NCBI GenBank assembly: GCA_003344405.1
Contig: NOWV01000010.1
Span: 744,001-808,000, forward strand
Direction: 5' to 3'
From: Trichoplax sp. H2
Lineage: Eukaryota
Length of the DNA: 64,000 bases
The translations under genes and the position numbers were made by a program. A model generated the notes under the pieces. The model searched no databases. It was not told the DNA's origin and saw only the letters and a list, made by a program, of their open reading frames with translations. Below are positions 1 through 64,000 of this stretch, piece by piece. Positions within the stretch are counted from its first letter, which is position 1. Each line of letters starts with the position of its first letter.

Positions 1-57
1 TAAACATCAAATGAAAGAATGGCATGTAAACCAGACTATCACTTTGGTATTGATTAC

Positions 58-3000
58 CTGGCAACCTTCCAATGGATCGTAGCCGTAGGCTTGTGGAGCA
101 CAAGTATCACAATACTTTCCTTCAACATGTGGTGGACAGTCACAGTTTCCAGTCGAAGCGTCGCATGCACCTCCGGTTTTTGAGCAATTACAAGGCGCAC
201 AACCATCTTTTGTAAAGTTCCAGTAGCCTCTAGCGCATCTACATATAAAGCGGATTCAATTTAATATTGTATTACAATGATTGATGGATAACATGCCTAA
301 AAGGAAAGCTTATACACAATACTGATCAATGTTAGTCATAATATCATAAATTAAAGAAAATATGTTACCTGCTGCAATCCCGTCCTCCGATGCCAGGCTT
401 ACATGGACATTGACCAGAACTGGTATCGCAACTTGATAAAGGGCTAACCGAGCCCACTGGATGACAATCGCAACTTTTGCAACTTGAGTTACTTTCTAGT
501 CCATAATAGCCAACCTATATAAAATTAAATCCTTTACTTAATAAGATATTACAGGAAACAGGTTATAGAGAAAAAAAATTGAGCCTATGGAAGATTCTAA
601 TAACAGTTCTATGATGTGTTTACAAATAAGTATTGAACACCTATGGTGCTTCTTAATACGGTATAAAAATATAGATGCATTAAATGTATAGACAAGAACT
701 ACAATATAGTTGTAATGATATTTATAAGTCTTTTTGCCTATAAAGTCCGATATCTATTACAAAATAAAAGTGTAGCTCAAATCGATCATTAAGCTAGGAA
801 TAAAACTGACTACAGGGTGATTTTCATGATAATGAAACCAAAGCCTTTCATAGATACCTACATACATATTCGACGCCTACTGCATATTTTAATGACGGCG
901 CCCCAGTTGCTACATCATTAAAGTACAGGAACGCCAGCTACAGGATAATTTTAAAGAATAATAATAACTGTAAACTTTATGCTTACGTACTCGACACTTA
1001 TCGCACGTTCGTCCAATAACAAATGGCTTACAAGGACATTCTCCGTTATTTTTGTCACATGCTTGGCTTCTGGATCCGAACTGATTACATCCACATGCTT
1101 ATGTAATATAAATTGCAATTTATTTAGACTATATGTGATTAACTGGTAATGATTGAAATCGTTACAGCAAATAGCCGAAACTCATCGTCAAATAAAATTG
1201 AAAATTTCAATTAAATTATAAAGCCATTTAAAATCATGAAAAATAAATGATAAAAAAGTCAATTTTGTAGAATGAGTTTCAAGGAGCTTCCATAACATGT
1301 GCTTACCTCTGCAGTTTTTTAAAGTGACTGCATCACCATAATAATCATCAGCACATACTTGACATTGATCTCCTGTTGTATTGCCTTGGCATTTTAAGCA
1401 AACACCAGTTGTTGTATTACAATTTCCTTGTAGCGAAAGGTTGATATTACCACTACAATTACAAGGTCGGCAAGTTTGATTAATTTCTTTAGGATTGCCA
1501 TAGTAGCCATCAGAACAACTCTGACAAGTTTGTCCAGTATAACCAGTTGAACAGTTAGTACAAAGTAAATTAACGCCATCAGCTAGTAATTGACATGTTG
1601 GACTAAAGTTATTGCTGGCCACAGATAAAGGACACGCACATTGTTTACAATCATTAGGCGTTCCATACGTAGCATTGCCATAATAACCTTATAAATGATC
1701 ATTTAATTAAAAAACACTTTGAATTAAGATAATAAGATTATTACCTTTAATCAAGTCGCTTACCTAACTGGCATTGTCCACAGTCACTACCTTGGGTGTT
1801 ATGTTGACAGTTATAACAGATACCAGTAATATCGTCGCAGGAATCAGTATGATTGTTACATTTGCATGGTATACATTTGCCATTTAATTGACCATTTTCG
1901 CGACGATATCCAGTTGTACATCTCTATTGAAGACAAGTAATATGATATAAAACGAAAGCGATAGTACAATTGTATCTAATTTTATATTATAATAATCATG
2001 ATTAAAGTCGATGATATGCCATCCAGTAATTTAAACGTAAAAAATTCGGTGTTACTTTAAAATATTGATTTGATTTACTTCACATGATAATCCAGCGTAT
2101 CCAGTAGGACACTGGCATTTTTCTACTTTAACTGTACCATCTGAACTGTAAGTCCCTTCAATTCCTTTCGTCAGAGTGATATTACTAACGTAGGAATTTC
2201 TTTGATTAGAAATAAAACTTAGACGGATAAATACTCCTGTTACATGATTCAATGTCATCATAAATTGTTCACGAGTTACTGGATTGCCAGTGCTGTTGTG
2301 GGTCCATTCAGTCTATTGATTTTGTATACAGTAAAAGCAATATTATATATTGATTGATAATAATAATATGTACCCATTAAAAAGAGAATAGAAATAGTTA
2401 TTAATTCATAGATATTGATACATAGTATCTGAATCATTAATTTTCGTCTTAAATCAGTTGTTACCTCTAATAGTCGTGCTTGAACTTCTCCTAGAACATC
2501 GAATTTTAAAGGTTGTGCTTGATTCCTCAATCTCATGCCATTACTACCAATAATAACTATTTCTGGTCGAAATTCTCGAGTTACTGTCAATGTGGTAACG
2601 TACTGTAATGTATATCGAAAATTTTCACCATACGATGTCAACTAAGATTTAAAAATAGCCAGAAAAATAGTTAAATTAAGAGAGTATAAGCTATGGTGCA
2701 TTGCAACGCTGGTAGTTTAGTGGGTATTTTATAATAAATAAATGTTAAATATTTACAATAAATTAAATATTATTAATTAATTATATGTCACAATCAATCT
2801 TATTAGAAGTACCAAATTTCCGGTATATTCATTAGGAGCTTGCCAGTGGAATGTGTCAGCTCCATCAGTAAGGTTATAGTTAAGTCTATTATGCTGTACT
2901 ATTACTGGAAAAGAATTTTGATTTCTGACATCATAAACTTTCCAGCCGCTTAGAGAGCTGACCTGTAGTAATTATGAAAGAGGAAATAATTAGTATCGTC

Positions 3001-6000
3001 ATCATATCCTTAGCTTATGGTGTCACGTTGGCCATCTAATGTAGCTGCTATATAAATAAAATTATTTTACCTGTTTCTTAACTAAATTTGAACTACTACA
3101 AGTTGATGTCAAGTTGAAGCAATAGCATTTTGTACACCCGACAGGATCATTATTATCCAATCCATATGTACCCGGTTTACATTGACGACAACCACTTCCT
3201 TGAACATTAGGCTATACAATTGATCAAGTTATAGTATGGTAAGAATTGAAAATATTCAATATTAACGATAAATAATACCTTGCATTGGCAATTAGTACTT
3301 TGACAAGTGGAATTAACACTGCCGAATGGATTACATCGACAAGGGCTACATATCGGAAAACCATCAAACCCGATAGCGCATCGATCACATTTGCTTCCTG
3401 TGACATATTGCTTACAGAAACAGTCTCCAGAGTTCTATTTATATATAACATGAGAATTTAAAACATATAGTATATGACTACCTAGAGCTATAGGATGCTC
3501 ACTTAAAAGTAAATCTATTGCAGGGATAATACAACATGGAATAATAAATATCAGTAATGTTGGATTTAAATAAGACTAGAAAGCGTTATTAATAGAGAGA
3601 TTGAATTAAAGTATTGGTATTTTTTGGATAGCTAAATCGATAAAAAAGAAATCGACTTACCATTTGTGGATAACTACGAGCTTCTTCTTCATCTCTTATA
3701 CAAGATCCAGTTGGTCTTCCTGGTTCATCACGTATTCCAGCTGCATTGCATCCACATGCTTGGCATGCATCTATGGCACTGCGTGAAACACCAGTTGGTC
3801 GATAATAGAGATATTTACATCGTTGGCAATTTATGCCTTCAGTATTATGCTGGCAATTTTGACAGATTCCACCACCTTGATAATTACCATGAATATCTAA
3901 ACTTTGATTTTGATCCGCTATCGTCTGATTATATAGACACTGATTGGTATGATTGAAGCATTGACAAGCTGGATTTTTAAAATAAGAATAAAAGGTTTAA
4001 TCGATTCCTGTAATTCAGTCTCAAAGCTACGATAAAATTATTTTCTCGATGCTGATAATAAATCATTCTAAATAATTCTTGGTATTTTAATCGTGATAGA
4101 TTCAAAAATGAGTGTAAATAACAGTTGATTATACTAACGTTCACAAGCATTGGATGAATTTTCAGCAGCTGGTTTCCATGACTTTTGAATAAATGAGTCA
4201 CAACATCTATCACAAGATGGTCCACAAGTATTACGCTCGCATAAGCAACTATAGCTGTCGGTTGTGCTGCTATATTCGCATCGTCTAGCATGTCCATTAC
4301 ACATGCATTCCCCGCTTACTGTAATTCCTTTGATAGAGTAGAAATACTAATAGCAAGATAATGATATCAACGAAGAAATTAGTAATTGCTAAAACTTGTC
4401 CTAAATATTTGTCAATGTCATAATACTGGTAGCATTTTACCCTATCAGTAACTGAGGCATCTTGTATTTCAGGGCTCTGAATATCACCTCCTAGGGTACG
4501 TATTTGCAACAATCTTAATCGTACATATCGTGCAGATAGAAAATTCTATAATGAAGCAATAGGCATTCGATATTAAAAATAAAATGCATATGGGAACAAA
4601 ATTATGGTTATGTGTAATCGACAAGATCTAAACTAATACGGAAAGATAATTTCTTTCCTTATTGTTGACATTGTGAATATTACCCTTAATTCTTCAGTAT
4701 AACCACTAATTCTAGAGCCAGGTCTCCCAGTTAAAAATTGAGCGATTACCTAGTCAAGTAGAATCCTATCGTTTAAAAATGGAATCTAAAAATGCATCCT
4801 GCAATCTTAGTGGGATTAATATTATGCCTAGTTACAAGCTAAGATAGATATTGTTGATATCCTATAAATAAATTTAGTAAAGCTTAACATCTTAAATATA
4901 ATTTAAAGGTAGAAATAATTTAAAATAATAAGTGCAGGAAAGAAATTGATAGCACTATACATTACCTGAGCATTTTGAAATTGATTAGCAACGATGCCGG
5001 TAGTAACGCATATAACTTGGCTATCGCTGGAAAATATACCATCTGGATTAGTTTCAGTCTTGAATTGATCGTAGCACTCTGATTCAGATTGTGCGTAATA
5101 TTGCCAAGCAGTAAAACTTCGCCCATCTAAAGAGCGTTCAAGGACCCATCGAGCAGGTGCAGGAGAATTAGCGGTAGCCAAAATAATGTAGGTTACCCTA
5201 AAAATCTAAGTAAATCAATCATTGCTCATTAATACAATATTATACATAGCGGTACATAATACAGTATAAGATTGATGAAATCATAATTATACGGGTACAG
5301 TAAGCATTCTTTAATTGTATCCTTAACGTGTGTTGCTATGGATATCATAGGTAATTGGGATAGTTATTGATGTTATTCGTTGTTAATTAAAGATACTTAC
5401 GCACATGCACTGTAAACTAAGATCGAAATGAGGACTGATGTCAGTAATTGACTAAATTAACTCTTTAACAAAATGCAAGCATTACTAATTGTCAACTCCG
5501 ATAGTATGGTCGCGTACATTCATATAGACATATATCCATATAGAACGTGCAGTACGTGTATGATGATGAAAATGTGAGGCAATAAAGTGTTCTAACAACT
5601 TCGACATTAGTTTTTTTTAGGCCTAATACAAGTATGCACAACGATACTGTTGTTATCATAGACTTCATGTACTGGATTTTCAGTCTATTGCTACGATGCA
5701 TTATATTCAGTAAATTTTTTGAACGACTATATCATCTTATTCAGTTACATTATAACTATCTGAATATCAAACTGGGTAAAGACTTTTAGTCTAATGGTAT
5801 GATGATGATTAGTCAAGAAATTTGCTATTTTTTTAGCTAGATTGCAGTTTAAATCGAACGTTCATCATTAATAATCGTTAGTATAAGAAAAAATAGCCCG
5901 GGCATGATTGATTTGTATAACGCGTTTATCGAATAAATCAAATATTGTGATTTATCATTTATTTAATTAAAACGTTGATCGTATATCCAAATTTCTTGAG

Positions 6001-6418
6001 AGCATATAGACTTGAGTACAATAAGGAAAATAGAAGAAGGTGGAATTTTTGAAAGACACTGTAGTTCAGGCTAACTTACCTGTTTAAGATCTAAAGTGAT
6101 GGTTACGTTATTATAGTCGAAACCATTTGTTAACGTTGGAGATTGCCACCATTTTTCTGTTCCGTCGATAGCATATCCTATTGGATGGCGTTGATTGCTT
6201 GGAGCATTAGCAGTATTATCGCAAGTTGAACAACTATCTGGCCGATCCAGTAGGCAAAAATTTTCCGGCCTATTAGTACCACATGTTGCGCTAGCAGCTA
6301 TAGAAGAAGACGTTGCTAAATCGCGAACGCTTGCATCTAAAATTTGTCCTTGTACTAACGACGCTGTTAAAGTTACTACTAAAATAATTGAAGAGATAAA
6401 CTGATCTACGGTTTTCAT
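58..6418 (-). CDS. LAMA1/2-like: Laminin alpha chain (alpha1/2-type), 5' part; multi-exon, continues past the left window edge
   Basis: ATG at 6418 gives a signal peptide ([24 protein letters not shown]). LN domain follows ([33 protein letters not shown]), then Cys-rich LE repeats, an L4/LamB domain ([10 protein letters not shown]...[16 protein letters not shown]) and further LE repeats. Introns checked are GT-AG. LN-LE-L4-LE order matches alpha1/2. Confidence 0.93.
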
Positions 6419-8743
6419 ATTCTCTGATAGATGGACTTGTCTCTTATCGATAATCAATCGATAATCTAATAAAGGATAAAGGGAGAAATCTGGTAATTTT
6501 TTCCTTTTTCTCTTATCTTATTTCTAGTTGCTCTCTCCTCGATTGCTATCTTCCGTGAAAATTCAATGACACCTAGTATGCCCCCTCTGTGGCCTAGAAC
6601 TTTAATCTAGCTAATAGCAGTTGCGAAATTGGTAAATTTATATAGAATATGATTATTGAGAAGTTAAAAATATGCTTGAAATTTTACTTTATTATGCAAA
6701 TTTATTGAAAATGGATTGTTTACCTGATTCTTTCCACGTACGAAGTACATTAAGCATTTGACAACGAATCAGACCACTGCAATGTTATTAAATAAATAAT
6801 CAAAATCTAATTGGAGCTTGATCATGACTCTGCTTTCAAATGCTTTCTTTACTCGTAATCTATCACCCTCCATGACACTGTATGAATTCGCTCACCTGTC
6901 TATTAGCACTATAAGTAATCAAAAATAATTCGACTCCAACTGTCTACCAATGATTTCAAGAATGCAAATACTGTATAATAATCAATTTGCTCCCACCCCT
7001 AGACTACTCTACTGTAAGAATAGACTAACTAACTACATCGATTGTACATCGAATAAATAATTCATACCCGGCATGAACTAATAGAAGGTATAATTGCCAG
7101 TAGTCCATGTACTGTGCCTTAGTCTACCATCGATCAATCTTTCTCGAGTTCATCTACCCTATAAATTCATGATACCTTATGTGATTACATTAAGAATTTT
7201 ACTTCAGATCAGCCTATGCGCTTTTTTTATTATTTGCTCAGGCACGATAAGAGAAAAAATTCTTGTTAGAAAATTCTGATAGCATCTAGTAAGAAAGGGC
7301 AATCGATCTACCCAATTTGATGTTATTACTGATTTAGAACAAGAAGCTTCATATTCATTCTGATAAGTTCTTCTAGTTACGGTGAAATAATTTCTATTTT
7401 GTAGCACTACTCGCTAATGTTTTGTATAAAAAGGCAATGGTACATTGTAGAGAAAAACTTAGCTGTTCTATTCAAATCAAGCAACATTTTTATTGACTAA
7501 ATCAGCGAGATAGAGTCAGTTGAAATCAAATCAAATCAAGGTACAGCAAGACAATTTACGACAGTATTAAAATCATAATCATTCTGTTTTCCATTTTTAC
7601 CACAACAGAACTCAACTAGGATGAAATAAAAATGGCCCTACTGGATAAACGATCGGTCAAAGTACTCTAGCGGCTTTGTAGGAATGATTATGGCACCGTA
7701 GGGTCGTCGAAAATAGGCCCCAAGTGACGTTTTGAAATAATTATATATGCACGGGTATAATTAATTAGCTGCGTTGATATTCCATTGAGTCCAGAGCATT
7801 GAACATTCTATCTACCAAGTATGATTCGGCGGCTAACATGTAGCGCTTGCATACACATGCTTGGCGGATATTCCTGCTTAATAGTCACTAGAATATTGAT
7901 ACAGTAAGTATACTATCCCAAATTTGTACCAATTTTAAAATTTTTTTCTTGATGCATATGAATTACTACATGGAACTAGGACATAGTTGCAGTCGACTAC
8001 TAAATCAACGTACTTGTACTCAAGGTACATCATCAAGCAGTGCGCAAAATAAATTCCTCCAACATGGACTACTGTATCATTTCAAATAAACATCGCAGAG
8101 AAGCTTAATGATAACGCCATCAATCGTTTGAATAGCTAACACTAATAACTAATGATCTGACGATAAATCCGGTGATCTATTTCGATTCAAGTGAGCGCGC
8201 TGTTCCTCTTCTGTACTGTACATAGTAATCTACATACGCACTAGGCATTAGTGCCTTGCAAAATAGGACGCATAGCACGTACACTAAACTAGCTCTAGCC
8301 ATTTTGCATAAAATACTTTGCACACTTGATTTAAGTTGTCCTCCTGATCCATTTTTAGATATATCCATATATGTCTAATGTATCATTAATAAGACAGCTA
8401 TAATTAAGAAACGAAGTATATAAGTTAATTTACGCAAAATGGCTATATCGGAGTGAATAAGAAGAAAGCTGCAAAAAGCACGACTGTATAGTACAGTACA
8501 TTAGACCATCCAAACATATTAAAATGATTTCTAATCTTGACTTTCTCTAATCGACAACATTTTAAAAATATATAATATAATCTATTACCGTTGTATACTG
8601 GTCGAAGTATCAGCCGTTGTTTTTATTTAGTACTACTGCAAACTCCCGTCGCTTTGCTGACGGTTTACGATAATGTGCTCATTTAACAGATAGTATTACC
8701 ATTTGATAGACCTGTCAGAGGTTCAGTAACTTTTTACCGTGTA

Positions 8744-9035
8744 CTCGGAGAGCTCCGAGAGTTTTTTTTTAGTATATGGGAAATTTTTTTTACTTAGTGG
8801 CTTTAGAGGGGGAGGGGGAGCTCTTAATTAATTAATTGAGTAGTCCCTCGGAGAGCTCCGAGAGGGGTAAGCAAAGGTTGGATATTATTCAAATGGTCCA
8901 TTTTTGTCATTTCCAGATGGGTGTCCGGCCGTCCGTTTTCAAGTGGCAGACATGGCCACTTGGTCAGTCTGTACTGTACAGTGTACAGTACCAGTCGATT
9001 ACTCAACAGTACTGTACACTGTAGACTAGCCAATC
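8744..9035. promoter_or_regulatory. Palindrome-rich promoter region upstream of FBXO25/32 (divergent to laminin)
   Basis: Twice CTCGGAGAGCTCCGAGAG; 15-bp inverted repeat 8977-8991/9009-9023; TAGCCAATC box near 9027; ~160 bp before the ATG. Confidence 0.55.
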
Positions 9036-9191
9036 TGTAAACAAAACAACTCCAAATCGTAGTAGTAGCACCAGTCCATCATCGTCAACAATTTTTTTCC
9101 TTTTAAAGTAGATTGCGGAAGAGCATTTTTGGATAGTCTGTTTTTCTTGACTTCTTGACAGATTTCATTGACAAAATTGGTAAAGACAAGC

Positions 9192-12100
9192 ATGGCTTAT
9201 GTTGGTGGTGCATGGCGTACATCAGGTTATGTTTGGCGAAAAACGGAGAACGGTTGGAAAACAGTCGATGCTACTCGTGTAACGATGACGTAAGTACTGT
9301 CGATCACAGAAAGATCCAAGATGGATTTACTCTCGACTCTATTTTCATCCACTATCTTCATCGTTTTCATCACAAATAGAGGATTTAGAAAAATGAAAAA
9401 GTACTCTGTTCTGTTGTTCTTACGATAGAGTTGTATTGGTACTTTAAACGATGAAACCCAATAAATAATAATATTACTTTACTATGCCGTGTTATTGCGC
9501 CAAATGAATCAATGGATTCGTTCTCCAAAGTAAGATAGTCAATCCATTCAGTCATGGTCCGACTCATGGACGAATAGAAATAGACTTGACTTTCTGTCCA
9601 TTCTACAGAACAGAATCTATTTCCCTAGATACTATATGGGTATTTTTAATGCTAGAAATGAAAAAGAAATGATGGAACGTAAATGAATTGAATAGAGCGA
9701 TCCATTATTTCCATACCAAGTTCCGATGGATCGCTCGCTATCTTACCGTCTTCGTAATATTATTATCATTTTTTAGCGATTGTTCACTTGAAATCGAATC
9801 GTAATTATCGCCCTACTGTAATACTATAGAATGGATCATTTCAAAGGGAAGTATACACACCGAATGAGTAATTCACATACGATTAAGAATGACTAAAAGG
9901 GATAAAACAACCTTGAACACTTCATTAAGAAATTGGACAGAAATAACATTATATAATACAATACAGCGTATTGATACATTCATAATAACGCATCCATACT
10001 ACAGTATATAGTGTACTGTATAGTTTCTTCTATCCAATGAAGTACACTGCATACTATATAGAAGAGACAGCATTAAAAGTCAATCCAACTGATTACTTTG
10101 AGGCTTTCTCGTTCAACATTGTAACTAGTAAATTAACTTCTATTCATAATTGAAAGTTGTACACCATGCTAAATATGAATTTTAAACGATAAGGCACATG
10201 GACTACTATCGCGGTAATTAAACTAATACTTACTAGCCGACAGTAGTAACGACCGCTGTCGTTAGAACTTGAAAAGACCACTCTACTCCCTCTAATAGAG
10301 TACTGTACATTCATCTTAATCACGAAATAATAATAAACCAATTAAAAGTGAATGACAGGGTGGTTTCGTCAAGAGGATACTTATATGGATCGTCATAGAT
10401 TGTCCTTAATGATAATGCATTATCCAAAAACGTACATTCCTATCTCACCCATAATTCAATTAAACTAGATTAAATTTAATTCAATTCTGATAAACGTAAT
10501 TCGTGTTTGCAATACAGGACTAAGTAACTTGGCTTTCAGTAGATAATTACAATCAATACAGCGCTATATATCCAACGATGAGAATAGCACAGACAGACAT
10601 ATTATGTCTCATCGATCATGATTTAGGATCATGAATAATAATGTTACGATAACAGATGATAACGGATTAAAAGCACCGGCTGTAAAAAAAATTGTACTGA
10701 CAATGCTACTTATAGTATACCAATATTCATTGATAAAATTATCATCAATTTAATACGATTAAACGATGATCATATAAGATTGCTATTCATTGTCTACAAC
10801 TCTTCCATACTGCTGTAAACGATATTCATATCTTTGCAAATATACGCGTATATTAAGAATGAATGATAATATACCCAGCTCGCGAAATCGGCCTCCTAGT
10901 ATGTTATATCGTCGAACCCATAATCTAAAATAGTCCAAAGATTTCTTGTACTGTTTCTCTATCAATTTATTAATAGTGACTATCATACGATTATTCTAAT
11001 GGCACAATGCAGTATTTGCTAAATAATATACTGATTCTTATAGCATCTCAGCAATAATATTTAGTTATAATACATACAGTACAATCACTTATTAATACTT
11101 TATTCAGTACAATACGCGTATCATATATCGTTTTTACAATAGTTCTAATCGAGATTTCACGTATACAGTAACTACAATTTTATGTCTGCCACAACTAGTG
11201 TTATAGCATTGATATCTTCTATCGTACGAGAAAGACTCTGCTTATTATCAATACTTTGTTATATAATTAGCGAATAAAACATCTATAACCGATTATAATG
11301 TTCAATCTTCTATCGACGGTCTCAGACCTCGCAATAATTAAGATATCTGCTAAAATTAATCGTAAAAAGTACGCCTAAATCTGAATTATTGATCCTTTTA
11401 TTAGCGTACTATCAATCGCATTAGTGAAAAGCTAATCAATATGTAAGATAGAAATTTCCATTCTGGTATGATGGATTTAACAAGTACCACAAGCTTACGT
11501 TACGTTATCATAGTATTCGTATTTTTGTTGAATATTGATAGTGGTAAAACACATCATTATCTTCATGCTCATCAAAGATATATCATATGCATTATTCTAT
11601 GTTATACAGAAACCCGAAAGAACAACCATCTTTACCAGCAAAAACTGGAAAGAATGAAAGTGATGGTAGGAATCCCAGTAATCTAATTATTTGATACATA
11701 CCGAATAATAACTACAATTTTTTTCTTAATGATATCTTTTTTCAAAGTAAATCAGCCCACCCGTTACATTTCAATTTTCAGAAATAGCCGAGAGGTTAGC
11801 AATAGCGCAGTAAGAATCATAAAATCGTGATCGCTATAGCATAATATGCACGAGTTATACAGACTGATATGATAGCACAGTAATTGTAGCTCTGTAAGGA
11901 AATACAGGATAACAAATATACTCTTAAAAGTCTAATTTCATAATAAGTAATTTAGGATAAAAGAAATGAGACTTGGCATTGCTTGATTCTCTCTTCCTTA
12001 TTTTAATCATAGCTCTCTTATTATCGTTCGCTTGGTGATGTCATGGACAAGTTAGATTTAAATGGAGCATTGCACGATTATAGTCGATTTCTATACGTCT

Positions 12101-14229
12101 GTAAAGTAAGTAAAATTAAACGTAAAATTTTCAACTCTTGAGTTAAAAATGAAGTGATTCATTTCCTCGCGTGTATAATTAGTAACTTATCAAGCATTAG
12201 ATATACCATAGAGATTATAACTCAACTATTTAAATTCGATCTAATTCCACTATTACCGCTTACGCCTTGTATTCTAGAACAACCTATACTTTAATATTTG
12301 TTTTGTACAGTTGCTCTCTGCTTATTGTGGTAATTTGTTAGAGTTTTAATAATATATCAGATGAATACATTATGGCAAATATTTCGCTTAGAATCTTTCC
12401 TACAACTTCTTACTATAAAGCTATGCTTAGGTTACTACTTACATATAATCACTATGGGAATTACTTAGTACTATAGCTACCGTATTAAAACTACTGTACT
12501 GTGTTGAATTTATTAATCAAATCTCTATTTCGCAACATCACTATATAATGCTAAAATTATAAAGTTTAATTGATATTTACATATTCCAGTATCAATAATT
12601 TTAAAAACTAATTGCAATTCTGCTTATTTTTGATTACTCGATGATTCAAAACCAATCAATTGTACCGCAAGATTATCCAAGAAATTGTCGAACATAAACT
12701 ATTATCGCTTGGAAGTTCATCTCTGACATATCTGTATAATTTGATTGATAACGCAGTAAAATTAGGTATATATTTTATAAGCAACGATAATAGAATTGTG
12801 CAATCACCTATGCCTTAAATAATAACGATAGTAATTTCCACATCAATATAGCTTTACAGTGGCACGCTTTCAGGTTGCATGTCAGGCGGTTAATAAATAT
12901 CACGGTGAAGATAATTGAAAAAGGTATACTTACCAGAGATTCGGGATATTATATAAAGTAACAATAAGTTTATACATCTATTTCACTAACTGAAAGGTAT
13001 CACATTTCTTCTTTTTATAAATAATCTTATCTCAGAATACAATCACTTAATTGGCAGTTTAACTGTTTGGAAAGATAGATTAAAACATCTCCGACAATGT
13101 GAACTAAAGCTAACTAATGATGAGGTAATCATCCTAAATATTTAGCTATACTGGTTGTTTTTGATTTACTTATTGCTTATTACAAAAAATATCTTAGGTT
13201 AACATTTCTTCGGAAAATGATCATTTGCAATTGATGGATATTCCTGACGATTGTCTTCAATACATTATACTATTTCTCTCTGATCACCGAGACATAATAT
13301 CACTATCGGGTGTGAATAAGTAGGTTACCAAATTTGTCAATTACTTAAAACTTGGCCTAATTCCAGTTTATCGTTAGTGCACTAAATAAGAAATGATTTT
13401 CGTTATAAATCATTTTAAAAAATCAGGCGATTGAATTATTTCACTAATGAATCGTACACTTGGAGAAAGCTTTGTCAGTATCACTTCAGGAAAGAAGAGG
13501 TAATTACACGTACTTCAGCAGTTATTATATGGCATTTCTAAATTAAACATATCATTATATTTACCATTCGGCTATGAAAGGATTTTTTATCATGAATATA
13601 TAAGCGTTTTGTAACATTGCGTACTATTAACCAGTATAATATTTCACTTACGTAGATTGAAAAGTATTCCGAAAAGGATTACGATTGGAAAAGTATTTTT
13701 AAGATCTTGTATAAGTAGGTTATTCTATTTATTTAAAATATCTCGCTAAGAGGTATTTGTGAGATAGCCTTACGCGCTGTACTGCTGTTAAATTTTTCCT
13801 GATTAATTTCAGCTTTACTTATTCTCATTTCAACTCATCACAGAAAATATGGAATTCGACAAGACTCAGAATGCAAACCTTTATATCTCTGTGATCAATG
13901 TGGATTTGTTTATTGGCAGGTTAGTTAGACATGGTATAATCTTAGCCTCATTATGTTGATATTTGCCACTTTAATGAGTCGGCACCATGCGAAATTTTTG
14001 ATAACGTAATAGGCTAAAGTTGGATTACCGTTTCCTGTACAATCAATCATTTCCCCTAGATACCTTGTTAGCATTGTATTGGGATATTAGCAATCAAAAA
14101 TTAATTTATATTCACTGTCTCTTAATTTTAATCTAGAAATATGGACACCCTTGCTCATCTATAATCGATTTCGCCGGTGCTTGCACGCCTCTTACAGCAA
14201 GGAAACTAATAAGTCTATTTTCTACATAA
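9192..14229 (+). CDS. FBXO25/32: F-box protein of the FBXO25/FBXO32 (atrogin-1) family; many short exons, not captured by the ORF track
   Basis: Exon 1 (9192-9289) MAYVGGAWRTSGYVWRKTENGWK resembles the family N-terminus MPFLGQDWRSPGxxWVKTxDGWK. Exon near 12012 reads SLGDVMDKLDLNGALHDYSRFLYVCK. F-box-like LMDIPDDCLQYIILFLSDHRDI near 13230. C-terminal LCDQCGFVYWQ / YGHPCS...KLISLFST, stop 14227-14229. Exons between 9.3 and 12 kb are uncertain. Confidence 0.88.
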
Positions 14230-14979
14230 TTAAAATTATTCGATACAATTCTAAATTGTTTTCATTACTCGTTTACATCCCATATCAATTTTTAAAATCT
14301 CGAATTTAAAACATTTATTGTTACTATTAATTTCTTCACGGAAAAAGTCATTTTTATGTGTTTTGCAAGAAATTCTCTCACTATTATCCGAATATATGCC
14401 ATGCCCATTATTATAAACTATCGAATTCGAAACATTTATTACAATTAGTCTTAATTTCCTTGCTCGAAAGGTCTTTATGACTTTAATTTATGAACCTTCT
14501 TCGTCATAAAATACGTGATATAAATTATGCAGTCATAGTAACATCCAGATATTCGTTACATTATTACATTCCATTACTCTCTTGTACATCAATAAATAGA
14601 ATTAATAATAAGAGAGCGAATTTGCTCAAAGATTTAAAATAATTATAAAATATCGTGGCAAATATTTTCCATGTACAGTATGTAATAATTTTAGGCAATT
14701 TCTTTCTACCATATCGTCTGTAACATTCCAAATTTATAATTATTGGTAAAAACTATGCTAATTACTACACTGTTCCAAAGAAAATAAACTAGTAAAATTT
14801 AATTCTAACACTATTAACATATATTGTATTATCGAGTAATTTTATACTACATATACTTCGTAAGTTAATAATGATATTTAATATATCATTTAAATTACGT
14901 AACGGTAAATTTTGTATCGTAGTTGGTTTGAGACAAAACGATCTGATACAGAAGTATTAAATTGCTATAAGATATTAAG

Positions 14980-17900
14980 TTACGAAGATTTAGAATCTCG
15001 ACGAATTTTCCTAAGGCTATAGCGATGTCTTCTGGAACCCTTATGAGCTAATAAATAAATTCATTGAATGAACATTTTATCGTGACAAGATAGTATAACA
15101 TGTATTAAATATATGATACACCTGCTCTAATTCTTATTCAAATACTGTACCTATCCAAGATTTCTCTCCTATTACAGTAACATTACATAAATCACACGTG
15201 AATCGTTGTAATCTGTTACTGATCTCCGAGTAACCTGTATATTTCCTTACTGGTGATTCTGTAGGTGTTTTACCCTATAAAAGAATTAATTCACATTCAG
15301 TAAGTATTGTTTGATAAGCAACAAATGCTTGATTGTAGCGTAACGTCTGTAGTTTATTCAAATAATAGAATGCAAATTGTACTTCGATCAGAGCTTTGGT
15401 AATAGAGACTGATCTCTCCAATATTTCAGATTTCAAACTATTAGGGGTAACATCAAATGAATAAATTGCTGGTACATTATCGGATGGTCCTAAAGATATT
15501 AATTCAAATAAAAAATATTTTTCACTTAAAAAAATTTCATCGATTATAATTATAAACTATAAAGTAATTACCTAACATAATCTTTTTACAGTATATAAGT
15601 ACAGTAGCTACATCATGAACAACTTTGTTATTAAAGTCTAGAATATACTAACTTCTATAAAATCGATTTTCTATCCATTTTCTCTAAAATGAAATTGATA
15701 CGCGAGATTATATTTTCAATTCCAAAAAAATACTTTGTAACGGACCGACTTCGCATAAACACATGTATGCCTGCTTATATTATATCTGTCATATATACGA
15801 ATTTTAAATTATTTTATATAAATTAGAGCATTACCTGAATCTTTGAGTACCGCTTAGTTGCTTGTTTAAACATTAAGATACATTCATCCAATACTTTCCG
15901 GTGGGGATTATTATGGTCTGTTGTTACAATATTTATCACTAACCGTACTTTGATACACATACATATAATCACTACTATATGGTATAGGTAATGCGATTTT
16001 CAACCAATGATATTTTCTTAGAATACAGCTTAAGGTGTGGTCAAAAATTGCAATAAATCGACGCCTTAACAAGCCAACAAACCTTTTGTATCTAAAGAGC
16101 ATTCTTCTTTTTCTATAAGTTGAAGGTATGGCATAAACTGTTTAAAGCCGATACTTTGATATAAGCCTATTTCAGTGTTGACCGGCCTAGCGTAAAGGTA
16201 AAAGTAAAATAGCAATATCAGTTGTAGCGAAATATCTGCCATATAAGTTATCAACACAAATGAACTTGTTACTATACGTATTTGGGATATAGTGTGAAAT
16301 ACTACATATCGTATAATGTAATACAGGACATAGGTCAACATCATTCAAAATAGTAGCACAATGTAAGCTAGGTACTGCTAGTCAGAAAGTGAAATAATCA
16401 ATGAAACCCACACATAACAACTTAATTAATTATAACACCAGCGCTTACGATCTGCTGAATATAATTATCGTTACTTACCTACTGCCCGAATGTACTTGCC
16501 AATCCTGATAAAAAGTATACAGTTCCCGTAGAAGGCCTTTTTCAATCATTTCATCACATCTCGCATCTAATTTTTGATCTAAAACTAACAGGATTGATGA
16601 ATGACAAGCCTCAAGTTTGCTTTCATAGAATCTAGTTTAATATAGAAGTAAGTATCTGAAGAGATCAACATGAATCACAGCTGAATTATAATGCGTATCT
16701 ATACGAAGTTCTGCATATGGCTATCAGACAATACCAGTTAGATCACTTTTAATATTTGCATATTACCATTTTGATCGCATTCCAATAAAAATATAGCAGC
16801 AGATGAAAATCTTAACGGTCCTGAATAGAAACTTCCACCAGGTTGTTGTCGCTGACGTTCTATGTAGCTACTATGTTTGACTTGATTCCTTTTTATAATT
16901 TCTAAACTTCTATTGTTACATTAAGAAGATTCAGCACATACTGTGGTTTACAATATCTTAATAGATTCACCAATATTGGACAGAAAGTTTCTATCAGTTA
17001 TACATCAATGTTCGTACCGTAAAATTTTTCTAGTGTCATTTGGATGTAACATTGCAGCTCTTTCAGGATCTAATAATTTCAATTCTTCGTACGAGTTTGC
17101 AGATTTTTTTTCGGTATCATCAGATAAAGGTTTATTTTGATAATCATTGGCATTAGTTTCATCTGCTGATATATTCTCCTTAAAAGCCAGTTATGGAGAT
17201 CGTACAGTAAACAGTTACTGGTAATATACATAATTCGAGTGTTTATATTACGCGTATTTATCGATTTTCCCGATTGTGAATCTGAAGCATTTTAAATCTA
17301 TTAAATCTAATACTTTCTACTGTGTATATTATGGTATTACATATACAGTATAAGTATATATATATAAACATCTAAAAGCGAAAAGTTACTTCAATAGATC
17401 ACTTACTTCCTTTATTAAATAATCCCACAATAATGCTTCGATATAATAATTAGTACCACCAACCACTATGGGCAATTTTTGACGCTTCATTATATCTTCA
17501 ATATATTAATAGTAAAGGAAATGTCCGCAGGGGTATAAAACTAAGATTAATGATTGCAGTGATCATGAGGTCCATGAAATTAAGAAATGTAATCGTTTAT
17601 ATTATTTCGGTAGCTTGTTCAGTAATATTAATCAAACAATAATAAAACAATTTATCTTAGGCCTATATACAGTGGTATTTAATATAAGAGAGGTCGAGAA
17701 ATTTTACTACAATTGAGAAAGACTACAGTAACAATAACTTTAAAGATAATAACTATGTGTATGATTTCTTCTTTACATGCATAAACAAAAAACTAACATG
17801 TGCACAAGTATAATCAAGTAAAGGATATAATAGGGAGTGTTTTATCCCTAAATGAGACTACTGTAGAATATTCCGTTGGATGAATGTAGTCCATGCAGTG

Positions 17901-19040
17901 ATGATTACATAACATTCTATCTTCTTTGCTAACTTTATTCGTAAGAATATCCAATCCCTGATAAACCTATAAATAAGAGAAAAATTTTGTCACTTGTTAG
18001 GTTGTTGCTGAATATTATTATTAGTAAGTAAAGATAATTTTTAGCGCTTAATTGAGATTTTTAGTTGCCAAACACGGTAGTAGGCTTAGGGTTACTTGAA
18101 GAACTTCTGAAGACATGTAAGCACGTTCTTACATTCGTACTCGTTAACTGTACTGCACCTTAGAGTTGTGTGAAATACTAGTTTACTACATAAGTACAAA
18201 ATGAAAAACTGTAAATGTCACATTCTAAAATAACGTACGTCTTGCAATGGTTTAATACAAGACGATAGAGTGATAGAGTACTTCTTGAATTAGTCGCCAA
18301 GATCTAAACTAGACAGTACAATAAGTACACCTGTTTACTGTAGCCAGATACTCGTCAAGTATCATACGTATATATATATTTATGTCATACACAATTTCAA
18401 CTGTAAATTGAGCACAGCTGCTGGATTACTCAATCCTAGGATATAGTCGTCTGTGGTACAGTATCATCATCTCAAATATCATGTAAACAGCAAAAAAAAG
18501 ATGTAAAAGCTGACCGATTACAGCGATTTAAAAGTAGCTAAGATACAAATGTTTCATATTTTGTTCTAGCAATGGATGTATGCTTTGATTTAAGCCATTA
18601 ATTAACTAATTCGACAAGAGATTTGTTTAGTGCAATACTGTCCAAGTTTGGTGTTATCCGTTTTCAAATGCAATTCCTTTAGACTCAATATACTTGCTAT
18701 TCATTGACATCGACGAATTGTACTCCATACCATTACACTATCATATGGAAGATAGACTAATCAAAGAGTATCAATCTTTTAATTCCAGTATCGTATTCCT
18801 ATAAAGAACTGTTTATTATTTTCAATTCACTATCGATTAATAATCTTTCACTGAGAATAAAATGTACGTAGTTACTATAACCTGCATCGAATCTGCACTA
18901 ATAATCTCTCCATTTAGTTCACAGGCTAGCTTTAAACCCAGAGAGGATTTGCCAGTGCCAGTAGCTCCCATAATGAATATTATAGGCCTACGAGTAGACA
19001 ATATTTTGCATGTATTGCTCATTCCTCTGCGTAATAACAT
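14980..19040 (-). CDS. TRIT1: tRNA isopentenyltransferase (tRNA dimethylallyltransferase)
   Basis: Exon 18882-19040 has the P-loop GATGTGKS...[10 protein letters not shown]. Exon 17829-17966 reads [11 protein letters not shown]; exon 17407-17502 reads [17 protein letters not shown]. Later motifs: [17 protein letters not shown] and a C-terminal C2H2 finger CDLC...HKGSRRH. Stop 14980-14982. Confidence 0.95.
17503..17828 (-). other. U12-type (minor spliceosome) intron in TRIT1
   Basis: Donor ATATCCTTT directly after codon ATT (..KTLPI). Branch-site-like TTCCTTTAC lies 9 nt before the exon starting IEDIMK. An in-frame stop follows the donor before any GT. Confidence 0.88.
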
Positions 19041-22000
19041 CAAGGGACGCAAAATTTCAATTTGCTTCGCGTTGATTTGATTGATAATAATGAATTCTCT
19101 TCGTATTTCAACTCTTCATGAGTCGGATACAAGATGATTTAGTGGTATAATATCGTGTTGAGGAAGCTCAGCAGTCTCGGCTTGACATAGGAAGGAAATT
19201 AGTTCACGACTTCAGTACTCGTATATCTCATTTTGCAGCAGTTGCTTACTGTAAATGTTTCTAGTTACTCTAGACTGAGTTTTACATTGCGCATGTTTCA
19301 CTATGCGTAGTATAGTACTGTATCACCAGTACAATACACTACCGTACAGCAATGTACAATACAAATCTCTGCGACTTTGGATTGGATTTATTGCACCTAT
19401 TCGCTTGAAGAGAATGAATAAAATGGTTGGCTACATAGCGGACAGGAAATAACCCTTTACTAAAATGACTAGGCCGACTATTCTACTGATCATTTGAAGT
19501 ATATGATATGTCTGCAGCCGTACACCGTACTGTCTAAGGTTATCTGAATAAGCGGCTAGGTTAATGTGCACCTTAGTTTGTACCGTGCACAGTTTCAATG
19601 AGACAATATAGGAAAATGGCCAGAATAGGACTGTCATAAAACTATCAGTCCGTTCTGTTAAGTTCTCAAGTTTCCTTTTTTATTTCGTTAACCCAATTTG
19701 AAGTATACTATCACCACATGCATCAACAACATACCATGAAGAAACTATAATGACTGAACTACATCTACCTTCAAATAAACATCGTGCTGTCAGAATGAGA
19801 GTTTTGATAATATTAATTCATATTATATTCAGTCATGGACTTCGAAGTGGAAATTCTCGGTAAGAAGTTGATGCAATATATACTGGAACATAAATACGCT
19901 AACATTTCATCACTGCAAGCATAAAATACTGTACACTTTATAATCACATCCATACTTGAGATTATAAACTGCACGGATATCATGCTAAATATATTTTTTA
20001 TTATCACATAATCCAATGAGTATATTATAATACGTCTCTGAGCTTTCTGCTAAAGCATCAATTTATAGTAATACTTAGGCTAAAATCGTGCTATGCTAAA
20101 GTCTTGCTATATTTGATGAGTACCTATGTATTATATAGTATAACATACATTAATACGATGAAAAAATTTTTCCTTCAAGTGTAAAAATAATACTTCGGCT
20201 AATTTCACCTAACGATTAACAATTCGATTACCTTTACCAGTAACTAAGAAGCAATATCAGTTTAGTTAGGTTAGCATTATCCAATTCGAGATTAGAAACG
20301 CTATCATTATTTATCCAGTATTATCAGACATAAAAAGACCTTGCAGACCAGATAGGAAAAAAAGCTACAGAGTATTCCTCAAACAGGACAATGAAATATA
20401 GCAGCGAAATAGCTGCACCAAAGTATTTCCCTTCTAGAATTAGTGGTCGGTATACGCGTCTAGGTATATATCCGTTTAACTATCTGTATATTAAACTATC
20501 TCGATTTTAATGTTACAGATTAATAACGAAGATTGTAGTGCCGTAAGAAATTTAAATGAAATGAAATGCTCTCTGTCATTTATTAATTTATCCCGTTATA
20601 AGTTCAAAATCGTCATGACGTTCATTTGGTGGTATCATACAGTTAATCTTTATCTTGGTACGTGTAAGCCAACAAATCGTTCTACAACTCTATAGCTAAA
20701 ACTACTGGTATCAAGATCACCTATCTGAAAAGAAGCGTTAGCAATGATTCCATTTTCAATTAATATAAATTTAATTCAGCTCGATATTTCATTCTCTGTA
20801 TCATAAATTAACAAATTCAAAAAGGACTAGGTATTGCGTGATGCTATTTCAAAACTGCAATATATAAATGCTTTTATCATGCAGCTATTCAACCTCAGAT
20901 TGGTGAATTTATCGGAGACTTAAGAATTTTTTAGAGTATAGAAAGAGATACATAGCTTAATACCGATAATAAATTTTCCAGCTTCAGATTACCGGTACAC
21001 ATCAACATCTCTCAATTGCTTATTTTGAAAATTGAAATGAACTTCTAATCTCTTGTAGTAGCTTCAATACTTCGATTCCAGTTAATAATGATGTACTACA
21101 AACTAGTAAGTATTAATAACCCGCATACCCTATACTGTAAGCCTATTCGCATTGCATAAACTTGAAAATGTAAATATATATATCTATATTATTTAAGGAA
21201 GACATAGAATGACGATTTTCCTATGATCACACCATTTTAAGTAAAGCTATTCTCATAAATAAATTAACTATCTATACAAAATCTTACTTAAACTATCCTA
21301 ATAATATCATATGACTCAAAACGAATTTAATGTACGAAACATACGTTTATAGTATGTGCAACAAGTTGAGAACTTAAACCAATAACATGTTATTTTAAGA
21401 GATTATAGAGCTTTGAATTGTTTTTGTCATATTTAGAAAGAGATTATAGGATTGTTGCAATAGCAATACAGTTCATTTAGTTTATCAAGAAGAAAACCTC
21501 TGCAATTAATATGCTTCTATGCTATCACCAGTTTTAAATACATTTAACTTTATAGAGTTACTATTCTCTTAATTCAATATGTATCTTCCTGAGGTCGTAA
21601 TTGCGTCCTAGGCAAATTTTTGGAATCATAAAATTTTTGTTTAATAGATGCTACATCTATGTAAGTGCGCTATTAAAAATTTAACTATCCAAGTTACCAA
21701 TATATCAGTCAAGATAGAATAATTTCTAAAATTTTGTAGCACTACAGACCATTGTTCATATATAAGAAATTATTATGACCTCAACTGTTTCATGTATGCC
21801 GCACAAATAATATATATTTATATATTATCCTCATAGTTTATAATGACATCCTAGTTCAACTTATGTAGCAATGTACGCAGTATAAAAAATTAACGACAGT
21901 TATTATTGTAAGTACCCGTATTTTACCTAGTAAATATATTAAATTAATTTTCTGTTAGTAATATATGTATGCGTGTTACGGATTTGCTTTCCGTAAATAA

Positions 22001-25000
22001 ATGTAGATATTTTTGTATGTTAAGATTAACTTTGATCTAATACCATTGTCAATATTATTATGGATGTAAAACTGTGATGCTAAATCGTTAATGGATTCCC
22101 ATCAACGACGGTGAGGCTTTTAGATGATGATGAGATGTAAGCTGATTACAATAAGAATCAATTGTTTTGTACAGGAAAGCTTGGTAAATGAATAAAAGAG
22201 GATGCATTTATAAATATAGGAGAGATTTAATTGAAGTTACTGAGTAGAGTACGCTATCATCGATAAAGATCACATTAAATAGTTACCAAAAAGCTTCTTG
22301 TCTGTGACTTACTGTTGCTTAAGGTCATACACTAGGTTAGTGAAGTTAGTGACGCTTAGTCGTAGGGATACAGTGCGATAGAAACTAACGGTAGTAAATT
22401 ATGGAGTTAAATATCGCAAACGTGGTTGTAACAATGCGATATTAAAATGCTATCCTTGCTGTTTTATAATGATATAACCTCGTTCAACTTGTGCAGAGGC
22501 TTGAGAAACATTAAAGATTGACAGCAGTTATTACTGTATGAACGTACGTAACCTAAAAATCTATTTAATCGATTTCAGTAATATAGCTTCTTTGTTATCG
22601 AGCTAGCAATCTTAGTTTTCAAGATATTTTATCTCGAGATGATTTTTGAGTTGTCAAATAGCTAATCCAGAAACTATCCACATGCTAAAGACTGCTTACA
22701 TACGTACAGTATACTCTAAGTTTACGAAGCAAATGATCACGTAATCGTTACACGACTCCATTTTTGAATCATTTATTTGGCCTTTCATCTACTCAACCAT
22801 CACACGAAGAATGAAGAACTGTCTACGTAATTTTTTCAGTAAGATGAACTGATCCATACGTTTTATAAAAGCTATCATATATTCTAACTTGTGAAATACT
22901 TGTAGATATAAGAATCACCCGGGTTAATATATCGAATGTCTTATTTTTTAAACTAGTTAAGAATTATCCATTTTGTGTATACGAGTAAAATTTGAAGACT
23001 TTCTCTATTAATCTGATAAGACGCGAGTAGCGCAATCACATAATCAATAAAGATTACTTAGTATACGATATCAGGGTTACAGATTCTAATAAAGGATACA
23101 ATGATAATATCGATTTCATGATTAACATATGAAACACTAATCTAATGAATTATTACAATCATACCGTACTTTTACAAAGATTACTAGCAAATGTTGGCGT
23201 GACACAACACTGCTAAATTTACAACTTGGCATGCCGATCGCTTTTCTTTGATTCTCTAACAGTATAATTGTATTGCGGCATATTATTATTGGCAATCTAC
23301 CATATGCGCATTAAGTTATTAAATCTTGATGGGAGGATCGTCCCATATTTTTCAATGAAAACCATAAAATGTTAGAAACATTCCGATATATTATGGTGAT
23401 GACATAACGTTGAAATCTCAGTAAGATATTAAACGCAAGGATTAGCGTATTTACTGTATAAGGACTAAATTATATTTATTCGTCGAATGATTTTAATTAT
23501 GCTGTTATTCATCGCCTTATTAGATTTAATTTATCAGAAGGCGTGCCGCTTATCTTACATCAAGTGTCAATATTTTGTAGAATTCTTGAATCAGTTGACG
23601 TTTATACATCGAGATAAATATTAACAGTATAGATGATTTGACTGCAAATAGAACTTTGTAAGGTTATTTTCTATTAGTAAATTACGATAAAAGTGATATT
23701 ACAGCCACGAAATCTCATCGGCATTTTTGGATAAAGCTGTCTTTATGTCATACGGTATAATACGCAACATTACTTCATTCCTGTATTGAGTAACAAATAA
23801 ATAAACAAAAAAATAAATAAATATGCCGAATCCAATGGGAACGAAAAAAAGATAAAATTAACATTTGTTTATTATCTAGTCTTCTACCATCAGGTAAACA
23901 ATCAGATCTATGTCCGTCACATACGCCAGTAACTATAATCAGATTAATACTCTTTCACAGCACCATTAGCTTTACTATCAGCCCAAAATTATTATTGATA
24001 CTATTTGGTTAGGACAATAAATAACAATGAAATAAGTACTTGATGTTAATGAATGAAAGCGTCAATAGTTACCGTATGCGCTCCTACTTGACATCTAATA
24101 GAATGATACCGTCTGTCGTCTGCTGTGACTTAAAACTTTATTATATATGCATGATTGAGATATTTCAAATGAAAGAGAAATAAACTGAACATGTAGAAAA
24201 ACACTTACGGCTCGCGGAATTACCAACTGCTCGTTGTATGATAATCGTACGCTTGCTATACTTAATTAATTAGTAATCGCTTACCTGATTATAATTGAAA
24301 ATATTAGAATATAGTATTTCAAGAATCATGCTGTAACTGTTCATTGATATATTTTAACATTGACTTTCTTCTACTATATGCGAGAAGTACCGGATAACTA
24401 AAGGTCAAAAATATGCTTTAGTGGAGAAGTGACAGTAGCATTAACATACGCTACTTTACCAATCTGCAACAACCACCCTAGCAAAAACAGACCTACAAAT
24501 AATTGTAATATAGCTATAAATTAATATAATATTCCCAAAATTCCTGTTTTAAAGTCGTAAGCTGGCAAGCGCATTCTAAGATTATTGCTCGAATGATTTA
24601 ATTTCAATTTATCTAGTTTAAGTTTAAATTTAAAATTTTAATTTATTTTTTGTAGAATATCGTAATTTTACTGGATGTTATTATCCACTAAGCACATTTG
24701 TAGTCATGATAACGCTAATTTACATTACGTATAAGTACATACAGTATCATCCATGCAAACATACATCACTCAGGTTATATCGCTATAACAAGCAAGCACA
24801 GCCCATATGGAACATGGTAAAACCTCAATTTAAATCACCACTGTATATAATAGTCATATCTAGAGCTAATATAGCGAAAGTTATTGAAAATATTTTATTG
24901 AACATTTAATGTTCTTATACAGACAGAATGCGACGTTCATTAGAACTAACGGGAACTAGCTCTAAGAGCTTTATAATTATCTGTATACATAAAATATATG

Positions 25001-28000
25001 CGTTAATTTGGCTATACTATCTTAATGAAGTTAATTAGATGCAAAGGAGTGATATAAGGATTAAATAAATGCCATAAAAGTATGTAACATATCGCACCAT
25101 TAAGTGTGCTATTAGTTATATAATTGGTACTATTTTTAGTTTAGAGATTCTACGTTTAAGTCTTCTAAATTCTAAAGTGATGAAGAACCAATAGGCGATG
25201 CTCGCGAATATTATTCTTAACGTTGCCATACAGTAAAGTGCCACTTTGACTGTAAAGATGTACAGTATACTAAAATGATAACGTAGATCGTTTTTGACTT
25301 GAAAGTCATCAAATCCGTACATTTGCTTCTACAATCGTTGATACATTATTGCTATCTTCTGTCCATATTTATCGGCGATTTATGAATTACGAAATTTAAA
25401 AAAGGACGTTACTAATAAAATATAATTTAATTACCTACACTGATAATGTTACATGCCTTACAAATAATTACAACAGTTGTATCACATTTAATTACTAGCG
25501 GAGACACTATTTCAAAATGAGCAGGTGCAAAGTAGAAATCAGAAGATATACAGTCCTCTGTGTTTCATCATATACAGTAATGTTATATTATTTGGACGCT
25601 GGTGTACATGAAATTTAGTTACTTCATCGAGTCCGGTTGCATGTTATGCTTTTGCACTGACTGAGTAGCCAGCGCTGTAGTATTATTCCTTATTGCAATA
25701 TACACAGATTGTATGCCTACATTGGTAGACCATATGTAGAGGATAACAAATATAAATTAAAATCTTTAATCTTGCACCAGCTATTATTGATATTCTTGTG
25801 TACATAGCTGTAAGTTGTGATAATATCGATCTAAAATTACTATCTAATCTCCAAACATCTATCCTCAGTATAGCTGCTACTGCTCTCTTAACGCCTCCAG
25901 CTATAGTAACAACTTGTTCCTAAATCCTAAATATCGCCAGCATTGTTACTATCTCATATATAGAAGTATCAAGACTGACATAAGAGTATAGCTCTAAAAT
26001 CATCCAAAACTGTTACAATCTGTACAAGCACACCATGAAATTATCCATGCATTAAATAAGGCTTTTTAAGCTAACTTATGGAAACTACAATTATAACATG
26101 GAGTGATAGTTGCTATGTTGCGCAATTGAAACGTAACTTTATTAAGGTAACAATTTATTCCACAATGGAAAGGTTAAAATATGTAATGCAATTTGTTATG
26201 CAATATAAGTACGTGATATAAACTTATAAGGAATAAAATTTTTGAATATACCGTACTATACCATATTTGATACGGAGTATTAAACAGTTCACGGAGCGAT
26301 CACGCGGTGCTCAATTCAGTAGATTGTCAAAATACTGTACATACTTCTGTTACAACAGCTGATAATATTCTAGTAAGTGTTAGTAAAGGATGAGTAAAAT
26401 ACATTTTTTTTCTGTAACACTTTGTAGGTGTAACTCATTTATAGCTTGTTTATGGTTAGTGAATTCCTTGACTACGAATGGGCGCTGGGTTATCAATTTT
26501 CTGTACAAGTTCGGCATTTACCGAAACGTACTAAACTATGAACTGTTTAAAATTTCAAACCTTGAAACAATTTATCCTCTGTTTGACATATATTGAATAA
26601 TCATTAGTTGTCTATTACCTTCACTAATTGTATTCCTCCTTTAAATTAAATCGAAAATTTAAATTTTACTATGAGTGATGTCAAGAAAGTGATAGATGTA
26701 TCTTGAATCGATTCGTACGTCTTCCTTAAATTTAGAACTGAGGTACGGTTTTATAGTTTTATTAGGTTTAAACCAAGAGCTAGTTACAGTATCGAACAGT
26801 TGATTGCCATCATATTTTACAGTATACATTTATATAAGGATACATCTAATTTTAGGGTCATGACAATCTTGTGAAGTACAGTACAGTAATATACACTTCA
26901 ATGTGGTAAACCGGAAGTGCTTTTACTAGGCAATACTAATTAATATATCCAACAATCTCGCACTTTAATACTGTGAGAATTAAAATTAGCAGCTGCAGCT
27001 ATAAAAGCAGCGCATTATTTTACGTCTTTCCATTGGAATAAAATCCTGAGCAACGAACCTTTCAATGCTGAAATCGCCTTCAAATCGGTTAGTATCGTTT
27101 AATTTACTGCAACGTATTACGGATTATTATATACATTGTCATTTAACCGATATTTTTAGACGATTTATACTATACGTACCGTACATGATATTATCATAAT
27201 CGCATAGAATGTGCTACCCCTCTTTTTCCCTGTGATAAAAAATTTTATGAGATACACGGTTAATTAATCTACGTCAATGTACGTAGGGGATTACTTTATT
27301 AATAATACAGTACCTACAAATTACGTTTCTAGTCTAGTGCAGTAGTCTGGTTTGGCTCACAAATGCATCGCATCACTTTACGGTTTAGCGTACGTCAAAA
27401 ACCTAAATTAATCAGCTGAATTAATTAACTGTACGATTCTGTACTCTACTACTTCGATCCGTTGAAGCTCTAATTTATTGTACTCTACTACCAATACAGA
27501 AGCAAATACTTCCAGAATGCGGCATATACTGTACTGTGTTTGCTATTCATGTTTATTTATCGTAATTATTAAATTAAAATCGATTCCTGGCTTATAAAGT
27601 ATAGCACTTATTCTATTTTCATCGTATGATTTAAAGCATTATTTATGTTACGAAATCAGGGGTCATAGTTTAAAGTGAGTACGCGTCGTACGATAAATTC
27701 ATTTCGATTTGCAACTATCATGTGCTGTGTAAAAATGTGAAATAGCTGGCATAAAATAGAATCCATGGCACGATGCCATTTATTATATATAGTAGGTTAG
27801 CTGATGGAATGTTTTTTTCTAAATCGGCCATTTTAAAGCTCTGCTGTATATTACGTGCATAATATGCCTTGCGAAGTTGCAATTTCTCACTACTGACGGT
27901 TAAACTGTACAATGACACTGCAGGCGAGTCTCGCATGATCACTACTAAATACAACACAAATTAATTAGTTGTAATTATCAATTATGTTAATCGCATAATT

Positions 28001-30369
28001 TGCATCAACCAAAAATCGACGTAGAGGGGTGTGGTACAGTGCTCAAGTTTTACGACTACGGTGACCGTTACTGAACCGGACGGTATAGATTAAATGATAG
28101 TAATTAATTACAATTACTTTTTTATTTTATTTTTTTGTTACTGGATGCACAAAACTGGTAACTACCCTCTGAAAAATGATAACCAAGCCCGTCAGTTGAT
28201 TTATGGTACATAACTGTTGAGTATTTAGTGTTGTAGTAAAAAAAACTAAGCCAGTAAGTCCTGCTGACTCAATCCTACCATCCACTCATCGTAATGTCAC
28301 ACACTTTTTTTAATAATAACATAATAATTATAATTTATACATATATTGTTGCTTATCAAGGTATAATCTATGAGTAATGCTTAGTTATTGCTTTAAAGTA
28401 AAAATATGATAATTATATTATTTGTTAGTAATTTATTAGTTGTCAACCTCCCATTTTAGCATCGTTGAATATAAGCATTTGTGCTAGTTAACCTTTTAAT
28501 TAACTGGATGGTAGGTGGGGTGGGTCCATATGAACATTATTTCAACTTACATAAAAAGTTTTACACAATGAAATGTCAATAATTATTGTGCATAATGCAT
28601 TACTGGAAATATAGGGTTTTATCATTCAATTAGTACTTTTACGTGCGTTGCATATATAAAGTATACTCCCTAAAGTTATCAGAAAGAAGTTTCGGTGCTT
28701 CTATGCTACGAAATGTCCAAAAACAGCAATTTTGAGCTTTACACTAGAGGACTGTGGTAGATGGCATCAGCCATCACCCATCTGATTTCTCTGTTGGGGC
28801 CAGACTCAGCTTCTGTAGTTCTGCGTGCAGTCATCAAGAAAAGGATATCTGTCATGGACTGCAAGAAGTCGTGACTAATTTATAAATTTAGCGTCTAGTG
28901 CAAAGAAGCAGTGGTCTATTTTAAAGCAGTAGTAGTGGAGATTACACTCATCATTATAGGGGTTAGGCAAAAATTTAAAAAATTCTTCCCCAGATTGCGT
29001 ATCATTAATACGCTGTACGCTAGTACTGTACTACAGTACAGAGTAACATCTGAGTCATTACGACTCCATATGGCGCACGGTTACAGCAGTTGCAGTATGG
29101 CACTTTGCAGCGTTGCACTGTCTACGCATGCGCATTGTCAAGAATGAATTCGTAATATTACCGTTGTCTGTTGAAAGAGCATTTCTGCAGCTTTTTAGTC
29201 GATGTGAGCAGGTTCTTATAATAACATAGGAGTGGGCAAACAGTAATTTTCTCGGTTATCACAAATAATATAGAATTAATTACAATGAATATTTTAATCT
29301 GTGTTTTCTGCCGACCTTGCGACTCCCCGCCTTATCACTAGACTGCAAAAGATTAATCTAATTACGGTTGACTGTCTGCGTCTACTCACATACTGTACCG
29401 TACTGTATCGTACATTGAATTACTATTCTGCTATCCTAAATACAGTATAGTATGCTGCAACTTAACAATAATTATGGATGGAACCAGATACGAATACGAA
29501 TATTCAGCTCGATGCTATGCAAATTAAATTAAGTTTCTTGTATAACTTGACTCAGAGCATGGTATAAATAAATTTAATTCATTGAAAATACAGTATTTCA
29601 CTACCCAAACCAAATGATACTTATCGTTTTTGAGCTAGTATATGATACAAGCTGAAATGCAATAGAACTTTTTGACTACATGACTATATCAGTTTTGCAC
29701 AAGATGCTGGTCTTCTAAGTTTTTTATTTGTACTATACATTAGCCCTTTACTGAGACCTGCATTTGACTTTGCTACAAATTCTGATCTATAGTATGTTGT
29801 ATGTTGGTCGCATGAAGTTTATTGCTACAATCCAACGCTGCTGCAGCATATGAGCGCAAGATTGTAATAAGATATTGTTTACGTACTGACGATGGGGTTT
29901 AGGAAAATGCATACGTGGGATCGGCAAAAGTACAGTATGCCTACAGTTCTGGCTCTAGTAAACTTTGAACACTTACCTTAGCTGAAAGATGAATACTGTA
30001 CTTAGTGTCTGCATTTTAGCTAGCTAAACAGCAAATAGGGGTATACTGTAAGGTGTAAAAATACAGGTTAAGAGTCATAATTCTACGGTACAATGATGTA
30101 TCATACTTATCAACCCACTAACTGCATAATGCCACCAATTTAAAACGCGTCTGTCAATCACGAAATTATTTGATTGAGGTATGGCCTGTTATTATAGACC
30201 GCAAATTAATAGGAAAATTAGACTTGTAAACTTTAGAAAGTCTATTCTATCAAACTGAGATTGGAATGTGGTTGGAGGTAGTGTTCAAATAATCTGTGAT
30301 GTTTGCATAACCCAAGTTCTGCATGATAAGTTTGAACCGCCCTATTTTTTAAACACACAATAGCCAGTA

Positions 30370-30646
30370 TATTGATTGACGTGGTAAATGGAATGAATAC
30401 TGTCAATGACTCTGCGTGAGCCTGGTTGCCATAGTTATACAAATATTCTATTACGTGATTGGCTATTCGTAATCCATAAGTACGATGATTACACATTCTT
30501 TCGCTCCTTTTCCCGTACCTCCAGTCGGTAGCAAGATAGAACGTCTGCCGGCGTTTGTTACGTTTGTGACAGTCGCGATCCTTTTTAAAGACGCTTTTCT
30601 TCCTCTGCACAGTTTGCAGTCCTGGCTATTAATCCTTCTCCAGAAG
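30370..30646 (+). promoter_or_regulatory. Putative Myc promoter and non-coding first exon
   Basis: An acceptor (..atatag| at 31226) 10 nt before the ATG implies an upstream exon. Candidate donor AAG|GTACAT at 30647. Reverse CCAAT (ATTGG 30458-30462) and TGACGT near 30377; locally higher GC. Confidence 0.45.
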
Positions 30647-31236
30647 GTACATATCACTTTACTAGAACTGTAATCTGCTATGGCTACAATTTGATGTTAG
30701 AAGATTTTAACATTTTTACGCACAGAAAGTAATTGGAATATGTAGTATAAGTGAAATTAAAGTACGGTAGGTGGATTTGTTAATACTAACATCCTTGCAA
30801 TACAAACAGTATTATACTATGATATACGCCTAAATGATATAATTAGCAATTAGTACGACGCCGTATAGTCCAAAGGTCATTAGAGAACGATAAAGATGTC
30901 GCCTCTACTAGGCTAAAAGGAATGTTTTAACTTGGAAAATTTGGACAGGAAATTTTAAGTGCCCGCTCAAATTTAGTAAATAGTAAAATATTGCCTATTT
31001 TAAAACACGCACATGAGTATGTTGAGCTGATGCTGGCAAACAAATAGTAATCCTATAAATACTTTGAGTGTACAGCCTTCGATTGTAGGTGTTAAGAGAT
31101 TATCCCGTATGGTTATACTTTTTTAGATGTATTATACACTTGTTGCAATTGTCTATTAGAAATTTTCACTTTCTGGCAATCTTCCGAAAAAGTGTTAACT
31201 TCTATTTTAATTTTTTATGTATATAGATCTATCAAG

Positions 31237-32311
31237 ATGGCAGTTCATGCGGAAGCCTTTTCAAATAAGTTAGATTTTGAGCCTTACGGCTCTTACTACA
31301 TGGGTGAAGATAGTGAAGATGATAACATATGGAGTTGTCTTGACATCATGCCAACTCCACCATTGTCACCGGCTCGCCAGCAATACATAACTGATACTTC
31401 ATCAAATTATCTCGCTGACAAATTGTTGCAAGTAACCGAAAATTTAGATTTCGACAATGCCTTGATTGACATGGTAGGGGATACCAATAGTATTTTCAAT
31501 GGTGGTTCGAAACTTCGATCCAGCTTAATCCAGGATTGCATGTGGAATGCTGGCATTTGTGAAACCGACAAGAAGAATTTGGTTAACACGAACGTTAGTG
31601 CTTTTGATACGCCTTGTGCAACGCCACCGCGAGCAGAAGAGTTTATTTCGACTAGTGACTGTGTCGATCCCATCGCTGTATTTCCTTACACTCTTAGCGA
31701 TCAAGGACAACAACAATTTGTAGAAGCTCAGTCCGATTCAGGTATTGCTTTGAAATAATAGTATGTAACTCAAAAATTTTGTAGTATAGTTAGCCTTGTT
31801 TTTTATACTATTTTGATTGTCTGACGAGTTTACACTGTTTTTTTTTTTAGAAGAGGAAATTGATGTAGTAACAGTAGAAAAACCGAATAAACGAAAGCTA
31901 AGTTCCATTGAATTACCTCAGCAGCACAAAGTGACCGAAGATTTACAAAGCCCTACGAAACGTGCGAAATCTCCGCAAATAAGTACCAAAGGCAAAGAAG
32001 CTTGTAGCCCGAAGGGAGGGTTATCCGTAAAGCCGGATATTGATAATGATGTTAAACGTGCAACTCATAATGTTTTAGAGAGGAAGAGACGCAATGATCT
32101 GAGGTATAGTTTCCAGACGCTCCGTGATCAGATACCGGACTTGGAAGATAACGAACGTGCACCGAAAGTTAACATTTTAAAGAAGTCAACAGAGTACATC
32201 AAGTTCTTGAAAGAGGAGGAGAGTAAGCTAATCTCGATGAAAGAAACGGAAAGAGAAAGAAGGAAAGCTCTCTTGGCCAAAATCGACATTTTAAAGAGCA
32301 AAAGAAATTAG
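31237..32311 (+). CDS. MYC: Myc bHLH-LZ transcription factor; coding exons 31237-31741 and 31851-32311 (321 aa)
   Basis: MBI IWSCLDIMPTPPLSP, MBII LIQDCMWNAG, MBIII SDCVDPIAVFPY, acidic SDS|EEEIDVV split by the conserved intron, bHLH KRATHNVLERKRRNDLRYSF...APKVNILKKS plus zipper. Confidence 0.97.
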
Positions 32312-35300
32312 ACTGATCGTCATGTACTCTGGTTCACTGATATATCGTTGACGATGTTGGTAGCTGAGATAAAAAGATTTTATGCAAAGTATCAATTTGA
32401 AAAATTGCCACTACAGTACTGTATGTATGCTTAGTGCTCTTTTAATGTAAAATACCTTGACAAATTTCGAAATTGAGTTGATCGCACTACATAGTTTAGC
32501 TGCAGTTACTAATGGAAGGCAATGTACAATTTGTAAAGCCGACACGTAACTGTTTGCTATGAGATTGTTACAGTAATATTATTGAAACAGACCTGTTTTA
32601 GGGTATCAACTACACAATTTTATGTAATTTTTTCATTTCTTTAGCAAATAAAGAAGGAAAATTACGCTATTTATTTTCACGGCCTGCTTATTGTATTGCT
32701 TTTTGTGCTATCTTTAGTATCAGTACGAAAACGAAATTTTCCAGCCTGTAATAAAACTGTACGCTCACGATAACTTATTTTTCAATGTACTCTACAGTAA
32801 CTACTACACTATAGTTAACTACCTTATACAATAAGCCTGATATCAACCCTACTACCAACTTTGTTGATCTTGATGATTATTATAATATAAATGGTTTTAA
32901 CTCGCTGAAGCTGCGTAGTATCGTTAGTTCGTAGACATCATCATGTAGTAACTGTAATAAAATGTACTATTCTACGCGTGAACAATCCAACAAGATTTAA
33001 AAGTAATTTTATTAATTTACGTCTCTTTTGATCAAACGTCTTGACAAATAATCTAAAATCAATCAATTGAAAAAAGGAACAGTACCGACAAGCGCTCAAT
33101 CAGCACAATACGGAGGGAATCAGAACCTTATTACAAAGTTGTAACATTGCATAGTTTACTCATTGCCGAGTCGATCATTAATCTAAAAATTCAACAATGC
33201 CATGGATGGTAATGGATCGATTAAAATTTTTAACGGTAGAAAATTGACAATCGAAGTATCGATGTCTGACACTGTCTGTACTTTGGCCACCTGCAAATTT
33301 GTGATTTTAGTCTGCTTAACAAACACCGCAACAATATAGACAATAAAACTTACAGGTAGGTACGTTAAATGAGGATACAAGAATTGTAGTCTATTATTAA
33401 TTAATTACACTATGGTATCGTACGCGTCATCTCCATTGCTATAGTACAGCAGCACTATAAAGTGGATCATGGAAGGTTGGTTATGCTAAAACGACAAGAC
33501 ACCCACTTGGAGGCTTCTGAGTTATATACAGTATGATTTTGCTATTTGTGGATGTCTTCCAATTTAATTTCATGTTCGTGAAATTCGAGTCTTCTCAAGT
33601 TATGTCATGACGATAGTACAAGTAATTTCGCGTTTCCTTTCAACACATTGTAAAAGGAGAAGATAATACTGTTTACGCTGAAGGTAACGAAAGTAACGTG
33701 ACGAATGTGGAAAAGATTTTTGATGGGTAACATAGTTCCATCTGTAAGTTGGGTATTTATTTGGCTCATTTACGAAGCTAACTCCTTCTCATCACTATCG
33801 ATCAAAATGGATGAGAGTCAAAGTAATCATAACCGAAAATACGTTAATCCCTTTTCTTTTTCAAGTCATGATGGAAAATTTTCAAAGTTTCCATCGCTCT
33901 TGCCATTTTGTTGTTTTGAGCTGTTCAACTTACACAGGGACAACATACACTGTATCATACTGAATACTTTTTACTTTCATTGATCTCTTTTTCTCCTTTT
34001 TTTAGTCGTCCTAGTATGAAAACAGACATAATTTATGCAGCTGCAGGGAATCTTCGATAACCTGCTTAAAGAATTGTCCTGAATTGTACAGTACTGTACT
34101 GTTAAAGTCAAAAAGTATCTGCTACGTACTGTAAATGATCATACGATACTGTATTGATAAACGAGCAGTATGCGACATTATGTATCGTTTGTACGGTGTA
34201 CAGTACAGCACAGTAGACACCAGATGTGGCGGTCGATTTTGGCGCGAAAGAAGACAGGCTCTTTTGTTTAGCTTTGGCGAAGGGTGATTGTCTTCACACA
34301 TCAAACTAATTAACATTCAACTTGGTTTCAATACAATGTCCATTTCTTTGTTTGATGTTCAATACACGTATGTACAATTAAACAATGATTGCAAAACGCT
34401 TGCAGGCACATTTGTTAGAAAATGTTTTGCTCAAATCTCTTATCTAGATAAAAGCAGCTTAAAGTACGTCCTGAAAAGAACAATACTACCAACAAATTGT
34501 TGTTTAGAACACAAATTTGCTGCATCCAGTTACTGCAGTCTACTACTGTGCTTCATTCAAAGGCTGTCCTACCAATAAGCTACAGTATACTGTATCACTA
34601 GCATCATGAGGAGGAAAAAGATGCGACATACCGTACTGTACAGTACAGTACTACAGTATCTTGTACTGTACAGTATTTTAGGCCGTACGGTACAGTACTG
34701 TACTGTACAGTACAAAACCTGACTAAACCAAATTGCACTTACAGTGTACAGTACGGTACTGTACTGTACAATATAAAAACAAAGGGTAAACACAATTTAA
34801 CGATTTTTAATCAAACGAGCTTTGGGTAGACTGTAAATTTTAAAAATTCAAATTTGAAGAAATATTATTATTAAGTGTAAGATAGTTTAGACAAGTTTCA
34901 GACAATTCTTTAAAACACGTCCAATTCTATCGTAAATATTAGAGATCTGTATGTGCCGGACTGAACGAGGTCGGGGACTACTCCAAAAACAAGATGAGAG
35001 TATAAATTTCCGTCGTCTGCGATTCCTCATCCAATTTATTTATTTATTATTCTTATTCCCTATTATTCTTTTTTATTATTATCTTTTTTTTGTGAGTGAT
35101 TCCTGTGACTCATGAAAAGAAAAGAAAGAGATGGACAGCATGTACACTCATTTGTAGAAATAGAGATTCGTTATTACTGTACAGTGTACAGTATAATTCT
35201 ATACCAGAACGATCCTCGATCAGACAGTCTTCCCAATCAGGCATATCAGACTATAGAACACTCAGTACAGTACGGGTAGTACTATAAGATGGATTTCATA

Positions 35301-38300
35301 CAATCATGTATGGGATAAATTAGAAATTCCTCGTACTAGCAGAAATATACTGTTTACATGATATATACTCGTATGGCATACATATACGTTATACATAGAG
35401 ATACGAGTATATATTTATATTATATAGCTAATAAGCTTGATTACTAATCGAATAGTAAGAGCTCAGAAGCTGGTCTATAGATAGGAATTGAGAAAAATTA
35501 ATATATATATATAAATAAATACCATGGATATACATACATAAGTGAAACTCCATATGTCGTCATGTCGATGCTATTAATTAGTTTTCCCCAAGAATGATAT
35601 AATATTATTACCCCTAATGATAATGAATTTTTTGAGATTCAGCTTATACAATAGCTTTCGGTTTAATTGATTGATTTTATCGATAATTTATCCAGAGTAC
35701 AGTAGCAGTAGAGATCGATCTATATCTGCGTATTTTTTTTGAATACTGTTGTAATACTTAAATGTGAAATAATTGTTTTATCTTAGTCTATTTTCCTATT
35801 TTCGATTATAACATAATACAAGAGAAAGTTTAATTTCCTAATTACTTTAATAATTAATTGATCTATTTCCTCGGAAGTCACGTAATGTACTGTGTTAAGT
35901 ATTATCTAGAAATTGATCCAGCATTCACCAAGTACTCTATTTTATCTAGACGTTTATCACAGTATATACGTGTATACGGATACAGTCAATCTCATCGTAC
36001 TTTTGAAGCTATAGTTATGTCATCGTATTTAGAGAAAACAAATCACTGCACTATTATCTTCTATAAATCTGGAATCTGTGATTTAACCAAAGACAGTATG
36101 TCTTATCTGGAAAAATGTTGAAACAAATTTAAATCAGTGTTGAATCGTCTATTTAAATAAATCTATTCACCTTTTACCTAATGATTGCTACATTCGAATA
36201 TCGTAGCTGACGGAAATAATGTTTCTTTTTTAATAAGTAATAGTATAGTATGGTATGCATTAACATAATTTATAAGTTATCTTGAAATTATAGTCTACTA
36301 TAGAATAAAATAAAAACAATAATACTCGCACTCTAATTCGTAGAGATGTAATTTTAGTCTTTTAGAGTTAATTATCTTAAATGATACTTTATACAGAAAT
36401 TGCAGTTATCTTTGTTCTTGGTGCTATAAGCCAAGTAAATTTTCAGTTCTATCTGCTAAATTATGAAACCATTAATACACCCACTAATCATTATCGAATG
36501 CTATAAATAACATTTGATAATAATTAATTACTACGATATCAAGTATTAGCGATTAATGATGGCTATCTTCTATTCTTGATATAAACGATCATTTTTAAGC
36601 AGATACTACGTCCGTCAATACATTCTGAGGTAGTGATACTGTAGATTATCCAATCATTAAACTAACACTCATTTACACAAGTTCAAAGTAAAAGTACTCT
36701 TTCAATAATTAATTTTCTTAGAGCTTACTAACTATAAATATATTCACTGTAATTGTTATAGAAATGATAAAAAACATCGTATTATGGTGTTGGTAAATAA
36801 GTCACACTGGTTTCGGTATTATACTCGAATGTACAGTTAGTACATAAAAATATAGTAATCAACTTCATCGCTTGGCCTCTTAACGTATACAATTTTCCTA
36901 TCCTACATCACTGTGATATCGGCGAATATAGATCACATTGTCGAAAAAATGATAAAATTTTTAGTAACAGTACGTATTACAAACCTCTTCGCTATTAATA
37001 ACGTACGGTATATGTTATGGGTAAAATTTCGTCATAATTGTTATTGTGAATTTCTTGGCAATTTGTATAACGAGTATCTTAATATAGGTAGCAAGAGCGA
37101 ACAACATTAAAGTTATTTATAGCAAATATACTGAACATAAGATGCTCATTAACTTAAACGAATCTAATCAAATCTGTGATTCTACAACGGAATAAACATA
37201 CTAGTATATTCTAAACTGTTGTGACAGCCAGAGTTAATCGAGACTATTATTGTTGCGCTCTAGAAATCATTAATAATTCGTAACTTTGAAATTATTATTT
37301 TATTAACTGTTTACTAATATTAACGTTACAAATACAGATGCTAATCAGCAGTTTTTAGTAATTAATGAGTCTCTAAAAAAAGATTATTTATTAACGTTCA
37401 CTGTAATGATACTGATTACATTCTTTTCTATGCATAATTAGATTTGATAATTTCTGTATTACTGACATTTCGTCCTTACCCTTAGAATTTTAGCTTTATC
37501 ACAGTAAGATCAATGCTTAAGGTATGTAGTATCAAAACACAGTCTATTACTAAACTAACGCCAAATGTTTCGTGACTGGCATATGGAATACAGTACAGCC
37601 AGAATTAGTCGTTATAAAATTAGATAAGTAGAAACCTAGTCTGTTCGTGTCTTACACTCCTGTATACTTATACAATACCTTAAATGGAGTAAGATACTGA
37701 GTGAAGTTAAAGTTTCAAATAAAACGTTTCTACTCTATAGGTTCGATTACAATTTTAGGCGACTACGTATCTAAGGCGCTTATAATATCACTACATACAC
37801 GTGTATTAGAACAGAAAGGTTCACATTCATGACAAACTACAAAATCATTGTTATACCTTTGGGTATTGCAAAAAACTGATATATTCGCCCCAAGAATAGC
37901 TCATTTAATAAATGTTGAGAAGATCAATATACCAGCTAGAAGAAGTAGAAAAATACACGATAGATCTGTGAGAATCTGTTATACAAGTAAGTCCTAGTTC
38001 GGGTAGTAAACGCAACGAATACGATATTAACGAATTCGTATCATCGAAAGTAACCACTCATCAAGTACGCAATAGACTATAGTACATTGTAAAAAGAGAA
38101 TTTGACAGCTATACCAGTATTTTGACCTAGCAATGTCGTGTATAGCTTAATAAACGCAGTAAACAGTGTTGAGGCCCAGTGGTATTTTTATAAATAGGGA
38201 TAAAATGATCAAAATTAAAAAAACTATTTCATCATTGATTAATTGTTCTTATCGCTTATATGCTGTAGTGTCATTTGTCTAAGAGAAATTTTGGGTAAGA

Positions 38301-39180
38301 TAGTAATGGTTAAAAGAAAGAATCAATTCGAAATCAGCTGAAATGAATTTATAGTACGTGTAGAAGGTGATTGAATCTTAAATAGATTAACTGATAGACT
38401 TTAAAGTATACAGTACATTTCTCGTTAATAGTTAAGATGAACGACCCAGGTAAGACTTAATGTTACCTTAGCCACTGATCGTCTAGTAGATGTTCAGCTC
38501 GAGTCATTTAAACTTACAAATGATTATGTAATCTTGCTGCTATACTTTCGGTCAATTAAAATATCAATAGCTAGCCAATTTAAAAGATGAAGCACTCCCT
38601 AGATGGCAGGGTAGAAGTGTTAGCAGCGGATCAGTCTAATATAACTGATAGGTTCTGCTTGGCATTTAACTAAAAACGAACTATTATATCATGTTAACTC
38701 TGAATTAAATGTTTACAATTATATTAACGACAACTTTATATTAGAATCATTAAATACTTTTAATATTTCTGAAAAACAACGTGACAATGTGAAATACAGA
38801 CTTAAATTTAAACACCGTCTGACGAATTATTTCTAGATTAGAACAGAAACTCATAAGGTAGTTGCATGTCGCAGCGGAAGCTCTCATTACTTCTGATCCA
38901 CTATGTTTATGTACAGTATACAGTAATTTAACAATGCAGTACTTGCGTACAAAACTGTACTACTTTGTTCTCTCATCAAATACTGTAAACCAGCAAGAAA
39001 TTACAACTTGAAATAGTACCAAACGATAATACATCAATGAGAATATGATATTATTACAATTATTTACGAACAATACATAAGATCAAAAGGATAAAATAGT
39101 AGAAGTCAGCTGAATAGCTAACTGATTCTAGGTTCTATAACATTGATAACACCTCGCTAACTAATACCAATAATTACTAC

Positions 39181-42022
39181 TTAAGATGCTTGTATATCTT
39201 GTAAGCTTGTTTCATGAATTCCGTCCTTATCGATAAATTTGATATTAAATGATGGCAAGTTTATTATAAATCTTTTTTTCACCTGTAAATGTTTACCATT
39301 GATAAGACAAATTAGTGTATCAGATAGCAGGGTGTAATTTTAGCGTATTTATAGGCGTAGTATAACTAATACCTCATCAAGACATAAACTTAGAACCTTT
39401 AAGGCTTCAGCTTTAGACATTCCTGTATTTTAAAGACATTATTTTAGTTGTTGAGTAGATACTATAAAGATATAATAAAGTTATGGTATTATCATACCTT
39501 TTTTGTAATATCTATCCAAAATACTAAAAGTAAAGTAAGATCCATAACCATGAGCACCGAAAGGTAACTTTACAAAGAGAGATTTCGTAATAAATTATGT
39601 TTAGATCATTCCTTTACAATAGTGCAAATTTGATAGCAGCTTTTGCCAGCGAATTGAAATTAATTCAGCAAAATAAACCATATTACCTTTTGTAACGATG
39701 CTAGGTAATCCAAATAGTATAGCGACGGGCCATCATACTCATCATAACCACCAATTAACATATTTACTGTGTAGGGTGTCTATCATTACGAATATTGTCA
39801 TTCATTAATTATCATAATTGATAGCACAACTCTTCTATTGAAAATTTTGCTAAATAAATTACTGCAAACAATTCTATTCTATGGCAATTGTTGAAAGCCC
39901 ATCCAGTTTCAATATTACAATTTCTGGTACTCTATTTTAAATAAGATTTAATGATTTAAAAATTACCGAGCTTCTTAAACTCTGAGCAAGTTGATGGCGC
40001 GTATAATTTGCTGCAGCATTGGGCGTCATTGAGTAACCTAAATATGTATTCAAATATAATATTAGAAGGTCTATTTGCAAATGATAAACGTGGTAAATTA
40101 GTACTGTAGTACAAATGACTACTTAATTTTATCTCTATATCAAGAAATTTTCGTAAGACAAACCGTTTTTTATTCTATATAATTCTACATTTTTCGCTAC
40201 AAACTCAGCAAACTGAACAGAATCACCGGGATCGCCACTGCATGCCATCATGACTTTATCGCCAAGCTTGAAAGTCTTGTCATAAGCTACATAGATTGCC
40301 ATGTAAAGGTGATTAGAAAAAGTTACCGGTTTACTGATTACTTGTACGGCAAAATAGCTCAACTATCATCATTAGATCATAATCTCCATTTTCGAATTGA
40401 TGAGGAATCAGCTAGTGACATTACAGTGATATATTCTTACTAAATGTGTACAGTATACTATCGGATATTGTAACTCACAGAGGAGATTTCTGAACAACTG
40501 CTTTGACATTATACTACAATTACAGTGTGTGTATAGACAGTAGAACATTTTACGCGTAAAGTGATTTACGTAGGATTGAAGATGAAATATTCTGTTGCTG
40601 ACTGTATCGTAGCAAATCGTTAGATAAGCGATAAATAGCAAAATTAATTTATACATCGGATTTTAATTTAGTCCTATTTTGATAATTTATGTATAATACT
40701 AACATGTGTTGTTCTACCATTGCATATAATCCGTATGTACAGTATGATGATTCTAACTGTTCATTATAAGCACGCCAAATTTTCTCTCTGACAATGTATT
40801 AGTAATTCTAAATTTATTCTACTGACTGATACGATACTTATAGTAACTGTTCGAACTGGAAGCGGTAACGAGAAGCACATTTTATGATGGCATGATGACA
40901 TGTCATCTGCTTCAACATAATCCACCACTGCTAGCATTGCCTTTTATCGTGCAATTTTAAATCTAATTTTATCAAATAATAAGATTTGGCTGTTTGTAAT
41001 ATTTATAGCTCCGGTATAACTAATGACTTATTGACAAGAATTAAAATAGCTACAAAAATGATCATTGCATCGTAGGAGCCGTTCGTTTGCAGGTAATAAT
41101 TATAGCTGCAACAGGATTCAGTAGTTGGAATTCTGCTAAACGCTTACGTATAGAATAAGGTAAAAGTACAGAAATAGCGTTTCTTGTACTTGAGAGTATT
41201 CAAACTGATAGCATAGCGTGCATCTTACTAGCAACAGTACTGCTCTCTACTGTGTAACATGAAACCGTTCAAAGCAATATCCTTGTATTACTACTATTTA
41301 CGGTACAAGTAACAAGGCAAGAAATTGAGAACTTCTTCATGATCGTAAGTCACAAAAATGATGGGATTCGTTACTACTTGGTTCGATCAACTGATGACCA
41401 CTGGTTCAGTAGTCATTTTTTTTTCAACAGTATCCATGATACATTTCTACTAATTTAAGTTCAGGTTATTGCAATTTGAAAAAAAGAACCGTAGATTGAC
41501 GACATTGATTTATTTCCAGCATGAAATATGTACTATAAAAAAGTTAAAACTCTCTTTACAGAATATGCGCTTGCGACTTTTGTGGATTAAGTCGACCGGA
41601 CTTATCATTGCGTATCAAGCATGCGCCTCCTATGGATAGGTTGTAGATATCAGGCTGTTGACTAAAACTAGGCAATAGTAATACAATAAAAAGCAGTTTC
41701 TCCATTTTAAAATTGTTCATACCGTAGACTACACTAGGACTGCTATGTTTTAAGTGTATATGATAGACTAAAATCATTGATATCAAAGTTCACTGACATG
41801 GTTGACAGTGAATTTTCAGAGAAAATGACAGCGCTTATACGAATTCTAATTCGTATTACCACTTTTACATTGTCAATTCAAAGACGGAAAATCTTAAAAC
41901 TTATTGATATTGCATAGCCATGATTTATTACCTTCATTCATGACAACTACGCTGCGTCCAGCCGTTGAATCGCTAGCAACAAGAACAAAGTCTTCTCCAG
42001 TTAGCCCAATAAGGAACTCCAT
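39181..42022 (-). CDS. PSMB2: Proteasome 20S subunit beta type-2 (beta4); 7 coding exons
   Basis: [18 protein letters not shown]..., [79 protein letters not shown]; stop 39181-39183; all introns GT-AG. Confidence 0.96.
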
Positions 42023-42125
42023 CTTGGAAGTTAAGAACGACGTACAAGCAATACACTGCCGCAAAAGGGATTCAATCACCGTGACTAAGGTCGTTTGTTG
42101 CATTGAGCATGAGCAGACCAGGCTC

Positions 42126-42989
42126 AAGTGCCTAACTACGAGCTACTGTACTGTACTGTCGAGTGAAGCTATCTACAGTACGACTCCTGTAGAGTACGGT
42201 ACTTAGTACGGTGCTGTTGGTGGAAAAGCTTACAACTGTACAGTACTGTACTGCAGTCTACACTGTAGTACATTAATACAATATTAGGTAAAAGTGGCTC
42301 CATTAACCTCATTTTAATCAATTCAATTAAAAGGCCAAGTTATTCAGTTTTCTATTCGTATAATTTTTATTACATTTTGATTGACTCTCGTCATTTTAGG
42401 GCACCTTAAAGTACTGTACGTACTGTACGGGAAGAAAGAAAAAAGATTTTACAGTACTATACTTACAGTGTACAGTACCCTACAGCGGCTCACAACTACT
42501 GTAGACAGTGGATTCTCCTTTTCGTAGACACGATTCATTTCAAGTCCCAGTCTGAAACGCTCTGATCCGTGCCGTCCGTGATCCATACCAGCCGTCAGCC
42601 AGTTCAAGAACTTTGTACTGTACGGTAAGTGCCTAGCTACTGTACTGTACTGTACTGTACTACTGTCGGGTGAAGCTATCTACAGTACCGCTCCCATCGA
42701 GTACAGTACTTAGTACGGTACTGTCGGTAGAAAAGCTTACAACTGTACAGTACAGTACTGTACAGTACTGTAGTACGGGAAGAAAGAAAAAAGATGTTAC
42801 AGTACTATGCTTACAGTGTACAGTACCCTACGGTGGCTCACAACTACTGTAGACCGTGGATTCTGCTTTTCGCAGACACGATTCATTTCCAGTCCCAGTC
42901 TGAAGCGTTCTGATCCGTAACGTTCCGATCCGTGCCGTCCGTGACCCGAACAAGCCGTCAGCCAGTTCGAGAACTTTGTACTGTACGGT
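42126..42989. repeat. Tandem duplication (copy 1 42126-42626, copy 2 42627-42989) in the PSMB2/ArfGAP1 divergent intergenic region
   Basis: Both copies start AAGTGCCTA, share blocks such as GTGAAGCTATCTACAGTAC, GGGAAGAAAGAAAAAAGAT and AGACACGATTCATTTC, and end GAACTTTGTACTGTACGGT. Copy 1 has an extra ~150 bp AT-rich segment. Confidence 0.93.
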
Positions 42990-43355
42990 ATCATACTGTA
43001 TGCAGATGGATGGTTTGACAGTATGGTACTGTACAGTACCAGCAGTCAAGGATTATGTCACAAGCTACTGCAACGAAGGGAACCGTAAGTCATCTGTCGC
43101 AGACGATCAATTCATTGAATAAAATCGCTCACCATTTTCGGATTTTTCATTGATTTTGCAATCATTTCATAGTTTCATAATTGTTACTATTGCATTTCCT
43201 CATCTACAACCAAGCAAACTCGACAACAAACGAGACTATCTGTTGTAATTAAGAGAAAGACAGAAGGAGTTGAGACTAGTTCTTGCAGGCCTTTTTAACA
43301 GCAACGAACCTATTAGTTTGGTTAAGCAGCAGCAGCCACTTTAGCACTATTTTTA

Positions 43356-46300
43356 ATGGCTAGTCCTCGAACACAGCGACTTTTAAGAGAATTACGCTTT
43401 AAAGATGATAACAATGTAAGTATTATAGCACTACTTGACACAACTACTTTGTACGACAGTTTCAATGATAGAGTTGCTGTATTTTTTCACTCATGGACAG
43501 ACCAAAGTCGATTTTGATCTTACGATTCCATAGTCACGATGAGGAAAGGTACGATGCTGCTCTACAGTACTGTATAGAGTACAGGTGACTAGCACCGACC
43601 TTGATTCTCCTTAAACTATTTATTTTTAGACACGCTGTTATCATTGAAGTTACATTATAGGATATTTGTAATCTCTATGACTAGTTTTCATTTATACCCT
43701 TTAGTGAGCTTGAGCGACAAATTAAAAAAAATTTCAAATTACATAGTGAACAATCGTTGTGGTCAATCTAGAGTACCGTAGTCGTCAGTCACAGACTTGT
43801 CATATCTTCAAGCCAATAATACTGTATAGTATAATGAATACTAACCATTGCAATACTTCGACATTACTAAACTGGATTTTCGATCGATCTGTATGTACTC
43901 GCATGATCGATGCTATACTTTGTATAAGAGTATGGTAGCACTGTATACCATATTGATCTGTAACTACTTCAAGTTTATTTTAACTTGAACCTTCACTATA
44001 AATATCCAGGACAATGTTGGTTAACAAACTTTCCATCGCTGACAGATGATACGATACTGCTGTTGTTTAGAATTTTAAATTTCAGTTCATCAGAGGGTAT
44101 AATAACTTTTACATTAATAACCTGAGCCTTAATCCTCTTTATCATCAAGTTAGTTATTGAATGACTTCAGTTAAGTATTCAATCATTTTTAAGTAAGACT
44201 GATGGGCGCTCTCGGATAACGATTAAATCTGACGCTTATCGCTTATACTGTAGGCTACTAGAAGTGTTAACGTACTACTTTATTGTACTATACAGTACAC
44301 CATATACATCAAAATCGCGAAATTGGTATCTACAATACTGTACTGTACTATCAGACAGTAACGTAAAGTTTACTACTTCAATCATAATTAATCCGATACT
44401 TGTAGAAATGCTCACGTTCCTCCTCATCACTACATCACTACATACCATATAATCATATAATGATGCTCCATTAATGCATCAGCAAATTAATTTAATTTAA
44501 TTTATTTAATCTGTCTTGCTATTGGTCTGTGTACATTTGCATAATTTAATTCCCGCGATACCTTATTCATTAATAGACATGTACTTGAGGTAACAAGGTA
44601 GTAATGTAAATATTATATATGAACATTAATTACAAAGTGGCTCGTAAATCTTCTCAAGATCTGCTTCAATATTACAAATGAAAATGCCGGATATACAATG
44701 GATATACAATATATGTAATACGTACGCAGTGTAGCCAGATTAGATAATTTTATACTACGAGTATACGCATATAAGTAAGGTACATTGGTATTCGCTTTCG
44801 TATGTTATATCAGCTACCTGATCATCGGTTGTAGTAATAATTTATTTGAAACGTAGCCATTTCTTCTTCCACACATATAGCTCAACTAACTTTATGGTGA
44901 TAACGATAGCTCTACCTGTATTATTCACTTTATCGTTCAGTCATACAGAAATTTGTAAATTTTTCTTTTCATTACTTGGATGTGATGAAGCAGCGATGAT
45001 GTAATCGATTTGTCCCGTGATTGACCATTGCATCTTAGCAATTGATATTAACATCCAATGAATAACGTAAATAATGTGTTTTCTTTCTTTTTGCATAGCT
45101 ATGTTTCGAATGCGGTGCTCACAGTCCTCAATGGGCCTCCGTTAGTTATGGCACATGGATCTGTTTAGAATGCTCTGGTAAACATCGAGGTCTTGGTGTT
45201 CATATCAGGTTCGATCTCAAGTTATCTTTACAATTGATAATTATTGACTTTCTACGACAGCTACAACTCTTTGCTACGTAAAAATTTTAGAAACGAAATT
45301 CTATTTAGCCAGTATGCTTACAATTTTGCTACCATCTTAAAGTTTTAAAATTAAATTTATTGCATCCATTAAAGTACTGTTTACATTATATAATATTCAT
45401 TTCTTAGGAAACGATAATTATATCTGTCTTGATAATTTATTGCACCAAATATCAAACTTCTGGAGCTCAATGGAACAATATTGTCATTACTCTCAATAGC
45501 TATATTTAGAATTGAGCATGATTAGCTAATTGCTAAGAAATTTAACAAATACTTAATTACGTATGCATATCGAATAGATATAGTTCAGTGACTATTTATA
45601 ATATTATCATCACAGAAAATAGATAAAAAGCATAAATATTATGTGTACCGATATTTCCAAGCAATGTGTACACTCTAATTCAAGCTGTTGCATTTTATTA
45701 CTTTCTTACTTCGCAATATCATAGTTAAAGAGAATATCTTATCCTATAATGCGAATCTTGAATTCATGTACAACTAACTTATTCGTAAATCAACTAGAAA
45801 TTTTTGCCATAAAAAATTAGTGAGCGTTATACCTATTAGTGTCAACAACGATCTGCAAAAGGATCATTTATTGAAATTGTTTGTCTCTTCTACACATTTT
45901 AGTTTTGTAAGATCAACTTCCATGGACAAGTGGAAGGATAAAGAATTAGCAAAGATGAGGGTAAGCTCACCATGTTTTGATAAATAATAGACTAATTCAT
46001 TAATACTAAAGTAGTAATTGTGATTAATACAATATTTTGTCACTCATAATAATATTGGATACTCGATACTGCTTTACTAAACAAACACGTCGTTTTTGGC
46101 TGCAACCATAAATAGTATTTAGATTTTGTATCGTTTTATTAATTTTAGTAATTGATATTCTAAAAAGCTATAAGAATTATTAAGATATCGTTCTAAATAA
46201 ATAAATCTTTTTAATGATCGTTTCGAAAGCACTTTAACATCGTCGTAATTATTAATACATAAGAGTGCCAATAGTCTACTCCCATTCCATGTATATATAG

Positions 46301-47641
46301 CAACCGTCACAGCTGATATTAGACCGTATTACCACAGTTCATTGTAAGAAATGGTATATCTGTAAAGAGCTACGACAAATAGTAGCTCAATGATATTTAC
46401 TTATAAATACAATTTCGCAGTTAAACATTTTAACTTATCTATTAATTGAGATTTTTTTCGGTTAATTTCGTAAAATTATCATATATTCAAATATATAAAA
46501 GACTGGCGGAAACCGACAAGCCAAGGAATTTTTTAAATCTCAGGGTGATATTTATGATGGAATCAATATAAAAGAAAAATACCAATCTAGGACAGCTGCA
46601 CTATATCGTGATAAGATCGCTACTTTAGCAGATGGTCGTACTTGGTCAATGGAAGCTTCACCTGCGTTTAATTATGAACCACCGAAAGAGACAGCATCTA
46701 TTGATCCTAGGCTAGGTATCTCGAATGAAGAAATTGCTAATAAACGTGACGATTTCTTTCGCAGAAAGCAAGAAGAAAACTCTCAAAAATCAAATGATCT
46801 ACCACCTAGCCAAGGAGGACGTTACGTCGGATTTGGATCTAAAAAGGAGGTTCCCAACAACGCTAATAAAAACGAATTTATAGATAACGCTTGGTCAAGT
46901 TTTTCATCGGGCTGGACCTCATTTACTGCAGGAGCTTCTAAATTTGGTGGTGTTGTACAAGATCAAGCTGTAAAGTTTGGCTCATCTATCAATGATAGCG
47001 TTTTCAAACCTGTTGGTGAGAAAGCTAAGGAATTTGGGACAACTTTCGATCAAACTGTAGTCAAACCAACCAAGCAAAAGATTAATGATTCTAAAATACT
47101 CGACAATATGTCAACATCTATGACTACATTTGCAACAAAAATAAAAACTGCTGGCGAAAGTGGAATGACTGAAATACAAACTTTAATGAAGGGGAAACAA
47201 AGGGAAGAAGTAAATACTGAGGGAATGGACAACGATCATGATCCATATGATGATGATGTCTTGACAGAGGAAACGAAAAATTTTAGTATTGAAGACGATG
47301 GAGGCGATGAATGGAACTCTTGGGGTAAATATGACGGCTGGGGACAGCCTAATTCTGAAAATAAGCAGTATTCATCAAAATTTGACGTACAAACTTCAGA
47401 TCAACCTGATACAAAAGCTACTCATACATCGACGAAAAAGGTACAAGCAGATAGTGAGTGGAATGAGTTTGTGATAGGATCTAGATCTACGGCTAAGCAA
47501 ACTGACGCTAAAGATAAGAAGGATGATAATAGTGGCTGGAATGATGATTGGGATGCAATGCTAAATTCGGATACCGACGTTAGTAGTGCTGGTATGAAAT
47601 TAAAAACTGATACGAAAGTAGTTTCAAAAAAATCAGAATAG
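43356..47641 (+). CDS. ARFGAP1: ADP-ribosylation factor GTPase-activating protein 1; exons ~43356-43415, 45099-45208, 45903-45960, 46502-47641
   Basis: [14 protein letters not shown]; Zn finger [57 protein letters not shown]-like [20 protein letters not shown]; acidic Trp motifs in the tail. Confidence 0.96.
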
Positions 47642-49656
47642 GCATAATTCTATAGCTAAATGTAGCTATATAAGCAATGATGATTGATGAAAGTATATTT
47701 TAACTCGCATTGCTGCTTTATAAGCCGGATATAGTTCTGTATTAATATTATATTTTTTCGATAGAAGAGAATTTATCTTTACACTCTATGCTAAACGTAT
47801 TTAGTTAAAGTGTACTTATTGACCCTATTTACAGCTGTGATCAAATATCATACTTTTACCATCAAATACACTACAATAACTTTACTTTTATTGGCTTAAA
47901 TGGAAATGCCGTCAAATGAAATTAATCATGAAATGCCTAAATGTCTTTCATCAATTAATATATATGTATGTACTCATTAATTGATCATTAATTGATTTCT
48001 GAAATAATTGATAAACTGAATTATGAATTAGAATTTGGTGTAATATTATAGATATCAAACTAGATAAGGTAGATTCTTACGAGATACCGCTAGTTATTAT
48101 CACCATTATTTGGGTATAAATGTAACCCTGGCTTTTTAAAATTGCTTAAAGTGGGCATTGTCAGATGACAGGTTTGATCAATGCTGTAATAGCCACGCTC
48201 TGAGAGTTATCATTTGATATGGTATACTTGTTCTATATTCTCTAATGAAATTACTGGAATCTGGATACTCGTTTATTAAATTTGGTTAGAGAATATAGAT
48301 TTACTACGTTTTATAACCTCGATACTATAGAACCGACGAAGCTTGCTTATCCAATACAGTAGGGCAAGTATAGGACAATTATGTTAACATAGAATTAAAG
48401 TACAGTTTCAATTGACATAGAAGCAAAATTGGATTAAAAATTTTAAAATTTTACACTATTGTCTTGTGTGGTATTATCCGTATTGTAGTTGTGTATCGTA
48501 CGCGCTGAAGTAGCGAAACTTATTCAAATAGTTCTTACGTTCAAATTTTCAGCAAGAATAATCGATATACGACATAGATTTTGGTAATAGTAATCACGAC
48601 TTATATAACATTTTTGCTTATGATTATATTTGGAATTAAAATCGCATATTTTATTGCTCGGAAATATGTAGTCAAAAAATTGAAGATTATTTCGTAACTT
48701 ATAGCACTTAATGTGATTGATTGCATAACGAATTTACGTGTCGCGCAAGCGTAAGTGCAATAAATCGCTATTCGGTATATATCAATCATCAGATACAGCA
48801 GTTCTGCGTAGTCTTTATTCTATCAAATCGATTAAATTTTAATACAAACTACAGCAGATGACTACATTTTATAATTTCAGACGCTTATATTAGTTTAAAT
48901 TGGAATAGAGAAAATTTACTTTAAACGTTCTTTATTTACAGTTTGCTTAAAACGTTAAAAATTTCAGAAAAGCTATGTTATATGAGTATTTTGTATTAAG
49001 TTGCGATGACAGTGTATATATATTCTACGCAGTAGTACAATAAGCTACACTTTTCAAGCAGATTAAGTAGCAACAGCAAGTCGATCGATCAGAAGATTAA
49101 CTTATATAAATCTTGTACTAACTGTACTGATAGAAAACATAGTTCCAGCATTAACTCTATCACTGGATGACTTTCTACAGTGCTTTCATTAATTAAAGTT
49201 CACGGTACAGCAGTTATTAGAAATTAATGTCGTTAATTCACAAACCAATTAGAAACATATCAGAAATTTAGCTATATAAACAAATTATTTTCAAAATTTG
49301 TAGTTAAAATGTTTATATTGATTTTTGCTTATTAATATTAAAAACATTCTAAGTATCAAATTCTGAAATGACACAAATAATATGTTGATATTAAAGCTGT
49401 TGAAGTCTTTGAAGGTAAATAATTAACATTATAATCACCTTAATACCACAACACGATGGCAAAATACTACGATAGATGCAACCGTAGAAATGGGCTATTT
49501 TATGATGTTTGCGTATGGAAAATATTAAATTTTCTGCATGTGATTACGGATAATAATCTCTTATCTACAGCCTTTTTTGTCATTATTTTTGCAGTATTTT
49601 CTTATCCTAACTTCGATATTTTACCATATCTAATTGCACTGAAATATTTTATTCTT

Positions 49657-52600
49657 TTACCAATAAAACGATTTACTGATAAAACTAGTAACACTACTAA
49701 TCCAACCATTGCCATTTCCGTTGTTATCATCAATTCGTGCGACGGCTCCCTGTAAATATTAAGCAACAAGTTTATATTTATACTTCAAAAATATAGATCA
49801 TTATTATTAAGCTACAATGGTACACTTATTTGATAATTTGACTAAATACTACTTACATGTTATAAAAAATTTATCGATAGATATATTCATTTACACTAAC
49901 GTAACTCTTCTCTAATTATAATACGTATAACGTTTATTTACCTTTTGTATTGTTGTACTATCATCATCTTCTGGTAAATAATCTGGCATAGCATTCTATA
50001 CGATTAAAACAGAAACCTTAGAGTGCCGTCATGACTACTGTCATTAAATAAATAAAGATAATTATATTTAACAGTAAATTCAAGAAGCTAAGAAGACTCA
50101 TAATGTTTAAATGCAAATACGGCTAGCCTTACAAGAAGTAAAGGACTATACTAACAAATTATGCTCTTAATCTAGTCTTAAAGACTTGTCATTATAACTA
50201 CTTGCCTCCTTATCTTCTGATGAGGAAACAGGGCTGCTTCCAAAGGTTAAAAATATCTAATCGCAAAAAGGCAATTTAATCATCTATTAAAGTACTGACG
50301 GTGACGGTGAATCTTAAAATTTAGGCAAAAACTAGTAATAGCTATTGCATGCTACTAATGCTATACGCGTACATCTGTCTAGTATACAATAAAAAAAGGG
50401 TAATTGCATCAAAGGTAGACGCTAATACTAATATATAACACCAACAATCTTTTACCTCTTCTCCCATGTCATTTTTGACAATTTGTTGCGCCGTCATGGT
50501 CTTAGTTTCAGCAACAGCTTGGCATATTGTCTTAAATTATAAATAAGAAATAGTATGCTTATAATTGCTAGAACCTATAGTGGGAACTTTAGAATATCGT
50601 TAATGACTCTAACAGTATACTATAAAAATCTATATTGACAGTATTTGAAGAATATTTATCAATTAAAAATAATGTCAGTTGATAAAGTTTTACCTAACGA
50701 TGTACTAGCAACTGTAAAAAATAAAAAGCAATTTATGAAAATTTGCTAAGACTACAATTACAGACTATTAAACTGGCTGACTTTTGCAATTTAATAGTGT
50801 TATAGTTACGATAACTTAGCTTACCTCTATTTTAAGGTTTGGACGAGCTCGTAAGATGCAGCGTTTTTTGACTAAATCAAAAGTAAAACTTACTACTCCA
50901 GGAGTAGCAAGCAATCTCTGTTCACATTTAAATCTGCTAGCACTATCAGTTAAGCCAGAAATTTGCAATATTATTGTTCGTGCATTTTTATTTGCATTGC
51001 TTAGAAAATACTGTCCAGAAGTGGCACCGGCCCTACGACTGCGAGTATTCCTAAAATAAAGTATCAATATTTGTATAAAGAACAGTTAGAGCATCACTTA
51101 TATTCCATTTTTATTTATATTATTTTAAAATATGATTATAGTGTAATATATCTCGTAGACAAGTAATTGTTAAAGTAATCATTTCTACACTAGTCATATT
51201 AAACATAGCAGTAAAATTTCGATAACATAATGTAATATTGACCATACCTAGTGGTTGGGACTAATGTAGTATGAATTTCGCTAGCAAGCTGGCAAGCTTT
51301 CTGATCTTTGCTATAGATTTGATATTAATCACAAATTAAGAAGCATGTTATAAACAATTTTATTCAAAGTAAACCATATTAGCTTGTCAGAATATATCAA
51401 TGACTAAAGTACATCTTATCTGATGGATTTATATTATAATTGCCTCTAATTTACTATGTACAATATTTGTTTTGATTAAAAGATCGAGAAGAAAATACTT
51501 GATATGCTATTTCAGTTTTGTAATATTATAATCAGTTAAATCGCAATAGCAGAAAGAATTTATCTGTTTAAATTATGCCAATATAGGGCATCTTACTACT
51601 ATTTTATCCTACTTTAAGGAATGTTTGTTTGGTATTGGTTATCGTTCGGCAGTATATTATAATTTTATTTTTAATTCACACAACAACTGCAATTGAATGT
51701 TAGGCAGATATTAAGTGTACTCAAAATATTTCAAGTTCATGAAATATTTTAAATTGAAAAGGTTACTTTATTGGATACTTGCTACCACTGGGAATTGAAA
51801 AGTTAAAAAATTACAGTTGGATTCTAACATATCCTTGAATAATATCTCATATTACAAATAGTACGGGTATATAGATAAGGGTTGCAGGAGGTAGCAATAC
51901 TTGACAGCAAATTCTTACCTATTCATAATAGCTTTCAAGCTAACCAACATACCAATTTCACTTCTCATAGGAGTACGGTTAGATGGACATAGTGATAGAT
52001 AACGTAGTGCCTTCAATTTTAAATAAAGCATCCTTAGTGGATAATAATACTAGACGTCTATGGTTATACGTAGATTGTTGCAATTTAACCACTTAAGAGT
52101 ATAGTTTAGTACACCAAATTACTGAGGAGATATTGTGTAATAACGTAGACGTATCGTATTTTGTAAAAGAGTTATTATCACAAGATAAACAGATGAATTG
52201 AAACTCTTTAATAAACTGACCTACTGAAAGCAAAATTTCAAGTTTTTTACCATCATACATGTACGTTACAATACCCACCTCTAACGCCAATACTACTACA
52301 CGAGGATCATCGTTATCTAGAAATAAAACCAATCCTGGAAGGCATCCCTGATCCTAAATGCACGTAAATAATAAAAATAGTTCAAGTTGCATCAGTTAAG
52401 TCATTTTATAATTGAAAGAAAAATTTAAATTAGCATTGTTGATGTAACGAGTAAGTCATTTCAATCACTTGAAATCGCACAGGAATGTCGAGGATAAGAA
52501 CTGTAAGATAGTATTTGTATTTTTGATAGCAGCTACGCGACATCCGCGTGGCCTCCCATCATAACAGCATTCAACATGGGCAATTTGAAAGAGTAATAAC

Positions 52601-53453
52601 TGGGGTTATAGTCAATAACTTTACGTATTGCTCAATAGAGGGTGATAAAATTGAAACGAGTTAATATGCAGTATGGGAGCATGCAATGAGTACTATCTGG
52701 TTGTTACCATACAGTAGGAATTGATTACATTCGGGATTGATGAAGTTGCACGCAGGACTATGATGGATAAATGTAATTATTATTATTATTATTATTATTC
52801 AATGACATATTTAGTAATCCATGATAGTCTACTAACTATATGTACATTGGTGATTTTCGCTAGTAAATACTGTAAGAAGAGTTACAGACTCAAATCTTGA
52901 CACCTATAATACTCGCATAATTCTGACCTAATGGAAAATACTTCATGATATATGGGTATTCTACTGTGTAAGTATATGATATCTATATGTCTACTTGTAC
53001 AGTATGGTATATGCAGTATATGCAGTGTAGAGTGTTGACTATCCTCTGAATCAAATATCGCTGATTTACTTTAGAAGGAAAACTAATACAATTTTTACTT
53101 TGTTGTACATGTCCACAAGGCTGATGAATCTTAGCAGTATCCTACTACAAGCAATTTATAAAATATCGAGTAAAGTCTCTGCGGTGCTGGAGGACAGAAT
53201 ATACAGTTTCCTGTAGAGTATATCATTTTCAGAACGATTTGAATCATGACGAAACTCATGGACATCCTTTGTACCATAACATTGTATTGAACGGATTGAA
53301 TAAACTATTACAGAAACTATTTCTGGCATTATTTTTCAATATTGGTTCAATGGATACATTGTCAATGGTGAGTTTTACCTTTACAATTGCAACACGATTT
53401 TGCGGTTGTATTGCTAAATCTCGTAAATTTTTAGCCACAGTATATGCAGACAT
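49657..53453 (-). CDS. ARMC1: Armadillo repeat-containing protein 1
   Basis: MSAYTVAKNLRDLAIQPQNRVAIVK|DQGCLPGLVLFLDNDDPRVV, NRTPMRSEIGMLVSL, HMA-like ARTIILQISGL...PGVVSFTF, PDYLPEDD, C-terminus SFISKSFYW*. Confidence 0.94.
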
Positions 53454-53934
53454 GTTACTCCCACTTTGTTAATTTCCAATTTTTGAACTATCCAGTAGAA
53501 AATGCAGCGGATCCAGTCCAATACACGATAAAATAAGTCTTGATATTACAAGGTGAATAAAATAGATGATGTTTCCCTACTTGTCCCTTTCTACATTAAA
53601 GAAAAGAAATGATCGAGAGGAAAAGTTGAAATGCACATGAGAAGAACTTGAGGCAATTGGTGTATTGGTGGCAGGAGTCCAACGTAAACGGCGATGGAAA
53701 TTTCAAATTTTGGCACGTCCTGCTGTCTACAGTGGATAGTATCGTAAGGGATGAACTTTGTACCACTGTCTACAGTACAGTACAGTACAGTATGGGATTG
53801 TACACTGTAGCCTTACATCTCCTCTCTCTTCTATGGTACAGTATGAGTTGACTGAGGATCAAAGTGTGCGCGAGCTCAAGTCGTGTATTGTGTCGACTGT
53901 CCAGAGTCGAAAATTTGAAAGCCATCTAGCTTGT

Positions 53935-54484
53935 CTGATTGGCTCTAAATTAACGGTCGCTTTGATACAATAGCAAAAACAGCCAATCAGCGGATCCGCA
54001 GCAGATAGTCCTTTACAGTGTACAGTACAGCACAGTACAGTACAGTACGGTAAAGGTTTGCATTGTACTGTACTCTACTGTACTCTACTGTACAGTACAG
54101 TATAACGGCAAGATGGAGTAGTCCAGAACTTGCGTATTCTGTGCAAAATAACTGGCCACCCTTGATCGTCATCTTGACTACAGCGAGAGTACAGTACTCA
54201 TTACACTACAGCGCGTACTAGCCAATCCATGACAACTTATTTTGCACACGAGTACCGTAATACTGTACTGTAATGCCAGGTACTGTACATCGTCCATAAC
54301 TGGCGTCTTCTGTGCAAAGTGAGTTGTCACCCTTGATCGTCATCTTGACTACAACGACACTACAGTACTCATTATACTACAGCGCGTACTAGCCAATCCA
54401 TGACAACTTGTTTTGCACATGAGTACCCCAAGACTGTACTGTAATGCCGAGTACTGTACATTGTACACTCGCGGATATTTTGAA
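53935..54484. promoter_or_regulatory. Bidirectional promoter with four CCAAT boxes and a CDE/CHR-like element
   Basis: CTGATTGGCT (53935-53944) and its exact reverse complement AGCCAATCAG (53981-53990); CCAAT at 54222 and 54393; CGCGG-ATAT-TTTGAA at 54470-54484. Confidence 0.6.
54121..54462. repeat. Two tandem 171-bp units (54121-54291, 54292-54462) in the ARMC1/MTFR divergent promoter
   Basis: Shared CACCCTTGATCGTCATCTTGACTACA and ACTACAGCGCGTACTAGCCAATCCATGACAACTT at an exact 171-bp offset. Confidence 0.93.
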
Positions 54485-54722
54485 TTGTGCAAGATTCAAA
54501 CTGTTGCCAGCTCGCAATTGGAAAATTTCTCGTCTTGGCCATCATTTTTCGCCCCATTTCTTCCTTCTGTTGATAAAAAGAGCTCGATAAGACGATTAGT
54601 AAGATTTTTAGTCCATGCAATACGAACACTACTACAATCTTCTAGTGTGTAGTAGCCAATAAATTACTATTCTCCATTTTATTTGTCAATTTGATTGGGT
54701 CAAAATTCATGCTTACATCAAA

Positions 54723-57700
54723 ATGGCTTACGAATTATTCGGATTGCATTGGAATTTTGAAGTGAACCCTACTGAGGTAAATGAAGATAGCTTTCAACGT
54801 CTTTCCAACTGTATAGTACTTATTTAGTACGTTATCATAGCTGTCTTGAATTGTACAAGGAACTTATTTCACTTCTTTGACTAATTAATTCATGATGGCT
54901 TACCAATGGCTGTACGCACATTTCAAATTTCAATACAATTTTAAATTGAACCTAACTGTGGCCAATGAGGATTCATTTTACTGTAGTAATAGTGCTTGTA
55001 CTATATGACGACCATGGAGGATATTATCACAGCCTTCTTGTACTGTAGAATTGCATTAAACTGTTTCCTTGACCGATTACTGATGGCTTTATACTATATA
55101 TATATACTGGATGTGACATAGATGTATCCACTATTATCAATGATTCCTATTTCAGTCAAGTTTCAAATTCACGTCTACTGAGATAAGCCATGATTAATAT
55201 AGCAAGTAATAATAATAACTATAGGCTCTGTTCATTATGTGACCATCATTGAGTTGATCTATTAGTTGCATCGACATCTCATAAGATAACGTGCAATGGT
55301 GTTTCTTCTTGAAGTTCAGTTATGAGTATATATTGACGGATAAATACAAGATAGTACTCCACTCATTTCTACAGTACAGTATTAGCATCTCCTTGATACT
55401 AACATGCTATACGCCTACTCGAATTACTTCTATATTCTCGTTAATACCATATTGGATAACCTTGCAATAATATATTTTGTTTAAAATATAGTTACAGCTA
55501 CAGTATACTCAATGGTGATTGATGTTCTATTCCATAAAATATCTTGAAAATTTTTTTCTGTTATCTCTGCTTATCATTTTAGCCAAGGCCTCTATGGGAA
55601 TCGAACAAGAGATACTCGTCCCAATGTAATAAAAGCATCGTTCGCCAAATTGGTAGCCGATTACCTTTAAAGCCTCCAGATAGAACTCATTTTCAGGTAA
55701 GTTATGTCTGTATTATATATTAATTATTAGTCATGAATGAGTCTTGACGCCAATATATCACACAGTACTCCCCTATCCTATACAGTATACAGTATACTCA
55801 CTCGTACGATACAAAAGATACTACATGCAGCATTTATTGACAATATCCATCTTACCATTTGTCAATGTAATATGATATGAAAGAGCGAGTGTCAAGTCTG
55901 TCATTTGAATACGTCTATAAAAATTAAATTAAAATATCCCAAGTTTTTGTTGTTTTTTAATACGAATATTGATGAGACATTCGGATCCTATACCTGTTAA
56001 CTAGTGATGATAAATTTCTTTCAAAAAGGATTACTCATCAAAATCAATAGAAGGTAAAATAAAATAATATAATTGATTACTATTTTACCACTCTATTACT
56101 TTATAGCTATGCCCAGATGGTACTTCTACTATCGATGGCTTCTCTTCTCTCGCCCATCAAATGTTCACCAATGATGAAGAGAAATTAATGAATCCTACTG
56201 CTACTTTAGAAGATGTTGGTTGGTTATTTGAAGAAGTCGATGAAGATGTTGGCATAATGTGGAGATCATCAACACTACCGTTGGCATTATTTGGTACTGG
56301 ATTAGACGAGAAGGACTTAGGTAATCTAAGATCTGTTACAAATCCAATAAAGATTTAGCAATTTTAATATATTACGGAACACGAACAGACAAGGAGTCAT
56401 TAGACCTTAATCTTATTTAAAGTCACATCATCATTGTTAATGATTTATGTTTACTTACCCAAAAATTTAAGCAGGTAGCGAAAGCAATATTAAATGCATA
56501 ATACAATCACCAAGCCAAGCAATTCTTAAGAAATCCTCGTCACCTAATACGCAAAATCTTCGGAAAATTACTGCACTGGAAGATGAACTAGCTCGACTCA
56601 GGGAGCAAATTTCAGTTTTGGTAGTTAAGAATGATCCTATCGCTACTAATGACAACATTGCAAAATGTAAAGTATTATTTATCTGTCAAATAATGCATAA
56701 ATACATCAATTTCTAGTTAATATTTTTCGATGTTTTAATATAAACTACAGTTTATTAGTCTGTCATTAAGAAGAGTTTGTAACGAATAATGTGATTAATA
56801 TCAGTTTTCTTAATGTATCATTAGCTATACCTCATGCTACAGTTCCATTCACCGCTCCCGCGCCGCCACCACCACCACCCCCTCCACCGCCACCACCGCC
56901 GATGGCCAATGTAAAATTAATGCCATCAATAAAGTCTAAAACGAAGGTAATAAGCTTGATGAAAAGTAAAAATTGCAGTAAATTATAATAATTTTTTTAG
57001 ATTCTATGTTTACTATATGTATAATTGGCATAAAATAAAATATAATTAGCAAGAAGGGTCTTGCATGATAAATTTAGCCCATAGCCGTATACATGTACAC
57101 ATGTCAATAAGTGACGTTATATTATAGAATACTACTGGAAATACCTCTAATAATAATAATGAAAATAAGATGCCAACGATTAGAGATATCGTAAAGGATA
57201 TAGGTAAAGTCAAACTTCGACAAACACCAAGGTAAATATAAATATATCCCTTACCATATCAGTGCTCATTTTTTAAGTACAACCATGAAGTTACTATATT
57301 GCATGATTTACTAGATGATAAGCATTGCATTTTTCATTTCATAATTAACGCATACATTTTTATTCCGTACAAATACTATACTTGTAATACTTTTAGGTCT
57401 CCTGGAGGTACTCCGCTACACAGAAAGAAGCCTAAGACCAACCCTCAAGACCCTGCTTCCATTATTGCTGAAGCATTAAAAAAAAAATTTGCGAAGCAAA
57501 TGCAGACATCATGGCAAGAATCTCCTGGTATGATAAACAATTTGCAATTAACTGTAAATGCAACACTAACTTAATTAAATAAGGCATATTTTTAAATTAG
57601 ATTGCGAACCGTTTACTCGACAATGTGTTACAGTTATTGGATATTTGAATGGGAAAAATTGAATTTTTTTCTCTTACACTACAATTATCACGCGTACTGT

Positions 57701-58023
57701 CGTTAATTACTCATTAATGACTCGTATAATTAATTCTTCACCATAGTTTATTGTTAACAAACGAAACCATTTTTTTCAACTAAAATACAGATAAAGAGAA
57801 TCGATCTTCCTCATCTTTTCAAAGTAGCCCTAAAGCTTCTGAATATTGGTCAAAGGTATAACTATAATTAGATTAACTTGCAACCGAAAAAATTGTATTA
57901 ATACAAATACACGTTTATCGATTAACACTATCTTAGACCGGTGCAAGCCCAAGAGATTCTAAAAATCGCAGTAACTTGTCATTTAATAATCCGTCCTCAC
58001 CATTGGCTGTTAGAAATGTGTAG
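54723..58023 (+). CDS. MTFR1: Mitochondrial fission regulator family (MTFR1/MTFR2/MTFR1L) protein
   Basis: Exon 55583-55696 KSIVRQIGSRLPLKPPDRTHFQ; ATLEDVGWL; KITALEDELARLREQI; poly-Pro tract; RSPGGTP...DPASIIAEALKKKFA; stop 58021-58023. First exon (54723-54776) is less certain. Confidence 0.9.
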
Positions 58024-59200
58024 CCTGAGCCATGTAACACAAGACTGGACAAACGTAGATATTTACTAATTGTTAATCTTAAAAATTGGGTTACCTTGAT
58101 GAAATTTATGATAGCAACAACAAAGGAAAAGTCATAAAAATCTGTTGATGCAGTGTAGAACTTAGAGCTAAATAATAATGTAACAAATAGCAATGAATGA
58201 TTTCGGTATATATGTACGTAGAACGGATGCTTTGGTTGCAGGTTAAGTGATTGGTTGACTATTCAGTTTTCTATTTCAAATTTAAATTCTACAATACGAT
58301 AATTAGTGCTAAATGCCGAGTATGTTTATGTTAATATAATTATTCCGAATTCCGTCTTTAAATGCAACATATCACTACCAATCGAGCACTTGCTAACTTG
58401 AGGGTTGATAAAAACGATAGCTTGGTTGCGGTGTTCCTAAGATACTACAGCTCATTGAGCATTTTGTACAAAGAAATTAATTTAAACAAGTACGCCTGTT
58501 GTAGCAACACAATGATATATAGTTATTGCGATATTAAAATACTGCATCAAAATTTTTAATAAATGTAAATTTGTACATGCTAAGATGACAGAATCATGCA
58601 TTTTACTTCAAATGACCAATTTGAATAATTCAACGTTGGTACAAAAAGAATAGTTATTACTGTATATATATGCTCGATTTACTTTATTAAATTATTTATT
58701 TTATTTTATTTTATTTGTATCCGATCAGTTATTACACTAATTAATCTCACGAGTCCTTGTGTAGGTATTTGCACCATTTATTGCCCCTCATATACGAGTA
58801 TATCCATACCTCATCCACCTATTATCCTATGAGAACTTATCAGTGACACGCTAAAGGAGTCTTCCTCTCTTTTTTAATACTCTGTGTTATACGTAAATAA
58901 TCATTTATCGCAGTTTTAATACGTTAGATTAAATTTTTTAATTTTATAGACTGCTTAATATGGTATGAGCTATAGAAGAAATGTATCTAGTCCGACTCTG
59001 CCTTGCACATGCATTTTCATATTAAACAGTCAGTACATTAATAGATAAGAATAATCCATACCGTAATGTTCACATTCATACAATAACTTTCTAAATTTAA
59101 CTATATCAGGTTGGGCACCAAAGTGCAAATGATTCAATTCGATTTTTAGAAAGATAAATTAATGAACAAGTAACGTAGGAAGCGGTGCGGTTTTATTTCG

Positions 59201-59204
<4 letters not shown>

Positions 59205-59230
<26 letters not shown>
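59205..59230. repeat. (AT)n microsatellite
   Basis: About 13 AT units. Similar short tracts: (AT)n near 63571-63588, (ATT)n near 52776-52799 and 59567-59582. Confidence 0.9.
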
Positions 59231-59234
<4 letters not shown>

Positions 59235-60405
59235 GGTATTTTCTAAATTACAATAACTTATTAACTAAAAAACGATACCAAGTCAGTGGTTTAGTTTTAT
59301 CAATTATCTGACATAATGGAAACTTTCTTCGAAATTCTCGAAAAGCACCAAAATTTTTTAAATCGAAGTAAATCATTGCATAATTGTCAACATACAAGAT
59401 AATCGAAAATAATAACGCGTTGCTCAAGGTACATTTTAGTCAGATAAAATACTACAGTCGAAAACAAAATACAGTAGATCGCGTCAGAAACCTAACAGAT
59501 GCTAACGCTACCTGGTGCATATTCAAATTTTTAAGTTTACATATATTATTTAGTAATCAGATAATAATTATTATTATTATTATAAAACGAAAATCAGTAT
59601 AAAGCAAAAATTTATCAACCGGATCGGTATAATAAAATTAGGTTCTGTCTACAAAAAAGTGACAGCAATCTAAATAAACTGTTTAGTTGCATCAATATTT
59701 ATCAGTTTATAATAACAACCTAAAATGTATCTGTTTTAAAAATTTAATACAGACAGTATAAAAGGTAAAACGGCATTTTTATGAACAGTAATAACAAAAG
59801 CACAACTATAATTTTGATTTCATATCTATCTATCGTTGAGAAGGGGTGTCGAAAGAAATCTTATATAACAAAAATCAATAGTGGTATGTTAAAAATTGTT
59901 GCAAAGGTATTTCGGTTCGTTTTGTAGTACTAAACAAAATGACATTGACATATTTATAGTACTGTATATATCAACAGTAACACCAATAAAGAACACTGTA
60001 ATAAAATAGAACTTTGAGTGAAGATAAAGTTTATCGAATTTAACTTAATTGGTAAAACGTTACATGTCAGCCTTATTCCTAAAAAGTTCTGACCTGATCG
60101 ATAGTTTTGATTAACTCATTAGATAAGGAGTGAATTATCAAACAAAGATAAGAAATGGTAAAAATTGAACGAAAAAAATAAAACATCGAACAGACAAACA
60201 ATCTATAAAAATTGTAAATTAATTTAATAATGTTAATTAATACTATAATGTGGACTCTGTCTATCTAGTACGGAAAAATTTATAATGCACACTTGGAGTG
60301 AAATTGTGTCTGGTGGTATTGGTATCTAAAAACATTGGCAGATTGATTGACGGAGCAAATATTGTTACATCGGGTATTATTCTCCATCCATAGGAAAGAA
60401 CTATT

Positions 60406-63400
60406 CTAATTTTTTTCACTTTTGACAACTTTGTCCCATTTCACTAAGTTATCGTTCATATTTTCCAGCATCATATCACATAGAGGTGTATGTAAAAAGT
60501 CTGACCAACAGCTAAATAACGGCCTTGCCACATATTGGTAAAATCCTTTCAAAAATAACAAGTATCAATAGAAAAAATTTACGGATACAGCATCTATAAA
60601 TTTAAAGATTTGACCCAGTATAGATTTCATACATATCTTTCAATATTTAACTTATTTATAAGCTGTATCTCGACAATCAGGTATACTGTACTAACCAACT
60701 TGAATATCAGCAGTTGTATGCTTAGTGTCGTCAAAAAGTGGAGAAATTTCAATACCAAGTTCCTTTTCCTTGTTACCTGTAAACGCGTAACAGAATATTT
60801 ATTTAAATAATTTGCAACAAAACGAAAACATGGCATTTCATATAAGAGGATACCCCCCACCTTGATCGAAAAATTCTGATGTAACTCTTTTACTCCATCG
60901 CGAACATAGATGCCATGATCTACAAGGATTACTTATGTCTGCACACTTTAATGCAATCTGTAGCATTAAGGTCTTATGATCATGGTTATTGATATTGAAG
61001 GTGTCGTTATCTACAAGTAACTGAAATTGAAACAAGCGTGTGGCATTATAATGACTTCAAGTAAAATAAATAAATACAACTGACTGAAAAATCAGGTTAT
61101 CATAGTCATTTTTCTCAACTTGACATATGTATTTAGATTAGTAACAGCTTGTATTGTATGCTTTTAAGCATGTCAGCTACCTTAAATTTGGATAGATATT
61201 CTTGCTGTTTAGCCATATCAGTTGATAAAATCAACGCAACAATTTGATCTTCAATAAATCGCCTACCAAAATATAGTACCAGTGCACCATATAATAAAAA
61301 ATTTTTATTATCGATAACAAAAATATATCTCATGCACTACGTAGCTAACTAATTTATCACTAAAATCAATAAATTTACCGCTGGCTACTTGGTAAGTGTT
61401 CGATAACACCAGAGTCTCTCAGTAGAGCGATAGCAGCACGACAATGATGATTTTCCAGGACAGATATAACCTATGGATTAATTCATATATACATACAAAC
61501 TGAGAAAAAATATTAGTAAAACTAATCCAATAAAGGGGGACTTACCCCGAATATTTTGGGTAGAAAATGTGAAGTTGCGATTAAGAAATTTTGATTAACT
61601 CCTAATGTGACCAGCATTAAAGCAGACATTATAAAGTTATCTTTAAGTGTAATGGCATATTTGAATAATAGCAGAATATATTCATTGATAGATATGTCAC
61701 CTGGATGGTCAATATCATGCAAAAGTGCAGCTAGTAATGAATAGAATATTTCGATTTCGCTTAAGGAATCGGCAATCTATTAATAAAATTAAATGTAATC
61801 CTTTATCATGGAAATTGACAACGTCCTCAATCTAGAAAAAACTCCCTTATCCCTGAATTATATGAGAGGCTAATGACAATACGAATTTCCAATATCAAAA
61901 ATTTATCGCATTTAAAAGCGCAACATTACACCGTAAGAAATGCAAGTCTATAGGGTAAGATTTCACCTTGGCCTCCAATAGATAGCAATGTACTGCTTGA
62001 GTGACATCTGCAGCGTGAGTGGAATTGTGAAATGGATTTCTTCGATGGTATGATTCTTCGATAAGTTCTAGGATGAGAATAAATACGATTAATTGAAATT
62101 GCGCCAATAAAAAGTTCTCGTATAGAATGATAAAAATTTTAAATCACACTTTAAGTAGCCAATTGAACGTAGAATATATAATACCATGTAACATCTAATA
62201 TAAATGATTCGATAACGTGCGATTAATTATTGTGTCATATAATACTTACTACATAATCGCATCAATTTAAGAACGTCCAAATCAAGCGTAGCAATTAAGT
62301 TATGTTTTTGAAATAGATGCATGGCAAGATTAAATAGCGGATGACCTATTTTAAAAATATTACATTGAGGTATAAAGAGAAAGTTAATTGATATGTACGA
62401 TGTTGTAAAGAATAAGTAATTACAAATTATAAAGTAAGTTAGATGAGTACGTAAGATTTAATATTAATACATAATTGTCTACAATTCTTAATATGGCTGT
62501 GTAAAGATTTTACTATGTGAGACAGCATAGCCTACCTCATAGCCCTAAATTATAGACAATGATTTTATTAGAAAGGATCGTGTAAAATAATCCCTTATGC
62601 AACCCTCATTAGTACATGATAAGAAGAAAATACTCATCGATCGGTTATGTATGCACTAGCTTATCAGAAACTAATTTGCCTACAGTAGGTTTCAACCCAT
62701 TAGGTCTATATTTACTATACGGTATATGGTTGCTATCAAGTGTTTCCTAAATAACTGAATCAATGTTATTAAGCCTCCCTATGGGTATAAATATCGATGT
62801 AGCGATTAGCTTATACTAATTCACTAAATGGAAAGACTCATTATACCAAGGACCTCAAATATCCAATGAATTATCAAAGATCTCATACCGTACAAGAAAG
62901 TCCGAAATTATCAATAAATTATAAACACAGGCATTTCTATATTGCCATATTGTATAAATAACTTTGTTCATGTATGTATATGTACACTTTTAATACTACA
63001 ATTTAATCTCTACCACTAATAATGTTACGGGGTATAATTAACCATGAGATGGTCTAGCAACTAATGAAAGGATATCAATCATTGCACTAATTTGAACTCT
63101 TTCTGAAGTTAATAAAACTAACGCAATACTACAAGAGTATCATAATGTTAAAATATTGGCTAATTATCATAATTACAATCATCAAACAAAAACTAAAGCA
63201 CTGCTTAATGCGTCAACCAAAGATCGAATAATTGAAACAACAAGACTACATTATGAAATAATCACTAAATCATACCTCAGTATATCAAAAGCTATTATGC
63301 CCTAAGGTATATGGGCATAAATTTAAAGTATACGAGTCAGTAAAGCCTATACTATCAAATATTAACGTTATCCGTACAGAACAAAGCCTAAATAGCGAAA

Positions 63401-63888
63401 TATCGCATAAAGAGAAAAAGTTTAAATCCATAACTATGAAAAATATTTAAGTTTATGTATATAGGTCTCTAGTATCAAGTCACACTAGTCTATGATAAAA
63501 TAAAAGAAAAATTTTACTGTTTTATTTATTGTTTACAGAAATACTTCTGATCTATTATCAATCGATATAGATATATATATATATATATCATGAAATTTAC
63601 TAGCTATTTATATATTTATAGAGATAATATGTAAAAATGCGTAGAGTACCAGTTTTAGCCTAAGTATATCGTTAAGAAATGAGAAAATTTTGCAGGGTGT
63701 GTGTACCTTGCACAGATGTGAATTAGAATTATAGTAATTTAGAAAACCTTCATTCTTTTACGGTAAACTAAATAAGGAAACGAATTGGTAATATTACCCT
63801 GATTTAGAATAGCATATTTCTTACCTCTTGTTACTAAATCCAGTTTTATTGTATCAAATTCCCATTCGTCGGCATTATCTAATAACAT
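60406..63888 (-). CDS. PDE7: Class I cyclic nucleotide phosphodiesterase, PDE7-like; 3' part, starts beyond the right window edge
   Basis: [75 protein letters not shown]; stop 60406-60408. The neighbourhood with MTFR supports PDE7. Confidence 0.9.
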
Positions 63889-64000
63889 CTGTGAAATATC
63901 AACAATCAGTTTCTATATTGGTGGATATATGAATGTAACATATAAATAGATTATATCATACAAGAATCAATATGTGCCATAATTTAAAGCTAAATCATTA

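Follow-up and report, generated by a model that had tools for sequence, protein, structure and literature searches.

Tandem repeats of ACAGT are the dominant microsatellite of Trichoplax adhaerens, in which Wang et al. (2010, Biol Direct 5:18; PMC2871265) assigned to them 5,624 of 11,697 genomic loci, corresponding to 48% of all microsatellites and 78% of the pentanucleotide repeats. According to their account, 54% of the ACAGT loci are found at most 1 kb upstream of a gene and 85% at most 5 kb upstream, the 85% being given without a background control in a genome with approximately one gene per 9 kb, and the motif is enriched at ribosomal-protein and kinase genes. Among their EST microsatellites 14 of 887 (1.6%, versus 48% of the genomic ones) were ACAGT, and most arrays therefore lie outside mature mRNA. 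The repeat and its association with promoters have accordingly been known in T. adhaerens since 2010. A network trained on T. adhaerens Micro-C data has since recovered repeating ACGG and ACAGT motifs (Chimaera, NAR 2026; PMC12817080), the insertion of which, as stated by its authors, altered predicted Micro-C maps; the same paper equates repeating ACGG with the transposon-borne insulation motif of Kim et al. The latter authors (2025, Nature; PMC12221973) describe hubs of housekeeping-gene promoters in placozoans, together with Mutator insertions in housekeeping promoters that carry a loop-anchor motif within the terminal inverted repeat.

Here we examined a window of 64,000 nucleotides (the whole stretch of DNA analysed), which is placozoan, as shown by the 380-aa ArfGAP1 exon, which matches a protein named by NCBI as from Trichoplax sp. 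H2 at 100% identity. A first-pass annotation had singled out an exact 15-mer as a lineage-specific promoter signature that it did not recognise as a described core promoter element. All six copies that it listed are present (8977+, 9009-, 34740+, 42464+, 42812+ and 54014+, with 0.00 expected from 100 dinucleotide shuffles), and, the window being placozoan, the proposed lineage specificity holds. Allowing up to two mismatches gave 18 matches versus 0.16 expected, including the near-matches at 34192 and 35180 (one mismatch each, as annotated), and every copy is indeed embedded in TACAG/CTGTA runs with GTAC cores, within interrupted 5-bp repeats of (ACAGT)n/(ACTGT)n. The copies at 42464 and 42812 represent a single event, as they reside within a local tandem duplication (42407-42627 versus 42751-42990, 85% identity). 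A variant 15-mer containing a 7-bp step is found repeatedly at four loci (A, D, F and H), as frequently as the perfect 15-mers. What did not hold is the claim of novelty: the element corresponds to the (ACAGT)n microsatellite (PMC2871265), found again in 2026 as a Micro-C-linked motif (PMC12817080).

Across the window the top-ranking 8-mer is GTACAGTA, and GTAC occurs 408 times versus approximately 192 expected from base composition, with 59, 27, 21, 17 and 15 pairs spaced 5, 10, 15, 20 and 25 bp apart, respectively. Of 169 TACAGTA/TACTGTA sites, 96 are grouped in 14 clusters, and the period-5 arrays detected by TRF (Table 1) contain at least three tandem ACAGT/ACTGT units. Searches of the window returned no Rfam match at gathering score and no tRNA, and hence no known structured RNA or tRNA-derived repeat. 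Where GTAC cores are 5 bp apart, the spacer was T in 27 cases, A in 26, G in 4 and C in 2, while adjacent spacer pairs within GTAC arrays were AA, TT, AT and TA four times each, so that units change orientation freely and an array reads as (GTACW)n. Because the cores are palindromic and separated by A or T, one A/T change flips the apparent strand of a unit. The unit following GTAC[A/T] was identical in 22 cases and differed by a single A-T exchange in 20, whereas one-base changes of the core, of which 12 are possible, numbered 51 in all. The spacer flip is thus approximately 5-fold as common as the mean single-base change in the core, which suggests that the GTAC core and its spacing are kept. 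The explanation that we favor, which as a whole has in our judgment about an even chance of being right, is that the element belongs to the placozoan (ACAGT)n microsatellite family, here as short, interrupted arrays in Trichoplax sp. H2, and that its real unit is a GTAC palindrome recurring in 5-bp steps, with A or T at the position between cores.

The arrays are concentrated in bidirectional promoters of broadly expressed genes (PSMB2/ArfGAP1 and ARMC1/MTFR), where they occupy the nucleosome-sized gaps a short way upstream of the transcribed part, beside CCAAT boxes and ACGG-type repeats, and they are largely missing from coding sequence. Within the 600-bp upstream zones of eight gene starts (7.0% of the window) we found 36 of 129 runs, a count that only 10 of 5000 circular shifts attained; this enrichment is due to the two bidirectional housekeeping promoters, and the other 93 runs lie outside these zones. 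In the 16 kb annotated by RNA, 49 of 66 sites fall in the two bidirectional promoters (13% of the length) and 4 in exons, all in 3' UTRs, with none in coding sequence, in agreement with the first-pass annotation, which noticed none in coding exons. Between the nearest runs and the RNA contig ends or ATGs downstream of them lie 50-266 bp: spliced RNA contigs of three sequencing runs, which cannot fix the transcription start, begin at distances of 50, 88 and 93 bp from the closest array, and on the MTFR side an array ends 266 bp before an ATG read from sequence. RNA contigs support the annotated head-to-head placement for PSMB2/ArfGAP1 and for the ARMC1 side of ARMC1/MTFR. The promoters additionally bear NF-Y-type CCAAT boxes (53936, 53983 and 54692) and CCGT..CCGT repeats (8929, 42567 and 42930), and some arrays are transcribed, as several high-depth RNA contigs from other loci contain runs.

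Orthologous runs are tabulated for the sister lineage. In Additional file 5 of Wang et al. (PMC2871265), scaffold_7 carries one run 144 bp from the 5' end of PSMB2, another 705 bp from the same gene, and runs 328.5, 587 and 631.5 bp from an armadillo-repeat gene, which are colinear with the runs of the window, the offsets agreeing within 74 bp over 11.6 kb. By orthology, the 144-bp and 705-bp runs correspond to clusters F1 and F2, the 328.5-bp run to H1, and the 587-bp and 631.5-bp runs to H2.

Other claims of promoter placement stood only in part. The cluster assigned to a laminin/FBXO pair (8972-9016) precedes by 177 bp an ATG exon inferred at 9193-9289 (+) and is approximately 2.55 kb from the laminin ATG (6418), and the F-box label of the neighboring gene was not confirmed by Pfam. 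Of the looser clusters proposed upstream of TRIT1 and Myc, the former is weak, with 2 pentamers over 231 bp (8.7 per kb, the window averaging 5.6 per kb), and the latter modest (6 in 401 bp). Sites within 600 bp upstream number 2 for laminin, 2 for TRIT1 and 0 for Myc, and no Pfam-bearing ORF or RNA contig adjoins the cluster ranking second in density (34087-35272, 23 sites). For clusters A, F and H a gene begins no more than about 1 kb downstream, which is not the case for those at 26785, 34087-35272, 38912 and 44246. The promoter signature proposed earlier holds for runs piling up in two bidirectional housekeeping promoters, in line with the genome-wide association published for T. adhaerens (PMC2871265), but the array is not a general promoter mark: 2 sites and none, respectively, lie in the start regions of laminin and Myc, and the 34-35 kb cluster is without a supported gene start.

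Table 1. Array clusters and adjoining features (window positions; TRF arrays as copies, percent matches).
Feature	Position	Strand	Details
Cluster A	8969..9026		Two inverted 15-mers (8977+, 9009-), 14-19 bp inverted repeat; DNA hairpin -17.1 kcal/mol, z -4.0, 0/200 shuffles as good
CCGT..CCGT (ACGG-type) repeat	8929..8941	-	Adjoins cluster A
Four-site cluster	26785..26888		Stretch without recognisable gene
Loose clusters	29023..30050		29023-29050, 29391-29595, 29931-30050; 1.2-2.2 kb upstream of Myc ATG (31237)
Cluster D1	34086..34206		5 sites including near-match 34192; E2F-like site at 34238
Cluster D2	34581..34775		15 sites in 188 bp, 15-mer 34740, mixed orientations; TRF period 5 at 34629-34714 (16.8, 70%); z -4.6; no supported gene start nearby (Pfam-bearing ORFs, RNA contigs)
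Cluster D3	35175..35273		3 sites including near-match 35180
Three-site cluster	38912..38987		PSMB2 3' UTR (last exon 38739-39280)
Local tandem duplication	42126..42990	+	Bears runs and two CCGTGCCGTCCGT repeat copies (42567, 42930)
Cluster F1	42144..42251		(TACTG)n run and mixed units; begins 93 bp upstream of PSMB2 (-) RNA contig 5' end (42051)
Cluster F2	42411..43044		24 sites, 15-mers 42464 and 42812; perfect (TACTG)4.8 at 42638-42661 (100%), imperfect array 42745-42772 (5.6, 86%); ends 50 bp upstream of ArfGAP1 (+) RNA contig start (43088)
Four-site cluster	44246..44348		ArfGAP1 intron 1 (43416-45098)
Cluster H1	53765..53843		Perfect (TACAG)4.4 at 53771-53792 (100%); begins 88 bp upstream of ARMC1 (-) RNA contig 5' end (53683)
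Cluster H2	54014..54102		15-mer 54014, then facing (GTACA)6.6 (54020-54052, 89%) and (TGTAC)7.8 (54064-54102, 85%) arrays; z -3.0
171-bp unit, repeated twice	54121..54467	+	Scattered run fragments, one CCAAT motif per unit; ends ~260 bp upstream of MTFR ATG (54724)
Three-site cluster	55370..55505		Inferred MTFR intron 1 (54778-55583)

With respect to function, the arrays may serve as an orientation-independent, multi-copy landing platform for a putative sequence-specific factor or, in an alternative form, as a stretch of DNA that such a putative factor would keep nucleosome-free. They would thereby hold housekeeping promoters open and might add to the insulation or promoter-hub contacts of placozoan Micro-C maps, while replication slippage would keep altering the number of units. 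Among the mechanisms offered in the first-pass annotation, the multimerised binding site is accordingly still the likeliest candidate, an indirect hint of specific protein binding being that the GTAC core is retained where the spacer varies. As a complete explanation, microsatellite identity included, this orientation-free candidate platform for protein binding and open chromatin seems to us evenly poised between right and wrong. A more specific version, which taken whole we consider unlikely, would have as the functional unit, in place of a directional ACAGT microsatellite, palindromic GTAC cores on alternate faces of the helix, read either way by a putative placozoan architectural protein and, with the ACGG-type (Mutator-repeat-like) motif, nucleating housekeeping promoter hubs and boundaries; the 7-bp-step 15-mer would then be a preferred high-affinity variant, and array length, altered by slippage, would tune promoter openness. 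As a separate observation, which counts against a role of the arrays, their enrichment rests on two bidirectional promoters, and arrays are clustered in introns and a 3' UTR as well.

A slippage-prone pentanucleotide could instead arise and expand preferentially in open promoter DNA free of nucleosomes, or simply be tolerated there and purged from exons, without having any role in transcription or chromatin, an account that is possible but toward which we do not lean. Array lengths vary between strains in whole 5-bp units, like neutral microsatellites; a DNA-like sequencing run compared with the window showed changes of +5 at 42173, 42993 and 43025 and of -15 at 54064. The runs are short and show decay (four of the six period-5 arrays have 70-89% matches), local tandem duplications multiply them passively, clusters are present in gene-free DNA as well as in introns and a 3' UTR, and the table of Wang et al. 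contains 15 runs located 23-25 kb from any gene model (PMC2871265). However, a general slippage bias does not predict that a single motif should make up such a share of the T. adhaerens repeats, the excess of spacer flips over core changes indicates that core and spacing are apparently kept, and a sequence-to-Micro-C model found the ACAGT motif independently (PMC12817080).

We regard as quite improbable that DNA structure acts independently of protein, the 5-bp spacing of flexible TA/CA steps, or a cruciform where orientations abut, excluding or positioning nucleosomes. The periodicity of GTAC is strict, and mixed-orientation clusters form long hairpins when single-stranded (z of -4.0 at 8960-9035, -4.6 at 34626-34775, -2.7 at 42735-42780 and -3.0 at 54010-54110), and the cruciform suggested in the first-pass annotation has real potential only where both orientations are mixed. 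Single-orientation arrays in the same promoters, however, have no hairpin potential (z of -0.2 and +0.6), so that a cruciform cannot be what all arrays have in common; moreover, hairpin potential is an automatic result of mixing a unit with its reverse complement.

It is very improbable that the runs are part of the terminal repeats of a promoter-targeting transposon remnant, of Mutator type or a MITE. This reading draws on the Mutator insertions reported in placozoan housekeeping promoters, with their loop-anchor motif in the terminal inverted repeat (PMC12221973), on the ACGG-type repeats (that motif per PMC12817080) adjoining the runs at 8929, 42567 and 42930, and on cluster A being a small foldback. 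Yet the runs behave as microsatellites, and Wang et al. report only 6 MuDR fragments in the whole T. adhaerens genome (PMC2871265). In a window self-BLAST, among the 16 pairs listed, similarity between loci was confined to the runs, the rest being two local tandem duplications, and the domesticated MITE envisaged earlier accordingly finds no support. Nine copies aligned with 25-bp flanks gave 12 invariant columns, all within the 15-mer, the flanks being unalignable, and by eye no duplicated flank was noted around cluster A (14-19 bp inverted arms), while the other loci are single copies.

Every ACAGT unit includes CAGT, which would resemble the core of the fly initiator, and RNA contigs from other loci contain runs, some at a depth of 142-209. 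That the arrays are initiator-like sites setting dispersed transcription starts, or a 5' UTR RNA element, is nevertheless scarcely credible given the scarcity of ACAGT in T. adhaerens ESTs (PMC2871265), local RNA contigs that start 50-93 bp downstream of runs, and an orientation independent of gene direction. Neither position nor orientation is fixed relative to the transcription start as in an initiator-type core promoter element: among four well-placed genes the orientation of the nearest run varies, reading ACTGT in gene sense at ARMC1 (-) and MTFR (+) and ACAGT at PSMB2 (-).

For the GTACW arrays as a candidate binding platform, the Drosophila (GA)n or GAGA elements bound by GAF or CLAMP offer a working analogy, being tandem repeats clustered at promoters in either orientation and thought to exclude nucleosomes and aid insulation; their letters are unrelated and their binders known, and homology is not implied. 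The heat-shock element likewise consists of 5-bp modules (nGAAn) in alternating orientation and variable number, but its core differs, and it is an inducible site, specific to a gene class, for which a trimeric binder is known, whereas the present arrays far exceed it in number and are found at housekeeping promoters. CpG islands share with the arrays that they are a signature of housekeeping promoters, and the promoters here have a G+C of 0.41-0.44 versus 0.32 for the window. The CpG-island analogy drawn earlier is nonetheless functional at most, as CpG is not in excess (observed/expected 0.60-0.89 in clusters A, F and H, and 0.82-0.89 in these promoters, versus 0.98 in the window), and the array signature is a specific word while that of a CpG island is a composition.

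Among placozoan systems, the loop-anchor motif of Kim et al. (PMC12221973) likewise marks promoters of broadly expressed genes, including those of Trichoplax sp. H2, and is echoed by the ACGG-type repeats that adjoin runs in three promoter regions, the CCGT..CCGT at 8929 being probably the same motif; it is, however, an ACGG and not an ACAGT repeat (per PMC12817080), and no transposon structure was seen in the window runs. The 'repeating ACAGT' of Chimaera (PMC12817080) shares letters and genus with the arrays and ties the repeat to chromatin-contact patterns, but as presented there it is model-derived and comes without loci, mechanism or a link to the 2010 paper. Closest is the (ACAGT)n microsatellite of Wang et al. 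(PMC2871265), with the same unit, animal group and upstream-of-gene bias, and with the PSMB2 and armadillo-repeat-gene runs tabulated for the sister lineage. Between scaffold_7 positions 1249203 and 1310258, where their table has no row, imperfect clusters such as those at 8972-9016 and 34581-34768 lack a counterpart. Their catalogue covers runs of at least 15 bp read as one directional motif, whereas the arrays of Trichoplax sp. H2 are mostly shorter, mixed in orientation and better described as (GTACW)n.

We recovered the exact 15-mer on which the first-pass annotation had based a promoter signature at 8977 (+), 9009 (−), 34740 (+), 42464 (+), 42812 (+) and 54014 (+), six copies versus 0.00 expected from 100 dinucleotide-preserving shuffles, and its reported near-matches at 34192 and 35180 were among 18 matches with at most two mismatches (0.16 expected); all statistics refer to the window, not to the genome. 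The copies at 42464 and 42812 count as one event because both lie inside a local tandem duplication. The copies are embedded in 5-bp repeats with interruptions, reading (ACAGT)n or its complement (ACTGT)n and here called runs, and the 15-mer is itself a run with one 7-bp step, as frequent as perfect 15-mers (six each). The top four 8-mers of the whole window were GTACAGTA (46 copies), TACTGTAC (42), TACAGTAC (41) and GTACTGTA (40), and of 169 TACAGTA/TACTGTA sites, 96 were grouped in 14 clusters. Additionally, an imperfect 20-nt run stretch, GTGTACAGTACAGCACAGTA, is common to two loci (34192–34211 and 54016–54035), whether by chance, through conversion or as a preferred variant.

(GTACW)n, a GTAC core every 5 bp with an A or T spacer, describes the unit better than ACAGT does. 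GTAC occurred 408 times versus approximately 192 expected from base composition, with 59, 27, 21, 17 and 15 pairs at distances of 5, 10, 15, 20 and 25 bp, respectively. The spacer between cores 5 bp apart was T in 27 cases, A in 26, G in 4 and C in 2, adjacent spacer pairs were AA, TT, AT and TA four times each, and the unit following GTAC[A/T] was identical in 22 cases and flipped (A to T or T to A) in 20, with all 12 one-base core changes summing to 51. Taken together, these counts show that orientation is scrambled while the GTAC core and its spacing persist, which could result from constraint on GTAC spacing or from templated mutation in quasi-palindromes.

Genes were confirmed by Pfam searches of stop-to-stop open reading frames (ORFs), and transcript structures over 34550–54549 come from RNA contigs, drawn from three spliced runs. 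A 380-residue exon at 46499–47638 is 100% identical to a protein listed at NCBI as Trichoplax sp. H2 ArfGAP1. Pfam gave no confirmation of an F-box for the gene starting at 9193, earlier labeled FBXO, whose first coding exon, from an ATG to a GT donor, is probably 9193–9289; the MTFR start codon, read from sequence, is likewise probably the ATG at 54724, with the next exon matching the start of the Pfam domain. One RNA contig (46501–49748) runs from ArfGAP1 (+) directly into ARMC1 (−) exons, and therefore at their 3' ends these convergent genes either overlap or meet. The ~11 kb upstream of Myc (19400–31000) form an unusually long gene-free stretch for a compact genome. The 123 short ORFs at 19.3–31 kb and 32.6–38.8 kb gave zero Pfam matches and have a non-coding look, so the clusters at 26785 and 34087–35272 have no gene assigned to them. 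Rfam and tRNA scans gave no match.

Genes, repeats and promoter elements located in the window
Feature	Position	Strand	Basis or description
Laminin	up to 6517	−	Pfam
tRNA isopentenyltransferase	16478–19115	−	Pfam
Myc	31096–32308	+	Pfam
Proteasome beta subunit		−	Pfam
PSMB2	exons from 38739 to first exon 41932–42051	−	RNA contigs
ArfGAP1	start 43088, intron 43416–45098	+	RNA contigs
ARMC1	first exon ends 53683	−	RNA contigs
Mitochondrial fission regulator	exons 55583–55720, 56471–56713	+	Pfam
Phosphodiesterase	60841–62143	−	Pfam
Period-5 arrays	34629–34714, 42638–42661, 42745–42772, 53771–53792, 54020–54052, 54064–54102		Tandem Repeats Finder
Tandem duplication	42126–42627 vs 42627–42990		unit ~500 bp, 83–85% identity; most of PSMB2/ArfGAP1 intergenic region
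171-bp unit, two copies	54121–54467		88% identity; ARMC1/MTFR intergenic region
NF-Y-type CCAAT boxes	53936, 53983, 54692

The runs are concentrated upstream of genes, with 36 of 129 falling within 600 bp upstream of one of eight gene starts, zones that make up 7.0% of the window, a count reached by only 10 of 5000 circular shifts. This enrichment was driven by PSMB2 (9 runs), ArfGAP1 (12), ARMC1 (8) and MTFR (6); the other zones held 3 runs (FBXO-like gene), 2 (laminin), 2 (TRIT1) and 0 (Myc). Of the 66 sites in the 16 kb with RNA annotation, 49 lay in the two bidirectional promoters, which make up 13% of that length, and the absence from coding exons noticed in the first-pass annotation was borne out, as only 4 of the 66 were exonic, all in 3' UTRs. 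The nearest upstream run was 93 bp from the RNA contig end of PSMB2, 50 bp from that of ArfGAP1, 88 bp from that of ARMC1, and 266 bp from the MTFR ATG. The promoter association is real for housekeeping-type promoters. The proposal that the element marks divergent promoters holds for PSMB2/ArfGAP1 and ARMC1/MTFR, but not as a general mark, given the sparse laminin, TRIT1 and Myc zones and a dense cluster lacking a gene start.

This cluster (34087–35272), the second densest, had no supported gene start, Pfam-bearing ORF or RNA contig through its unique parts. The sole hints of a gene start are TTTTGGCGCGAAA at 34238–34250, presumably an E2F-type site, and a candidate short exon with an ATG at 34336. 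The stretch 35217–37884 had zero RNA contig cover in the three spliced RNA runs, taken here as lack of support for a gene rather than as proof that it is silent. Of the looser clusters that had been proposed, that upstream of TRIT1 scarcely exceeds background, and that upstream of Myc is present but modest and lies 1.2–2.2 kb from the ATG; within it, GCATGCGC (29115–29135) is presumably an NRF1-like palindrome. The runs also turn up in many RNA contigs whose flanks are unrelated, at depths of 142–209 in some, so some arrays elsewhere are transcribed.

The identity of the repeat, its placement at two bidirectional housekeeping promoters directly upstream of the transcribed part, its scrambled orientation and its length variation are established. 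We give an even chance to the reading that the arrays serve as a multi-copy platform on which a putative sequence-specific factor would bind in either orientation, or alternatively as DNA maintained nucleosome-free, and that they would thereby help housekeeping promoters to stay open and insulated. The main rival, that slippage in open chromatin yields the arrays as a neutral by-product, is possible but appreciably less probable. Length variation was seen in sequencing run X18, which appears DNA-like, none of its 15 listed joints being spliced and introns being covered; within runs it was longer or shorter than the window by whole units (+5 at 42173, 42993 and 43025; −15 at 54064), which is microsatellite behaviour. 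Additionally, it carried a 16-nt ACGG-type insertion behind 42562, a further copy of the CCGTGCCGTCCGT repeat. A structural effect independent of protein is improbable; long DNA hairpins are possible in mixed-orientation arrays (z from −2.7 to −4.6), and hairpin potential was absent from single-orientation arrays at the same promoters (z of −0.2 and +0.6).

That the arrays are transposon remnants is very unlikely, there being no transposon body in the window, where self-BLAST matched runs to one another and otherwise returned just the two local tandem duplications. The MITE origin offered in the first-pass annotation was rejected because flanks are not shared, nine aligned copies having only the 15-mer in common. 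The duplicated unit at 42126–42990 carries runs together with the CCGTGCCGTCCGT repeat. The 171-bp units, each with a CCAAT motif and a ~14-nt inverted repeat inside it, have no Rfam match and resemble a promoter module that has been duplicated. CCGT..CCGT (ACGG-type) repeats at 8929, 19518, 42567 and 42930 occurred only in promoter regions also holding runs, and may be the loop-anchor/Mutator-repeat motif of Kim et al. (2025). The promoters are richer in G+C (0.41–0.44 vs 0.32 for the window) with no CpG excess; the observed/expected CpG ratio of the window is 0.98, and CpG depletion is therefore absent. As unlikely as transposon remnants is an initiator or 5' UTR element, opposed both by run orientation, on which an initiator array was rejected, and by the 50–93 bp gap between runs and RNA contig ends. 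A spliced leader was rejected because the runs are genomic and adjoin genes.

The window holds no new phenomenon, since the ACAGT repeat and its upstream bias have been in print since 2010 (PMC2871265) and were re-noticed in 2026 (PMC12817080), contrary to the earlier suggestion of novelty. According to Wang et al. (2010; PMC2871265), pentanucleotides constitute 61.8% of T. adhaerens microsatellites and 78% of these are ACAGT, which accounts for 5,624 of all 11,697 loci, with 54% of ACAGT loci at most 1 kb and 85% at most 5 kb upstream of the gene closest to them, ribosomal-protein and kinase genes enriched nearby, and ACAGT in only 14 of 887 EST microsatellites; a transcription-factor site was proposed. 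In their locus table, the distances of scaffold_7 runs are 144 and 705 bp for PSMB2 and 328.5, 587 and 631.5 bp for a gene with armadillo repeats, with PDE7A next (PMC2871265). The offsets between these runs and ours at 42144 and 53771 agree to within 74 bp over 11.6 kb, and the scaffold_7 runs are therefore orthologues of the PSMB2/ArfGAP1 (42144–43044) and ARMC1/MTFR (53765–54102) clusters. Kim et al. (2025; PMC12221973) describe housekeeping-gene promoter hubs in placozoans and a loop-anchor motif within Mutator terminal repeats, whose letters are given in figures. In PMC12817080, a network trained on T. adhaerens Micro-C data picked out repeating ACGG and ACAGT motifs; ACGG is identified there as the motif that Kim et al. 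described in transposons, and the authors state that predictions changed when the motifs they had found were inserted. Among the papers searched, no further one dealt with the Trichoplax repeat, and matches to the run 9-mer alone were only primers and miR-101 papers.

The window adds detail on how runs are placed with respect to exons with RNA support, on the free mixing of both orientations, on co-occurrence with CCAAT and ACGG-type motifs and on whole-unit differences between strains; its value lies in describing the repeat more precisely, as (GTACW)n in freely varying orientation with ACGG and CCAAT motifs nearby. Most placozoan genes are controlled from compact proximal promoters, which make thousands of promoter–promoter contacts, and to our knowledge neither an architectural factor nor a binding site has been identified. 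Accounting for about half of all microsatellites and located at housekeeping promoters, this single 5-bp repeat is a clear candidate through which to approach placozoan promoter hubs, and would open the question of what builds them to direct testing. ATAC-seq and H3K4me2/3 data for four placozoans (Najle et al., 2023) and Micro-C loops and boundaries (Kim et al., 2025) have been published. As working analogies for such arrays, without claiming membership, we would suggest fly GAGA repeats and heat-shock elements with their 5-bp modules.

Follow-up and report, generated by a model that had tools for sequence, protein, structure and literature searches.

The window analysed here, a stretch of 64,000 nucleotides of the Trichoplax sp. 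H2 genome, carries on its minus strand the gene for the tRNA dimethylallyltransferase TRIT1, whose neighbours, recognized by eye from the list of open reading frames, are a laminin-like gene (1-6517, minus strand) and a Myc-like gene (31096-32311, plus strand). The features on which the present analysis centres are the following:

14980..19040, minus strand: TRIT1 coding span, 12 exons, open frame of 439 aa
18882..19040, minus strand: coding part of TRIT1 exon 1 with the P-loop; in-frame ATGs at 19040 and 19022
17829..17966, minus strand: TRIT1 exon 2, 46 codons, ending ...KTLPI
17503..17828, minus strand: TRIT1 intron 2, 326 nt, phase 0, assigned to the A-type U12 class, AT-AT ends
17820..17828, minus strand: U12-type 5' splice site ATATCCTTT, perfect against the consensus RTATCCTTT (PMC1635337, in excerpt)
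17512..17520, minus strand: U12-type branch site TTCCTTTAC, one mismatch to TTCCTTRAY (PMC1635337, in excerpt)
17503..17504, minus strand: non-canonical 3' terminal AT, in the middle of an ATATAT run
17407..17502, minus strand: TRIT1 exon 3, 32 codons, IEDI...VVGGTNYY, first codons ATT GAA GAT

TRIT1 is present as a single copy in the genome, and its exons, used as queries, are 100% identical to records labelled Trichoplax sp. H2 and T. adhaerens. The gene contains 11 introns, ten of them GT-AG and one AT-AT, and all 11 joints occur in a single contig of 1670 bases from sequencing run X18; spliced along the observed joints, the gene encodes 439 aa, the frame opening with the ATG at 19040 and closing with the TAA at 14980, and its product is approximately 41% identical over its full length to three of the four animal TRIT1 proteins tested, the fourth giving a piecewise alignment. 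The two minus-strand ATGs at 19040 and 19022 are in frame, lie six codons apart and both precede the P-loop, an arrangement reminiscent of yeast Mod5, in which dual starts send the enzyme to mitochondria or to the cytosol. Towards the 5' side of the gene (window 19058-19200), run X19 has a contig with a joint on the opposite strand, probably a library artefact.

Intron 2 begins with ATATCCTTTAC at 17828, its last bases are ...TATTAATAT at 17503, and its 3' end is devoid of a pyrimidine tract. The presumed branch-point adenosine is A17513, which would place it at -11 from the intron end, with exon 3 starting nine bases past the branch site. The donor motif has a chance expectation of 7e-5 per given site and the branch motif of 5e-4 per 12-base window. 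Other U12-like donors occur in the window at 23099, 26843, 28848, 57201 and 63075; the three examined, 23099, 57201 and 63075, apparently lie off coding exon ends. Donor, branch site and the span 17503..17828 had been proposed in the initial annotation, and both coordinates and motifs are exact in the sequence; its claim that reading through the donor meets a stop after four codons is likewise accurate, the read-through being I-S-F-T-stop. A canonical AT-AC U12 intron, which that annotation regarded as apparently excluded, is indeed rejected, given that cutting after the AC at 17523 would put exon 3 out of frame, the AC at 17512 yields Tyr followed by TAA, and neither matches the joint seen in RNA. 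In-frame acceptors (A- and G-led) between 17530 and 17481 are AA 17506, which adds a Tyr, AT 17503, AA 17497, AT 17494, TG 17488 and AG 17485, which costs six residues. The initial annotation left a choice between AT-AT and AT-AA with one added Tyr, a list that missed AA 17497, AT 17494 and AG 17485. Within the ATATAT run at the acceptor, AT occurs three times in tandem, at -9, at -11 and at -13, the first and last of these being out of frame.

Contigs of four of the 24 runs listed (X19, X18, X3 and X17) were compared with the window. Two of these four have a contig that lacks exactly 326 bases with ends AT..AT: X19, recorded as RNA, comes from study P4 and carries organism label A, and X18, RNA by guess, comes from study P7 and carries organism label B. 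Contigs of two independent studies thus make the 17829/17502 junction that the initial annotation had put up for verification, whereas X17 and X3 contain no joints anywhere and X17 is uninformative. Intron 2 is precisely removed, giving an in-frame TRIT1 mRNA. Of the two options put forward earlier, these 326-base joints favour AT-AT, and AT-AA is not the assembled product. The evidence consists of assembled contigs, one per run, in which rare isoforms are dropped and rare acceptors are therefore invisible; as the main product, AT-AG (17496, out of frame, or 17485, in frame), AA 17497 and AT 17494 are excluded by the RNA contigs. That the main product should instead arise through AA 17506, AG 17485 or some other acceptor is very improbable: AA 17506 and AG 17485 do leave the frame open, and contigs lose rare variants, but both joint-bearing runs skip 326 and not 323 or 344 bases, and the spacing without insertion given by the 17503 acceptor, which restores the LPI-IEDI sequence of homologues as had been proposed, is shared by 105 of the 115 homologues with the GGTxYY motif among the best 120 of 569.

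Four registers of the joint yield an identical mRNA, two of them TA-TA and two AT-AT (17503-17828 and 17501-17826), and AC, AG or AA ends are absent from all four. Both non-TA registers being AT-AT, the intron belongs to the AT-AT subtype as defined by its terminal pair; register 17503-17828 is chosen solely because its donor follows the U12 consensus, since the RNA cannot separate it from 17501-17826. A rival explanation is that the same mRNA arises from an intron cut two bases further along, at 17501-17826, or that the major spliceosome acts on a U2-type intron with A...T ends. This explanation, to which a small probability is assigned, draws on the equivalence of the four registers, on the poor pairing between the donor and the genome's divergent U6atac (see below) and on the existence of U2-type AT-AC introns (PMC1557818), but the slid donor, ATCCTTT, matches neither consensus, and use of the major spliceosome sits badly with a perfect U12 donor, a branch site at -11, the missing terminal pyrimidine tract and a human orthologue that is U12-type and CENATAC-sensitive (PMC8280824, in excerpt). 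Assignment to the U2-type AT-AC ("type II") introns was likewise rejected, as the donor is of U12 consensus and the 3' end reads TATTAATAT.

An assembly error or private variant, with a true last base C and an ordinary AT-AC intron, was rejected as the least probable of the alternatives, even though the human orthologue (PMC8280824, in excerpt) and the metagenome locus L038 are AT-AC. Run X3, from another study (P2) and with another species label, is taken as DNA because it has no joints; one of its contigs extends across 15691-19300 with nine letters differing from the window, none of them between 17289 and 19024 and thus none at 17503, and X3 shows the same base at 17503 despite 14 listed differences overall, so that an independent contig agrees at the base for which the initial annotation had suggested verification in raw reads. 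Furthermore, an unspliced X18 contig (17485-17791) is identical to the window. The same contig (depth 3.6 versus 21.6) raised the idea of regulated retention of intron 2, which is not claimed, because similar contigs exist for intron 1, the contig extends into exon 3 by no more than 18 bases and the depth of contigs cannot serve to rank the forms.

Automated annotation had been expected to mis-model this junction, and both public Trichoplax TRIT1 models do break at intron 2, leaving fragments of 103 and 298 aa. The former (P0004) runs into intron 2 and terminates ...LPIISFT, and the latter (P0005) starts inside exon 3. The 298-aa T. adhaerens model also omits the short exons 8 and 9 (window 15684-15917), which leaves a 38-residue gap; these exons are spliced in according to X18. 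Read-through of the ISF/ISL kind is found in 16 of 120 public TRIT1 models (the best 120 of 569 homologues), mostly from fish; the 16, with the pattern ..ALxLISF.., are P0009, P0019, P0022, P0026, P0033 and 11 others. Judged from these protein sequences, read-through into the A-type donor of TRIT1 is a recurrent annotation error. The placozoan TRIT1 model is repaired here to 439 aa and the matching annotation trap is flagged in fish.

The orthologous intron has been catalogued in mammals. Human TRIT1 intron 2 (chr1:39854069-39857276) is U12-type with AT-AC ends, interrupts the gene at the same L|IE junction and is retained when CENATAC is depleted as well as in mutants of ZRSR2 (PMC8280824, in excerpt), an outcome in keeping with the initial annotation, which had pointed to the orthologue as a check; mouse TRIT1 also has a U12-type AT-AC intron at that position (PMC6717393, in excerpt). 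The human and mouse introns resemble that of Trichoplax in the L|IE junction, phase 0, ATATCCTT donor, U12 branch site and A-type character, while the human intron differs in its last base (C versus T), in its length (3208 versus 326 nt) and in the position of its branch A, which judging from the acceptor sequence is about -8 rather than -11.

A metagenome scan for TRIT1 retained 80 of 165 confirmed loci, of which 79 were examined after L049 was dropped as a partial match; many of these loci are near-duplicates of one another. An intron is present at the TRIT1 junction in 46 of the 79, with 44 AG and 2 AC ends, while the remaining 33 lack it there or received no call, and an AT-ending intron at this junction occurs in none of the 79. 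L038 contains a complete AT-AC intron, and GTATCCTT donors are found at the junction in L050, L054, L058, L078 and L082. In 14 U12-like orthologous acceptors the branch A falls between -10 and -15, half of them (7/14) at -11. An ordinary GT-AG (U2-like) intron is seen in L009, L011, L014-L020, L036, L039, L042, L068 and other metagenome contigs, and an apparent U12-to-U2 conversion of the TRIT1 intron may accordingly be read from many animal contigs. The mixture of intron types across orthologues suggests that the TRIT1 position is old and that its type changed repeatedly. Derivation of the AT-AT intron from an AT-AC ancestor would be the simplest reading, the direction being taken from the orthologues.

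The genome also encodes components of the minor spliceosome. U11, U12, U4atac and U6atac genes each score above the Rfam gathering threshold, and CENATAC (PF14968) exceeds its Pfam cut-off. The 5' end of U11 forms six pairs with the intron 2 donor and U12 pairs with the branch site in register, yet snRNA duplex energies do not set intron 2 apart from GT-AG introns: U12 with the 3' end gives -9.3 for intron 2 against -9.5 for the GT-AG intron 1, and for U11 with the donor the value is -5.2, compared with -6.7 at a site of intron 8 that is out of register. The sole full-length U6atac is a "CC variant", with GCC in the donor-pairing box where the Rfam consensus is AAG, and its pairing with the intron 2 donor is poor. 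This gene lies within locus L003 (G000:C503:8305-9498), with five 5'-truncated copies in tandem directly downstream. The altered box was discarded as a novelty because it is already published: the CC variant is known from Trichoplax, cnidarians, a sponge and others, and is left unexplained in the available text (PMC2396436, in excerpt). The 5' end found here is identical to the one given in that paper for T. adhaerens, and the excerpted text of that paper draws no tie to intron 3' ends; a link between the CC variant and odd 3' ends is speculation on our part.

Taken together, these data favour, with a probability of roughly 0.92, the interpretation that TRIT1 intron 2 is an old U12-dependent intron of the A-type in which T has taken the place of the usual C as the last base, in line with the U12 type originally proposed from the donor and branch site. 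Its splicing would depend on the minor spliceosome; the human orthologue is CENATAC- and ZRSR2-sensitive. From established minor-spliceosome biology, U11 and U12 would bind donor and branch site jointly, branching would take place at A17513, and the place of the 3' cut would be determined for the most part by how far it lies from the branch point (-11), with A as the second-last base. An A-type active site would accept any last base, a tolerance that would make a C-to-T change survivable. The AT at -9 and the AT at -13, both out of frame, may be disfavoured by this ruler, or their products may be destroyed by nonsense-mediated decay. With its three tandem AT sites, the TRIT1 acceptor is a naturally occurring case for testing how distance to the branch point is gauged by the minor spliceosome.

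It may be asked whether TRIT1 is alone in the genome in this respect. Five genome patterns in which A-type donor and branch site were fixed and the 3' end ignored returned 66 loci against 77 in reversed controls; with hits below the controls, most loci are due to chance and the counts alone are uninformative. By judgement, 47 of the 66 were set aside as not intron-like, a group that includes exonic matches (L114, L153), tandem repeats (L130-L132), doubtful cases (L088, L089) and L107, which was passed over. Ten loci are situated at the end of an exon in an identifiable gene; nine of these genes are recognized by a Pfam or PDB match within the locus, and one, L126, we take to be exportin-7-like. 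PDB searches gave nothing useful for L120, L126 and the downstream exon of L136. The in-frame end is AC in four of the ten (L119, L133, L137, L138), and AA in five, namely L120 (helicase), L122 (SHMT), L123 (kinesin), L126 and L143 (two-pore channel), where it is the sole in-frame acceptor near the branch site. The tenth, L136 (G000:C685, donor at locus 1642, minus strand), is an A-type minor intron of an importin-9-like gene for which AT, at branch -11, is the required end. For five of these introns the junction is tied to homology: L122 has a Pfam SHMT match on either side, L143 is anchored by two-pore channel residues 627 and 629, and L136, L138 and L133 share exon edges with the human minor introns of IPO9 (AT-AC), AP2A1 (AT-AC) and SLC35B4 (GT-AG). 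The SLC35B4-like locus L133 (G000:C386) is AT-AC where the human intron is GT-AG U12, an A/G subtype switch, and its matched branch motif is unusually distant, at -24.

An in-frame A-led acceptor lies at branch -11 or -12 in nine of the ten introns (rough chance 1e-5, a figure that is partly circular), even where out-of-frame alternatives are close by, namely AC at -13 in L123 and AG at -13 in L120 and at -12 in L126. AA or AT ends make up 6/10 against a baseline of about 12% in catalogued animals (p = 4e-4), or 5/9 without L126 (p = 0.002), the baseline coming from annotations biased against odd ends, with a similar human value of 20/189 (PMC1557818). Eight further candidates lean towards AC and, when included, give 6-8 of 18 (p = 0.015 to 0.0006). 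The last pattern batch, meant as a prospective test, contained 0/13 gene-identified introns, and its plausible introns comprised three AC and one probably non-AC end. That these introns are predicted from genomic sequence and that the real ones were picked by judgement both count against a wider pattern. We would give even odds that between one third and one half of placozoan A-type minor introns end in AA or AT under a strict ruler of 11-12 bases that holds despite out-of-frame AC or AG one base off. Such a loosened last base may be tied to the divergent CC-variant U6atac, or may simply reflect an AT-rich genome. If true, such introns would escape gene models, so that too few placozoan minor introns would be catalogued and the shift would go unnoticed; an early-branching animal would show AT-AC introns to be able to do without their terminal C across a whole lineage, and counts of minor-intron loss based on annotation would need revision there. 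This possible lineage-wide loosening is the part worth following beyond the TRIT1 intron.

As regards the subtype itself, TRIT1 intron 2 belongs to a rare but known class, and the case is new for TRIT1 and placozoans within the literature searched, where no report of a TRIT1 AT-AT intron or of placozoan intron ends was found, the IAOD, MIDB and intronIC tables lying outside that scope; the intron is also not named in the available text of PMC7507305, PMC2655684, PMC6259924, PMC11347168 and PMC7367187. Six AT-AT minor introns have been counted in human and six in mouse (PMC1557818 Table 2), and conserved animal minor introns comprise 701 AT-AT (0.95%), 16044 AT-AC, 823 AT-AA and 658 AT-AG cases (PMC10639083 Table S1), in a study whose species list includes both Trichoplax genomes. 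It has been described that A-type introns tolerate any last base (PMC1635337, PMC1557818 and PMC8280824, in excerpt) and that AT-AN pairs are splicing-competent for the U12 machinery (PMC1557818, in excerpt, citing Dietrich 2005), and switches between AT-AC and AT-AT are known among orthologues of ERCC5, GPAA1 and SLC9A8 (PMC1557818). The AT-AT introns of human ERCC5 and IK and of mouse Gpaa1 and Slc9a8 (PMC1557818 Table 3) have the same termini as Trichoplax TRIT1 intron 2 together with the same donor and branch signals, and the AT-AT introns described in that work share with it both the switching between AT-AC and AT-AT and the tendency to be mis-mapped.

What the first reader, a model, noticed from the sequence alone, without database searches (positions are those of the whole stretch)
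49657..63888. ARMC1-MTFR-PDE7 triplet with vertebrate order and orientation: an ancient mitochondrial gene pair
Seen: ARMC1 (-) head-to-head with MTFR (+), which is tail-to-tail with PDE7 (-). Established (from memory): human ARMC1-MTFR1-PDE7A at 8q13 have this arrangement, MTFR2 neighbours PDE7B on 6q23, and ARMC1 is reported to associate with MTFR and MIRO proteins at the outer mitochondrial membrane. Inference: two subunits of one complex have been co-transcribed from a bidirectional promoter since early animal evolution, an operon-like module.
Basis: partly seen in the sequence, partly recalled or inferred. Interest (0 to 1): 0.7.

Follow-up and report, generated by a model that had tools for sequence, protein, structure and literature searches.

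The report
Ancient head-to-head mitochondrial partner genes
In a placozoan, one of the simplest animals, the genes for two proteins that work together on mitochondria in human cells (ARMC1 and MTFR) sit back to back less than a kilobase apart, a neighbourhood also kept in corals, molluscs and cattle; it is a real and very old gene pair of a kind already known, and the third gene (PDE7) looks like a passenger.

Summary
ARMC1 (-, 9 coding exons), MTFR (+, 9) and a PDE7-type gene (-) are intact and spliced in transcript contigs; the ARMC1 and MTFR 5' ends lie at most 817 bp apart. The conserved core is the pair, not the triplet. Six of six anthozoan genomic loci with ARMC1 carry MTFR head-to-head, 301-324 nt between start codons, with two conserved CCAAT boxes. 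One also has ARFGAP1 tail-to-tail, as in this window. A published table (PMC8851819, block 7418) already lists ARMC1 with MTFR in 8 species, ARFGAP1 in 5, PDE7 in none, and dates the block to the cnidarian-bilaterian ancestor; this window makes it older. Human ARMC1 stabilises MTFR (PMC11980836), and both genes were lost in the same insects and nematode (PMC2656531). 'Operon-like co-transcription' is wrong (opposite strands, separate transcripts), the human pair is absent from a list of <1 kb divergent pairs, and co-expression was not tested. Verdict: a new, well-motivated example of a known kind (conserved divergent pair, like HSPD1-HSPE1). The scan had no earlier finding on it.

The parts
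49657..53453 (-). ARMC1, coding exons 53379-53453, 52279-52353, 51919-52010, 51248-51310, 50825-51050, 50456-50530, 50206-50256 (GC donor), 49942-49995, 49657-49749; 267 aa; armadillo repeat, HMA-like domain, C-terminal tryptophan
   Evidence: a transcript contig holds 636 letters between first and last exon, equal to exons 2-8 of this model
53454..53683 (-). ARMC1 5' untranslated region, as far as a contig covers it (a lower bound)
   Evidence: run X11 record 1
53684..54500 (.). 817-bp gap between the two covered 5' ends; GC 43% against about 32% around it, 31 CpG, 4 CCAAT boxes (1.7 expected from the window average), and a pentamer-rich element also found elsewhere; candidate shared promoter
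54501..54722 (+). MTFR 5' untranslated region, as far as contigs cover it (ends at 54501, 54514, 54539 in three runs)
54723..58023 (+). MTFR (mitochondrial fission regulator), coding exons 54723-54776, 55583-55696, 56107-56320, 56475-56666, 56825-56946, 57128-57231, 57397-57527, 57791-57855, 57937-58023; 360 aa with a polyproline tract; 3' end covered to 58580
60406..63888 (-). PDE7-type phosphodiesterase, catalytic-domain exons 63825-63888, 62250-62345, 61967-62067, 61701-61776, 61546-61601, 61379-61470, 61181-61262, 60861-61020, 60696-60776, 60406-60545; 3' end covered to 59242; gene continues beyond the window
43356..47641 (+).
   Evidence: same position and orientation in L029; in 5 of 8 species of block 7418. 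The name rests on the zinc-finger exon read by eye and on that table, not on a family scan

Best explanation
ARMC1 and MTFR are a divergent gene pair that was already adjacent in the common ancestor of placozoans, cnidarians and bilaterians. They are transcribed as two separate mRNAs from one short upstream region (shown: arrangement, splicing, gap of at most 817 bp here and about 310 nt between start codons in anthozoans; inferred: that the same elements, probably CCAAT boxes, drive both). The pair stays together for two reasons that add up: a break in so short a region would damage both promoters, and linked output is useful because MTFR without ARMC1 is degraded (shown in human cells, inferred for placozoans). 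ARFGAP1 and PDE7 are old neighbours carried along, each lost from the block in different lineages.
For: Adjacent and divergent in the window and in 6 of 6 anthozoan genomic loci among the 29 loci fetched (L020 and L021 are 99% identical and all six are close kin, so one lineage). Two CCAAT boxes 31 bp apart are kept in 5 of 5 aligned anthozoan gaps while flanks vary. Contig L008 runs across the whole gap with both genes spliced. Block 7418 of PMC8851819 holds both genes in 8 of 8 species, against ARFGAP1 5, CSPP1 2, TAF2 2, PDE7 0. Cattle order ARMC1, MTFR1, PDE7A. Human ARMC1 is a dedicated MTFR assembly factor and orphan MTFR goes to the proteasome (PMC11980836). Of the three ARMC1 residues that paper places at the MTFR interface, D37 and D49 are invariant in 21 of 21 aligned sequences, D27 only in 10 of 21 and not in the placozoan. 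Both genes are among the 30 that honey bee shares with vertebrates and that flies, mosquitoes, beetle, silkworm and C. elegans lack (PMC2656531). Predicted complex of placozoan ARMC1 with a snail MTFR: weak support, 0.36 against best control 0.02, runs agree in at least 24% of contacts, partner pLDDT 39-42; passes at 0.60 or under were 5 of 78 true complexes and all 4 passing mismatches of 180.
Against: No co-expression or promoter test was possible. Divergent pairs under 1 kb are common in compact genomes (almost a third of sponge genes, PMC4773876), and the window holds a second one with the same gap. The placozoan and anthozoan gaps share no similarity beyond chance-level short words. The human pair is not among 864 pairs under 1 kb. 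Human ARMC1 serves all three MTFR paralogues and control acts at the protein level, so linkage is not required for function there. D37 and D49 equivalents are also present in a non-animal ARMC1 with no MTFR within 10 kb upstream (L030), so their conservation is not specific to MTFR binding. A large survey reports that most stable close pairs show no co-regulation (PMC13508932).
Confidence: 0.55

Rival explanations
1. Promoter entanglement only: the two genes share or overlap their promoter region, so rearrangements between them are harmful, but matching the two proteins' amounts plays no part; that they are partners is history (they met early) rather than the reason they stay.
For: Very short gap in anthozoans and transcripts that cover it; 3' ends of ARMC1 and ARFGAP1 also abut or overlap (one contig spans both); human control is post-translational and covers unlinked paralogues; human pair no longer under 1 kb.
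Against: About a third of genes in compact animal genomes are in such pairs, yet only 595 unrelated pairs passed a cross-phylum survey (PMC3514665), so a shared promoter alone seldom holds; the pair that held here happens to be a binding pair; joint loss.
Confidence: 0.3
2. Passive residue: the placozoan genome has been reshuffled slowly and a whole ancestral stretch (ARFGAP1-ARMC1-MTFR-PDE7) survives without any constraint.
For: Four genes in a row have old neighbours elsewhere; CSPP1, a block member in two cnidarians, is still on the same cattle chromosome arm a megabase or two away. This is the likely account for PDE7 and perhaps ARFGAP1.
Against: The ARMC1-MTFR link is kept in 8 of 8 block species across four phyla plus cattle while the flanking genes turn over.
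Confidence: 0.1
3. A three-gene functional unit in which PDE7 (cAMP breakdown) is co-regulated with the mitochondrial pair, or its introns hold enhancers for them.
For: Same order in the placozoan and cattle; PDE7A and PDE7B lie in the duplicated regions 8q13 and 6q23 (PMC3575645).
Against: No PDE7 among the 30 rows of block 7418 and no 'pde7' in the stored part of that table; in Nematostella and Aurelia CSPP1 is the listed neighbour; PDE7 faces MTFR tail-to-tail and shares no promoter.
Confidence: 0.05

Closest known systems
Microsyntenic block 7418, 'Planulozoa novel' (Robert et al. 2022, PMC8851819, supplementary file 4)
   Same: Same genes: ARMC1 and MTFR in 8 species (Aurelia, Nematostella, Exaiptasia, Acropora, Crassostrea, Euprymna, Lingula, Saccoglossus), ARFGAP1 in 5.
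   Different: The rows seen hold no placozoan and no vertebrate, give no orientation or distance and no PDE7; the file was cut when stored. The window shows ARFGAP1-ARMC1-MTFR in a placozoan, so the block is older than that label. I did not search that paper's main text for these gene names.
Conserved ancestral microsyntenic pairs (Irimia et al. 2012, PMC3514665), e.g. HSPE1-HSPD1 and HADHA-HADHB
   Same: Unrelated neighbours kept across phyla, mostly 5'-5' (54.8% against 26.7% of controls in human), some encoding partners in mitochondria.
   Different: HSPE1-HSPD1 and HADHA-HADHB are under 1 kb apart in human and highly co-expressed; ARMC1-MTFR1 is not in that <1 kb list. Whether it is among the 595 pairs is unknown: the supplement could not be read.
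Human ARMC1-MIRO-MTFR-TMEM11 complex (McKenna et al. 2025, PMC11980836)
   Same: Same two protein families; interface aspartates D37 and D49, acidic-linker E243 and the final tryptophan are kept in the placozoan.
   Different: That work is on mammalian cells; its main text has no occurrence of 'synten' or 'adjacent'. D27 is not kept in the placozoan. One MTFR gene here against three in human.

Membership tests
Conserved ancestral microsyntenic pair (Irimia 2012) | [quoted passage not shown] | tested here: met
   Placozoan (window), anthozoans on DNA, cnidarians, molluscs, brachiopod and hemichordate in a published table that allows up to five intervening genes, cattle gene list
Conserved ancestral microsyntenic pair, co-regulated type | 5'-5' orientation conserved | tested here: inconclusive
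   Shown for the placozoan and 6 of 6 anthozoan loci; no strand data seen for bilaterians (human orientation recalled)
Conserved ancestral microsyntenic pair, co-regulated type | Correlated expression above matched neighbours | not testable with these tools
   Only assembled contigs were available; their depth cannot rank genes
Conserved ancestral microsyntenic pair, co-regulated type | Conserved intergenic sequence | tested here: inconclusive
   Two CCAAT boxes kept in 5 of 5 anthozoan gaps; no alignable similarity between placozoan and anthozoan gaps
Bidirectional promoter (divergent starts under 1 kb) | Start sites less than 1 kb apart in this genome | tested here: met
   Covered 5' ends at 53683 and 54501, gap at most 817 bp; contigs bound the starts but do not map them
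   No ARMC1 or MTFR1 row among 864 analysed human pairs; HSPD1 and HADHA rows present. The list is not exhaustive
Bidirectional promoter (divergent starts under 1 kb) | One set of elements drives both directions | not testable with these tools
   Needs reporter or start-site data
Operon | One polycistronic transcript from same-strand genes | tested here: not met
   Opposite strands; separate spliced contigs in the placozoan runs
ARMC1 | Armadillo helical domain, HMA-like domain, short C-terminal tail ending in tryptophan | tested here: met
   Weak Arm and HMA hits below cut-off on single exons, 44-51% identity to 20 ARMC1 proteins and invariant final W
MTFR (PF05308) | Mito_fiss_reg profile above the curated cut-off | tested here: met
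   32.2 and 30.7 bits against 26.3 on two exons
PDE7 | Catalytic domain closer to PDE7 than to PDE4 or PDE8 | tested here: met
   One 53-aa exon: PDE7A 52.9 bits, PDE8A 39.3, PDE4 about 29; a second, 33-aa exon gave no hit
PDE7 | Placement in the PDE7 clade of a tree | not tested
   No PDE reference set was fetched

The most novel reading that the evidence does not exclude
MTFR was recruited in early animals directly at the promoter of an older ARMC1 gene (ARMC1 exists in a non-animal eukaryote with other neighbours; MTFR was seen only in animals here), and the two have been held since as an assembly-factor and client cassette whose shared CCAAT promoter matches synthesis of the unstable client to its stabiliser. 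Gene order would then have predicted the ARMC1-MTFR complex before it was found biochemically, and other unexplained ancient divergent pairs would be candidates for such dedicated assembly relationships.
Probability: 0.2. Interest if true: 0.7.

Novelty: new member of a known kind. Interest (0 to 1): 0.4.

Why it matters
It joins two facts that I did not find joined in print (searches; main text of PMC11980836): an ancient gene neighbourhood that sits unremarked in a synteny table, and a recently described assembly-factor and client relationship at the mitochondrial surface. It moves the block back to the placozoan-cnidarian-bilaterian ancestor and offers a compact promoter (about 310 nt between start codons in anthozoans) on which shared control can be tested directly. 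It is not a new kind of system: conserved divergent pairs of mitochondrial partners are known.

Tried and rejected
Search of related genomes: none held for this genome, so synteny was read from metagenome contigs and papers. Accession-number adjacency as a proxy for synteny: ARMC1 accessions were obtained for 9 proteins but two searches with MTFR exons returned only 2 and 3 proteins, none from the same species and no full-length placozoan MTFR; dropped. Of 29 loci, 14 were intronless transcript contigs (1 also held MTFR), 5 vertebrate-like by eye and 2 others had too little upstream DNA to be informative, 2 were from a non-animal eukaryote; only 6 tested the pair in animals. L029 ends about 780 bp past MTFR, so it says nothing on PDE7. 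Contig depth was not used as expression. A short exon at 63266-63301 was tried in the PDE model and rejected (stops in all frames), as was an extra MTFR exon near 55960. PDE 5' exons were not found by listing frames over 28 kb beyond the window. A non-ATG extension of MTFR upstream of 54723 was not supported by comparison with the anthozoan N-terminus. Supplements: Irimia 2012 unreadable; Davila Lopez 2010 (PMC2871058), 6 files, 0 hits for 6 names, though the files may use other identifiers; PMC7601430 supplement 0 hits; PMC11980836 supplement gave no interface detail; table S17 of PMC13508932 was not looked at and may list the pair. Earlier scan findings: nothing relevant.

Full report
What is there. 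The window is AT-rich animal DNA from a placozoan: an ARMC1 exon is identical to a Trichoplax record. Exon models built by coordinates give three open frames. ARMC1 lies on the minus strand from 53453 to 49657, 267 aa in 9 exons, one intron with a GC donor. MTFR lies on the plus strand from 54723 to 58023, 360 aa in 9 exons, with two exons above the Pfam PF05308 cut-off. A phosphodiesterase lies on the minus strand from beyond the window to 60406; one exon matches PDE7A better than PDE8A or PDE4, another matched nothing, and no tree was built. ARMC1 and MTFR were found only at this place in the genome.

Expression. Contigs of four runs from four studies were laid on the region (one is on record as RNA, three are guessed, and X4 behaves like DNA). 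All 8 MTFR introns and 7 of 9 modelled PDE introns appear among the joints shown; 24 joints were not shown. One ARMC1 contig holds 636 letters between first and last exon, exactly exons 2-8 of my model, so the 17-aa exon with the GC donor is used although the deposited 250-aa protein lacks it. ARMC1 is covered up to 53683 and MTFR down to 54501, so at most 817 bp separate them. The two genes are on separate contigs and opposite strands: this is not an operon. The gap is richer in GC and has 4 CCAAT boxes against 1.7 expected, a weak excess.

Is it more than chance? Orientation alone is not. PSMB2 and ARFGAP1 in the same window are divergent with a 1264-bp gap against 1269 bp for ARMC1-MTFR, and almost a third of genes in a compact sponge genome are in such pairs (PMC4773876, passages). 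The test is conservation. A scan of metagenome contigs with an ARMC1 alignment gave 29 loci. Six genomic loci, anthozoan by the tree position of matching transcripts (support 87/78 with Nematostella, 93/92 for the wider group), all carry MTFR head-to-head. They are close kin and count as one lineage. Start codons are 301-324 nt apart and two CCAAT boxes 31 bp apart are kept in the 5 distinct gaps. Transcript contig L008 crosses the whole gap with both genes spliced, which fits starts that overlap or nearly touch, though an assembler can also join through unspliced reads. L029 continues ARMC1 then ARFGAP1 tail-to-tail, as in the window. Two loci from a GC-rich non-animal eukaryote hold a full ARMC1; in the one with 10 kb upstream the neighbours are ankyrin and DENN-myotubularin genes and no MTFR is detected. 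The remaining 21 loci (13 other transcripts, L008 counted above as a transcript, and 7 short genomic pieces) add nothing on linkage.

What is in print. Supplementary file 4 of PMC8851819 (rows found by search; file cut when stored) lists block 7418 with ARMC1 and MTFR in 8 species of cnidarians, molluscs, a brachiopod and a hemichordate, ARFGAP1 in 5, CSPP1 in 2, TAF2 in 2 and no PDE7. It is labelled as new in the cnidarian-bilaterian ancestor; Trichoplax was in that study's species set but has no row. The window has three of the block's genes in a row, so the block is older. My two searches found no full-length placozoan MTFR record, so a missing gene model is a possible reason; this is inference. 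Two cattle papers (passages) give the order ARMC1, MTFR1, PDE7A and positions 31.70-31.72 and 31.80-31.91 Mb. Strand orientation in vertebrates and the MTFR2-PDE7B adjacency are recalled only; PMC3575645 (passages) places PDE7A and PDE7B at 8q13 and 6q23. The human pair is not among 864 divergent pairs under 1 kb (PMC3815023, supplement search and passages). PMC3514665 (passages) defines the class, 595 unrelated pairs, mostly 5'-5', with HSPE1-HSPD1 and HADHA-HADHB as examples; its tables could not be read. PMC2871058 supplements gave no hit. PMC13508932 (passages) does not name these genes in its main text and says most stable close pairs show no co-regulation.

How it most likely works. PMC11980836 (abstract, section 10 and passages) shows in mammalian cells that ARMC1 assembles MTFR with MIRO, that MTFR is degraded without it, and that D27, D37 and D49 lie at the modelled interface. 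Mapped through a 282-aa mammalian sequence, D37, D49, E243 and W282 are invariant in 21 of 21 aligned proteins and D27 is kept in 10 of 21, not in the placozoan. The non-animal ARMC1 has the same two aspartates, so they do not prove MTFR binding. A fold of placozoan ARMC1 with a snail MTFR, a stand-in from another species, gave weak support: 0.36 against 0.02 for the best control, at least 24% contact agreement, partner pLDDT 39-42, a range where passes are more often wrong than right unless likely beforehand. PMC2656531 (section 5) lists both genes among 30 kept in honey bee and vertebrates and missing from dipterans, beetle, silkworm and C. elegans, which fits joint loss of a module but would also follow from one deletion of neighbours or from fast divergence. 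My reading: a short shared promoter locks the two genes together and linked output suits a client that needs its stabiliser (0.55). Entanglement without functional coupling is the main rival (0.3), since human control is at the protein level, covers unlinked paralogues and no longer uses a <1 kb gap. Passive residue (0.1) probably explains PDE7; a three-gene unit is unlikely (0.05).

Novelty. The class is known and the block is catalogued. What I did not find in print is the link between the neighbourhood and the complex, the short divergent spacing, or the placozoan occurrence. Unread supplements may already list the pair. Interest 0.4.

Noticed in passing
window 50206-50256 (-): ARMC1 exon with a GC donor, missing from the deposited 250-aa Trichoplax protein P0001; its 17 residues fill a gap seen in the alignment.
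   Followed up: yes
window 54723-58023 (+): No full-length placozoan MTFR protein turned up in two searches although the gene is intact and spliced; it may be unannotated or mis-modelled.
   Followed up: partly
window 42091-43356: PSMB2-like (-) and ARFGAP1 (+) form a second divergent pair with a 1264-bp gap, no CCAAT box and the same pentamer-rich element.
   Followed up: partly
window about 29000, 34000-36000, 42000, 54000-56000 and three places beyond the window: GC-richer stretches dense in one pentamer and its complement (9 of 92 one-kb bins with 10 or more, median 4); many unrelated contigs share it (loose ends). It looks like a genome-wide element near gene starts; not identified.
   Followed up: partly
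window 54227-54409 and the anthozoan gaps of L020, L025, L026, L028: A short word beside the CCAAT boxes recurs in both lineages (chance-level scores) and recalls half an RFX X-box (recalled, not tested). Window 54110-54450 is also a local duplication of about 170 bp.
   Followed up: no
window 47641-49657: The 3' ends of ARFGAP1 and ARMC1 abut or overlap: one contig of run X11 spans both, two other runs leave gaps of about 250 and 630 bp.
   Followed up: partly
window 31096-32311 (+): Two-exon Myc gene (Myc_N and HLH hits). Also in the window: a laminin chain at 1-6517 (-) and a tRNA isopentenyltransferase-like exon near 19000 (-). Human MYCL and TRIT1 are neighbours (recalled), so Myc-TRIT1 may be another old linkage.
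   Followed up: no
L030 10001-11338 and L027: Full-architecture ARMC1 in a GC-rich non-animal eukaryote (amoeba-like by impression, not tested), sharing the first intron position with the placozoan and anthozoan genes: ARMC1 predates animals.
   Followed up: partly
P0125 (snail MTFR): The atlas lists proline-rich protein 11 at score 0.90 behind MTFR clusters, a lead for a distant relationship; recognition value was below the tool's bar.
   Followed up: no
window 54616-54722 (+): The MTFR leader holds upstream ATGs, one opening a 15-codon frame that stops 60 nt before the main start.
   Followed up: partly
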